Below are positions 1 to 64,000 of a stretch of DNA of 64,000 nucleotides, piece by piece. This DNA comes from Hydrolagus colliei. Taxonomy: Eukaryota. The translations under genes were made by a program, and so were the position numbers. Positions within the stretch are counted from its first letter, which is position 1, and each line of letters opens with the position of its first letter. The stretch spans positions 992,001 to 1,056,000 of the forward strand of contig CM068756.1 in NCBI GenBank assembly GCA_035084275.1, read 5' to 3'. The notes under the pieces were generated by a model. The model was not told the DNA's origin. It did not search any database and worked only from the letters and a program-made list of their open reading frames with translations.

Positions 1-315
1 ATAATAATAATCCTTGCATTTGATACAGTGCTTTTCACGTCTTCTAGACGTCTCAAAGCACTTCACAGAATATACTGTAAAGCGAATTGACTGTATTTTT
101 GAGGGCGAAACACGTAGCCAATTGCACACAGCAGTATCACACAAACAGTTGTGGATTGAAATGACCAATTTTATTATTGTGTGTTTTTTTGAGGGATTAT
201 TATCAGGTGTGTGGGGTAAGGAAACTTCCCCAAGGTTTCGCCCTGACCTGCCTGGATTCGAACACAGGTCTCTCGCTTGTAAGCGATTCCTCTAACCACT
301 GATCTACAGGACTCC
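1..315 (-). mobile_element. tRNA-derived Deu-domain SINE, near full length
   Basis: Reverse complement gives tRNA head with A box and B box (GTTCGAATCC), central GCTGTGTGCAATTGGCT, L2-type tail and (ATT)n; aligns by eye to copies at 4837, 12114 and 17151. Confidence 0.9.
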
Positions 316-822
316 ACCCTATACAAATAGAGTGAGGGTAAGTGAGAGGGAGAACTGTGTGTGGGGGGTGATGAACAGATGTTACTCATGTTATGTTATA
401 GAGGAGGGTCTGAATTCAGAGCTACGGCCAAAGGTTGGAAATTGGCCTAGTTAATGTCCCCAACCCCACCCTGTTAGCTTTAGTATCTGCATCAATGTTG
501 TTTTACTGTTTGGAAATGACTGCTTTAATGTAATGCATACAATGATCAAGGGGCATTTGGTCATACTGATGCTATTATGGATGGAATTCTAGATATCTGA
601 TGAATAAAAGTCAAGGTTAAGTGCTGTTTGCATATGAAACAGCTTTTCAGATCATAATAATTTGTTCAACTAAACACCCTTTTAAATTTCCCAGGGATTT
701 CTGTGCTCACAATCTTTTTCTGTTTTTCAGTAAGATTTATTCAGAATGTATATATTTTTTCCCCCTCAAATTGCCATGGGTGAAACGCATATTTTGTAGG
801 GTGAATTTCACTCCCTCTCATT

Positions 823-854
823 CCCGACCCCCCCCCACCCCCCCCCCCCCCCCC
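823..854. repeat. Poly-C tract (G-run on the pre-mRNA strand)
   Basis: About 30 nt of nearly pure C. Confidence 0.9.
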
Positions 855-1031
855 AAACACACCCATCAAACACAGCTTTGCATCTTAACAAGGAAGCTTT
901 GCGTTAATTTTTTTATTTTCAATATGACACACTGGAAGATTTTTGTCTCCATTTTACACAGAAAAGTAAATACCTCACTTTGGCTGCTGCCAAATCCTAT
1001 TAGAGATGCTATGAATTCAGCTTATACCCAC

Positions 1032-1094
1032 CTCATTACAAGCCTCCAGGTATTTCTGCTTCAGTAGGTTGAGCTCGTTGTGTAAGGTATCTCC
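1032..1094 (-). CDS. PMFBP1-like exon (63 nt, phase 0-0; last visible; absent from ORF track)
   Basis: long pyrimidine tract then ttgacag|GGA...GAG|gtgggt; GDTLHNELNLLKQKYLEACNE. Confidence 0.75.
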
Positions 1095-3822
1095 CTGTCA
1101 AGCAGAACCAGAAAAGGAGAAGAAAAATGAACACAGGACAACATGACACTCTTGGATATTTATTCTTAATCAAATCTTTCACTCATGCTTATTTTCGCAT
1201 TGTGCAACTCCTCATATATGTCTTCTAGGCACAGAGGTTTGTGACCTCCATAGAGCTTCGGTTGAAATTCAGCTTACACCACTGTTTAAAACAACCAAGC
1301 TATTCTAACTGTTTTTTTAGAAAAAAGAAAAACATGAAGTCATTTCGGAATCAATTTGGATTTTTTGTGGTGTTCTTTGTGTTCATTAATATGATGGGTG
1401 CAGTTTGTGAGAATCCAATTTTAATGAATGCTTATTTTTTTTCTTTCTTTAATTTCAGGATAATTGTATATAAACAGTATACAATGTGATAAGCTGAAAC
1501 CAATTAAACCTGCTGCACAGATCAAGCTAGCAGAATTGTTAATTTAATCATTCTACCATTGAGAATAATAGTTTAAGACATCTTTTAAAAAATGCAAGTT
1601 AAAGAACATAAATTTGAATGCATTCCAGTGCCTGTGCTTTGGAGATTTCTCAGTTAACATGTTGAGTTTGTATACATATTATAAAATGTAAATATATTTA
1701 TTCATTTGTACTCTATTTCACAATATTAATGTTATGATTTCTACGTTTGGTTTGATTTAAAAAAAGATTAATTGTTACAAATGTAGCACCATTTGCTTCG
1801 TCAGTGGAAATAAATTGTACAATTTACATGACAAGAAATTTTCATTTTGACAAATAGAATGTGGAAAGCAGCATTCAGCAAACACCAGACTGTTCTCATC
1901 CCTACTTTCATGCTTTTCGGCTTGAGGCCATTTTGCGGAACTGACATCAGCATATTCTTGTACCACATAACTTGTTTTTTTGGAGGGGGAAGATGGCATT
2001 GACCTATGAACTACCAAAACACATCATTCAAGTGGAGCTGCCAAACTGATATTGGATCTTGGAAATTTTAATATAATATTTGTAAAAGTATGTTTCCTGG
2101 AAATTTAATTTTGTCAAATGAAAATTAAACATCGTGGTGCAAGCCCAATTTCTAAATGTTGACGTGCGAAACATAGAAACTCGATTTAAATATCGACTCA
2201 CAGTTGAAAAGAATCATGTTATCAAGGGCAGGAAGTATTTTGTTCAAGCCTTGTAATGAGCTGTCCTGTCACGTACTAGTGAGAAAGAAGCATGTAAGAT
2301 CGGTCTGACATAGTTGTGACTCCCAGATTCCAAAATACTCATTTATGTATTGAGCCTCAGATATAAAACCCACTGGTTTGCCATATAGGTGAACAGGTTT
2401 GTAGGGGTGTGGCTACATGCCCAGAAACAAAAGCGTCAATTTATATTGCAACAATTTTTCCGTTAATAATATTGGACTCTGTTTTCTATTGACTATTTTT
2501 TGGAATGTGGTAGAAACACTGAAAACCTTCATAAACCAGAAGGAGACAGATTTAGGCTTCACTAGCTGAACATTAGCCTCTCTATTCTCCTTCTCGGATT
2601 TGCCGCCGCCATTAACATGCACATTAAATGAAAAATCAATCTGGTTCGTTCTGTTTGCTTCAAAATATATGCGCCCTCTTCAAACGAAGTCAAACAACAT
2701 TTCCGCAGTTATTTACTAACAGACCCTTTCTGAAATGGAGACACTTCAGCCTAAATTTTCCATTACACTTAATTACGCAGCTAAACATTCCAATATCATG
2801 AACAGGCACTAACAGAGAATGTGATAGAAATAAGGTGAAAAAAAAAATCACTCTCCGGTGACACGAATTGTAATACATAGTTGAAGCAATGACTAACACA
2901 CTTTTCAACATCAATTTAAAGCCTGGCTGTGTGGACACGAGGTGGTGTAATGAATATGGCAATTTTAGCCACTGTGGATGGCATGCTATATAACAGCTGT
3001 CATGGCTGACAACATTTTGAATTCACTTTTTGTCTAGCTGATGCACATCTCTCTGGGAGTGTCATAGAAAAGACAGCTAGTAAAGGAATGCGGTGTCTTG
3101 TTTTAATAGAAATGTTCATGCACTGAAATTAGATTGAGCTGTAACCTATATTTCTTACAGTGAAAACCATATTAGGTAATAGACTTTAGGAACAAATCAA
3201 AATGGTTGTTTAAGGAAGGTGGCTTTAGAGCCGAGAGCTGATCTGTGAACTGCTTAATCCAGGTGAACCCTTTTTCAATTAATTTAGAAAGCAGTTACTG
3301 TGGGGAAAATGATTGATTTAATTAAGACTGCTTATCTAAGCAGTCGGCAGCAAAGAATACATACCAAATGAACAAATATCCTCATTTTCTGTAAAATAGT
3401 CTATGTCAGATGCACTGCAATTTAACCCTACAGTTTTCTATACCTATGGGAAAACATGGGAATATGCATCTAACTACTCTCACTCATCTTTTTTTTGCGC
3501 GTGTTCAATTCTATGGTTGAAAGGCACAACAAATTGAATTGGATAAAAACATTCCTACATGTTAAATTTAAACCTAAAAGTGTTCATTATGACTTAAAAC
3601 TTAATTCAGTGGAAACATCTAACTTTATACCATATATAAAACCATGGATTCCTTTGTCCTGCAAAGATAATTGATCACTTGAAACGAGTACATAAAATGC
3701 ATTATCTAAATATCTTTACTTATTTTATTTTGAGGCCTTTTCTAGTTGAAAGCTATCTAAGTCTGATTGCAATGTTAAGTAAATTCCACTTTTTAATCTC
3801 CGCCATTCCTGAACAACAGTAC

Positions 3823-4049
3823 AGTTCATAGAAGCGCTCTGAGACGCCGTCCGGCATGGAGGGTGCTATATAAACCGAAGTTGTTGTTGTCGTTGTTGTT
3901 GTCCGTCTTCGACGGTCCCATCGGTCACTCAAAATCCCCCCCTTTCCCTCCACCCTCCCTGTCCCCAGCTCGAGTCTGAAACAGTGACTGTCCAACTCCT
4001 TGGGATGTCCTCCTGATGTGAAAGGCGCCACACAAGTTGTTGTTGTTGT
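3823..4049 (+). mobile_element. Two tandem L2-type 3' tails with (TTG)n
   Basis: GAAGCGCTCTGAGACG...(GTT)n at 3831-3900; CCTTGGGATGTCCTCCTGATGTGAAAGGCG...(GTT)n ending at 4049. Confidence 0.7.
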
Positions 4050-4222
4050 CCTATAATATGTGCCTAACTGCAATGGTGTTATTGCTGGCTTGACTGAGGT
4101 CGGTTAATTTAGCACAGATTAATTAATGAATTAATTTCAAATAACAGATATATTTTTGGAAACAGGACCTTAGAATTGTAAAAAATCAGAGATTGATGAA
4201 ATGATCTGGAAATGAGTGTTAC

Positions 4223-4390
4223 CTCTTCAACTTTGGAGCGGTATCTTTCCCGAAGTGAAGCTAATTCCACTTTCGTTACCGTCATTTCTTCTTCCTTAAA
4301 CGTCAGCTCCTGCATGGTGTCGTGAAGCTTTCTCTGTGATAACATGAGATGATTGTTGAGTTCCATTATTCGGCCTTCGTACATGTGAGC
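4223..4390 (-). CDS. PMFBP1: PMFBP1-like exon (168 nt, phase 0-0)
   Basis: ttttcag|GCT...GAG|gtaaca; AHMYEGRIMELNNHLMLSQRKLHDTMQELTFKEEEMTVTKVELASLRERYRSKVEE. Confidence 0.88.
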
Positions 4391-4836
4391 CTGAAAAATA
4401 ATTCCCCACAAAATGTGGGGGGAAACCTAAGTAAATATCTACCGTGATCTACCAAGGAAAGGACCCGTGGCAACCGCAGAGCAGTTTGGTCCAAATCACT
4501 GGGAAGACCAAAGAGGGGTATTGGTTGGGGGAGGGACAGGTCAAAAACTAACAAAAGATAAACTTTTCTACTAGCTCAATACAAAATCTCAGAAACCTGA
4601 CATTCATGTACGGAGCAGATGCTGATAAACAAGGAGGTGGAATTCTCTACGCCTCTGCGTGCAGCACTTCTGTCGATTTACACAAGGAATAGCACCAAAC
4701 CATTAGGCTTTACAATGATCAATTCCCACCCCACCGACCCCAACCAGAAAAAACAATTCTCTATTTGATGACTCCCTGTTAGATTTATGGTTAAGCACTA
4801 AGAAATCATATTACGTGCTGCTACACACTGATCTGT

Positions 4837-5143
4837 GGAGTCCTGTAGCTCAGTTGGTTAAGCATTCATTTTACAAGCAAGAGAACTGGATTAAATTCCA
4901 GGCAGGGTGAAACCTTGGACAATTTTTCTTACTCCACACGCCTGATAAGAAACCCTTAAAAACACAAACAATAGTAAATTGGTCATTTCAATCCATGACT
5001 GGTTGTGGGACACTGCTGTGCAAAATTGGCTGCCGCATTTCGCCCACAAATATACGGTCAATTCACTTTACAGTAGATTCCGTGAAACGCTTTGAGACGT
5101 GAAAAACGCTGTATCAAATGCATGGATTATTATTATTATTATT
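4837..5143 (+). mobile_element. tRNA-derived Deu-domain SINE, full length
   Basis: GGAGTCCTGTAGCTCAGTTGG head, TGTGGGACACTGCTGTGCAAAATTGGCTGCCGC core, (ATT)n tail. Confidence 0.9.
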
Positions 5144-6813
5144 GTAGACCATCTAGCAAACTAATGTATTGTGGCATCATGTTACTCTTAACCTTCTTTT
5201 CAGGAATGGCCCACAATTTTGAGTAGATACCTGACCTGCATTCAGAACTGATACAGATACAAATGATCAAAAGTGGCATGGCTACTTATCCAATGTCAAT
5301 TCCTGACAGTGATGTACAGAAAACAAATTGATAGCAGAAATCTCCAGAATAGCTGCATAATACAGTGCTGATATTGGTAGCAACATATTAACAGTTAAAT
5401 TTAAAAAGCTTTACCGCGTTCAGCTCAACTGATAAGGTCCTAAAAAAACACAATCTGTAAGATACTATATAAAAAAAGTACTCTGAAGAACCAAAGCCTA
5501 AACCATTTTTTTTACTAAGATGAAGAGTCAGCAAATGACCTTTATATCTAAAATGCACATGAAAATCAATGGGAGATGGCTTAATGCAGAAACTAATATA
5601 AGTTTGATTTGCAAAGGGTTTTTTAATTAAGCTTCTGCTGATTAAGTGTGAGTATGTGGAGGTGAGATTACATTAATACAGGCTGCTGTTGTATTGCTGC
5701 CATATCCGGGTTAATCCTTAAGTGATCTCTGTGTCACTTGGTCTATAAAGAATAATTTCATCACAGTCATACGTTTAATCAGTTTTGAGGATGACCTTAG
5801 AAAAATTCATAGGGTTCTAAAAAATTAATTATTTCTTCATGTTTTTCATCTCATAGGACTCACTGGTTACATTTGCTCAGTTTTATAGAAATATTGGTGT
5901 GCAATTGTTATTACACAGATGATTGGGTTAATGAACTGGGTCTTATTGTTACGGATCCTTGTTGGATGTACTCTATAAAAAGATGGATTAAAGTGGGGTT
6001 ACCTTATCTAGTTGAGACGTCTAGAACACGTGAAAGGTACAATATCAAAGGCAAAGGTTATTTTTATTATTATTATAGTCCATCAGAAAACTACTATTGA
6101 CTGAACTGCCACAGTGGCAAAGCTATTATATGAACTTGAGGGAAGATTTTGCAATTAGATAAATAGAGTTTTAAATGTCGACTCGAACAAAGACAATAGT
6201 ATTGCACTCCAGTATATGATGGAGAAAGCCGTAATAATCTGTCAGTTTTATTTGAAGAGCTGAACAGCCAGTTTTCTTTTTAACCAATTCTTCTCAAACC
6301 GACTGAAAAACTTAAAGGGGTATATTGGTTCTACATCATTACTAATAAATAAAGTTTCCTTAGTTTATTAAAGCCAACACAGCGAAGCCCCATTATAATG
6401 TTGTCGTTGGGGATACATAAAATCTCAACTAACACTGTGGGTATGATCATTGGTTCACATCTCAACATCTAAGTGAACTCTGGGTTATAATGAGGGGGCC
6501 TTATAATTAGGTCCTACTGAATGCTTTCAAAGCAATTCCAACTTGGACAAATTCATCAGAAATTGATGTATCTGAAAGATCTTTTGTACATTCCCCCGCT
6601 CACCTTACATAAATCATAATTTATTAATGAATGTATAGATCAATACCAATATGTAATCTGTTTGTATTGCTTTCTTTCATTGTAACTTTTGAAAACCAGT
6701 TAATAGCACGATATTTCCTTCAACTAAATGAGGGCTTTGTTAATTTCGTTAAGAAACTGCTTCTGTGCATTAAAAAGGTATTATTGTTTTTCATCTCGAA
6801 TCATTTTTCCTAC

Positions 6814-6981
6814 CTCCTCTTCTGTTTGACAATTTAGCGCTTGCATCTTCTTCAGGTCTTCGTGTAGTCTTCTCACCCTTTCCTCATTGGCTGCATTTTC
6901 TTCAGCCAGCTGAGTATTTCTCTGCTGAGCACGGCCAATATCGTTCCTTAAGTTTGCTAACTCCCTACTCTTCTCACCCAG
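6814..6981 (-). CDS. PMFBP1: PMFBP1-like exon (168 nt, phase 0-0)
   Basis: ttttgcag|CTG...GAG|gtagga; QLAEENAANEERVRRLHEDLKKM resembles recalled [23 protein letters not shown]. Confidence 0.88.
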
Positions 6982-7020
6982 CTGCAAAATAAGTCAACGT
7001 CAGCCTCCTAAGTATGCTTC

Positions 7021-7447
7021 AAACAACAATTGCATTTAGGTAGCATCTTTCAGGTCGGGAAGATGTCAGAGGTGCTGGACAGTCAAGGGCCACATGAGAC
7101 AGGTGAGGATGGGTGTAGCAGGCTTGCGTGAACACACTGTTGCGTGAGAAAAAACAAGCTGCAGAGTTCTGGACTCTAATCTGGCCCTGACGAAAGCATG
7201 GATTAGAGTCTCGGTCTCGGCAGCTTGAGGGGAGATGTAGTGGGGAGGCAGATAATGTTGCGTGGTGGGGGGGGGCTGAAACCGAAGGTAGGAGGACAGA
7301 TGTGGGCTTTAAGGACATTTGAGAGTCGAACAACACACTGAGGTTCTGCATTGGCTCCATGAGGTGGAGTTTGCACCTGTCAAGATGGATGGCGAGGTGA
7401 GAAGGCGCTGACAGGAGCCAAGCAGGACAACCTCTGTATTGTTGTGT
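7021..7447 (-). mobile_element. L2 LINE ORF2 C-terminal relic with 3' tail
   Basis: Frameshifted peptides NTEVVLLGS, MQNLSVLFDSQMSLKP and VQNSAA match L2 KTEvlliG / vrNLGViFDs / lvQNsAAR motifs; (TTG) tail at 7021. Confidence 0.75.
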
Positions 7448-7448
7448 T

Positions 7449-7650
7449 GATCCTTGCATTTGATATTGCGCTTTTCATGTCTTCTGGACCTCGCAAAACA
7501 CTTCACAGGATATACTGTAAAGTGAATTGACTGCCTATTTGTGGGCGAAACACAGCAGCCAATTGCGCACAGCAGTGTCCCACAAACAGTCGTGGATTGA
7601 GTGACCAAAGTATTATTGGTATTTTTGGAAGGATTATTATTATTATTATT
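7449..7650 (-). mobile_element. 5'-truncated SINE (same family)
   Basis: Reverse complement of core and tail. Confidence 0.85.
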
Positions 7651-7834
7651 CAGACTAAATGCCAAAGTCCTTCGTAACCAAATCTTATCGGTCAGAATAG
7701 CTGTGGTCCTGAAGTTGAAGGGTGAGGTGTAGAACTGGGTGATTGATGTCTGCTTACATTTGGATTAAAGGGGAAAATGCCTCCATTTCTAGCTATTGTA
7801 ATGGAAGTATTATAATGTCTGTACTGTAACGTAC

Positions 7835-8002
7835 CTGCTCCATGGTCTCTTTCTGTGTACCCTGGGATGTTGTCAACTCTAGCCTGAGCTCACAGATGGT
7901 TTGATCTGCTGATGCCAGTTCCCGGGTTCCCTTTCGTGTTTGATCCTGTAAAGTGTTTAACTCTGACTGAAGTTTGGCCACTATCTCCTCATAATGAGTC
8001 AA
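7835..8002 (-). CDS. PMFBP1: PMFBP1-like exon (168 nt, phase 0-0)
   Basis: tttacag|TTG...CAG|gtacgt; LTHYEEIVAKLQSELNTLQDQTRKGTRELASADQTICELRLELTTSQGTQKETMEQ. Confidence 0.88.
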
Positions 8003-8315
8003 CTGTAAAATAGAATTATTACAGCTTTAGAAAATGTTGCACAACCAACAACAAATCTTTTTTTCCTTTCAAAGACAGTCTGAATTCTCTTAAAAATATA
8101 AAAGGTCTGGAAGATTGACAACAGAATGAATTAGTACAGATATGACAGGAAAAAGCTAATTGAATTAATGCTCGCAGTTACAAGCATAACTGACACAATT
8201 ACTTACAGACATATTTTTCAGATATGATTTTAATCATGCTTTGGTGATCAAAGTTAAAAATGTTGCCAACTATTATTAACTATAATAAACTATCTCTGAT
8301 GACTCTCATTCTGTA

Positions 8316-8439
8316 AATTGGCTGCCGTGTTTCATCCACAAAAGATACAGTCGATTCACTTTTCAGTGTATCCTGTGAAGCACTTTGAGACATCTAGAAG
8401 ATGTGAAAAGCGCTATATCAAATGCAAGGATTATTATTA
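8316..8439 (+). mobile_element. SINE 3' part
   Basis: AAATTGGCTGCC...GTGAAAAGCGCTATATCAAATGCAAGGATTATTATT. Confidence 0.85.
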
Positions 8440-10432
8440 CTGTATCATAAAGTGCTTCAAAATGTTTCTTTTACACAAAAGGGGGTATATTTAAATGTAT
8501 GTTGTTGCCGTGATTAGTGTCTAATTTTCAGTGTTAACATAATGCATTTTGGATGTCTTTTACCCGTGTTTATTTGCTGACAAAGTATAAAAACAATTTC
8601 CCTCCCTCATAAAGTCTGCTTCGTTTTTTTTTTTGCAGGATAACATGACTCAGAGAGACTGGTACATAAAAAAATTAACTTGTCTGGTTCCTTCATGTGC
8701 ATTGTAATTCAGCACACATACGTACATTGACGCATATTGCAGTGAGACTGAACTTTTTTGCTTTGAAATCAAATGCCTTGGGGTTTCCGGCTGGTGATTA
8801 AATTTCAGTGTTGTCGAGTTGGAGAAGTTAATAAACAGAAGTCTGCATTATAATTTGGCTTCAACCATCTCAAACTGTGCCAACACCAAGGCAGAACTTA
8901 ATGCAAAACTCAGGATGCTCATCCACGTAGAAAACTCTATGTAGTAATGGTGCTTTATATTTATTCTTGCTAATAATGCACCTTTTATTTTGTTGTCCTA
9001 TTCTCAAAAAACGAAGTAGAATGTTTACACTGTGTAGAAAAGCATAAGGCAGTGATTATTTCAGATGAGTTTTCCAGGGCTCCTGGAGCAAACTTGTATC
9101 TGAAGACTTCTTCATTGGCAGAGTTTATTATCAATTCCCGTATGAACCTGTATATATATGAGATACCTCGCATAGTTAGTCTTAGAATATATGCAAGGCT
9201 GATGAAGTCCAAATGAATATAGTTAATTTTTCAATCAAAGATTTACCTTCAAATTATGTTTTAACTCTGGTTATTCGGTTTGTATTCTATAATGAGGAAC
9301 CATCAGCTTTAAGTAATTTGAGGCATTGTGCCCCTGGTCTTCAGTTCAGCAACAAGCTGAGCAAGAACAATAACATTCTAAAACAGATACACTCAACAGA
9401 GAAACACAGCCATTAAAATGTTTATAGTTAAATGTCCTGTAACTGGTGGTAGAGTGCCAAAATATATTATCTAATCAAATACGATAAAGGGATAAGACAA
9501 AGAAGGAGAAAGAAAACAGTTGATAACATGATGGAACAGTAAAGAGGAAACAGAAAGTTTTTAGTTAAAAAAAGAACAATTAAAGGACAAATCTAAAAGC
9601 AAATGAACAACAGTTGATGAGTTGCCTCTCCACACTTAGGAAGCACAGAATTCTTGATCAATGACCTTGGGACATCCTCCTGACGTGAAAAGCGTTATGC
9701 AAGTGTACTTTGTTTTTGTTGTTGTGATTATCACATTATTGATCATTTTCAGAACATTTTATTATTTGACCCAAATTACCCTTGCCACGGGCAAGATTAC
9801 CGGATTTGGTTGAAGCATTCTGGCTAATTGTGCTTCTAATGTTATGGAAACACTTTATTGAAGGTTATGAAACACGGCCAGCAATGTATCGCTATCTGAT
9901 CTTGTACTGCATATCATATTCCATGATGTTTCAATCATGGGCAACATCACTATGTATGAAAATATATTTTCTGCTCATAATTTTCTATAATATCAAAGCG
10001 AATCATTTCAGTCATCGACCAACTACATACTTCCAGAATACCAAATGGTCCTGCTTACCCGTGGCAGCGTCAGGTAGTTTCTTAAATAAGTGATTATTTA
10101 AGAGCTGAAGGTGGCCTCAACCACACTTCCTGATAACCCTACACATCTGTGTTTGCTACTCGCTCTGTAAGTAAATAAATAAATCCTACTTTCTGTCCTA
10201 AACTTGCCTTCCTAACACTGACCCTATGATCTTTCGTCCTGCTATCTTGAGAGCATCTGAAAGTATTGATCTACAATTACTCTCTCTATCCTATCAACCA
10301 TCTTACAGCTCTATGAGTTTCCCTTCTGAGAGGTGTCTTGCCGAAGCTGGAGAGCCCGAACATATCTGGTCGTTACGCATAGCTTATTCCTCTACTGTTA
10401 GACAAATAGGTAAAACCTGTAATAATTTTTAC

Positions 10433-10600
10433 CTCTTTCGCATGGTGTTTGTTCTGTTTGTGAGCTGAGACCAGGCTTGTCTTGTTCAAGTGCATCTCTG
10501 ATTCACAATTTCTATGTTTACTAAGCAGGGTCTGGTATTTTCTCTGCAACTCAGCCAAACTGGGTTCGAGATTTGAAATCCGATCATCCTTGTCCTTCAG
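10433..10600 (-). CDS. PMFBP1: PMFBP1-like exon (168 nt, phase 0-0)
   Basis: ttcctag|CTG...GAG|gtaaaa; LKDKDDRISNLEPSLAELQRKYQTLLSKHRNCESEMHLNKTSLVSAHKQNKHHAKE. Confidence 0.85.
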
Positions 10601-12113
10601 CTAGGAAGCAAAATGATGATACATCAGTTTAGATGTAAATGTTCCTCCTCGCACCAATTTTCGTTAGATAAATTCTTACTGATACAAGAGGGCAGTATAT
10701 ATAATATTTTGCACATCAAGCCCACACATTTACTTTAACCAACAGTTAATGGCATTTCAGAGAAGTTTACTGTGTGGTGTGTGTATATATTTATATATAT
10801 AAATACACACAGATATATATCTAATATATATTATCTAATACTGTATGTATAATCATTGAATACGCTGTGGTTAGGTACAATACTTTTTGGTTTGCTCTTA
10901 TCCACATTCAAATGCTAATGGATAGAGAGACCTGTGCATAAAATTGTAGTTCTATAAACATCTTTATTAATCTGTATCTCTTACAGCTGATGATGCTTAT
11001 TTACAGAATGCAATACAGATCAGTCTAAAGTTAACTGGATCAAGGTTAATGCCATCTTGAAGAAATGTTATGTAGTCTACAGATACGTTTTTCCTGTTGA
11101 AGGGTTAATACTGTATGTCGTATCACAGAAGCAGAACGGTAATATATTCAGATCTATTCTACAGAGTAAGCTATTCATTATATCAGTTGTATGTAAGCCT
11201 GTCTCAAGGGAAGCATGTGTTTGAAGACCAGAGGTTTTCATTACTGACTTTTACATCTATTTGTTTAACCTTTCGCAACCTGTCCAAACACATATTTAAT
11301 ATGAGAGGAGCAGTGTGCGCAATACCAGCCATGGTAATTCTATGCTGATATTAGTGAAACGCTTTATTTTACATAAACAAAAGATATAAATAAACTCATC
11401 CAGACAATTGGGTGTTATCTGATCACAATCTTTAAGCAGACACTTAACCGAAATTCCACCTAACCTCAATAGTCTTAAGAGCTATCTTATAAGACTGTGC
11501 AGAGTTCTGGAAAATTGTTAAATTCAGTAGCAATTTGGAAGCCATATTTTAAAATACCGGTGGGAAACTGGCATCCGGATTACGAGTGAGCAAAGAACGT
11601 TCCACAATTCTGCGCAATCTTAAATTTTAGGAAACGATGATCTCACTGGGTACAACAAGGTGGACTCCAAGGCTTCCGCTCTGCACTTGGGTTCTGAAAT
11701 TTGTCATTCCTATTTAAACATGCCTATACTTAAAAGTGACAAGGGGTTCTATTCTTCTTAATGTTTTTTTTTGTCTCTATGGATTAATCCACACTCATTG
11801 CAAAATAATAGGATAATATAATTTTACCCTTCGAGCCATTGCTAAATTATAAATGAAAGATATTTAATTTTCTCTGTTACCTGAATGACATCAGGATTGA
11901 ATACAGTGAGCAAACTGACTTCATTAACGAAAGCAGCTAACTGATTAACATTAATCTAGGAGATTTTTGTTAATGTTCACAAATATAAGTGCCATTATTA
12001 AACATTATAATTGGACAATTATTGTTTGACAATAACTGATACGTATTTTGAATGAAGGTATAATTACCAGGAAAGAATCAATATGCAATTTTATTCAGAA
12101 AACCCACAAACAT

Positions 12114-12413
12114 GAAGTCCTATAGCTCAGTGGTTAGAGCACTCGCCTTACAAGAGAGAGACCTGGGTTCAATTCCAGGCAGGGCGAAACCTTGGGCACG
12201 TTTCCTTACTCCACAATTCTAAGAATAATCGTCCCCTCAAAAAATATTGGTGATTTCAATCCACGACTGTTTGTGGGAAACTGCTGTGTGCAATTGGCTG
12301 CTGCGTTTAGCCCACAAATATACAATCAATTCACTTTACAGTATATTCTGTGAAGCGCTTTGAGATATCTAGAAGATGTGAAAAGCACCATATCAAATTC
12401 AAGGATTATTATT
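12114..12413 (+). mobile_element. tRNA-derived Deu-domain SINE, full length
   Basis: TAGCTCAGTGGTTAGAGC A box, GGTTCAATTCC B box, same core and tail. Confidence 0.9.
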
Positions 12414-13399
12414 CTGAAACATATTTATTTTGAAGGAGTGAATGATAATTACACTGACTGAAAGGTTATTTGAATTAAAAAATATATATAATCTGTGAAT
12501 TCTCATATGACACCTAGCAGATCACTCTAGAATTTAAAGCTTTGTTAATACTCTATGTATTGCTCTTCCCCAAAGAGCAAATAGAATAATTCACTGGTTC
12601 TAGTGAGTTCCAGGTATTCTTCTAATTGTGCATGAGGCTGCTATAGCTGGCTAACAGGCTGTGGTACTCCTGAGTTGCTGATCTTTCTTACTTGTAAAGG
12701 ATTGCGAGAAAATCAATATCACCAGTGAGATATCCTCTATTCAATTACAGATCTAAGATGGATACAGTAACAGACATTGTAGAGGAAAAGAAATACAGAC
12801 GCAATAGATGAAATCTTGGGAGTGTACAGTACCGTCCTCCACTGGTAAAATAATTACGTTTTTAATACATTTTCCACATAAAATGTGTGCTGTTTTTTAA
12901 AAAGATGTCTCAACTCAGACAGTTCCGTGATACCTGTCACCCTGTGCCACTTTTTCTACATGGCCATTCCTCATATCTGTGTGAATGTTGGTGTGCTTTC
13001 AACTGTGGAGCAATTACATCCGAGCTTGACTCATCCACATTTTTCAGCAGGATGTCTGGCCGGCTGAGTGTCTAAAAATCATCACCACACCTTGGTCTAG
13101 TATCCAAACCAGACTGAAAATTCCATGTATGTTTGCCACCTAAACACGGAAATGTCCCTGGGTCTGGAAATGAATTGTGCGCTTTCTCCCCAGAGGATAC
13201 TTATCAGATTCCGAGTCTGTGCTGGGGTACAACCGGCTACAACCACGAATTGTAGTTTGCTATTGAAAACAGTGTCTGACGCGTTCAAACTGTGTCTTGC
13301 AGGGTTAACAGGAGCCGAACGGGATTAATTTCTGCTCCCAGTGAATAGTCTGCTCCTACAAGTCATACTTATTGTTAAATGGTCATCTTCTGTACTCAC

Positions 13400-13567
13400 C
13401 ATCTGCAAATTAGTTTTCAATTTTTCACTCATGTTTTCGTTTTCTCTTTCCAATTCTCCTGCGCGTTCTCTCACTTTTTGAAGCTGCTTCTCTAATTCTT
13501 GATGCCTTGATTGTTCGATGCTTAATTCTTCTCGAAGCCGCTTTCCCATGTCATCCTTCTGTTGCAC
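13400..13567 (-). CDS. PMFBP1: PMFBP1-like exon (168 nt, phase 0-0)
   Basis: ttttag|GTG...ATG|gtgagt; VQQKDDMGKRLREELSIEQSRHQELEKQLQKVRERAGELERENENMSEKLKTNLQM. Confidence 0.88.
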
Positions 13568-13584
13568 CTAAAATATATCGTACA

Positions 13585-13870
13585 GAATTACATTCATGTA
13601 GCTCCTTTCATGATGGGAGGGCATCCCAATGTGCTAACGCGGCACTGGCTCCTGAGCCACAGTTGGGAGCCGAGGGTGTGGAAGGGGAAAGATGACTAAA
13701 AGCCAAGTGAAAGAGATAGGTCTTGAGATGGACCTTGAATGAGGTGAGGGAGGGAGTGAGTCAGAGGGACTGTGTGATGGAATTTCAGAGAATTGGGGGC
13801 AGGACGACTGAAAGCCTGTCCGCCGATAGTGGGACTGGAAGAGCGGAGACATGAAACTGGCGGAAGCTAA
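13585..13870 (-). mobile_element. L2 LINE 3' end
   Basis: TIGGQAFS...SFKVHLKTYLFHLAF-like translation followed by L2 tail. Confidence 0.75.
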
Positions 13871-14270
13871 TGATAAGCAAAAGCGCAAATGGTTAGAAAT
13901 CACAAATTATACGATCACAACACTACGTCAGAAAAAGATGCAACAAAATGACTGTTCTATATTTGTAACACTTATTGTTGAATTATACAAGAGACTAGCA
14001 TATATCTGCTGGGATTTATTCAAAGGTTTGGATACTCAGTAGATGAGTCTCTGCAGGTGGTCTGTCTCTTTTTCAAAGATGACATAGAAAGGTATCATAG
14101 AAAAGATGGTTGAACTGAGCGGCCTTTGCTTTGAAGATAACCTATTACAGTCAATGTAGTAATGTGATGAACTCTGACCTGAGGCATATGTGCTATGCTA
14201 TGAATGGCCTTTGAAGTTGTTGCTTCATAGCCTTAAACTTGCAGCTCTGCTCACTGACCGACTGACCTAC

Positions 14271-14424
14271 CTGCTGTTGCAGTATTTTCATCTGCTCTCT
14301 GGTGTTGTTAACTTCCACTTCCATCTTGTGAACAGATTGCTGTTGCTTTATTCCTGCCTGGACAGCACTTTCATGATTCTGTTTACTCTGTGTACTCTCA
14401 GCTTTGAGCTTTTCAATCAGTCTC
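14271..14424 (-). CDS. PMFBP1: PMFBP1-like exon (154 nt, phase 2-0)
   Basis: atacag|G...CAG|gtaggt; RLIEKLKAESTQSKQNHESAVQAGIKQQQSVHKMEVEVNNTREQMKILQQQ; restores phase 0. Confidence 0.85.
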
Positions 14425-17150
14425 CTGTATATTTAATGTAAGAGAAGGTAGTCAGAGAAGGATGTTGTATGGCACAATTGTTTAGAGCTGCTCAGATTCA
14501 TTCAAATGTTTAATCCACTGATACCCACCCAAGTTTACATAGAGTTCCACATCTTATGGATGCAATGGTTCCCATTCCATGAAAATATTGATAAAAAATA
14601 GCAAATATTAGAAATTAAAAATGAAAATAAGAAAATAACTGCAATATTCAGCAAGTCAAGCAGCATATGAAAGATAATAACATTCTTACTCGGTTGCTGG
14701 CCGTGTTGAAGTTTCTCTCTTAGATTTTATTGACTTGCAGTTAATTTTTAACAGTTTTTAACCTGAAATATTGGTTGATATCTACATTTTATGTTTTTAA
14801 AAATATATAAATCTTTGATCAAATCAATACTAACAAACGGAGGCCAGACATGGATTCCAGATTACAAATTTGTTCAGCATCTGGAGCTCCTCCAAAATAG
14901 ATTTAAGAAGAGAATCGAGCTTCTTAAGCACATTTCCAATGACTCCCTGGTGGAAAGATTTGCTTTACGTTAGCTTGGTGCCTTTTAGTAGCATGGGCTG
15001 AGGTGGACCAACTGACTACTCAGGTATGAGACTGATAAATTACCACTGCATCGAGGGAGAGCGGTGAGTGCAGTATACCAAGTACAGCTTCATTTTGAAA
15101 GTGATGACTACTACAACTTAGGTAGTTAATATATACCTTCATTCACTGCACTTCACACACTATGAACAAAGAATACGGCAGAGGACTCTGTTAAGAGCAC
15201 AACGATTTATAATAACTTTCTGAAGTCTTTGATCTTGTTCACACCATGCTGATACCTCAGGCCGTCAAAAATACCTGCAGTGGCATTAAGGCTCTCTGCC
15301 TTGTGTCATGGGGATCCACCAGTTCTTTTTACACCATGGTGGGATCTGAACATTCTCGTGGTGGAAAACATAGCTAGGAGCAATGTCATTTTCTATGATA
15401 AAATTGTATTAATGCCGTAGGATTGAAGGGATGCTGCACCAGGTTGGTGCAGAAATTAAGATTTAATGGTGGGATCAAAGGTTTAGTAGGGAGAGCAAAC
15501 ATGCTAAGGCCTGTTCGTATAACACAAAATCAATTGTTGTAATCCCAAGAAATGCTCTTGCACAAGGAGATGAAAGATAGAAATAGATATTTCATATTAA
15601 TAATAAATAAATAAATACAATTGATTTGCAGGTTGTCCAGTCCATTACTAAAAAAGACAGAATGCATGCTCTTGTATGTTCTTTATCTAATTTTCCCCTC
15701 CTTCTCCCCTGAAGGCATTTGACTCTGTTTTCCCCTTGTAATGGGGCTATGGTTCCACAGACACTGGGTGACTCGCTATTCATCCAGTGTTAGTGGCCTG
15801 TTCAACCACAGGGCATCGCACCCAAACATCGATCCTGTTCTCACCTAACACACACACATGGACTTTCCAGTAGGAGAATAGAGGTTTGTGGCTAGTGATC
15901 AGCCGCTAAACCTTGGATGACTATCATCCCCCTATTACATCTTCGCAAACCAGGATGTTGAGGTCATTGGTAGCTCTTCACTCCCTCCCTTCCACAACAA
16001 TTAATCAGTTAATCAGCTTTCATTTCTCCTAATAAGTGAAGTGAGATAAATAACTCATTGCATTGACAACGTGAGTGTGATTCTCTACTGTGATACTCTA
16101 CGCAGCACAGGAACCCAAACAATGTTTGCCTTCCTGAGGCTAACATCCTTAATAACGAGGCTAGCATCTAAGAACAACCAAAAGCTTTAGTTCTGGTAGA
16201 ATAAGAAAGTCATTGATCTGAAAATCTGTGAGGTAATTCCATTCTCATTTATTATTATTGTTACACGAGTATTCCTATGGAAGCGTTCAATGCAGTAGAT
16301 AAATGCCCCATCTATAACAATGTGTGAAGTCACAAGAAGCTATTTTTCATGCTGCACTGTATTTACTCATTCATTCTGTCAAAATAAATATTTCTCACCG
16401 AGAAAAGTCCAAACAACAAACAGAACATCACAAACCACTAACTCCTATAACGGTTAATCGATACGCTTGACTCCCAATGCCTCTCTCCTCCGCCCAGGCC
16501 ACCAGCCCTACACAAAGCACAATCAATACACCAGCAATTACATTTGCCAGCTGTGTAGCAGAAGATACTTAAGGAATTATTTCAGCTTTGACAAATACCC
16601 AGTTTATTCTTCAGACCATCATTTAATTACTAAATCCAACCTAATACTTATTGGCATATTGTGTAGTTAACACTTCTGCTCACTGACTGTGCAGACATCC
16701 TTTTTCTTTAAATAATGATAGGAAAGCATTCCACCACCAATGTCATTTTGCCTTTCTGGTAACCCAATGAAGTGAATACCTATTATTTAATGGTTCAAAT
16801 ATTCCAGATTATTAAAAAGCTTTGACTGAAAGGATTAAATGTGTATCCATTTGCTGTTGGCGACTTTGTGTTGAATGGAAGATTTAGATAAGGCAGAAAA
16901 AAACAGTTTAATGAAACATGAAGATGTTTGATATCTTAGTTTAGGAAATGACAAGTAATGTTTTTGAAAGCAGGTGTAAAAAACTACAAATAAATATTTA
17001 TGTTATCAAAAATATAATTAAATTAACTAAAATAATACAGTGAGTGGGAATGGTTAGGAAGGATAGCTTTTAAACAAAAATCACTTTTTGGAGAGAGAAG
17101 TTCAATCGACTAATCCTGAATATAAGCAGTTAATTATTAGGATAGTACTC

Positions 17151-17455
17151 TGGAGTTCTGTAGCTCAGTGGTTAGAGCACTCGCCTTACAAGCGAGAGAC
17201 CTGGGTTCATTTCCAGGCAGGTCGAAACCTTGGGCAAGTTTTCTTACTCTGCACCCCTAATAATAATCCCTCAAAATAACAATAGTAATAAATTGGTCAT
17301 TTCAACCCAAAGATTGTTTGTGGGACACTGCTGTGTGCATCTGGCTGCCACATATCGCCCACAAATATACAGTCAATTAATTTTACAGCATATTCTGCAA
17401 AGCATTTTGAGACATCTAGAAGACGTGAAAACTGCTATATCAAAATGCAAGTATT
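17151..17455 (+). mobile_element. tRNA-derived Deu-domain SINE, full length
   Basis: TAGCTCAGTGGTTAGAGCACTCGCCTTACAAGCGAG head, same core and tail. Confidence 0.9.
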
Positions 17456-17708
17456 TTTACAATCAGAAACTGATAGTAAGTTGCAGCAACAGCCCGACAG
17501 AGAATTCTGATACACACAATTGATTTAATATCAATTTCTCTATCAGAAGAAGGTGGTTTGCATGAGGACTACCTTGGTTGATTATTCGTTAATTTACTTA
17601 ATATTTAATTATATTATACTTAAGTCAATTTGCCTAAAATGACCATTCTCAGCCTGTCATCCTTTTATATCGTTATTGGTCCGAAGGAGTCATCCTTAAA
17701 TTCCTTAC

Positions 17709-17898
17709 CTGCCCTCTTCCATTTCCTTGTCATTGTTCATTGCCCGTTCTTTCTGTGCCCTGAACGCGGCCTGCATCTTGCGGTTTGTCTGTTCGTGCCG
17801 TACAATCTCTGCAATACGATCGCTCAGTTGGTTTTGTGTGGTCTGCAGGCTGCTCTCCATCAACAGTACTTTTTCCTCATGATGTGCCAGGTCCTGCG
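17709..17898 (-). CDS. PMFBP1: PMFBP1-like exon (190 nt, phase 1-2)
   Basis: ttcacag|CG...GGCAG|gtaagg; (A)QDLAHHEEKVLLMESSLQTTQNQLSDRIAEIVRHEQTNRKMQAAFRAQKERAMNNDKEMEEG(R). Confidence 0.85.
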
Positions 17899-18317
17899 CT
17901 GTGAAGGAAACATGCCACATACTAACATACAGTACTTAATTGCTGTGCACAACTTTTCACCCACAAAACACACCGTCACTACACTTTACATTATGGGATA
18001 CAGTACATAGGTAGTTCGGCATGCGACTGTCAGGAAGGTGGAAGGCGAACTAGATAGACCTTGGCCTTTTTTTTTTGTGTAGCATTTCTTGTGTTCTTAT
18101 AAAATAATTTACTCTATGTCTAGGTTTACTGTTTGGGGATTTTTTGACATTTGTTTCTGAATCTGTTTTACTTTTAGCGATCTTTTCAATTCCGAAAAAG
18201 ACCGACTGCTGGCTGGCAAAGTTGCCACAGATGTTGGGAATTCTATGGGAATTCATTTTCCTTGATTTGATTTGAGAACTATTTGTTTTTCACTTAAAAG
18301 CAGAGCAAGCTTACATA

Positions 18318-18520
18318 CAGTAAAAGCCTGTATATCCGGCACCCGATCAACTGTAACTTCTGTGTAACCGGCACATCAAATAAAGTCCACATTCGATTAT
18401 CCAAAATTTATCCGTGAAAATATATTTTAAAAATGTTTGCGTTTTCGGCCGAATATCCGGCACGCGCTTTAATTGACATTGGCCAGGTGCCAAGGGTGCC
18501 GGATAAACGGGCTTTTATTG
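18318..18520. mobile_element. Tigger/pogo (Tc1-mariner superfamily) MITE, 203 bp
   Basis: TIRs CAGTAAAAGCCTGTATATCCGGCACCC / GGGTGCCGGATAAACGGGCTTTTATTG with TA on both sides. Confidence 0.88.
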
Positions 18521-18654
18521 TAAAACAGTTTGGGTCCATAATGCACTTCATTCAAATCTTTTACTATTGGAAAGCCAGCAGACATTTTCTGACACATTTT
18601 AAATATGCCAATGTTGCCTGAAAGTGGTGCAAGCTGAATCAATAAAAACTTTTA

Positions 18655-18820
18655 AGAGAGAAGTAGATAATTATTTGGGGAGGACAAGTTCGCAGGGCTA
18701 TGCGTAGAGAACGCGGTGCAGTGGGATTGATATGGGCAGCTCTCTTCAAAGAGCCAACACAGACACAATGAGCCGAATGGCTTCCTTCTGTGCTGTTTAA
18801 CTCTATGATTCTGTGATTTT
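18655..18820 (+). mobile_element. CR1-type LINE 3' end
   Basis: CAAAGAGCC..CACAGACACAATGAGCCGAATGGCTTCCTTCTGTGCTG..CTATGATTCTGTGATT tail typical of CR1. Confidence 0.7.
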
Positions 18821-21800
18821 ATAACTTGACCAATATTTATCCCAAGGCTCCAGTGTTCCCACATTATCTACTTTAGTCAATAATTTTGTGAAACTCTGCT
18901 GTTTTCCAAGACGTTTGCCCCATAAATATTTAAAATCAGCAAAATGTCATCGTAATTTGTCAATTTAATATTTTGGGAACGATAGATTTCACCTGCTATG
19001 TTAGACTTTTACATATACGGTCACAAATGTAATCAAGCGACACAGGCAGTCTCTTAAAAATACTTAATACACAAATTTTGTTCTTAAGTGGACATTGGCA
19101 CAAGAAAACATAATTTGTGACAGCATCTTTTATAAACACTATACTTCCCTGTTTGAATAACATTAGTTAACGTGAATATATAACCTGTATACGATATATT
19201 AATATTAAATAATATCCTATTATTAAAATGTTATCACTTTCATAGAATGTAATAGCTTTCTTAAATAATTAATAGTAGTTAAGATATTAATAAGTATGAA
19301 TAGTTTGACTATCTCCCTTCTAAACTGCGACAAATTTGTACACGAGATACCAGCTTAATGGAATTCCTGCTGTCAATGTATAACATACTATATATGTGAT
19401 AAGCAGACCAGACCTTGCTTAAATATTCCAGTTAATTGAACCCTATGAAAATCACAAATGATCAAAACAGTGACAAGCCTCTGTGAAGTTGGATCAGCCA
19501 GTTGTACAATAACTGTCTGGACTGTTGTATTCTAAGGAACTTGGTTCAGGAGCCATCAATCATTCAACATTTTATATAAAGTTTTAAATAATAAAACTGT
19601 TTTAAATATTGCTGTTTTAAAGAATAACATTTTCTATTTTACATAATTTTGGCCTAATTAATTAATCTGAATTTGCTGATTTAGATTTAGAATGATCGTC
19701 AATTTAATAAAACAAAATTGCGGTAGAAAAAAGAAAAGGAATTACTGTGATTATTAACCTGACTTAAACTGAAGCTATAATTCAAGATGAGATTTGAAAT
19801 TTACTTTTGTTCAGACGGATAAATTAAACGTAGCATTTCTAAGAGAAAAGACAAAACATTTTATGGTGGTGTTTCCTACGCTTGTCCATTGCAGGCAATA
19901 GGGTTTGTGCAGGATTCATTTCCAAAGTGATGTTCTGTGTGATCTAGAAATTGATTAGGAACAGATATGTAACGCACATGCTATGTGAACAGTTTAAACC
20001 ACCAACAGGGGGTGTCAGCTACTGCTGTTTCACTTCAGTAATGAGGTTCTCCTCCAACCACCTCAGCTCCCAAAGGAGGTCTTACAGCAGACAGTTACTG
20101 AACTTGCCCGGCTCATAAATCTCCGTTGATGGATCAAAAAATTTAATCGAAAGGTTACGTAGAAGCAGAAAAATTCCCCGTTTACTCCATTTCCACTCCT
20201 CCTCCTGGGGGCATAATAATAAAATAGTGCCTTTGTACAGCCGGGCGGGAAAGATATGGCCCACAGGGAAAAATCGTTAGTTGGGCAAAACATCCAGTAG
20301 GACTGAGATATATGGACAGAGTGTGAAGCACTTCTCTTGTAAGATATTGATTTTTGAACAATATTGTCTGTTTTTGAAGGAATCAAATAGTCCTCATATG
20401 TGTCTTAACATTGATCATGTGTGGTTACTTGTGTAGTTAAACTCATCTAAATAAATTGAACTTGGAAAAACAAAGTGAATGAAATTAAAACAGGAACTCA
20501 AAACTGCTAAAGCTTTTTTTTTTAAAAAAAATTCTCAAAGGTCTGTTAAGGATTGAGCTCTCCCCCCATGGCTAGCTTTAATAAGCTCCAAAATCCCACC
20601 CCTTGTTAGCAGGGCTAGATAGTAAGAAATAAAAAGGTCCATCAATTCATTGCCTGAGGCAATGCTAGATTTGCAATACAGCAAAGGACATTTATGATTG
20701 TAGGCAAAAGGTTAAGAGCTGCTGTATCTCCGTAATGTATAACTGATAAATGTGGTTTGGTAACAAAGACACTGCAGGTCGAAATCACCAAAGCTTTGAG
20801 ATGTAAAGACATTAATATTGAGAACGGTTACAACAATTCAACAATTGGTAAAAGCAACTTATTTTGCTTTTCAGTTGTTTTGACAAAGACAGGTCAAAGA
20901 AACAAAAGGGAGAACCTTTAGTGAAAAGTGGCAAGGGGGGCAAAGGAATGTGTTTTGTGTACATTCAAGGCAGACAAGTAAGTGAAGCACTACTAGTGTG
21001 CATTCATATTCTAACAGCTTCACTTATTTCGAAATAAGCAAATACTGTACTAAACAAATAAGCTAAGGGAGAACAGATGTCCAAGCTGTATTTTAATCTT
21101 TCATCTCAAGCATTCTGTAGCTGCTAATATTATTTTTAAAGTATACGTTTGCATTGAAATTTACAGTTTCCACAGAAGATTAACAGAAATCTCCTTGGAA
21201 ACTGTAAGGTCTTATTTTATTACTTTGTTTAACTATGGAATGGTCATTATCATCTGTTTAAAGTTGCTGAAATAAACAAGCAAGATGAAAACAAAAAGCA
21301 TATTTATTTATTATGAGTTTCATAAAGTTCAATAGATTTTCAGATCCTTTCTGACAAATAAATGCACATTTATTAAGTTCAGTGAGCTATTTTGCATTGA
21401 TATAAAAATTTGGGGGACAATTACTGCATCATGGCACCTACAATGACTAATAAAAACACAATTAGCCTGGTTTCCAGTTTAACAAAATATTATACTAAGA
21501 ATAATCTTATTCTTTTATTAGACAAAAGCATTTTCTAAATGCACCATTCATGCAATCACATTTTAGTTTATTTACTCTAATGCATCGAAAGCAAATGGTA
21601 TGCTACTCTTTTGCAAAATTTACTCCTAGGCTAGATTATCTGAGTTTCAATAATCGACTAAGACGCCATATCACTCCAGGCAAGAAATTTGTTGTTTTGC
21701 AATTTCAAACAAGAATATGGTTATGAATTTATATTGTAATACATCAGATTCAATATACTTTCCTAACAAGATTATCTATTCTCATTAATCTATCATCTTT

Positions 21801-21869
21801 TTAATGTAAAATAAATCAATTTGTGCAAATTACCAATCAAACTATGAGATTCTACGGCAGAGTCAACAC

Positions 21870-21970
21870 CAAATTTCCCGTCTGCCTACTCCAGCTGATG
21901 TTAAAGATCTTATGGCACTACTTGAAAACAGAGGTGAGTTTCACCCACTGTCCTGTCCAACAATCCTCTA
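21870..21970 (+). mobile_element. Degenerate Deu-domain fragment
   Basis: CCCGTCTGCCTACTCCAGCTGATGTTAAAGATCTTATGGCACTAC, similar to 36278-36320. Confidence 0.55.
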
Positions 21971-24900
21971 GAAAAAAACAGATCATTCACTCGTGGCTAT
22001 AAGCAAAACACGACTGTACCACAAACTGTTGCCATTTCACCTATAAATCCAGCCACTACACATTACATAGTTTATGTTAGAATAGCCAACTGGATAAAGA
22101 TCTGTTCTTTAACGTTATTATTACTTAAATTCTATTGATAACAAGTAAGCTGAAGGTGTCTGCTTTATGTCTGAATGCATGCTTTCATCTTTGGCAGCTT
22201 GCATCATATACATTTTTTTGCAAACAATTTCAAGGTTTAAGAATGATATCAATCTGTCACCTTTTAAGACGCAAACGACACAGAACATGACATTTTTTGA
22301 CAAGGATAAGATAAAGGGTAACAATGGGAAGTCTTCACAATCGGGTAAATAAGTCATCATCTGATTTGTGTGTTTTTCTGCAACCGCACAGAAAAACTAC
22401 TTCTAATAGGTCACCTGCATGTGAAATTTACATATGCACACCATCAATAATTACTAAAGCTTGGGGCAAACAGGTCGAGTGGCCTCGCAGACTTAAAACC
22501 AACGATTTGCACCTGAAGAGTGATGAGGTCAGAGTTTCACATCCAGTAATCTGCATATGTAATACCCTCTGTCGAGGCTAACATGGCAAGAGAAGAACTG
22601 AGTAGAACCTTTTCCCCAAGGAGGAAGGAAAGGAATGGAGCAAAAACTGTCAAATGAGTCACTTTGGGCCCCATTTCTGCAATGCCAATTCGTTACCATG
22701 CATCATTAGTTACTAATCTGGGAGCAAATTACTCCTCGTTCCTTGGATAGGAGGATAATTGGCACAAGATAGCATAATGAAATGAGGTAACATGGAACAG
22801 AAATGAAAAATAAATTATACTTTGACGTTCTGTGAGATTAGATCTGCAGCAGTCAAAATACAGCATAAATATTTTTTACTGTAGTGTTACTAGGGTAACC
22901 ACAATGTGCTCAACACACAACATGGGACTTTTGGAGATTGTAACTTCAACCCTAGATTATGGTCTTACAAAAGATGGAATACAATTCTTAACCCTCTGTT
23001 GCCTTTGCCATCACTACCATAGAGAATAGGGTACAAAATAGTATTCTGTTATAACGAACACTCTTATTTACAAGCATTGCACTTTTATGGTTAAACTGTA
23101 AATGGATATTCTAAAAAGGGAAAAAAATATGCTAAATCATCTGAAGGGAAACGCAAGGAACGCATTAACAAGTCATTTCTAGGGGTTAACTTATCAAAAT
23201 TCCAAGATTAAAAGGTATCTACTGAGGAATACATAAAGGGTAATTAACGGAAACATTTTATCAGTCACACCTTAGTCTCATACCAAAACATATCCCGACA
23301 TGTTTAATTTTGAGTTTCTCACCTCACTAACTTTTGAAAATCTTTTGCCCAGCGAATTATTTTTTAAGCATGACTTTGAAAAGTTGCTTAAAATTGTTTT
23401 GATGTGATTCGAGAAAAACAAAATTTTCTTTGCAGTTAAGGTAAACACAAAGTAGAACACATACAACAAATTCATTTCTATAATGAATTCCTTACAGACT
23501 AAATATGGTGGTAGTTAACATCAAAACAATTCAAACGGGAATATATATTTCTGATTATCAAGGAGAATTATCTTGATTATTAAGGATTATCAATGTTTGC
23601 TTAAATTATGTGTTTTATAGCAAACTGATTATTTATGATAAACTGAGCTCCGGGTTATGATGCAATCTCATTAGTACAAAACCTTTAAAAATATCACTTT
23701 TCTGCAGAAATGAACTGAGGCTGATAGTTGCAGTCTTCTTACTGTGCCTCTTGCCAAACATATCACATATTGTACTGATGAAAGGAAATATCTCAAACAG
23801 ATTAAAGAAATCGCAAATAACTTTTAGCTGCTAGACAGCTGGATGCATTCCTGCAAGATTGTACGAATAGTGTTCTTCGACAAATGTAGGGTGGACAAAA
23901 TACAAAGTAGAGTGGGCAGATTTATGCTGAAAGATACTTTGAAGTTTTTCTCTGCATCAGATTTCGGATCATCCCGTATGAAACAGAAATGCTTGTATTT
24001 TCCCAGGACTTCAAAGTCAATCTATAGATTACTTTTCCTATCATTTTAATCAACACCGCATCAAATGTTTGCAAGAGTTTCACCATTTGTGGATTCTTGG
24101 AGTAGCTATTAATTACCACAGTAGATCACAGTTATTAATTGCCAATTTAGACCACATCGAATAGAGTGTCCATACACTGAGAAACTGTTATTACCGTACT
24201 TCAGGGTAATGTGGTGGAGCCAGTCACAGACAAAGCCTGTGCTTCTATAAAGAACTCATAGTTGGGACTTTCTGAGACTCCAGAGAGTTCCAAAACTCGG
24301 TGGTTGACCTGTGAAAATAGTGACCAGTTACCTGAATGGAAATGAATGCTCATACCAGCATATATAACACCCACAAGTGTTTCACACAACTGACTCTTCG
24401 GGCCATAAGTTAAAGCAACTTGTACTTCGATAGCACGTTTTAAAGGGAGAGGAAGTAAAGAGGTTCTCAAAGAGACATAGAGGCTTGAGACACAGCTAAC
24501 AACACTCTTTGGAGTGAGGACGGCATCTTACTTTATTGACCCGTGCCTCATAATATTAGTATCCTGCCACCGATTGTTGCATTAATATACCCCAATGTAA
24601 CTTTGAGTGTTGGACATAGAAAAAAATACCCTGCAAAAGTATGTAAGAAAAGAACTTTGGTGAACAATTGAATTGTATATCAACACATCCATTTTGTGTT
24701 ACAGATACTTTCATTTTCAATTGGGAAGTTGTACGAGGTGAAAGTGTGCCCACAGCAACTGAAGGCTGATGTTACTCTAGGCTACCTCCGAGTATCTTTG
24801 CTGTAGTATTCTTCAGTTTGTGAATCTCTGTAGAGAAAATCAATACCAAATTGGCAGGAGCTCCCGAGGCAGGTTACATCTTACAATCGGGAAATGACAA

Positions 24901-25241
24901 GTATTTGTGATGCCAGCAAATCCATCATATCACTTGTATGGCGGGCGTTATCAATATTGCTTTCGCAATATTATAAGGTAATTCAATGAATGCAAAAAAA
25001 AATTGAACAATCTTTTCAAGTCTTGTTGAGTCTGAAATTATACATGGAAATTTCAGGGAAATAGATTTTCCATTCCAAACATTATATATTTCATGTTAAT
25101 ATATTTTTAACCCCAGATTCTTTTTCACAATAATAAACTAGGATATTTTCTATTTTAAGTCTTGATCAGGTATATATATACTGTATATATATAACATATA
25201 TATTTTTTCAGGGTGTACGAGTTATTTCCTGCAAGCCTTAC

Positions 25242-25488
25242 CCGATTGTCTGCACTGCTTGTTGGCCTCTTGCAGCTCCTGTTTCAGCCGCTGTATCTCA
25301 GCCTTGAGGGAAGTATTTTCATTCTCTTTTTGTTGCTTTTCCTTCTTATGTCTCTGAAGCTCCATCTCCAGGCATTTTACCATAGTGCTCTGCTTCTCGA
25401 TTTCTGCTGCCTTCCCTTTGATTCTATCACGGGCCTGGAGCAGGTCTGCCTCGGACTTCCTCAAGAGGTCATCTCTCTTCTGTATTGC
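25242..25488 (-). CDS. PMFBP1: PMFBP1-like exon (247 nt, phase 0-1)
   Basis: ctccaaag|GCA...TCGG|gtaagg; EIEKQSTMVKCLEM...LKAEIQRLKQELQEA resembles recalled ELEKQQCMATELEM...LQAEVQKLKNSLEEA. Confidence 0.88.
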
Positions 25489-26902
25489 CTTTGGAGGAAA
25501 CCAAGGAGAGTAAGTAGAGTGCAAATTCACTTCTAAGGGCATTATTCAAGGGGCCCAAAACCTATACTTAATCACTCAGATCAGAAGTTGATAATACCCA
25601 TCAGAGGCCACATTAGAGGCTAAAAACAGAAAGATCAAAATGAATACATAGCTTCAAACGCCACATTCATCCCAGAAGAGCTGAATTATTAGGAATAAAG
25701 CTATAGGCCTATGATAAAGATTCTTAGCTTCAGATGTAACTTATGGCCCTGAAATATGGATCAATGATTGCTAGAAGCAGCAATTTTACAAACTTTATTG
25801 GCAGGGTTTCAATTTAATATTTTGGAATAACTCATTGCTTGCTTCAAAAAGAGAGTGAGTCCTTTTTTAAAACAATATTTATCTACACTAGGCTATAATT
25901 TACACCACAAAACCAGTTTGATCAAGAGACTGGATTTGCTGAAACAGAAGGATAAAATTCTGCAGTATATTTAATGTAATCATGTTCTTAGGTTCTGCTC
26001 CTTTAAAGTGGTGTTAAGAAAAATTATAGGTAACTTTCATTCCTGAAAAAGAAACCTTGTAAGGTTTTCACTTTAAATACTAAATTTGTTTCCACAACAA
26101 ATTATTCATGTTGTTTTGGGTCATGAAATATTTAAGCAGCAAAAGTATTGAAATAAAGTTTAAGCCCACTTGTGACTAACTCTGACGTACAGTATTTAAA
26201 TCCCAGTTGCCTGCAAACTTTCCCTAGGACAAGCTTTGTTTACAATAACGTCAAGTCTGCCTCTGACACATAATATTCTTAGACACTCATTGTATCTTAT
26301 CTAATTAGAACAAAATTCAATTGTTTTAGTGTTTCAAAAAATATATATATAAAATTTAAGAAGTGTAAGTGATAATTATATGTTCCATCCCATTGCTGCT
26401 CATTGCCAATCATTCTAAATAGGAAAATTTCACGCCAGGAATTAGTCACAAATTTGCCTCTAGCCAGTATCAGTTTTGACCATTGTTTACGCTAAATTGC
26501 TAACGACTTTTTCCACATCATTAGACAGGCAATCAATTTGTTTGCTGGCAGAAGTTGGATTAGAACAACTCTCAGGAGAGGGCATGTTCTTGGGAAATAC
26601 ACATTGATAAGGCAGATAGAATCCTGGATACATTTACATATGAGCTTGGTATTCCAGGAATTGGCCTAATCAAAACACTCAGTGCCACAAGCATAATTTC
26701 CCCCTCATTCGTAATGCATGGGGAGAAAATGTTGCCTTTGGGGTGAAGTCTATTCCTTTGAACCTCTTCTGACTGGAACTTTACATCTACGCATGGCAAT
26801 AAATAGACAGATTGAAGTTTCAACATGAAATCCTTTTTTTCAAACACTAGCTGCCATGTTTTGTCCATAAAATATGCAGTAACTATACTTTAAAATATAT
26901 TG

Positions 26903-26972
26903 TGTGAAGCGCTTTGAGACGCCTCGACGATGTGATAAAGCGCTCAATCAAATGTGAAGATTATTATTATTA
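26903..26972 (+). mobile_element. SINE/L2-type 3' tail
   Basis: GTGAAGCGCTTTGAGACG...AAAGCGCTCAATCAAATG...ATTATTATT. Confidence 0.7.
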
Positions 26973-27062
26973 CAAGATAAGTTACATGTTATTTAGGAAT
27001 ATACATTAAGATGAAACCATCAGCAATATGAACCTTTGTGAACCAGTCCTTTAACTGCTCAC

Positions 27063-27220
27063 CTCTTCTTGCTGCATACAAGACTTGCGACAGTTGCGGA
27101 GGTCATTTTCCAATCGCTTAATGTGTTGTTCCATTTCAGCTGACTCTATTTTGTGTTTTTGCCCCTCAGAGGCCACTTCAAGCTGCAGGTTTTGGACAAC
27201 CTTCTCCAACCTTGCCACAT
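27063..27220 (-). CDS. PMFBP1: PMFBP1-like exon (158 nt, phase 1-0; absent from ORF track)
   Basis: tttaaag|AT...GAG|gtgagc; (D)VARLEKVVQNLQLEVASEGQKHKIESAEMEQHIKRLENDLRNCRKSCMQQEE; phase complements preceding exon. Confidence 0.85.
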
Positions 27221-28327
27221 CTTTAAATGCAATTTAAGTTCAAATATTACTGTGTGTCATTGGTAAATTTGATGAAAATTAATAATGATTTATTGGGGTT
27301 ATTCTGAGCTACCTATTTTGTTCCATGTTCCTGATTTCCATGCTGCGTTCACAAATGACTATAAATAGTCAAGTATTCTAATAGAAAAAGGTTGATTACT
27401 ATGGTTGTAATGAATATTCTAGCATATTTTACGTTAGAATAATGGATAGAGCACTGATTATACCATAAGGAGCAGCTGAGACCTTTAATCAGTTTGAGCT
27501 CCTGCATTCCAGCAAAAGACACTGTGACCATTAGTACAAAGATAACATAACTGTCAAGATGTGGCTGTGGCCACAGTTCATTCTAGGAATGCTGATTTTT
27601 ACCACACATTAATGCCTCGCTCTTTACAAATAGGGTCACCAGAATTTAATGATCCCTCTCCTAATTACAAGCAATCATTGTTCTCTAATGAAGGGTCTTA
27701 TCTATTTGAAGACATAAATTAGGATATTAGCCTTTGTATTTGTCTTCATGTGTGGCTTTGGGAATTCAGTAATGCAAGATGATTTTCAACAATAATACAT
27801 CTGCCGATGACACCTGGTATACAAATGTTACTTGACTGTAGGAAAAGTAACATCAAACTGCTTTCTCTTACTCTTACAAAAGAAGAAAAGACCCTCCTCT
27901 TTCTTAAAGCAAACGGAAATCTTAACAAGACATCCATAATTCTTCTATAGGATTAGGATGTCTCCAGCTATGCAAATATGTTTCACCAACTACCAGAACA
28001 ATTTACAAGAAGACTTTTCAAGCTAGATTGAGGGCCAAAGGGGTTTCTTTAAACATGGTCAGAATCAGTTTGAAGCTGGCCTTTCTTTCCAAAGGAACAT
28101 TTACAGTCTACAGTAATCCCAAATAATTCATATATATATAGCAAGAATTGTGTGATCATGTACTGTATCTAACTTCAAATTAAGATTATTTAAAAAATTA
28201 GTTAAGCAACCTTTTTGAATAAAAATCTTATAAAAGGCAAATAACATGAGATTTTTTTTTTCTTCCAAATTAGACATTTGCATGATTCCACAGTAGCTCA
28301 TTTATAATCAAATATTTTTTATATTAC

Positions 28328-28454
28328 CTTTAATGCTGTTATTTTTTTGTTCTGTAATGGCAGATAATTCAGCGTTCATCTTGTGCACCATCCCCTGGTA
28401 ATTGTCAATTTGCTGAACATATTCAGAAACCTCACCATTGACTTGTACAATATC
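28328..28454 (-). CDS. PMFBP1: PMFBP1-like exon (127 nt, phase 0-1; absent from ORF track)
   Basis: cactag|GAT...AAAG|gtaata; DIVQVNGEVSEYVQQIDNYQGMVHKMNAELSAITEQKNNSIK resembles recalled [21 protein letters not shown]. Confidence 0.85.
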
Positions 28455-28589
28455 CTAGTGGCAAGACAGACCAGTCATCTGTTTACTTTCAAATGGAGAA
28501 ATCATTTAACTCAAAATCATTTCTGACAAAGAACTTTTTGGGAGCACCAAAGACAAATCCATTGCACTAGATGAAAATTATAATCAAGG

Positions 28590-28749
28590 AAACGTTTCAC
28601 CCGAAGCACAGCACTCTGAACCGTGCAGCTGTCCCCCAGAACTCCTATGGACTGTCAGCCTATTATGATTTCAGAACCCCGACGTGGAGCTTGAAGCCAT
28701 CCCCTTCTGACCTAGAGATGGGAGTGCTACCGACTGAGCCCAGCTGACA
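28590..28749 (-). mobile_element. Older DeuSINE 5' head fragment
   Basis: Reverse complement TGTCAGCTGGGCTCAGTCGGTAGCACTCCC...GGTCAGAAGG...TAGGCTGACA, related to the 36132 copy. Confidence 0.65.
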
Positions 28750-29604
28750 TCTAAGTCCAGGGAACTTTTATAACACACAACAAAGGAAAAATAATCGAAA
28801 ATTTAAACCATTTCCACTGTTGACCTTTTGTAGATGATATGAACTCTGGAGTCCACTTTTGCCTGCTGCACAGTAAGAGCAGCAGACAAAAAAACACCTT
28901 GAAATTGAAATTGCATTGATGATGATTGTGAGGCACATATGCACTGAGAGCAACAGCACCTGAGGAGAGAAGCACAGGCTTGAATATGGTTATTGATCGA
29001 AGGCCAGAAAACCTGTGAAAAAAATGAGGAGTCCATGCCTTTCCTTATTTAATACACAACACTTGGGAAAAACACAAATTAGTTAAGATGTCAAAAGAAA
29101 TAAAATTATAATTTAGCTGAAGATTAATCTCTCACAAAGCACCAGTTAAGATGTGTCAGCACTGGTTGCCATCTCTGTAAAATTTAGATGATTGGCATTT
29201 CGTGACAATTTAATTCAGCTTGCAACCTATGACCTATTCAACATCCAGGCCTGCATGCAGCACACTGAAAATTTACAAGATTTTAACATATATCCTGTAT
29301 GAGCACACCGTAATTCTACATTATTCATATTTATTGCCACTATGTGACAAGAAATTAAAATCTGATGCATAGACCTGAAAGTAGACCATGCATACATTAA
29401 TTTAGAGTTGCATAGTCACAAATCTAAGTGGCACAATAGGATTTATTTTGTTTAAGTTATTTGTTTGCTTCATTCACATCCACCAAATGGGTGTAGAAGT
29501 GTGGGGTAAAATATATTTGCCCCTAATGCATCGCATGCAGCTAATGATCAATGCAGTTACAGTTAATATTCACAATTAAATTACTAAATGTGTGCCTATG
29601 GTGT

Positions 29605-29713
29605 AGCCCACAAATATACAGTCAATTCACTTTACAGTATATTCTGTGAAGCGCTTTGAGACGTCAATAAGATGTGAAAAGCGCTGTATCAAATGCAAGG
29701 ATTATTATTATTA
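29605..29713 (+). mobile_element. SINE 3' part
   Basis: GCCCACAAATATACAGTCAATTCACTTTACAG...AAATGCAAGG(ATT)n. Confidence 0.85.
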
Positions 29714-30631
29714 TAGCATTTGTATAGATTAAACTTTATCAAGTAGCAAATTCCAAAAGTTTACAGAAATGATACATCAAGAACGGATATTTCCTCTGAG
29801 GTTTAAACCACCTTCACTACATCCTTGAACTTGTTACAGTACTTGTTTTTTAGATCAAAGATTTGAAAGAGAAGAAATACATAAAACAGAGTCAAGTAAT
29901 GCAAAAATGAACACTGGATCTAACACTGGATCACTGGGCCTAATGTGTGCCCACCATATTTTCCTGGGAGCATAAATTCTGGAGTAGTCTTTATGAATTA
30001 TGTTTGTCAACATGTCTTTTGATGAATATAAGTTACTTTTTGCCAGGTTTGATGTTTTAAGTACTTATTTCACACTTTTAAACATGGACATTTCAAAAAT
30101 TATTTTCTGGATACTACAGGGCAGAAGAGAAGTATTTAAGCGTTCACACGTTTAAACAATTTATCCCAAGGTTACCAGTTATCAGCAGTGTTTGATAATG
30201 TTAAGCAAAGGTCAATGTATATACTGTATGAATAAGATCATAAGTGCTATCCACTATATGTCTGCAATATTAGCAAATGAATAGTAATACTAAAACTTGC
30301 AGTTGATATAGTGCCTTAGCACACCATTGAGGTGACCAAACTTCGTGGGTGGATATTTCACCCTAGTGGCATGGGGCTGGTTTTGGGTGCGGATGGGTTT
30401 CAGATTATCTGTGGTGAGGTATCCAGTACACTGGGATACCTCCATCCCCGCCCCCAGGAGGATAGGTTGGTGGGAAGGTGATTTCAATGGGTTTTTACGA
30501 CAGTAGGGGGCTCACTGCCTCAGGCCCCTATGCAATTGCATGAGTTTACCGATGGCATTAGGCACTTTTAACAGCAACAAAATTGAGGTAAGAAATTATA
30601 GCAACATTAATTCAGTGATTTTATAGGTGAT

Positions 30632-30738
30632 TGTCCCGTAGCTCAGTGGTTAGAACACTCAACTCACAAGTGAGAGACCTGAGTTTGATTCCAGACAGGG
30701 CAAAACCTGATCAAGGTTCTTTACCGCACACGCCTGAT
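30632..30738 (+). mobile_element. SINE 5' (tRNA head) fragment
   Basis: GTCCCGTAGCTCAGTGGTTAGAACACTC...ACAAGTGAGAGACCTGAGTTTGATTCCAG...CACACGCCTGAT. Confidence 0.8.
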
Positions 30739-30949
30739 CACTCAGGGGGATCAGATGAGTAAGGATCAGCATCTCAGGAATATGATCTGTTGCTGCTGTG
30801 TTTGTAATGTACATATTCAGTAAATTCAGGCATTTGTTGTGTATGTTTGGGGCAGAATTCTAACACTTTGGTTGTGATCCTATTAATTAGGAAGAAAGCA
30901 AAGAAGCATCCTGTAGAAAATACTCAATTCCAATAGTTGATTTCTAGAA

Positions 30950-31085
30950 ATATTCCATCTCAAGACCTACACCTCTTTGATCATGCTTTCGGTCATCTTT
31001 CCCGTACCCACCCTCCTTTGGCTCCAGTTTGGGAGGAGATCCCTTGGGATCTCCTCCCAAACTGAAAGATGCTGAATAAATAGAG
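30950..31085 (+). mobile_element. L2 LINE 3' end containing a perfect palindrome
   Basis: CATCTCAAGACCTAC..CTCTTTGATCATGCTTTC (HLKTY/LFDHAF) then diverged tail CCTTGGGAT..CTCCC..TGAAAGATGCT. Confidence 0.65.
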
Positions 31086-33342
31086 ATTTGTATTTGTAAT
31101 CCAGCCGTAAATACAGATGCACAAGACATCAACTCTTTTATGGTAGCCAATGAGGGAGGTGCTACATTGTTGAAGATGCTGTATTTCAGATGGATGGCCA
31201 AGGTAAGGTCCTATCTATCTTTTAAGATGGACATTATCGATCCCTTAACACTATTCAAACAGTGAAGGAAGTTTGACCTCATTATTTGTCTCCTTTCTTA
31301 TTTTCATTATACTGTATATGCTTTTCATTCTGATAGCTTGTTATCCGTGTGACAAGCTATCAGCATGTTAACTCCAGTTAAAAGGAGAATATCGGTTGCT
31401 CCGATATTCCCACTTTGATGCACACAAATTCTCCTTTTCAATATGCTGTCGAATTGTTTACTTTCATCATGGGGCCAGTGAACTTTTTCACTCTATGAAA
31501 TCTAATCAGATAAGTCACAAGGAGACTGGATCGTCAAGTAGGTACATGGCCACAAAGACAAAGCTGTAAAAATAAATCTGCTCTTATTTCACCCAACCAA
31601 ATGCTGCCAATTTACAGTTCATTTAGCACTAAAAGTTGATAAAGCACTAAAACTATACTTAAAACATGACTGCTTAAAAATTAAACAATAAATAAATAAA
31701 TGACAACTCCAAGACTGTGTAGAAAACCATTTAGGACAATAATACATAGTCCTCCATGCGAGTCTCAGCTGAAAGCAATCAATTAATGGTGCTTAAAGTA
31801 AAGCCATCAGCTTCATTTGCAAGACTTTGAATACACAATAACACACACTGTAAATCTTGTTACAAGGAATGGAACTACTCCTTTAAATGTAATGCTTCCA
31901 ATTTGTCAGTTCTGCCAGTCAACATCATATTACATTAATAACTTTTGCTGTGTGGACTAATACTTCATTTTTAAAAGTAGCAATTCTTGTCATATAAGAG
32001 TGAATGATTTCCAAATGGTAAAGAAATAACCAAATGCAACGCAATCAATCTTCAATCACAAAGTCTTAAAAAGGCTTTATCCATTTCGGCCTTCCTACTT
32101 ACTCTGCATTTCATAACTATCAATAACATATGGAGATAATTCTGAACTATTCAGAATTTCCAATGTCATTTGTGTAAAGGGAGTGGGGGAGGTAAGAAAA
32201 ACTAATTACAATTATGGCTGAAAAAATCCACTTGGTGGAATGACAAAATGTATTTGCGTCTGGCTATTTAAGATCATTAAGCAGGCATACAGCATGTTTT
32301 TGCAAACGCATCATTTTCTGCTAAAGTATAATTCTCATACTTCTTTATTGTAATAATAATCTTTGTATCTGACATTGCACCTTATAATTGGTTGAAAATT
32401 GTGTCAGAAGAATGCGTGGCATAACACACAGGAAGTGATATCAGTGATAACCGGGAAGTTGGATATTTTTCCAAGCTTTGTTATAACACAGGGCATTGGA
32501 TCCAGGTGATTACATTATAACAGGGTTGTCTGGCTTCAACACAGCAAGTATCTTGGTTGCGGCTATTATACTAAAATGTTGGTAGTAATTTGCTAGCTAA
32601 ATGCCATTTTAGAGTACAGTACATTGTCTACATTTGTCACAGCAAAAGTGACTTGGCCACATTTAATGACTTGGTTTATAATTCGAGCCGTCCCCTGGAG
32701 GTCAAAATATCTGGACTCGGGCTGTTTTCATGCCTGTCTTGTCCAGTATTACAATCAAGAGTCACCCTTCTAGGGACAGCTCCACCCTCAACATCCCTCA
32801 TTCTATGGTCATTGGTTTTGTGTTATGGAGTGATTAGCACTTGCAGCAGCAGAAGCCTTGGGTAAAATGGTCAAGACTGAACCAAATAGGATCAAGCTGC
32901 AGGACCAATACTATCACATTTGACAGACTGTTGGCACAGCTGACACTGCAGATTGTGTTTCAGCCACTGTGTTACTTCTGGTTTGTGTCAGGGGGGGTGG
33001 GTGGGGGAAGAGACTTGGAAACGCGTGGATTTATGAATTATTCGGGACTTAAGGCTGCTCTGAGCTGAATTTATATTTATAAATTAAAAACAGGAATTGA
33101 AGTGCAGAGTTCTTCAAAAAGCTTGATAAGTGGGGATTATAGAGCAGTATTTAATATATTCCAGTATTTTTAACATAGCCATGAAGGATTTTGCCTTTAC
33201 TATATTAATGTTTTTCCAACTGAAGAGCAGTTCCACATAATGCCCTACAGTTTAGCTCTCAGTAAAGGCTCTATAGTTTGAATTAACTCACAAAACAACA
33301 CAGAATGATTGCAAAAGTATTAAAGAAATGACATGGACCCAC

Positions 33343-33465
33343 CTTTTTAAGACTTTCAATGTGACTAATCTGAGATTCATACTCTTTGTCAGAGTGGCTG
33401 TGAATGGCTTTGTAGGAAGCAAAATCTGTTTGGAGTTTTGTAATAGTGTCTTCCTGTTCGGTAGC
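33343..33465 (-). CDS. PMFBP1: PMFBP1-like exon (123 nt, phase 0-0; absent from ORF track)
   Basis: ttacag|GCT...AAG|gtgggt; ATEQEDTITKLQTDFASYKAIHSHSDKEYESQISHIESLKK; KLQTDFASY resembles recalled PMFBP1 KLQADFASC. Confidence 0.85.
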
Positions 33466-35182
33466 CTGTAATGAAAGATATGTCCGTGGTTAGAAGGAAA
33501 GCAACTATCTATCTTTCCCTGTGGAAGTATCTTTGGTTAGCTTACATGTATTTCTATTTGTGAGTAGCTTTTAAAGCAAGCCTAGCTTTTAGATGAATTG
33601 CAATGCTACATTTCTATAAAAATATATTGAGGTATCCCTTTGCCCTCTTGAACACTGCATTTTCTGAAGAAACTAGCCTCCATCATGTAAGTGAAAAAGC
33701 TGCATTATAAACAGGAGCACAACGATCCTTACCCTTCAACCCCCATTCAATCTCACAAGAAAGTGTTGATAGGAAAAGGATGTCTTGTTCAATGGGGTTC
33801 AAAAAGCACCAAGGTAACAAGTTAGCCTTCAACAGATTGTTCCCAAACTCATCAGCTGGTGATAATCCAAAGAGGTTTTTTTAAATTATTGATGTAATGC
33901 ATTATTCTTGACAGATTGTCAATCTGGGAATCTGAGAAAAGTTACAAAGGTGCTTAATTAAAGGTCGCAAAGGTGACTAAGGATGATTATTAATATTATT
34001 TATTATAATTTCAAGAGGAATTTATAATCTTATGTTTAAATTTTAAATTATGAATACTTTTAAGTGAAAGGAGGTGAAAAATTAGTGATCAGAGACACAG
34101 CACAATTAAAATGACTCTTGTTCGTTCTCACTTTTAGTACAGGAAACTAATTCATTTAAAATTTTAATCTTTCCATTTTGATAACAAACCTGCAAATAGT
34201 TAAACACAACCTGAGGTTATTCTCTTCATTAAAAAGGATATTGACATTATTCTTTGGAATTGATTGAAAAGAACAGGAAAAAATCTCTCTATGAATTATA
34301 AAGTAAGTTTCAAAGGAAATTGTTTTTGCATTCCTTGTATACTGTTCCTCTTGTCTCCCTGAGGCTCGCTGATAATGGACCTCGATAAAATGCTTCTCAA
34401 TGCAAACTTATCCTATACTGTACATCTAACAGTAATATAGAGCTGCAAGGCTTGAGTCCGTGAATGTGAAATAGATCAAGAAGAGACCAAGGCTGACGTA
34501 TTACAAAATCAGTTTTACAAACTCACGAGTACCAGCAAATATGTTTATATGTGATCATGATTTGAACTTCACTCACTATGATGGAAATTCAGAAAATTCT
34601 CAAACTCCTGGCAGAAAACAACAACATCATGCAATTTGTAATATGAATAGAAATGCATTTGGTAAAATTACAGAGCATAAAAGTGGATAAAAGAAACACT
34701 GAAAAAGTAGATTTTAAGATTCGGGGGACAAAGAGGAGGCTGGACCCTATAGAGCGGAGGCAGCGGGTACTACATACTGTGATAGAACAAAGTTATTTTC
34801 TTTGAAACAACGAAAAGAAACTCATTGATGAATGTATTATGTAATATAAACAAAATCTTATAAGAACTATTGACTTGTTTCCTGCCTCCATATGTACAGT
34901 TGATTTGTCCCAAGTATATTTACAAATCCCTTTGTTACATATAAACAAAAAAAACTAATAAATTACTAATGAATTATTATCAAAAGTAAATACTTCTAAT
35001 GCTTATTATACCATTGAACAGCAGAGGTCACAAATGGGTTCAAAGGGAGAAAATCTCAAATCAGAATATTATGCCCACAATTGTCATAGAAAAATACAAT
35101 CGAGAAAGGTTGGTCAGTTTTGCTAAATATTCATTGCAAATCATTTCAGCTCTTGTATGCTACTAAAGTATGTTTGTGTGTG

Positions 35183-35370
35183 TTTGAAGACTTTCCTCTT
35201 CGATCGTGCCTTTTGTTCCACCCCGAACTCTTTTACCTCCCCTTCGTGTTTCACCCCTTCCCAAACACTCCCCTCCCAGCTCGGGTCACACGCCTCCTGT
35301 TCAGCGCCTTGGGACGTCCTCCCGACGTGAAAGGCGCTCTATAAATGTAAATTGTTGTTGTTGTTGTTGT
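35183..35370 (+). mobile_element. L2 LINE 3' end
   Basis: LKTFLFDRAF coding remnant; tail CAGCGCCTTGGGACGTCCTCCCGACGTGAAAGGCGCT followed by (TTG)n. Confidence 0.85.
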
Positions 35371-36131
35371 GTGTTTGGGAGAAGAGAAAGACCAGTTTGC
35401 TGGATCAGTTAGTTTTGACTTCCCCATTGAATTGGTGAAATGAACTCAGTCGGCTATCATAGACATTACCAGCAAATGTAAATAACAATGTTTTATACAA
35501 GTAACTCAAAGCTGCAAATCAAAGCCTAGCAAGGGTGAAAAAATCAATCTTTTTTGTGTTACCCTCAGGGCAAACACAATTTATAAATGCATCATTCAGA
35601 TAACCTCCAATATAATGTTAACAAGGTTTTAATGCCACACCTGTCTTCAAATGGTAACTTTGCGCTGCAAAAACATATAAACTAATTTCATTATCAGAGA
35701 AAAAAATCACGGAGCCCCTGGTAAAATACATTTGTTATACATTTATCTATATTCCTGTAACTAAGCCACTTAATGCTTTGCAATAAACAAGGTGTGCATT
35801 TATGTAAGATGCCCACAGGACACAGTGCAATTTTCAGATTATTTCACAAATGAGAAAGTCTACGACCAACATTACCCTAGTTAATAAGGCACTGCACATT
35901 GTAAATGACATAATCTGGCGATTTCATTGTGGACTTTTAGATTATAATTTAATTGAAAACCGAAATGCACAAATCACCCAGCCTGAGGTACAGCAACATA
36001 AAGGGAACAAGCGGTTTAGGGATTCCTGGATTTATAGGATCATGCTAAATTAACCATATTATCAGGACTCAACTAAAGTAAGTTCAAACACTCAATCCTC
36101 AATGAGAAAAATCTAATTTGCCAAAGATAAA

Positions 36132-36535
36132 GTGTCAGCCTCGCTCAATTGGTAGTAGGTTCGCTTCTGAGTCAGAACCTTACGGATTGAAGCCCCACTT
36201 GAGTCCAGCCTGGCACTGAGGGGGTTCTGCATAGTCAGAGATTATGCATTTGGGGGTTAGATATGAAACCAAGGACACGTCTGCCTGTTGAAGTGGATGT
36301 TAAAGACCCCACGGCACTATCCAAAGAGAGAAAGGCCAGCGTCTGTCCTGACCCAGAATCCCTCTGTTAAAATTGGATATTCATTTCCTGGTCATTTATG
36401 GGACATTGCTGTATACAAATCGCACTGGCTTACAAAGTACACCGTCATTACACTTTACAGGAAACATAACTGTGAAACATTTTGAGGCTCTCTTCCGACA
36501 TTAAAGTTTCTTTATCAAATTTAAGGATTATTATT
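36132..36535 (+). mobile_element. Older, longer DeuSINE (SacSINE1/AmnSINE1-like), near full length
   Basis: GTCAGCC..GCTCAATTGGTAG..CTGAGTCAGAA head; GTCTGCCTG..GTGGATGTTAAAGACCCCACGGCACTAT matches the recalled Deu domain; ATT tail. Confidence 0.7.
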
Positions 36536-38329
36536 GGATGAAGTGAGTCACAAGAGAACAGTAGGCGGGAGACAATGTTGTGGATTTGCAGCATAAAAAA
36601 AGGGTTGCAATGCTGATGTGGCAATTGGAAAACAATGGCAGTGATAACACCATGAAGGGAATTACAGCTGTGAACTTGGATCTCACTCCTGAATGGCACA
36701 GCAAATGACCACCCCCAAAGGGACAGCATTCCCAGCATTTTGGGTGACTTCAAACTGCCAACATGGAAAGGCATCAACTTTGATCAAACAAGTGTTACAG
36801 CAGCCACATTAAACGCCAACTGCACACAAGCATCAGTTTTGGGTGCCACAAGATTCAACAGAAATGTTTGGTGGGACATAAGGCCTGAAAGGACTTTTGC
36901 TTCATATTCCCAGGAGTTACTTTAGCCCACTTTTCGTACTACAAATAACTGAAAGGAAACATTCCTGGCATCCACTCAGCTAACAGGAACTCAAATCAAT
37001 AATGCTTTACAGTCCAAGTGACTTCATGTGACTAATGGAAGCCTACTACCTTGACGCCATTTTTACAAATTGAATAGTCAAATAACTTTATGGTTCAAAA
37101 TCAATATAAAATCAAATATAACACAAGAAAATGCCAATTCCACCGAAACTTAATTTTAACGGGTCACTGGCTTTTCTCTCCCCTCAACTATAGGAAGAAT
37201 TTTATTTACACTTAGCTGTCCACTACACTTATTCTCTGGCTTTGATTGGTCGTATTATTGTAACTTTCAGATTTAATCCTGAGCCCTAAAGGCAAATTAA
37301 AGAGGTAGTATAATTTTAACTCTTCCAGCTTTGGCATCCCTCAGGATTTCTGTATCGTCTGCTGGATCAGTCAGTCTTGAGTTCGCTGATTTTATAAATT
37401 CATGTTTGTATTTGTTTCTAATGAAGGGGATTTTTGGCAGTGGATTGTTAAATAGGATTTTGGGGTTTTTTTGCACATAACCCGCAACTATTTTTGTTTA
37501 TGTATGTACACTTCTAGTCCCTACAGGATTTAGATATTTGAGATTACCCGACTCTGACTGCACCACTAATATCCAATGCAGTAAAATTACCTTGTCCAGA
37601 TACAATTAATAACCCACATTACCACTATTCTGTGCAGAAACATTCTGTGTCTTGCACCCAAGACAACTGCGTTGCTTAAATACACAGCTAGCCCTTCACT
37701 TCAAAAGGGTTACCGTGCTCAGATTGAGTAAAAAGGCAAACCAAAAGATACCACAGAACCATAAAAAACAATAAGGCAGATGGCAACCATTCAATCCACC
37801 GTGTCTGCTTTGGGACTATATTGCCAAATGAATTGAATTCATATACCCAGAAATCATAATAAAGCTTTGCAGTCCTCTGGTCAAGAAACACTTAAAAGAG
37901 CGCTTACAGTTCTAATTGCCATGATATAAGGAGGTTTCTTGGCCCATCAAATTGTCCTAGTATAACAATGCAAAGCGTGATATTGATTATCTTATTGCTA
38001 GCAGCTACAACAAGGTTATATTTCAGATTATTCATTATGAAGAGCATCATAAATTACAAAGAACTTTGTAAAACATTAAGTACCAGTCAACACACTTCAG
38101 CCATTTGGAAAACAGAGCCATAGAAACTCTGGTGTAAGACCACATGACTTTGTCTTAAATATAGAACCTCACAATTGACTAATAACTTTCCAATAATCTT
38201 TGAACGGATTGGTGCTATGCTTGTTCTGGTGGGAACTGTTTTTTTTACAAAGCACAACAGTGATTGACTGGGAGAAAATCCACATGGGTCTAGAATTACT
38301 CTATTTATGTTGCATTTCAACATGGTGGG

Positions 38330-38560
38330 AGGGGTGGGGGAGGGGGGTTGGGTTAGGATGAGGGAGGCAGAAAGGTAGAATGGCAACTGAAGGCACGGTC
38401 GAAGAGAAGAGTCTTGAGACCGGTCTTGAAGGAGGCAAGGGAGGGAGCAAGGTACAAAAGGGATTGTGGGATAGAGTTCCAAAGTGTAGGGGCAGAGAGG
38501 CTGAAAGCCCAGACACCGATGGTAGGGCGGGAGACATAGAGCAGGCTGGAACCTGCCAAG
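38330..38560 (-). mobile_element. L2 LINE ORF2 C-terminus relic
   Basis: PTIGVWAFSLSAPTLWNSIPQSL..APSLASFKTGLKTLLFDRAF, the typical L2 terminal motif. Confidence 0.85.
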
Positions 38561-40264
38561 GACAATGTTCTAAACCATTGCACTATTCACACCTTCATAG
38601 AACGCCCAGAACTATTTGCCAAACTGTGGAAGCTCTGAAAGGCTACATAAAACTAAATTTAGATGGCATTTCCCTCCACAAATATATAAACAAGATGCTG
38701 TACAAAGTCAAAGCAGTTAACAAGTCTATCTATCAACGCAATGCTACTCATAATTTCCTAACATCATTTATAAATGGGAAGTAAAGAAGAATATAAAATC
38801 GCACATGATTCATTGTAACTGTCACCCATTACTGTTTAGCACCTTTCATCATTTTCAAAGTAGCAAATCTTAAAAATGGACTTTAGTGAACCTTGTAAAG
38901 ACTCCTCAAAAACATTTTCTAATCTAAGCGAATCCCATTAGCTCAGGAAAATGGCATAAAACAGTACCGCAGGAATTTACTTTAATGTCACAGTGCTGAG
39001 CTAAGGGCTTCTCTTTCCTTGCATCTAACTTAATTAAATATAATAATCCTCTTAAAAAAGATATAAGAGAAATGTTAAAATTCTAATGAAGTGAGAGCTT
39101 TCTGATTTCACTCTTTCATGAAATATGCATGTTGACTGCATCTCTTCTTCATCCATATTTAAATACATCCTCGCTGCACAAATCTGAATTGTCCCCAGTT
39201 ACAAGTCAGCTGCTTTCTGTTTGGGGCAATACTGTATTCTATTTTACCCAGCGATCGGAATCTCTAAAGCTCCACTAAATTTACACAGCTGTCTTACCCA
39301 ATCAATCTTTGTTTTAATGTCAGTGAATAATCTGCTTGCATTTCACTGATTAATCCATAAAACTGACAAAAAACATAAGAGAACCAAAGGTCAAATGATG
39401 GCAAAACAGAAAAAAGCACAGCACATGCTCATGTAAGAAGAATACCCATACTGTTACACCATCTTTAATGAAAAGCATTTGGCAATCTTTCTTCTGTTTG
39501 TTGGAACACCTAATAAGATTGTACAAATTGGGCTGCAATGTCTCACATGGGCAAAAAAATAGATACACAATGTCTGACATTCCCCTTACCTTTTAATGTT
39601 GGCAATATATCCTGTTTAATGATATTTTTGAAAGTGTACTTACAAAACAACACGATGCTTGAGTGTCTGGCATTCGTTCCTAAATATCTGGGTGAAACGC
39701 GAAAAACTTCTACGAAACAATAGCAGCCAATGGTAGTCTACTGACCATGCCGTGTAATTCACATTTTAAAGTAGTAGGTTAACCAATAGAAAAAGCGAAA
39801 TGTTTGTGAATTCGGTACAAATTCATGAAGGAAATGACTCATTAGCAACATGGTAAAAGCCAGTGTTTTGTTGGTGGGCACGGTGTTTAATGGTGCAATG
39901 AGACTTTGGTTGGAACCAAACAAGGACCAAATGTAGTCCTGACTTAGCCACATTCAAAGAACCTGTCAGGAGAGGTGGAAGAATCTTACGTTTCACCGAT
40001 TATTCTATAAAATCAACAAAAGCCGTGTCTTAAAATGATTCACAGGGAAGTTCTGTCAAGTGTAGTGACTGTATTTGTAGACAAACATGGCAACCGGCGT
40101 GTGCGCAGCAAAGTTTCACAAACAGCCATGAATTGAATGAATCATTTCTAGTTTTGTATAAATTTACTTCTCCATAAAAACGGATTGAAAATAGTGATGG
40201 AAAGATTTCTTGTCTCAAGCTTGCTCAGCACATCTACAGGTGAATACACGCATCTTATGTTTAC

Positions 40265-40495
40265 CTCACTACGATGAAGAAATGCTTTATCCCGAAGACA
40301 GCGAATCACTTCCTCGTATTGCTTAATATGTTCTCTGGATGCATTCAAAGCAGCTTTTGCAACCTGCAGCTCCTTGGTCAACTGATGGACTGTGTCCTCA
40401 CAACTTTCCACTTTACTGCGCTTGGTTTCACACTGGCCTTGCAATGTAAGAAGCTCGCTCCGAACTTTACAGACAGTCTCATCACGACTGACGAT
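40265..40495 (-). CDS. PMFBP1: PMFBP1-like exon (231 nt, phase 0-0)
   Basis: aattag|ATC...GAG|gtaaac; IVSRDETVCKVRSELLTLQGQCETKRSKVESCEDTVHQLTKELQ...LRDKAFLHRSE. Confidence 0.85.
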
Positions 40496-40596
40496 CTAAT
40501 TAAATAACATGTCCAACAATGAGAAGTTAGTCCAGATAAATATCTAAATTGCATACTTTGTTCAAATAAATGTTACATAAATAAATCCACAAAATA

Positions 40597-40712
40597 CCAC
40601 AAAACACAGTCAATTCACTTTCCAGTATATTCTGTGAAGCGCTTTGAGATGTTTCGAAGACATTATTATATCAAAGATGTTATATCAAATAAAAGGATAT
40701 TTTTTATTATTT
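40597..40712 (+). mobile_element. SINE 3' part
   Basis: CAGTCAATTCACTTTCCAGTATATTCTGTGAAGCGCTTTGAGA. Confidence 0.75.
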
Positions 40713-42023
40713 TCCCCTTTAATTCTGTCCTTACAGTGCTTTGGGATGTCCTCTTGATACGAAAGGTGCTACACAAATGTGATTTTGTTATTCTTGTTGT
40801 CTGTGCGTTTAAGATACAGTTCTACTTAATTTGCAATTAAGACACCAAAATACCAAAGGATGGAGGTCGTGTCCCATGAAATTCTGTGTTTCTTTGGAGA
40901 ATGAAAGCATTTGAAATTCTTTATGGTCAATTCTAACATCTTTCAGTTGCTCTTGTTCTGTTGATTTGTATGAATATATTTGTTTAAGCAATAAGGGCTG
41001 ATGACATCTTTGGGGGATAATGGCTCTGAGGAGTTACCTAGACTGACAATGTCAGCACCAAATTAACATAATCAAATAATGAATAAGTTAATGAATAAAT
41101 AAATAAGAAGCACTGAGGGTAATTATAATGGAACCCTCCCTCCTGCATAAACAAAATCCCTTAATTTTAAAAATCACAAGGTTAGTTACTGGATATTTGA
41201 AATAAGAACAGAAATGCTGGAAATGTACAAAAACAAATCAGAATCATGAAATCTAATGTTTTACCAATTAGTCTTTATCATAATTGAAACAGTGGGATGA
41301 TATATGGTGCAGAGGAGGACAAGGCAAGCAAAATAAATTAGGAAGGAGAAAAATCATCTTGATCAGCATTAACAGAATCCTATCAATGCTATTCATGCGA
41401 ATATCAGGGAACAAAGCAAAATTACATGAGATAGCACCAAAAAGATGTGAAATTATATTACAATTTAGCGAACGTAAAGGGGAATGGGAGAAGAAAGCCG
41501 AATCTGGGAAACCTTGAAAAGGAAAACAGGGGCAATAGCTGAGGTTCAATGATGTTACAATTAAAATTAATCATTATGATTCCCTTGGAAAATCTAAAAT
41601 ATGATCCATTTGTGGATTTGCAGCATTTCAGTTTTTATTTCAAATATACTTTTAGCTTCAGTGAGACCATTGAGTTCCGGAATATTCCAGTCTCCTTTCT
41701 CCTCTTTGATGTATTTTAATCTCTTTGCTGCGCTGGATTTCATATTGCTAACACAGCACGTTTACATAGTGTACATTGGACATAGCGTTCCAAGTAATCA
41801 CAACAGATTACTCCTCAATAAACCTGGTATAATGACATCACAAATGTTAATCCTCTTGTGAATGTCATCATGCATCAAGAACATGTTAAGTGCAAGGACA
41901 CTTGGCACCTGCATTGACAGACGCTGCTGGCACATATGCAGTCAAAATTGAATAACATTTTCACATAAAATTGAACCAGTGTATATTATAAACAATTATG
42001 CATACTGAGAGTGATTTCAATGC

Positions 42024-42051
42024 TAATCTGATTAGGGCCCTAATCTAATTA
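42024..42051. promoter_or_regulatory. Tandem paired-class homeodomain P3 sites (candidate enhancer core)
   Basis: TAATCTGATTA-GGGCCC-TAATCTAATTA, two TAAT-N3-ATTA sites; motif evidence only. Confidence 0.45.
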
Positions 42052-42197
42052 AGTAAATGCCAAGTAATTTTTCCATATTCTGTATAAATTATTCTGTATA
42101 TAATGCATCTGCATGCATTTCCCAAGACTGTGTATGCTTTCAGGGATGAATTAATAAAGAATAATTATTGCAAGAATGAAGTGCCCATTACTGTGTA

Positions 42198-42908
42198 CAG
42201 TAGAAGTTCGTTTATGTGTGATTCGATGAACTGGCACTTCCGTATAACCGACACGTCCAAAAAAAGTCCCCATTCGGTAACCCTGAACATATCCAGAACA
42301 ATAGCGGTGAAGCATTTGTAAATACATAAATAGTAACAGATAATAACATAATTGTTATTGTATTGGTGCTTATTGTTAAAACTTCTCTCTTGCGCTTCTC
42401 ACCTGTACTGGTAGATGCTGCAGTTGAGGTTTATAGTCCAGCGATTCTTTTTAAAATGGAGGACGCCAAGCGGGTGAAAAAAACTGAGCACAACTTTAAA
42501 GCATTACTAGCGGCAAGCCGATGCCCCTAGTCAATACCCACACTGTCGCGCAGGTACAGTATTTTGGTTTGCCGCTTGTAGAGTCTAGGGTTATCAGCTT
42601 GCCGCTGGTAGTCGCGCGATTTTAAAGTCGCGCTGACGTTTTTTTCACCTGCATGGCGTTGCAAAAAGAATCGCTGGACTGTATACCTCAACCAGTAAAG
42701 GTGAGAAACGCAAGAGAGTAGTTTTAACAATAGGTACCAATACAATATTCTGTTATTATCTGTTATTATCTGATGTGTATGGTGTGTGTTAAAAGAACTT
42801 TAATTTTTTTGTGGTGGGGTTTCGGCCGTGGGCCGCTCGAATATCCGGCAGGCGCTTTAACTGGTAATGGCCAGGGCCCGCGGGTGCCCTATAAACGGGC
42901 TTTTACTG
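42198..42908. mobile_element. Tigger/pogo non-autonomous element with internal fold-back, 711 bp
   Basis: TA-CAGTAGAAG...ATAAACGGGCTTTTACTG-TA; both ends similar to the 18318 MITE; internal inverted arms at about 42333-42530 and 42585-42770. Confidence 0.85.
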
Positions 42909-42911
42909 TAT

Positions 42912-43005
42912 ATTTCCATGGATGCTGCTTGACCTGCTGAGTTTTCCCAGCAACTTTTGTTTTTGTTTCAGATTCCCAGCATCTGTAGTATTTTGTGTTT
43001 TGTTT
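42912..43005 (+). repeat. Common shark interspersed repeat terminus (possibly Penelope-associated)
   Basis: GATGCTGCTTGACCTGCTGAGTTTTCCCAGCA...TTTCAGATTCCCAGCATCTG; degenerate inverse copies at about 14620-14670 and 41188-41230; family assignment from memory. Confidence 0.45.
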
Positions 43006-43136
43006 TACTCTATATCATTGTGTAAGTATATACATAGTCCCATAGTCACCTCACAGTTTCTCTGCTCACAACTTGCAACAGCTTCAGAATGCAAATAATT
43101 GAGACCAATAACATTCTGGAAATAGAACAGTGAAAT

Positions 43137-43197
43137 GGGGGGGGGGGGGGGAGGAGTGGGGTTGGGGGGGGGGGGGGGGGGGGGTTGGGGAGAGGGG
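43137..43197. repeat. Poly-G tract, G-quadruplex-capable on + strand
   Basis: Multiple long G runs separated by short A/T linkers. Confidence 0.9.
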
Positions 43198-43375
43198 AAG
43201 AAGTCTAAGGACATCCTTCCAGCAATTTATCAAAAATATTGTGCCATATTTTCTCCTGACTTGAAAACATTTAGAACTTAAAAGCGTGGTGAAATAGCAA
43301 ATTCCATTGCACACCATTGTAGGCTTTCTACAATGCTAGGAAGATTAATTGCAGGTTCTCTCCTTGTGGACTGAC

Positions 43376-43606
43376 CTGATTGTTCGCTTCTGTTAATTCG
43401 CCCTCCAGGATCTGCTTGGCACATTCCAGCTCCGTGATCTTCTTCATGCAAGACTGGTATTTCTGCTTAAATACATCCAGAGTGATTTCAACAGATTTAC
43501 ATTTCTGATTGGCTTCGACTAAACAGTCGTCGGAGTCAAACTGCTGCCGTCTGAGCTGAGACATTTCCGCTTCCTGTTTGTGCAGAACCTCCTCACACCG
43601 ACACAC
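43376..43606 (-). CDS. PMFBP1: PMFBP1-like exon (231 nt, phase 0-0)
   Basis: ttgtcag|GTG...CAG|gtcagt; LDVFKQKYQSCMKKITELECAKQILEGEL resembles recalled PMFBP1 [29 protein letters not shown]. Confidence 0.85.
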
Positions 43607-44577
43607 CTGACAAACATGCATGCGGAAAGTGTCAGTTTTCACAAAACAGGTGAAGATGTAGAGGTGTGAAGGTTGTAAATTATCAAAACTTGTTGGGACA
43701 CAGAAGACTTGGTTGTTTTCTCTAAACCTAAAATAGGTACTTTGTTTTGCTTGCATATGTTGAAATTTCCAATTACTCCACCAGACAATCATACCTGCCT
43801 GAATAGAGTGACATTGCATGTGTCGTAAATGATTGCTTATCACATCACACATTATACAAAAGGAAAAGGAAACATAACTTGTCTTGGCACTTTGGCTATG
43901 TATGGGAGGAAGACGTCTTAAAATGTTGACATCTGATGGTCTATCATAAAGAATACTGGATGTTATCCATATTTATGCAATGTGTGCAATAACACGTGAT
44001 ATTTATTGGCAGCTAAAATCAGCATCTAAGAATGAAAAGTATCTGGATTTGCACTGAGACAATCCAGGTGCTGACGGATGGAGCCTGCAGCTGACGTCAG
44101 CTGCGCAAGACTCAAAGCCTGCATCTGACCTGAAATGTCAGGTCTTTTCAAGGGTGCAGCTCAGTGCTGTCAATAATGATTTCTCTAAATACGTTAGGTA
44201 GGATTTTTTTTTGTGAATCGTGTGGCTGAGACGTTTAAAAGAGGTACTTTGCAGTGGAAATACTTTCCCTCATAGAATACACTATGAATTCCTGCTCAAG
44301 AAATAAAAATGTTTTCTCAGGAAAATCCTTTTTTGGTCATCGGGGAAACGACCTGTAGTTTAGGAAAAGAACCACTTAAATAAATGTCTTGTTTCCTCAG
44401 GTGATCATCATCATTGTAGTTTCCCATGATGGTCTCATACAGTAGGCATGTGTGCAATCTTTCAAATCTAAGGGTACCATTGGATGTTAAGGAATATTTT
44501 GGAAACGCGCTCTTATCATATGATCATTTAATGACCATCAACAAGATAGTTGATGGTCTATCAACTATGAGCCTTAC

Positions 44578-44820
44578 TTCATCTACCACCTCTTGATGAA
44601 GCCGATGTCCGCGCTGCATGTCAGCATTTAGCACGTCCACTGTGCATTTGTACTGCTGCATTTTGGCCATTCTCTCCTGCAATTCCTTGGTACAAGAATC
44701 CAGCTCCTTCTGAAGTTGAGCCTTTTCACGGCTGAAGCGGTCCATTTCCGATTCATGTGCCCGTTTGCTGGCTTCCAGTTCTTTCTGCAGCTGATCCATG
44801 GATTTCTCCTGATTCTGACT
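44578..44820 (-). CDS. PMFBP1-like exon (243 nt, phase 0-0)
   Basis: tccttag|AGT...GAA|gtaagg; SQNQEKSMDQLQKELEASKRAHESEMDRFSREKAQLQKELDSC...HQEVVDE; nearby in-frame AGs make the acceptor slightly uncertain. Confidence 0.8.
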
Positions 44821-47800
44821 CTAAGGATGCACAAGCACAATTTGGAAGGTCTCACATTACCTTGTGTTTCCAGCAGCTTACTCTACGTATACATACCATC
44901 TGTACCAGTGAAGGGGAGCTTTCAAATAAATATGCAGTCATTTGGGACGTGTTCTTGGTGTAACGGTGGAAAATTTCCTTTCAAAACAGTTCCATCAGTT
45001 TTGAATAAATAAAGTGTTGTAGATTTGGAAAGGACCAAATATGGAATGAACGTAATGGAGAAATCTTAGCTTGTAGCTCACATGTAAAAGGGGAGGGGAA
45101 GAGAAGAAACATAACTCAGTTGTTCAGTCAAGTAAATACAAGTAAATTCTGTAAATGAAAGCCACCAGCAGCACTGATGTAATTGTCCAAAGCATAAAAA
45201 TTAAGTCCTTATTCTGCACAATTCACACAGATAAGACAAACATGCCACTGCTCTCCATGAATGTTAAAACCAGAAGCAACAGTCTGTACTGATTTGGTGT
45301 GTATGTTTGTTGCCTAGGAGGACTTTGTAAAAACAATGCCCTTGTCAATCTGTGTTTGTGTATGTGTGTGTCTGTGAATACTCAATGTGTTTCTGTTATA
45401 AAATGAGAGCATATAGGTTGTCGCTTTCGTATAAATATGTGAGAATCTTACAAAGTGAGGAACAGTCAGCATGATTTCACTTTCGTTTTAGTTTATACTG
45501 CTTTGAATAGGTCAATTTTACAAGGTTTGAGGCTATAGAATTCAACATTCATAAGTATGATTTTTGTGCATCTATGATCAGTACTCTTCATATTTATGTT
45601 GATGAACACATTAAATGGTGGAGTAATGTGAAATTCATAAATAAAACACTTGGATCTTTTGGGGAGCAGTGTCTACTTAAAATGTATTTTAACCAGTAAA
45701 GAATATATTGTTCCAGCTTAACATCAGCTTGTTAAATATTAAATGTTGTCAGTGTTTAAAACAAATTCTAGTCATGAAGAATAACAGGACATGTGTTTTG
45801 TTTTATTCCTCCAGGAACAGCCATCTTTAGAGTGAGATAACTATCGCCCTGTCTATCACTGCTGCTGATTGAGTAGGTTATACCACAAAAATGTAGATGC
45901 ATCAGCTAGTATTAAATCTATCTACGTCTTTAAATCCCAACAACCTGTTAGCCTTTTGATGTAAATGTTATTGTAATGTTATTTAATACATGGCAAATCT
46001 TTCAGATAGCATTTAATTTGTGGAATTCACAAAAAATTCAATCTTAGTACATATTTGCTCTCTGTGTATAAAAGGAGGGGTATTGAAAATTAATTAGGTA
46101 AATGACATGTGTCCATTCTCAGATCCAAGAGAGGACAGGTACTATTACCAATATTTAATGTGTTGCTCGGGTCACAGTGAAGGATGACAATATTGTGGCA
46201 TAAAGTCAACTTGTGCAATGCCCCATTTTTCGTTGTCACTCTTCATATTAGATAGTGATCAAGTGGCATCTGTTAGTAACCCCCTTCAGCACTGTTTGAA
46301 AGTTTGCATTTTTAAATAATTCCATGTAGGCAACCAAAGCATTCTTGCAAATGACTGTCAATCATATATACTAAGCAAAATAGCACGGCCTTCAGGACAC
46401 TGGTAATTGAAGCTTCCATTCATTGACTATGTATTGATGAGGAAAGCATTTAAAAAATAACTTAATACAGTATAATTAAATTTTGTGCATTTCGGTGGAT
46501 TATTCATCATTAAGTGCCTTGAGAGTAAATCCAATTATAGTGCTATTCTCCACAACCCAAACAAATAACACAGGAGTAGGGAAAATAGAATAATCTCTGT
46601 GGAGAAAGAGGAAATTGTGCTACCCCACTCACAAATCACACCTCATTCATTATATATGGAGGAGGAGCATGAGAGCTCACACCCACAATTCACCTCAGTG
46701 TATATTCTCTCTTTTCTAAACAGCAAACTGTCTGATAGAATGTTGAAGGTAAATTTCCAGTAATGGTTGTGCCATTAAAGTGCGACACTGAGTGAAATTG
46801 TAACAGACAGAAGGAGTCACCCTGAGCTACTCGTGTGTGTCTCCGCGCAAAGTAGTGCTGCCAGAGGAGTGAGAGAAAGTTCCCTAGGTCACTCTTTGTT
46901 CTATCAAAGACGACTATGATCAGGAAGAGAACAGTAGTTACCTCCTTCAATATCACCCTCCTGCAACTAAGATATAGATGACTAGGTATACAAAATCCTT
47001 GATAGAGTCAAGATCCCTTTCCCTTCACAAGATCTGCTGTGTTTGAAATCCCCCCCCATTAATTATATACACAAATTTTAAGCCAGTTGAGATCTAATAA
47101 AACATGAATAACAATTAAAAATAAAATTTGCACGAAGGCATTAAAATGTATGCCCTATGTGTTATTCACAGATTATATTAGATCAGCATAAAAAAAGTAG
47201 TGCATGGATCAGGAGGTTTTAGGCTTGATTCTTGGGCTGGTCTGAGTGAGTGGCAACCCGTGATTAATATGTAACCCAAAGTGACTCAGTCCTGCAAAAG
47301 AGGGGAGAGTTAAAGTAGGAAAAAGTGGGCCATGGGTTTACAGACCATGCTTAGGAATCTTAAAATAGATTAGTTTAAATTAAAGTTGACTCTTTTACTC
47401 TGATTAGCAAAGATGTCTTCAAAACGGTGATTATCTTAATTCTAAATATAATGATTCTACTTGTATTTAGTTTTATTTCACTGAGCTTCTGCGTTATTTA
47501 TCAAGCGCATAATTCAATACATTTGAAGCATTCATCTTTCATATGATTCTGTTAGTAGTTCACAGCAAATGGACATTGCATTACAACATTGCAAATGAAA
47601 AATCTGGGAGGATAAATGGCTAAAGTAATTTGATATGTAGCGTACAGGCTTATTCTGCTATTTAGAACTGGTAAGTGTCTTCAGAGATAAAGATGCCCTA
47701 CTTTTTCAATACGGTTTAGCTGCTCATTATTCTTCATTAATGAAAGCATACCCTGTTATACTGTGCGCTTTAAAAATACTCCGAGTTACATCATACGAGA

Positions 47801-49594
47801 ATGTTCCATGCTACAATTCAACATGCAAACAAAGTGAGAATAAAGAAAAAGCCTAAAGCTATGTAACCGGTGAAATGTTTCCCTTCCATATTCCCTACTT
47901 GTTGCAGATTAATCAAGCGTTTGAAGAGTCAGAAGAATTTATTTACATTGACATTTTAAAGTTGAATGCCACAATATTTTTAGTTGACGTTCTGTATCAG
48001 CTACGTTTCATCATCTGTTTTTGAGTAACTGATCTGTCTCCCATGAGGATACACAGCTTTTTTTTTGCTTTTATTTTCATTCGTTCTATATGTCTTGCCA
48101 CAATTGGTTTATCCAACCTTTGTTCATCCAAAATCTCTGCCAATTAATTAAATTCCATTTTGTACCTACTACTTATTTTATTACCTGTACTTTTGTTTTT
48201 TGTCCACTTGAGCTACATATTTGGGAAAACGTGGGTTATTTGACAAAATAGAATTACACTTATATATTAGCACATATAATATGCTTACAATAGAATGGAT
48301 GGTACTGTAATGATGCACAATTAAGGCATATGTAACAGTGAAATTGCATTTCCCTTCATCTTTTTGTTTTTCATGTTATAATATGCATTGAATATTACCA
48401 TTAATATTTTAAAAAGCAATACAATGAGTCTTCAAAAGATGAAAAGAAGGTGTCTGAGTGAGAATACATTTATTTAAAGTGGAATGTTGATTTGGAGACG
48501 ATTAAGAGAGCATGAAAACTATGTTAACAATTCTAAAAAACACAAGGATAAAAATAAATGCCAGCACATCTGCGAAGAAAAAGAAAATTAAAGCGTTAGT
48601 CATCAAAAATCCGGCTAAGCCGAGCTTTAGCATCGTTGTCAAACCCCAATTTCTCAAACTAACTAATCTGAAAACACCCTTTGGCAATTTAAAATGAGCC
48701 AGAAATATGAACATGCTCCTATGATAGTCTGCTTTTTTGCCCCTTGATTAATTTTGAATGGAGCTCAAACACTATTTGCATATAATTTTTGTGTGTCAGA
48801 CCTTGACATGGAACCCTTTCATCAACCAAGCTTGTCAAACAGGAAATTCTGAATCTCATTTAGTTTCTAATATCATTTTCATGATGCAGAGTGGAAAAAA
48901 ATGTCTAAGATAACCCGCTTCATCAATCAAAATTAAGAAACACTTTTCTAGGAGAGTGCTGGTCAATCAGAATTCCAATATCCCTGGATGATTAAACATA
49001 CCTGTTTTCTAAGCTAGAGGAAAGAAAGCAAATGTCCCAGTAATTTGCCAGCAATGAATACATTACCGCTTCACCTTTAGTCACTGACCTCAACCTTTTT
49101 TACTCTTTTTTTTAAAATTGTCGGCATACTGCTTATTATTTTGTACAGGGCTATACGCTTGATTACCTGCAAAATGCGTTGCCACAATCTCTTTCCAAAT
49201 GAAGCAGAAAGAAATCATTAAAAATTAATGTCATGCCGGTTGCTTCAATATGAGAAAAAAGTTCATGTAAATCATTTTGAAATATCACGTAATTTTTCCC
49301 ACATAAGACTGACAGAAATGAATACACTTTATTCCATTTTAATTGTTATAATTTTGAAAGATAAAAGGTCAGATGAAGAAGATAGAAAGCGAGTGACAGT
49401 TTCCAGTTGTAATCGTGCCAATTAACCCCCTTGGTACCAAATTTTCAACGTTCTCTTTAATACGCAATTATGTTTTCCTACTTCCACACAAATACAGACA
49501 AATTTGAGTACAAATTTGTGAAGCATTTTGAGATGTGCTTTATATAAACATCTCTGTAAATATTTATAATTTAAATATTGCAGGTGAATACTAA

Positions 49595-49780
49595 CAATAA
49601 TAATAAATAATAATCCTTGCATTTGATGTAGTGCCTTATGACATGTTCAAAACTTCCCAAAGTACTTAATGGGACTTTCCTCTAAATTGTACTGTCTGTA
49701 TCTGTAGGTGAATGTGGTAGCCAATTCAATGTCCAACAAACAGCCATGAAGTGAACGGCCATTTTGTTCTGGGGGATTTA
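49595..49780 (-). mobile_element. Degenerate SINE 3' part
   Basis: (AAT)n-CCTTGCATTTGATG start and remnant GCCAATT core. Confidence 0.6.
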
Positions 49781-50774
49781 TGACCAAAACACCAAGAGAA
49801 ACTGAAGGCGTGAAGTCAAAAGTTTCCATTCCTACAATATTACCAGCCATTCGGAATTCTCTAACAATACATAGTGACTTCAATTAATATTATCTTTAAA
49901 AATGTGGACATGATATATTAAAATGGCAAGTACATGTACTAATTGAAAGAATAAGCAGGTTCACTCTTGTGGTAAATAAGTCCTTTATAACAGCAATAAA
50001 ATGAATCTCTAGTCTAAACTCAACAACCCACGGCTTGTATTTAGTCTCTTGCTGTATTGCAACATCTTTGCTTTTGTCAACTCTTGATCCACAATTATGC
50101 TTCTTCAATAACATTTGCTAATACTTTCATATACACAAGCACTTTGACAGGGGAAACACTGATGCATAACAATGTCATTAAAGGAGCCTGATTGGTTGCC
50201 CTGAAGGTAGATAAGAATTACATATACATATTGCTGAACTTTTTTTCCTTATTATCTTTTGACACAACATGTAATGACCTCCCCCAGCCCCTCAGCCTAT
50301 ACATAGATTAGAAAGATTAGCATTTATGTTAACCTCCCTTAACATTTTTGTTTGATAATGTTTAATGAATAGGTTCAAATAGGTTAAGGTTTTTTAAAAC
50401 TCATGGATTGCGATAAAATACTTGTTTCTCATTGTGAGGCGAGGAGATAAAGAAACCTCTTTGATTTGAAATCCATTGGTACTCAGCCAATCCTCAAGCA
50501 AAAGATGTGTTTTGGCAAGGAGGAATGAAATAGATTTTCAGTCATTCACAAGACAAGTCAAGTCAGCGAGAAAAAGCAAGGAGGAAATTGTTTAAAGAAA
50601 AGTTACAATAAAAAAGACAAAGTGGGAATAGGGAAGAAAACAAACAGATTGGAAAACAAGGGGGTGGCAGGGAGAATGCATATAAAGTTTTACATTTTAG
50701 AATTTAAATGAAGACAGGAATTTTTAAAATCCTACCATTACTCTTTGCTTTAATCAAAAACTAGATATTATTAA

Positions 50775-50860
50775 TAATAGTAATAATCCTTCCATTTGAT
50801 ATAGCACTTTATCACGTCTTTGAGATTGTAAAGTGAATTGACTGAGTATTTTGTGGGAAA
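50775..50860 (-). mobile_element. SINE tail fragment
   Basis: AATAATCCTTCCATTTGATATAGCAC...GTAAAGTGAATTGACTG. Confidence 0.65.
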
Positions 50861-52559
50861 AATATATTCAACTCACATAATGTAGTAAAGAAGAAGAATA
50901 TAAAAGGTATGAGATATATGATGGGCAAGACTCAAGGCGGTGGCTGAACATGTGTTATATTTAACATCGTTAATAGGTAGGATCAAACTTGATAGCAACT
51001 CGGCTATAATCAGAAACCTTACTTTTTCTGGAAGACCTTCAATTTTACAATGAGTAACTTTTCTAGTCTGATCAAAGAATAATTACAAACAAGTCACATA
51101 GGCATTTTTTGGGAAACATGCCCTTGGACTATAATGAGCTTCCCAAACGCAGTACACTTATGAATAAATGAAAGAAATGAATGAATAATTGAATAAACAA
51201 ATAAATAAATAAAGCCACAAATGTACAATGCACAAGAAAAAGGCGATACTATTATATGCTGCTGCTTTCAGAACCTGTCATTTAACTAAAAAAATTCCTA
51301 CATAAAAATTTTCAGCCAAATCCACAGGGTGGGGAAGATGTCATTTCATATCAATTATTTGTACTACTTATAAAATTTAAAGTTACTATCTGACAGAGTT
51401 TGAGAGATGCAATGCTGCTTTGACAACACTAGCTTCTAAGGTAATTTAAAGACAATATTTCTCAATGATTTAAGATGTGTAGAATAGTCCACTGAAACAG
51501 CAAAAAGAGCCATCACAAGTTAGGAGAAAACAGGTTCTGTCTTTCTTGCAGTAGAGCTCCAGATATTAGCTTCACAAAGCAGAGATCACGGTCTTAAATT
51601 CCAAATTAAATAGGGATTGTGGCGAGCCATTAATCTGAAGGCTGGAAAGAAAAACCCTTCGTGAATGTGAAGGGTAGAGTTCGAAGAGCAGTGTTACAGG
51701 AATGCAATCAGTGGGTATCTTAGGAGTTGTTGAGGTCTCTGATCTACATCAACTTGAAAGAGTGGATTCTGGAAACTATACACTTGCATTTTGTATTTCT
51801 CTTGAAGTTTGAGGAAAACTCACATAAATAAACCTTGCCAATAATCAAATAAGACAAGAAATTCCATAGCAAATGGGCTCAGGTACCACAAATGAGATAA
51901 AAATGTACAAGTTGGGGGAACTGGTATAAAAACAAGTTGAAGTTTGAGACACACGAGATCGCTCTTGTTCCTTTATGTCACCTCAGAGATAAAGAGCTCA
52001 CAAAAAAGTGTAAGGATACAGCCATAGACACCAACTTCTTGTTTGGGAAAGGTTGAATAATAATAATAATCCTTACATTGTCATCCTTCACTGTGACCTG
52101 AGCAATGACAAGAATGATACTTATCTTATGAAGTGGGCAGCTGTGCCATCTTAAAACTAGATAATATCCGTCCCCTCACACAAATGCCAAAGCCCTATTT
52201 TTTTTTCCAGTTCTGAATCTCATAACAAACCTTTCCTGTGTTTTGTGGGGGAAAAAATGTCAACAAATTGTGCATTATTATTTGAAGTACTTCTGTCAAC
52301 ATCTACAGCCCAATACTTGGCATAAATGATATACATACCATGGTATACCTCAATTAGAAGGAAGGATAGCTTCTTATTCTAGTTCATAAATGTAAGTTTT
52401 GTTTGTTCATAATAGTTACTCCAGAAACGAGCGTTACCTCACCTCATGGACACATATGCTATCATAACTATCCGCAGTATGTCAAGGTCCCACACTATCT
52501 ACCTTGATGTATTTCAGGAAATCAGAATACATTCAGAATAATGCCTAGTTGTATGACAG

Positions 52560-53080
52560 TGAGACATATAGTCTTCTGGAATACTTTAAAGTTTGCCTCA
52601 GTGGATGGATCACGTCACACGTAGTAGGCAGAAAAGGAAGGATGATTTAGGTTAGAGAGCTCAATTGCAGACATGCCCTACTCTTACAAGGGCATTGATA
52701 GTGAAGAAATACAGATTTAAAAGGTTAGCAAGTGAGAAGACAGAATGGTTATTATTTTGATCAAAAATCAACTGTAATAAGCATGTGGAGAAGACAAGGA
52801 AGTCAAAGCAAGATTTATTAGGGTGATGGACAGTTCTACCCTAATTTTGGCCCTGAGGGACAGCTCTGGCCAACTAATCACGTCCTGTGAGAGAATCACT
52901 ACCGAGTTGAAAGCATTCTGCTCACATCTATACGCCTCAGAGTATGGATCAATGGAAAGTGATCTTGACGCCTTCTTTACTGACATTACGCTTAGCAGAA
53001 TGCCAGACCTGGACAGAGAACATCTTGACAGAACCATTGAACTGAAAGGAATACAGACATGTCCTGCTTGGGAACTTGCC
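52560..53080 (+). mobile_element. L1-clade LINE ORF2 relic (endonuclease-RT linker region)
   Basis: WNTLKVCLSGWI (WealKaylRG-like) and ILALRDSSGQLITSCERITTELKAFCSHLYASE...FFTDITLSRM..LDRTI match the fish-type L1 pattern I..D..G......I...F..FY..LY.SE. Confidence 0.7.
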
Positions 53081-53458
53081 TGGAGGAGCTTCCCAGCACT
53101 TTATAAATTTTATAAATTGCACCAAGTTGGTTTGCCCCACTATTTCAGGAAGTGTATGAAGGAGGTAGACAAGATCAATGACATCTGTGTTAATCATTCT
53201 CAAAACGAAATAGGGGTTCTCATCCACGGGCAATGTGGAATTTTATGGACAAATCTTTGCGATTAGTTGAGTGCCAGCACAAATGTCAACTAACAAATTG
53301 AGTAACTTCATCTTCAGTTCACTTGGCGCATAAGTGTTCTTACCAACAACAAACTATCTTTGAATCATATATACTTGGCAAGCAACTAAGGCACCAGGTA
53401 CTAATTCAGTTTGTTAGTCTTCATAATTTTGGAGTAATAATGGAGCAGATTTAATGAC

Positions 53459-53660
53459 AATAATCCTTGCATTTGATATCGCGTGTTTCACATCTTCTAG
53501 ACGTCTCAAAGTGCTTCACATAATATACTGTAAAATGAATTGACTATATATTTGTGGGCGAAGCATGGCAGCCAATTTGCGCACAGACGTGTCTCACAAA
53601 CAGTTGTGGAATATAATGACCAATTTTTTTTAGGGATTATTATTCGGCGTGTGGTGTAAG
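53459..53660 (-). mobile_element. 5'-truncated SINE
   Basis: Reverse complement of tail and core (GGCAGCCAATTTGCGCACAG). Confidence 0.85.
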
Positions 53661-53745
53661 ATATTGTATTGATAATTAATGACAAAAAACAAGAGGAACA
53701 TATCTGTGAGTCACATTGAGGTAAATGTACATAATGCAGGGTGAA

Positions 53746-53799
53746 GTCTAGAAGACGTGAAAAGCGCTATATCAAATGCAAGGATTATTATTTATTATT
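53746..53799 (+). mobile_element. SINE tail fragment
   Basis: GTCTAGAAGACGTGAAAAGCGCTATATCAAATGCAAGGATTATT. Confidence 0.8.
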
Positions 53800-54045
53800 A
53801 ATGGCATGTTGACAGTCTTTTGCTCGAATATAGAATATCTGCAGTGTCTGCTATGAGAAAATGGCTTCCAAATGTTTCAAAATTCTGCACAATGTTAAAT
53901 TTCAAGTCAATGGTTTTAACATTAAAAACATAAGAGTTTTCAGGCATCTTAAAACCCAATTAAGTCACTGGTCCTTAAGAAAAGGAAAGGGAAACCTGGC
54001 ATTATGATAAAAGCAGAAATCCATCAGTAAGCCTACAGGACTTAC

Positions 54046-54129
54046 CTCCTCCCATGCACTCTTGACGTTTTCCTGAGCAGTCTTTAATTCAGATTTCAGT
54101 TTCAAAATGGTTTGATCCCTTGTGTTAAC
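54046..54129 (-). CDS. PMFBP1-like exon (84 nt, phase 0-0)
   Basis: tggcag|GTT...GAG|gtaagt; VNTRDQTILKLKSELKTAQENVKSAWEE (one 28-aa unit). Confidence 0.85.
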
Positions 54130-54263
54130 CTGCCATAAAGCAAACAACTTTTCTGAGATTCAATCAACGTGAAGCTTGATTTCACAATAAATTTAGTGAG
54201 ATGTTGCCCTGAGCGTCAAAAAATATAGCTTCAGAGCTTAATAGTCAGATAACCTGGAATTCT

Positions 54264-54491
54264 GAGGCCCAGAATGTTATCTTGTCTTAAGCCTGTAAGA
54301 TATTTTGTCTTAACATTTAAGATCACATCTAAATTATGGAGAATTCTTAAAATAAGCCTTAATTAAGAAGCCAGATTTTCACAACTCTTTAAAAGAATTG
54401 GCTTCCAAATTAAAAGCGAATTCAAGCATTTCCCTAAATTCTATCAATCTTAAATGCTAAGATAAAATGTCTAGCGTAAATGTGTGGCCTC
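54264..54491. mobile_element. Palindromic MITE-like element (possibly PIF/Harbinger)
   Basis: GAGGCC...GGCCTC ends; ATTTTGTCTTAACATTTAAGAT pairs with ATCTTAAATGCTAAGATAAAAT; inner GAAGCCA/TGGCTTC. Confidence 0.6.
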
Positions 54492-54777
54492 TGAGGTATA
54501 AAATGAACAAATATTGACTAAAATACAGTAGTAAGCATACAGATGTTTCCGACTATAATGTATTTAGAAATGATGGCACAATCCAACGGAATAAATGTCT
54601 CCTTTCAAAGCCAAACGTATAAAATGCAGATCAGTCTTTCAAATCATTTCATTTGTCAGATCCATAATTAGAGGTTGATCCTACCTTAATGCAAACCAAA
54701 TTTGATGCAATTTCAACAATGTAACATGTGCAGGAGATGAATCTTGTTGAGCTACCAAATACGTAACACAAACCTAC

Positions 54778-54945
54778 CTCACTCTGTGCTGTTATGTGAT
54801 TTTCAGTAAGGACACTGAGTTCAGTGTCCAGCTTCTGCTTCTCCAAAGTAACGTTTGAGAGAGTCACTGCTTGTTGGGCTGACTCTTCATTAACATCTGC
54901 TAACTTGCTCTTCAGTTCTGCCACAACATCCTCACTGTGTAACAA
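54778..54945 (-). CDS. PMFBP1-like exon (168 nt, phase 0-0)
   Basis: gtgcag|TTG...GAG|gtaggt; LLHSEDVVAELKSKLADVNEESAQQAVTLSNVTLEKQKLDTELSVLTENHITAQSE. Confidence 0.85.
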
Positions 54946-57500
54946 CTGCACACACAAGCATTGAAAAAATGTAAAGGGCATGCTTTTTAAAATGTTTGTG
55001 TTGGTCGTGAAGGGCCCATGAAATGGATTTAGATATTCTCATTGCAACCGCACAAGTCCGCTGCATAAATGTGCTCAGAATTTAACACAAACAGGCAATT
55101 GTTTTCAGGCGGATGAAGAGGATAACGTTACGAAAATCAGGTGGTGAAACACTGATACAGCAAAAGATACTTTCTGCGCATTAAGGCAAACAGATTGAAC
55201 ATGATTCTCCATGTGGAATATTCTTTGCCTGACTTAAGAATAATGGGAAAAGTGGACAAATCTCCAAAATGCCTCCCTTGTGCATTGAAAAGCATGGAAA
55301 TCTACAATTATGAAAATAGCTGATTTCTACATTTACACTTATACATGTACCACATACACACCACAACATATACTCACTTCAGAGTAACAGCCGGTGTACT
55401 GATACTGCAAGTCTTCCATGTGCTTCTGTAAAGTACAGTTTTTTTCTTCCCTTCTCGCAATCTGCAGATTTTTCAAAACATGAAGATTACATCAAATACA
55501 AATGCGAAAATATGTTTGCCGACAAAAACATAGAATCACTACATTTTACCAAAAAAATACACTTTCAGCACATTTCACTAATTTTTTATTTTATATGAAG
55601 TAGACAAAATGCTAAGGACAAGCAGTTATTTTAATGGAACTATATCTGGAGGAAGAACATATATCAAGAGAAGTGCTCACAGACTCCAACATTCTCCACC
55701 CCCCCCACTCAATGAATATGCATCCAGCAGCTTTGGTTATAATGGGGCCTAATTAGAGCTGAAATATCTTCAAAAAATCCACTGAATAGCCACAATTCCT
55801 CAGAGATTTCACATTTTTCTTCTTCTCTGGTACTTGTTTAATATATCCTTCTGCTGTTAGAATCACATGATACTGAAAAACGTGCCTTATCCAATTTTTG
55901 GGTATCTAATTCAATTTAATTATCTCCTAGATCCTAGGAATTCAATATTTTCACCTTTTAAGCTGTACAATCACCTGATTTTTTTTAATCAAGGGATTAT
56001 TCCCTTTCATATTTCAGATTTGTCACAAGAATTTAATTACAACCCTCACAAATTAGAATATCTCTTCATTGTTACTGTATGTAGCTTTCTGTTGTTAAAA
56101 GGCATCTCCAACTTTGTCAGTAACCATTTTAATATTGTGGATTGCAGAATCCTGGAGCAATTTGCTCACACAAAGCAAAAGTTTAATTAGAGGTGTAACA
56201 AGCTATAAAAAGTTTATTTAACTAACAAGTGAACACTTGTATTGAACCTACCAACTGACTAGACTAGATCATACTCAAGTGATCCAATCATGATTATACA
56301 TCACATAATCATGTAATGTTTATATCACTACATTTGTCAAACAAATGTACATAAGATACCAATTACACTCCCATGGGTATAATACAAAATATCTAATCCT
56401 TAGCCATTTTTAATCAGGAAATAATTTATTTTGTTTGGCTTATCTATTGGATTTCCATCACATAGTTTTCTTGTGTTTAAAATACAATATGTTGCACCAC
56501 AGGTCACAAAGCAAAAAAAAAAGGAAAAAAACGTAGTGGTCAAAAATATCTTTTTATATGTGTGTTACTTTGTCGACTTTGGTATGTGTATGCTTTCAAG
56601 TAAAAATAGAGTTTAAAGATGATGGCGCTAATAATTTTCAATCATTTGAATAACATTTCACGCAACTCAGGAACTGACTAGACAGCTATACCATGATTAC
56701 ACTTCCAGGAGTGAAACCCAATTTAGACTTTCTGCTCCACATCATTTTCAATCAGGACTGAAAAAAGGAAATCCCAATTTTAGAGATTGCTGTATGTTCA
56801 GAAACAGAAAGGAGATGTTTCCTTTTTAATGATATTAAATAGTTGATCATGCAATCTAAATATCTTTAAAAGTAAAGTTCCTTGAAAGTTTCTGGGAAAT
56901 GTTATGTCTTACGGGGGAAGAGTGCTAATCTCACATTCCATATTTTTACCACAGTGTGTGTGAATCACGCAGGTCTTAAAATTACCTCTTCCAGGAGGTT
57001 TCAAAATCAGGGCTGACTTCAGCACAACTCAAACTGTTAATATTGCAAACTTGCCAATGAAACCGGCATCAAACATGAGATATGTGTTGCACAAGACAAA
57101 CCTAAGAATGCAGGTGATTTATATAAAACAAAATGTCCAGAGCAGAGCAATAAAGAGTCATAGTACAGTGGAAGAAGCTCACTTTAAGGTCTTCCCACTA
57201 ACGTGGTCAACTAATTTACATGGTAAGGTTTCTTTTCCGCAGTTTTTTCATTAAACATTGTATTATATTGTACAGTATTACACACTCATGACTGAGGTTG
57301 ATCTCGACAAGCCAAAGAACATTAAATGATTAAAATTTCTGAATCAATTACATATACAGACAAGCAACATTCATCTCTGCAAAATAGTCAATGATTTCAC
57401 CAAAAACTTGACGCACTTGTCTTTTTTTTTATCATGCTGGATGGTCAACATTTTAAACGATTTTAAAAAAAACATTTCTGGTCAAAAGCTAGTTATGTAC

Positions 57501-57680
57501 CTCACTGTTTGCATTTCTCCCTGTTTCATTCAGTTTGTTGGTCATCTGATGCAGGGTTTCTTGACATTCCCTGAACTGGTCCATAAGCTGCTGAAAGTCT
57601 TCTGCTTTATTCTGCAGTTTGCATCTTAAAGTGTCAGATTCAAATTCAGTGGCATTCAGGTGTTCCTCCATTTCCAGCAT
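57501..57680 (-). CDS. PMFBP1-like exon (180 nt, phase 0-0)
   Basis: ttttgcag|ATG...GAG|gtacat; MLEMEEHLNATEFESDTLRCKLQNKAEDFQQLMDQFRECQETLHQMTNKLNETGRNANSE. Confidence 0.85.
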
Positions 57681-57736
57681 CTGCAAAACACAATTTTTTT
57701 TTTGCTAATCTCCTGAATGGCATTCAAAGCTTTAGA

Positions 57737-57785
57737 ACAACAACAACGTTACATTGATAAGAGTGCCTTTCACGTCGGGAGGACT
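57737..57785 (-). mobile_element. L2 tail fragment
   Basis: (CAA)n...GTGCCTTTCACGTCGGGAGGAC; similar short tails at about 9664-9723(+), 40733-40800(+), 60660-60730(+) and 62250-62310(-). Confidence 0.65.
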
Positions 57786-59384
57786 CATAATATCTGTTGC
57801 TGCTCAATCTCGGGTTCAGAATTTCAATGGAATTGATGACTTAAGAAAGCGTGAGGAACTAGACTTCAAACCATGAGGTCCTGCTCCACTTACAGCTGCA
57901 ACAACTTTGTCATATCACTGGTCTTCACAATCTTTTGAAGCAGAGCAGAGCAACAAGATGATTGTAGGATTTTGTGATGTGAGGTATGAGAGGGCTCACA
58001 AGATGAACTTTTTTATAATATTTCTTGCATTTGATATAACACCTTATCACGTCTCCGAGGCGTGCCAACGCTCCTTATTCTCATTAGAAACATGAGGTGA
58101 TGACCTTTGGGGTTCAGAAGTATCTATACAATACTTTCTCTAAGAGACAGCGACAAAATGACTAACGCTTCAAAACCATTCTATTTACAATAGAGTTAAC
58201 AGTATTATAAAGCATGGCTTCAGTGGTCTCTGGTATTGTCAGTGTTCGCAGCTGTGTGGCTTGGCAACACATCCAGCAATCCACTGCCGTAGATTCTCTG
58301 GTTTAAATAGTGCACCACAAAGATAGATCTGCAGAAGACAGTTTAAGAGACTTCCTTTCTCTCAGTGGTACACTGTAGATCATTGTCCCTTGGTACCATA
58401 TCTTCAGGGCCTGGTGTTGACTTCCTCTCGCCAGAGTTTGAGGTTCTCTAACACCACATTGATGGGGAGTTTAGCCTTAGGGATGGATTCAGCAATGAAC
58501 ATGACTCATCTGTGAATAAAAGAAGAACATTGTTCTATTAATGATTTTGGATTAAACAAGTAGTGGAAATGCAGAGGGACTTCCGCAGACATCAAACACA
58601 TATGATAATTTATGCAGTTCAAGTGCAGCTGAGGTATATGGAAACAGGTCTTTTATTCATAAGAATTAATGACTTCACACACTGCTATTAGCAAGCTAAT
58701 TAAGGTGAATGTTATTAACATGGTTTCACAGTACTGTGGGGAGATTGTTTAAAGAAACACTTACCATCCTGTTCATACTCTGAGGACATAGCATTTTCCT
58801 TGTTGAGTAGATATTAAGGTTTGGCTATTGCATACTGATTCTGCCAAGTGTTTTCTTCTTGGTTTGATGGTTTCTCTTCTCATCTTGAATTTTCTTTTTC
58901 ACTCCACTTTTGTTAGTGCCACCGGTTTAGGACATGGATTGATTCACTTACAATGACATTAGTAGTTATTTTGATACTTTGTGTATGTTGTTATAGGTCC
59001 AAGCCTGTTTTTCCATTCAATAAAATAATGCTTGTATTTGATTTTGCATGTTAGTTTATTTGTTCTTTTGAATAAGGACGAAGGGGGGAATTGTCTACAA
59101 CTCCATTGTGGAAGGACAACCTCGTGAACTGCAGCAATATAAAGAGAAGTCCACCACAATCTTCTCATGACAAGTCGGGATGGGCAATAAATGCTGTCCC
59201 TGCCAATAACATCCACATTTTGAGCAGGAGTTTAAAACAAGCGTACTTCAGCATAGGTCAAATACCTTCCTCTTTCTTGATGTGGAATTATAAATGTTTC
59301 TTGAATGGTTGGCTGTCTTAATTTACCAATGGGATTACAACTCTATTATCACCATCTGCAGCACTTCTGTCTGTAAGTGTAAGC

Positions 59385-59630
59385 ACATCTTGATTAAAAA
59401 GCCTCAAGCCAGACCAGAGATGAGAAGAATTGCTCCCTGTTCGCCATCCCGCACGAGAGTGGGGCATATAGAGCTTGCTGTCTGCCCAACAAAAGCAGTA
59501 GATATTCCTTCAATTAACTTCAAAGGAGAACTGGATATGCATCTGCTTTGAGAACAGTTTTGGAGGATATGAGGATAGATGTGTTCTCAAATGAACAAAT
59601 CATCCATGGCATGCTATGATTTCTATATTC
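59385..59630 (+). mobile_element. Degenerate CR1-type LINE 3' end
   Basis: TTCAAAGGAGAACTGGATATGCAT (FKGELDMHL, CR1 FKxxLD motif) and CTATGATTTCTAT tail; weaker relic at about 62820-62936. Confidence 0.55.
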
Positions 59631-62021
59631 TGGGATCAGCAAGGTTTCCTTATGTTAAATGACGTTAAATGTTCACAGTCAAGATCAATCCTAGTCCTGA
59701 AACATTAAACTGTATTATAATTACTATTAATGTCAATGTTTAAGCTACTTCTAAATTCAGCAAGGGATAAACGGTCAGAAAATGTGTGATAGGAGTGAAA
59801 TGTAAACGACTGTTTATAGCTTCAAACATCCCACTTCTCTTGCACCTGGAAGCTGAAAAATGTAGATCAAATCTTACATTCTGCCTTACGGACATTAATC
59901 ATATACAGCTGATTTTTAATCATACCATATTTTTAATAGAGGATGTTCAGAACCAGTTCAATTTTTCCCCAGGAAATCAAATGTTCAAATGAGTTATGAT
60001 CTCATTAATTGAGAACCATTATGATAGTATAGGAGCATATATTAAGTCTATTAAAACACAGAAAATAATACCTTATAGTGTAATGCAATATCATCATATG
60101 AAGTTTTGAGTTGAGAATATTTTTTCGCTTAAAACGTTCAACTAGAAAAACTGGCAAATTGCAGTCTTCCTTTGGATAGAGGGAAGCTGTACACATTTTG
60201 TAAATGGTGAATAGAAATATTGAAAATCTATAATCTAATTGAAGGCCAAGTCGTATGGAGACAAACTGTATTGAAAGTCTCAAGTGATTTACAAACTCTA
60301 AATCCCACATTAAGTTAGTGATTTAAATTTACTCTCACCTGTTTGTTATATTATATTCTGTGCATGGAACTTTACAACTCCCAATTGTGACCGTTTTGGG
60401 TCTCGGATTTCTAAAATTATACCCAGTATCTCAGTTTAGTGTGAATGGCACTCAGAAGTGTTTTCTGTACCCTCATGACATAATTAGAGCAGATCTAAGG
60501 GTATACAATGTCTAATAGATTATAGGGACATTGAACACACAACACTGTGTAGAAATTCTACTTTGTAATATTGCGATTTTTCCCACATAAGCAGTTAACA
60601 TTTTGATTTCTTCCTAATTTGCCTACAGAATAAACAGTCACTATGCTAGATGGTAAATCTTATGAAGCACTTTCAGCCGTCTTCCTGACATGAAAGGTGC
60701 AACATCAAATGTAAAGGTAATTATTATTCATTGTTTCCTGACTTCATTGTACCCAGTTATCACAGTGAAAAAGTACCAGATGGGACATGCCATTCCAAAT
60801 AGTAGATTACAAAAAAACTGTGTAATGATCTATTAATTAGATCAGTATTTTGCACTGAGGTAGTATTCTGGATGACCATAGGGCCAATTTTATTGAATTA
60901 CAATGAGGCCAGTAAAGAAACAGTATGTTGCTGTGGTGTAAAAATGTACAGTTACAAACCAAATTTCTCTCCATCCCAGCAGAGCACATTTCTGACTTAC
61001 TGCAGCACCTGCACTTACTGTTCTGTGAAACTAGGGCTGAAGTTCCACGGCCATATATATATGTATTATATTAATAGATTAATGTGAAATATTTAGGTCA
61101 CATACAATACAAAGGAACATATCCTCTTGTTTTCATAAACCTGCTAATCCCAATTGAATTAAAAGAGCGGGTACATCCGATAAAAAGGCAGCATAAATTC
61201 ATTCCGATTTCCGGAGATGTTAAAACATTTTTAATTGACAAATTACAACCAAAATAACTTGCATTGATATTGTGCATTCATACAGGGCAATGTCTCGCAT
61301 GACACTGCCCCGTATGGAGTCACTTGTCTGAGAAATATACGCACCAGGAACCAATAACTGAGGATCCCGCACAACTGTGAATAAGAGTGAATCGCAAACT
61401 TCAAATAACATTAAGAGTTGGTGTTTAAGGTACGGATTTGAAAGTGCTTTTTATCAAGAGAATATTGCTTTATGGCTAAGATGACCTATAATTCCCTCGA
61501 TCGCTTATTTGAGCGAAGCTTGATATACAAAGCTTCATTGTAACTAGAAAAAAAAAGCTGGCTGATCAGCAATGCAGAAAGCATCATCAGTCTCCTCACT
61601 CCTTTCACCGCCATCCTACTGAGAGTTTTACATTATTATTCTGTTACTGTATCTGTATTCTACAAAAAGTAACATCAAACACCTCACAGTGCAGAATGCA
61701 GACAGAATTTTATTACCCCAAGTACCTGGAGGCTGCATGGAATAGACTGCGGAGCGAGTTTCAAGATAACAGGAAATTGATTTCCAAAAACAAAGAAATA
61801 GTATACAAGTCAATCTGAATTACAAGTGTCTTGGCTCAGACAAAACAATTGAAAGCAAAGTGCTCGCAGTGTGGCGCGAGGACGAAATTTCAGGCAGATC
61901 TCGTTCTTTTATATTTGGTGTATGATGAGACACAAGAAATTTCACTTTGTTATTTCACAATTACTTCTGAAGTTTGGAACATGCAACATTATAATTTGTG
62001 GTTTGCAGTAATTGTTAACTA

Positions 62022-62575
62022 GAGTGGAACCTCGATTATCCACGACTGAATTATCAGTTTTCCTGATCATTCACCAAGCTCCTGTCACCTACCTAACTTC
62101 GCTTGCTTCACTAATGTAAATATAACCTTGCGTCTGAAAAGAACAGCAATTTGAATTCCTACCCAGAAAATCAATCATTTTAGATGTGAAAATCAAAAGC
62201 ATGTTTTGTTTGGACAGTTTTATGTTCAGTCAGCAAATAGTAATGAAAATAAACAACAATAAATTACATTTTTATACCACCTTTCACGTCAGAAGGATGT
62301 CCTAAAGAGGGCTTACTAGATGCTGAACTAGTCTGAAGTTTATACCTGTGTTCTCTAGGTACCTTTTTATATTTCTGTAATAAAGTGACAGCCGAAGGTA
62401 CAGTTCCATGATTTTTCTGAAGTATATTAAAGTTGTTAATTATTCAAACAATGTGCAGTTAAATGAAGAAAGATTCCATCCTCAATTATCAGTCAATTTC
62501 AATCATCCACCAGGCTCCCCACCGCTACCACCCCCACCCCACCCACCGCCTCATCATTATGGTGGATAATCAAAT
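62022..62575. mobile_element. Possible decayed Tigger-like MITE
   Basis: TA-GAGTGGAACCTCGATTATCCAC start and GTGGATAATC near 62562; right end eroded. Confidence 0.35.
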
Positions 62576-63063
62576 CCAAAGAAGTATAAAATAATTGTGT
62601 GGAATGAAAGGTGGTCAAGTGGGAACACAAAAGCTCACCCAAATATTTGATTAACAAAATCACTAAATTGTATTACTTATGTTTTGAATAGGATAGTAAT
62701 CAGTCAGCATTGAAGCATTTCACCAACGTCAAATTAATTTTGTGAAATTCAATTATTGTTCACTGCTGCTTCAACACAGCTTTTCATAGTTGAATGCAAT
62801 GCTTTTAGAACACAACGTGGGTCAATAGGATCAACAGATATTTGTTAGGTACGGATATCAACGGATGGGGAGATTAGGGAGGTAAATTTAGTTGAACAGA
62901 ATCAAGGGATTGAATGGTCTAACTGTTTTGTATGTTGAAATGCAGCAAAGCTGTGAGCAGAGTTAGGTCTGATTAACAGAATATATATATCTACATGTAC
63001 TATCCTTATCTGTTATTTGAATGTGTTGCTGTATAAAGCACAAACAAAGCAAATTGGCATTAC

Positions 63064-63231
63064 CCGTGTTTGGGATTCTTTGAGTTTGTTGTGTAGGAGC
63101 TCAGTCTCAGTTGTCAGTTGTTGGATTGTTTCTTCGTTCACCTCAGTGCTCCTCTTAGTTGAATCCTGAACAATCTGAATAGATGAAAGCTCTTCATTCA
63201 ACTGGCTTATTGTATCTTCACATCGTTTCAC
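63064..63231 (-). CDS. PMFBP1-like coiled-coil gene, first exon visible in window (168 nt, phase 0-0)
   Basis: ttctag|GTG...CGG|gtaatg; VKRCEDTISQLNEELSSIQIVQDSTKRSTEVNEETIQQLTTETELLHNKLKESQTR; heptad pattern. Confidence 0.85.
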
Positions 63232-64000
63232 CTAGAATAAGTAATGTTGGAATATACAATTATCAGTTTCTTTCACCAAGAATAGAGGGAATCAATTTGG
63301 GTGCAAAACACACAAAGTTATTTTGGTTGAAACAAATCATAATACGCAAACAGCAAGTGGATTCATCATCATATTTACGCGCACAATAATTCCTTGTTTG
63401 TTGGTTGTGCTGCCGTGTAAAACACCAATAAAAGCGAAGCAAAAAGAGAAGTTCTGTGAAGAGATCAGTGGTCTTTTTGCTTTTTCACCTATTTTGTGGT
63501 TCTCAAGGCTCAAAATATGAGGCCAAACTGAACACACTGTGTATCTGACTCTTCAGCTGATTTTGTAAATTCCTTCAGTTTGGTGCACACTTGCAGTGAA
63601 ATGACATTGCATTGAGTCCAATCACTGCAGCATGTATCATAAAGTCAGTTCCCTCCATACAGAGGCAAACCAGAGATGAGTCTCCAAACGGGATCCTCTC
63701 AAGTTTGGTGGGAGGAAAATCAGTCGTTCTTCACTAAACGTTGCCTCCAGCGGCGTAAACGCCTGACACAAAATCAGTATAAATCAGCACTTTTAATATG
63801 CTTCATGCTATAAAACAGCTAAAGTTGAAAACAACCTAGGAAAAGTATGTTGTGTAGTATTCCCTACTTTAACATCATTGGCTTTGCTCCAGTGACACTT
63901 TGGTTTGGGAGACAAATGCCATTTACATAATTTTTCTCCAGCGAAGTCTAACCGTAGATTGACTTGCAAAGAGAAACAAAGCAACTATGTCTGAAGAATT

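Follow-up and report, generated by a model that had tools for sequence, protein, structure and literature searches.

A holocephalan PMFBP1 gene encodes a modular coiled-coil rod with exons in heptad register

The minus strand of the window, a 64,000-nucleotide stretch of Hydrolagus colliei contig CM068756.1 (positions 992,001 to 1,056,000), carries 20 exons of a gene that, by homology, is holocephalan PMFBP1. The most probable reading, in which we have reasonable confidence, is that it encodes a rod of ~1,430 residues with a degenerate 28-residue repeat and 21-residue variants, predicted to be a parallel two-stranded coiled coil. The rod likely grew when an 84-nt unit flanked by introns was duplicated in tandem long ago, and its likely role, like that of the mammalian orthologue, is to tether sperm head and tail. 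Gene identity, exon lengths, register and repeat are direct observations, as are the conserved exon layout and the whole-module differences between species.

Identity of the gene and its exon map

The exons match, and map colinearly onto, the gene that records from shark, ray, turtle and amphibian call pmfbp1. In a phylogenetic tree, a paralogue clade (100/100) stands apart from the side that holds this gene, shark pmfbp1 and amniote PMFBP1. The assignment is also consistent with the adjoining gene: a DHX38/PRP16 exon (PRP16 match, E 8e-34) lies downstream on the opposite strand, 54 kb to the left of the window, and DHX38 and PMFBP1 are consecutive entries in the human 16q22.2 table. Pfam searches with single exons and full homologues returned generic coiled-coil matches alone, and the N-terminal 110 residues fell among unrelated coiled-coil clusters in the ESM Atlas (106-131 shared features).

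The gene model is homology-guided, with junctions placed by splice signals and homology; its in-window exons all have AG/GT signals and splice into one open frame. An earlier note on this DNA had correctly seen a multi-exon gene, to which it gave no name, and counted 19 exons in it, evidently missing the 84-nt exon at 55461-55378. In transcript order, the features are:

63064..63231, minus strand: exon of PMFBP1, 168 nt, phase 0-0, covering two units of 28 residues; equal length in the paralogue
57501..57680, minus strand: exon, 180 nt, phase 0-0, 56+4 residues with an internal stutter; missing from the three ray PMFBP1 compared
55378..55461, minus strand: exon, 84 nt, phase 0-0, one unit
54778..54945, minus strand: exon, 168 nt, phase 0-0
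54046..54129, minus strand: exon, 84 nt, phase 0-0; approximate start point of the rodent protein
44821..54045, minus strand: intron; a 168-nt exon occupies this place in sharks, in rays and in the paralogue, and no remnant of it was found here
44578..44820, minus strand: exon, 243 nt, phase 0-0, 77+4 residues with an internal stutter
43376..43606, minus strand: exon, 231 nt, phase 0-0; 84% identity to Callorhinchus milii P0001
40265..40495, minus strand: exon, 231 nt, phase 0-0, units of 28+28+21
33343..33465, minus strand: exon, 123 nt, phase 0-0; opens the invariant core and carries a conserved His/Ser helix-break motif
28328..28454, minus strand: core exon, 127 nt, phase 0-1
27063..27220, minus strand: core exon, 158 nt, phase 1-0; fused with the preceding exon in the paralogue
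25242..25488, minus strand: core exon, 247 nt, phase 0-1; together with the two exons that follow, it encodes 1 + 7 x 28 residues
17709..17898, minus strand: core exon, 190 nt, phase 1-2
14271..14424, minus strand: core exon, 154 nt, phase 2-0
13400..13567, minus strand: first of five 168-nt exons, phase 0-0; lost in Narcine
10433..10600, minus strand: second 168-nt exon; lost from the paralogue of several eel relatives
7835..8002, minus strand: third 168-nt exon; the counterpart of the CENTLEIN-binding region of mouse (aa 750-1023) starts here, as judged from alignment to a rodent protein
6814..6981, minus strand: fourth 168-nt exon
4223..4390, minus strand: fifth 168-nt exon
1032..1094, minus strand: exon, 63 nt, phase 0-0, one 21-residue unit; not in shark/ray PMFBP1 nor in the paralogue here, 21 residues in bony vertebrates

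The last exon of the Callorhinchus model, near 20126, was dropped for want of a good acceptor and of shark support, and homology ruled out both a 204-nt start for exon 57680 and a 105-nt form of a GC-donor exon. Two shark/ray exons, one of 56 residues after 54046 and one of 49 residues upstream of the window, were not found by an ungapped scan and relaxed tblastn. Because contigs of run X1, which may be the source sample, tile the interval after 54046 with short gaps at repeats only, an assembly hole there is unlikely.

Exon lengths are quantised in heptads

The phase 0-0 exons in the window measure 168 nt (seven), 231 nt (two), 84 nt (two), 63, 180, 243 and 123 nt. Twelve of these 15 are divisible by 21 (binomial p 2e-8 for a chance rate of 1/7), in agreement with an enrichment previously put at 11 of 14, and the reported run of five consecutive 168-nt exons is real. 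Over the modelled part of the gene the proportion is 19/26. Since exons related by duplication are not independent, distinct lengths were also counted, and 5/11 were multiples of 21 (p 0.013). Among control coiled-coil genes of the same genome, 6/37 phase 0-0 exons were multiples of 21 (non-muscle myosin 1/11, sarcomeric myosin 2/9, CCDC158 0/4, MAD1 0/3, SYCP1 3/10), in five gene families whose exons came from a blind scan with some boundaries unverified; two myosin exons (one mis-extended, the other terminal) and a CCDC158 candidate that lacked support are not counted.

A 28-residue repeat in register with the splice sites

The protein is mostly coiled coil, and when heptads were assigned blind to the exons, 23 of the 25 phase-0 rod exon starts fell at position a and two at g. 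Exon starts lie at a in 16/20 cases in the paralogue and 5/14 in myosin, whose exons, unlike those of PMFBP1, have scattered heptad start positions and are heptad multiples in 3/20 cases. Similarity among exon starts is 0.60 (first residue omitted) versus 0.11 and -0.22 for windows 7 and 14 residues further in. Exons of 7n+4 residues mostly hold an internal stutter.

All ten motifs picked out in the earlier note are on the minus strand; its six exon-start motifs each follow an AG acceptor directly, and the four internal ones recur exactly 84 nt further on, at residue 29 as claimed. Against heptad-preserving shuffles, a 28-residue periodicity stands out (z of 4.4, 2.8 and 5.0 at lags 28, 56 and 84), with z at or below zero at lags 7, 14, 21, 35 and 42; blocks of CCDC158 and SYCP1 had no 28-residue periodicity. 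The seven 56-residue exons score 19.8 versus 4.2 +/- 3.1 after heptad shuffling. Two Fourier peaks had been anticipated: the one at 3.5 appears, as a hydrophobic period of 3.51 (power 83 versus a shuffle 95% maximum of 10.9), but neither hydrophobicity nor charge has a global peak at 28. The proposed repeat is present and in register, but as a mixture of 28- and 21-residue units.

Seventeen 28-mers follow in succession from exon 25488 to exon 4390, the repeat continuing, unnoticed in the earlier note, through the 247-, 190- and 154-nt exons, whose introns are out of register. Identity from unit to unit is 6-15 of 56. Conserved are I/V at position a, L at d, and the E residues at g and e that flank a polar d.

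Lineages differ by whole modules

The ancient paralogue keeps 21/21 compared exon lengths at 37% identity. It is carried as a second gene by non-amniote vertebrates (sharks, fish, amphibians), and a sea-urchin protein aligns with it over 415 residues free of gaps. Lineages differ mainly by whole modules, from about 1,020 residues in rodents to 1,980 in fish; among aligned database models, some incomplete, total length is 905-1,982 residues, and the modules are residue-exact. Indels relative to Hypanus are -49, +60, -56 and +21, and Narcine shows -133, -81 and -56. In the alignment the rodent protein starts opposite residue 785 of the ray protein, and fish have a conserved head that the rodent protein lacks. 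Invertebrate homologues (sea urchin, molluscs including a snail, and an annelid) were found via the N-terminal half; profiles of the core and C-terminal region gave no clear match to invertebrate proteins, whose models end just before that part and may be truncated, unless the C-terminal half is confined to vertebrates.

Phase-0 exon starts at a, together with the internal stutters, would allow a module to be lost without a break in register, and exon loss or skipping does keep both frame and heptad register, as had been supposed. The two arms vary in length between lineages because modules can be lost in this way, whereas the core of phase-1/2 exons, kept by all homologues, would not be droppable piecemeal.

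Origin of the rod

Three observations favour the earlier suggestion that the rod grew by exon duplication: splice sites fall at one of 28 positions, one 168-nt exon of the paralogue has a recent, degenerate tandem copy, and the differences between species are whole modules. The rod was probably built by repeated early duplication, in tandem, of an 84-nt unit with introns on both sides, and later loss of many introns may have left exons of two to four units. Because the repeat runs through exons with off-register introns, such a history requires that many introns were lost and some gained, and identity between units is too low for the order of duplication to be recovered.

In the opposite account, the rod expanded within exons, introns entered afterwards at unit ends with favourable AG|G-like sites, and the register match is a by-product. 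Codons for E, Q and K would favour new splice sites, and unit ends are usually E/Q/K (12/15 at position 56); many unit boundaries lack an intron, and the core has off-register ones. However, positions 14 and 42 are as often E/Q/K (10/15 and 11/15) and have no introns, the suitable positions 14, 21 and 42 being intron-free in 15 exons, and the tandem copy in the paralogue includes the upstream intron of the exon. We consider late intron gain quite unlikely.

Dimer, filament or ruler

A 28-residue repeat underlies the staggered packing of myosin and paramyosin rods, with which PMFBP1 also shares a long two-stranded coiled coil and occasional skips or stutters. On a filament reading, PMFBP1 would pack laterally with a stagger into neck fibres, and lag-28 similarity (z 4.4 and 5.8 versus 4.9 in myosin), the long run of consecutive 28-mers and, in this gene, charge power at period 9.3 (8.5 versus a 99% shuffle level of 6.9) are in keeping with this. 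But unlike myosin II and paramyosin, PMFBP1 lacks the period-28 alternation of surface charge and a family match: charge power at 28 is 3.0 and 1.8 versus 29.8 in myosin (shuffle 95% level about 4.3), and surface positions b, c and f have no 28, 14 or 9.3 term (p 0.21-0.35; at 28, ratio 1.6, p 0.21, versus 6.8-12.6 in myosin), a result that goes against the filament formation envisaged earlier. The pattern sits instead at positions e, g and d, where myosin shows the reverse, and over the N-terminal half the phase is interrupted by stutters and by units of 21 residues. A Myosin_tail_1 (PF01576) search of the genome gave 44 matches, all on other contigs, and the family was also absent from the Pfam matches of single exons and of full homologues. 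Filament packing therefore seems very improbable, and the conserved e, g, a and d residues would rather lock two chains in register.

The rod is predicted to be a parallel dimer. A model of ray residues 1427-1706 scored 0.34 (best control 0.00), with at least 95% of contacts agreeing between runs, pLDDT of at least 77, and contacts in register (i with i). In calibration, the dimer mark was reached by 21/30 solved homodimers and 0/23 single chains from microbes, and by 17/29 and 0/30 from eukaryotes. Passing the mark may reflect likeness to solved coiled coils. At 0.1485 nm per residue, such a rod would be about 210 nm long.

Could the length of such a dimer be regulated? Skipping of cassette exons by stage or tissue might set rod length, and hence nucleus-centriole spacing. 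Annotated isoforms of homologues do differ by whole modules: 11 of 24 internal indels of at least 20 residues within one annotation set are multiples of 7, four more (60, 81, 116 and 137) are whole stutter-bearing modules, and those of sea urchin include a 28-residue cassette. (Arapaima, Paramormyrops and dasyurid pairs, from different annotations or species, and complex or frameshifted turtle models were excluded.) Module lengths are identical to the residue in distant relatives, a combination of divergent sequence with residue-exact local length that is also described for the coiled-coil spacers or rulers giantin, ROCK2 and Ndc80 (PMC5082667). Yet the isoforms are predicted models, 9/24 indels belong to neither class, and exons of this kind would give such skips as splicing noise. 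The known spacers keep their length (PMC5082667), whereas total PMFBP1 length differs about twofold among lineages, in exon-sized steps, and the C-terminal modules overlap the mouse CENTLEIN-binding region, so that these modules are not a pure spacer. On balance a regulated ruler is unlikely. A broader proposal also has a small chance of being right: that PMFBP1 represents the C-terminal part left over from a modular rod of 28-residue units once shared across bilaterians, and that it tethers the sperm centriole to the nucleus, its length reset in exon-sized, register-preserving steps (exon loss between species, splicing within them) to set neck geometry.

Discussion

We favour the parallel two-stranded rod built of duplicated modules. 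Mammalian PMFBP1 (STAP) is described as a scaffold of the head-tail coupling apparatus (PMC12539209, PMC8363609), and by analogy fish PMFBP1 would tether the sperm head-tail junction. The region matching the mouse CENTLEIN-binding C-terminus is present here by alignment, and its binding is putative. Like the fish gene, mammalian PMFBP1 has the colinear core and C-terminal region, DHX38 as neighbour and coiled coil throughout; unlike it, mammals lack the N-terminal half, the fish protein being ~800 residues longer at that end, and the repeat that is clear in fish has faded in rodents (z 1.1). In the literature searched, mainly open-access main texts, no function is given for the N-terminal half, and we found nothing on PMFBP1 exon modules, repeat or paralogue.

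Heptad-sized exons in themselves are already known: those of chicken BG cytoplasmic tails encode coiled coil, and work cited in the references of that paper concerns size polymorphism through the heptad-repeat region (PMC4046983). BG proteins, however, are described as Ig-V transmembrane proteins with one heptad (21 nt) per exon (PMC4046983), whereas PMFBP1 has 3-11 heptads per exon (the shortest, 63 nt, exceeds one heptad), 28-mer order and a layout common to jawed vertebrates; full-length homologues have no Ig-family match. Silkworm BmPMFBP1, compared here by its description, is a testis coiled-coil protein of the same name, required for fertility, that in its authors' judgement is probably not homologous (PMC8970482).

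According to a 2025 review, PMFBP1 and SUN5 variants account for 70% of human acephalic-sperm cases, and the molecular function of PMFBP1 is poorly described, with counterparts in other species unidentified (PMC12539209). The lack in mammals of the N-terminal half that reveals the invertebrate proteins suggests why mammal-based searches found little. PMFBP1 now has an architecture: a predicted parallel dimer in which an invariant core is joined by two arms whose modules can be dropped. Candidate homologues in animals open to experiment include a paralogue in Xenopus and proteins of Danionella and sea urchin. As the exon map gives clean in-register deletion alleles, the question of whether the rod acts as a spacer becomes testable.

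Exon layout and identity of the gene

The ten motifs that the earlier note had singled out all lie on the minus strand, six directly behind an AG acceptor and four at +84 nt within those same exons. A blind exon scan, refined with shark and ray proteins, gave a candidate model in which 20 in-window exons, all with AG/GT ends, splice into a single open frame; the count of 19 given before is one short. The gene exceeds the window on both sides, to ~22 kb past the 144-kb mark on the right and ~20 kb outside on the left. A Callorhinchus milii protein matches one window exon at 84% identity, which suggests a holocephalan genome; used as a query, this protein retrieved pmfbp1 records of shark, ray, turtle and amphibians. 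On the opposite strand, 54 kb left of the window, is a PRP16/DHX38 exon, and DHX38 and PMFBP1 are listed as neighbours at human 16q22.2 (PMC7899829). In a tree of the core, built from 43 of 44 aligned proteins, the window gene sits with shark pmfbp1 and amniote PMFBP1 on one side, where deeper branching is weakly resolved, and a second clade, that of a paralogue, separates at 100/100. Sites of separate interest in and near the gene and on contig C29 of the same genome are as follows.

L004, ~7549, upstream of the window: 84-nt exon whose end, judged by homology, is a GC donor
Window 33343-33465, minus strand: first core exon, 41 aa, with a His/Ser-rich motif from sharks to mammals, to which the rodent protein adds prolines; likely a hinge or binding site
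Window ~49600, 50830, 52060 and 53500-53800: dispersed repeats at very high depth, in the intron that lacks a 168-nt exon
L079, C29 ~2,384,700-2,387,100: three close 63-nt phase 0-0 candidate exons of SYCP1, a candidate small heptad-quantised run in another coiled-coil gene

The excess of phase 0-0 exons that are multiples of 21 nt is real, although the count first given, 11 of 14, becomes 12 of 15 with an 84-nt exon that had been missed; over the larger modelled part of PMFBP1 it is 19 of 26. Because these exons are mutually related, counting distinct lengths is fairer, and this gives 5/11 (p 0.013). The presumed chance level of ~1 in 7 agrees with control coiled-coil genes from the same genome and scanner (6/37, boundaries partly unverified). 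The heptad-sized layout is a well-supported, genuine feature of PMFBP1; exons of this kind are already known from chicken BG genes (PMC4046983).

Register and the 28-residue repeat

When heptads were assigned blind to exon boundaries, position a was the start of 23 of 25 phase-0 exons and g that of the other two, compared with 16/20 at a in the paralogue and 5/14 in myosin. Register jumps are located within exons of 53, 60, 71 and 81 residues and one core exon. What is held constant is therefore a start at a, and not a length of 7n.

The proposed 28-residue repeat was borne out: compared with shuffles that keep heptad position, self-similarity is raised at lags 28 (z 4.4), 56 (2.8) and 84 (5.0) and not at lags 7 to 21, 35 and 42. 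Lag-28 z is 5.8 in the paralogue and 4.9 in myosin, and -1.4 and -0.7 in CCDC158 and SYCP1 blocks, which are short and of low power. Exons of 49 aa parse mostly as 21+28 and those of 77 aa as 28+28+21, and 17 28-mers run unbroken from exon 25488 to exon 4390, the first seven crossing three exons with off-register introns. The consensus (57 units, both genes) has L/V/I at 1, a polar residue at 4 (d), E/D at 5 (43/57), I/L/V at 8, L at 11 (42/57) and E at 14 and 28.

A paralogue, a constant core and invertebrate homologues

The unnamed paralogue on contig C2 has the same exon lengths as PMFBP1 in 21/21 compared, at 37% protein identity, but it has a 168-nt exon absent from the window gene and lacks the window gene's 63-nt exon. 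Its clade takes in Mobula, Chiloscyllium, eels, herrings and amphibians, and no amniote protein of this tree falls in it.

C2 77.73-77.94 Mb, plus strand (L017-L036, L047-L050): the paralogue
C2 77,888,300-77,888,470 (L030): degenerate tandem copy of a 168-nt exon and its upstream intron, ~500 nt past the working exon, with altered acceptor, frameshift and stop
C2 77,852,119-77,852,403 (L026): fused core exon, 264 vs 285 nt, its donor apparently shifted upstream by exactly 21 nt; stops now lie in the intervening 21 nt, so one heptad seems lost
L048:25: early exon with a 1-base frameshift in the assembly; the extra base is present in a contig of sequencing run X1 (possibly of the source sample), so either the assembly is wrong at this base or a second allele exists

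Across the 44 aligned proteins, core blocks of 41, 42, 53, 82 and 64 residues are present in every row, and modules of the flanking arms are missing as wholes, distant rows being noisy. In pairwise comparison, the rod of the window gene departs from that of Hypanus by -49, +7, +60, -56, +3 and +21, and Narcine departs by -133, -81 and -56.

A profile of the N-terminal head gave 157 hits, and the best 120 include proteins of Aplysia (P0180), Capitella (P0211), sea urchin (P0218) and Biomphalaria (P0230), with E from 2e-17 to 2e-26 for the invertebrate matches listed. The two long proteins of these four are also matched by a profile of the rod, with E of 3e-32 and 4e-28 (Z=1e6), where the myosin control has 0.27. 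The sea-urchin protein aligns with the paralogue over 415 gapless residues, 131 identical, scoring 622 where 30 heptad shuffles reach at most 197; the snail protein requires one 7-residue insertion. Invertebrate models stop where the vertebrate core would start, so this homology is shown over the N-terminal half; the rodent protein starts near that point. Among the matches listed, several turtle annotations carry the head as its own short model of 133-691 aa, and fish homologues often bear the wrong name (trichohyalin-, golgin-, paramyosin- or myosin-like).

PMFBP1 itself is already known. One review states that counterparts in other species have not been identified (PMC12539209), and a silkworm study describes PMFBP1, by citation, as a gene conserved among tetrapods and regards its own gene as probably no homologue (PMC8970482). 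Within freely accessible main texts, we found no account of the repeat, the exon modules or the paralogue.

Origin and function

The repeat's charge pattern sits at e, g and d. A myosin-like filament, as the earlier note envisaged, would call for surface charge of period 28, and this is missing: the outward-facing positions b, c and f lack the term (ratio 1.6, p 0.21) found in three myosin blocks (6.8-12.6), and the expected whole-rod peak has a power of 3.0 vs 29.8 in myosin. A weaker charge term at 9.3 is significant in the window gene (8.5) and not in the paralogue (5.0). Under standard coiled-coil rules, charge at e, g and d is read as intra-dimer salt bridges, which the pattern fits rather than filament packing; we regard a filament former as hardly probable. 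The ray's five 56-aa modules, modelled as two copies, are predicted to form an in-register parallel coil that continues across exon joins (score 0.34 vs 0.00 for the best control; at least 95% agreement between runs; pLDDT at least 77). The score mark is passed by 21/30 solved homodimers and 0/23 monomers of microbes, and by 17/29 and 0/30 of eukaryotes; the pass may stem from likeness to known coils. A rod tuned in length as a ruler is unlikely. Of 24 internal indels of at least 20 aa in annotated homologue isoforms, 11 have lengths divisible by 7, 4 correspond to whole stutter-bearing modules of 7n+4 residues and 9 do neither, and these show exon skipping predicted across many species, from which regulation does not follow. 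In a reported human splice mutation, exon 15 begins at c.2089, phase 0, its residue placed only approximately here (PMC11639112).

Growth by exon duplication, as previously suggested, gains from two observations: introns keep one 28-mer position though equally suitable positions have none, and the paralogue holds a recent exon copy. Both also speak against late intron gain, which we consider very unlikely. Duplication probably began with an 84-nt phase-0 unit copied many times before the bilaterian split; later intron losses would have left exons holding between one and about three such units.

Mammalian PMFBP1 is described at the head-tail coupling apparatus, residues 750-1023 binding CENTLEIN (PMC12539209, PMC8363609), whose membership of the mature envelope lattice is doubted in one paper (PMC13012075). 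By analogy with mammals, a sperm-neck role may extend to this gene. The product of the proposed history would be a long tether, dimeric, in which the core is invariant and the arms tolerate module loss.
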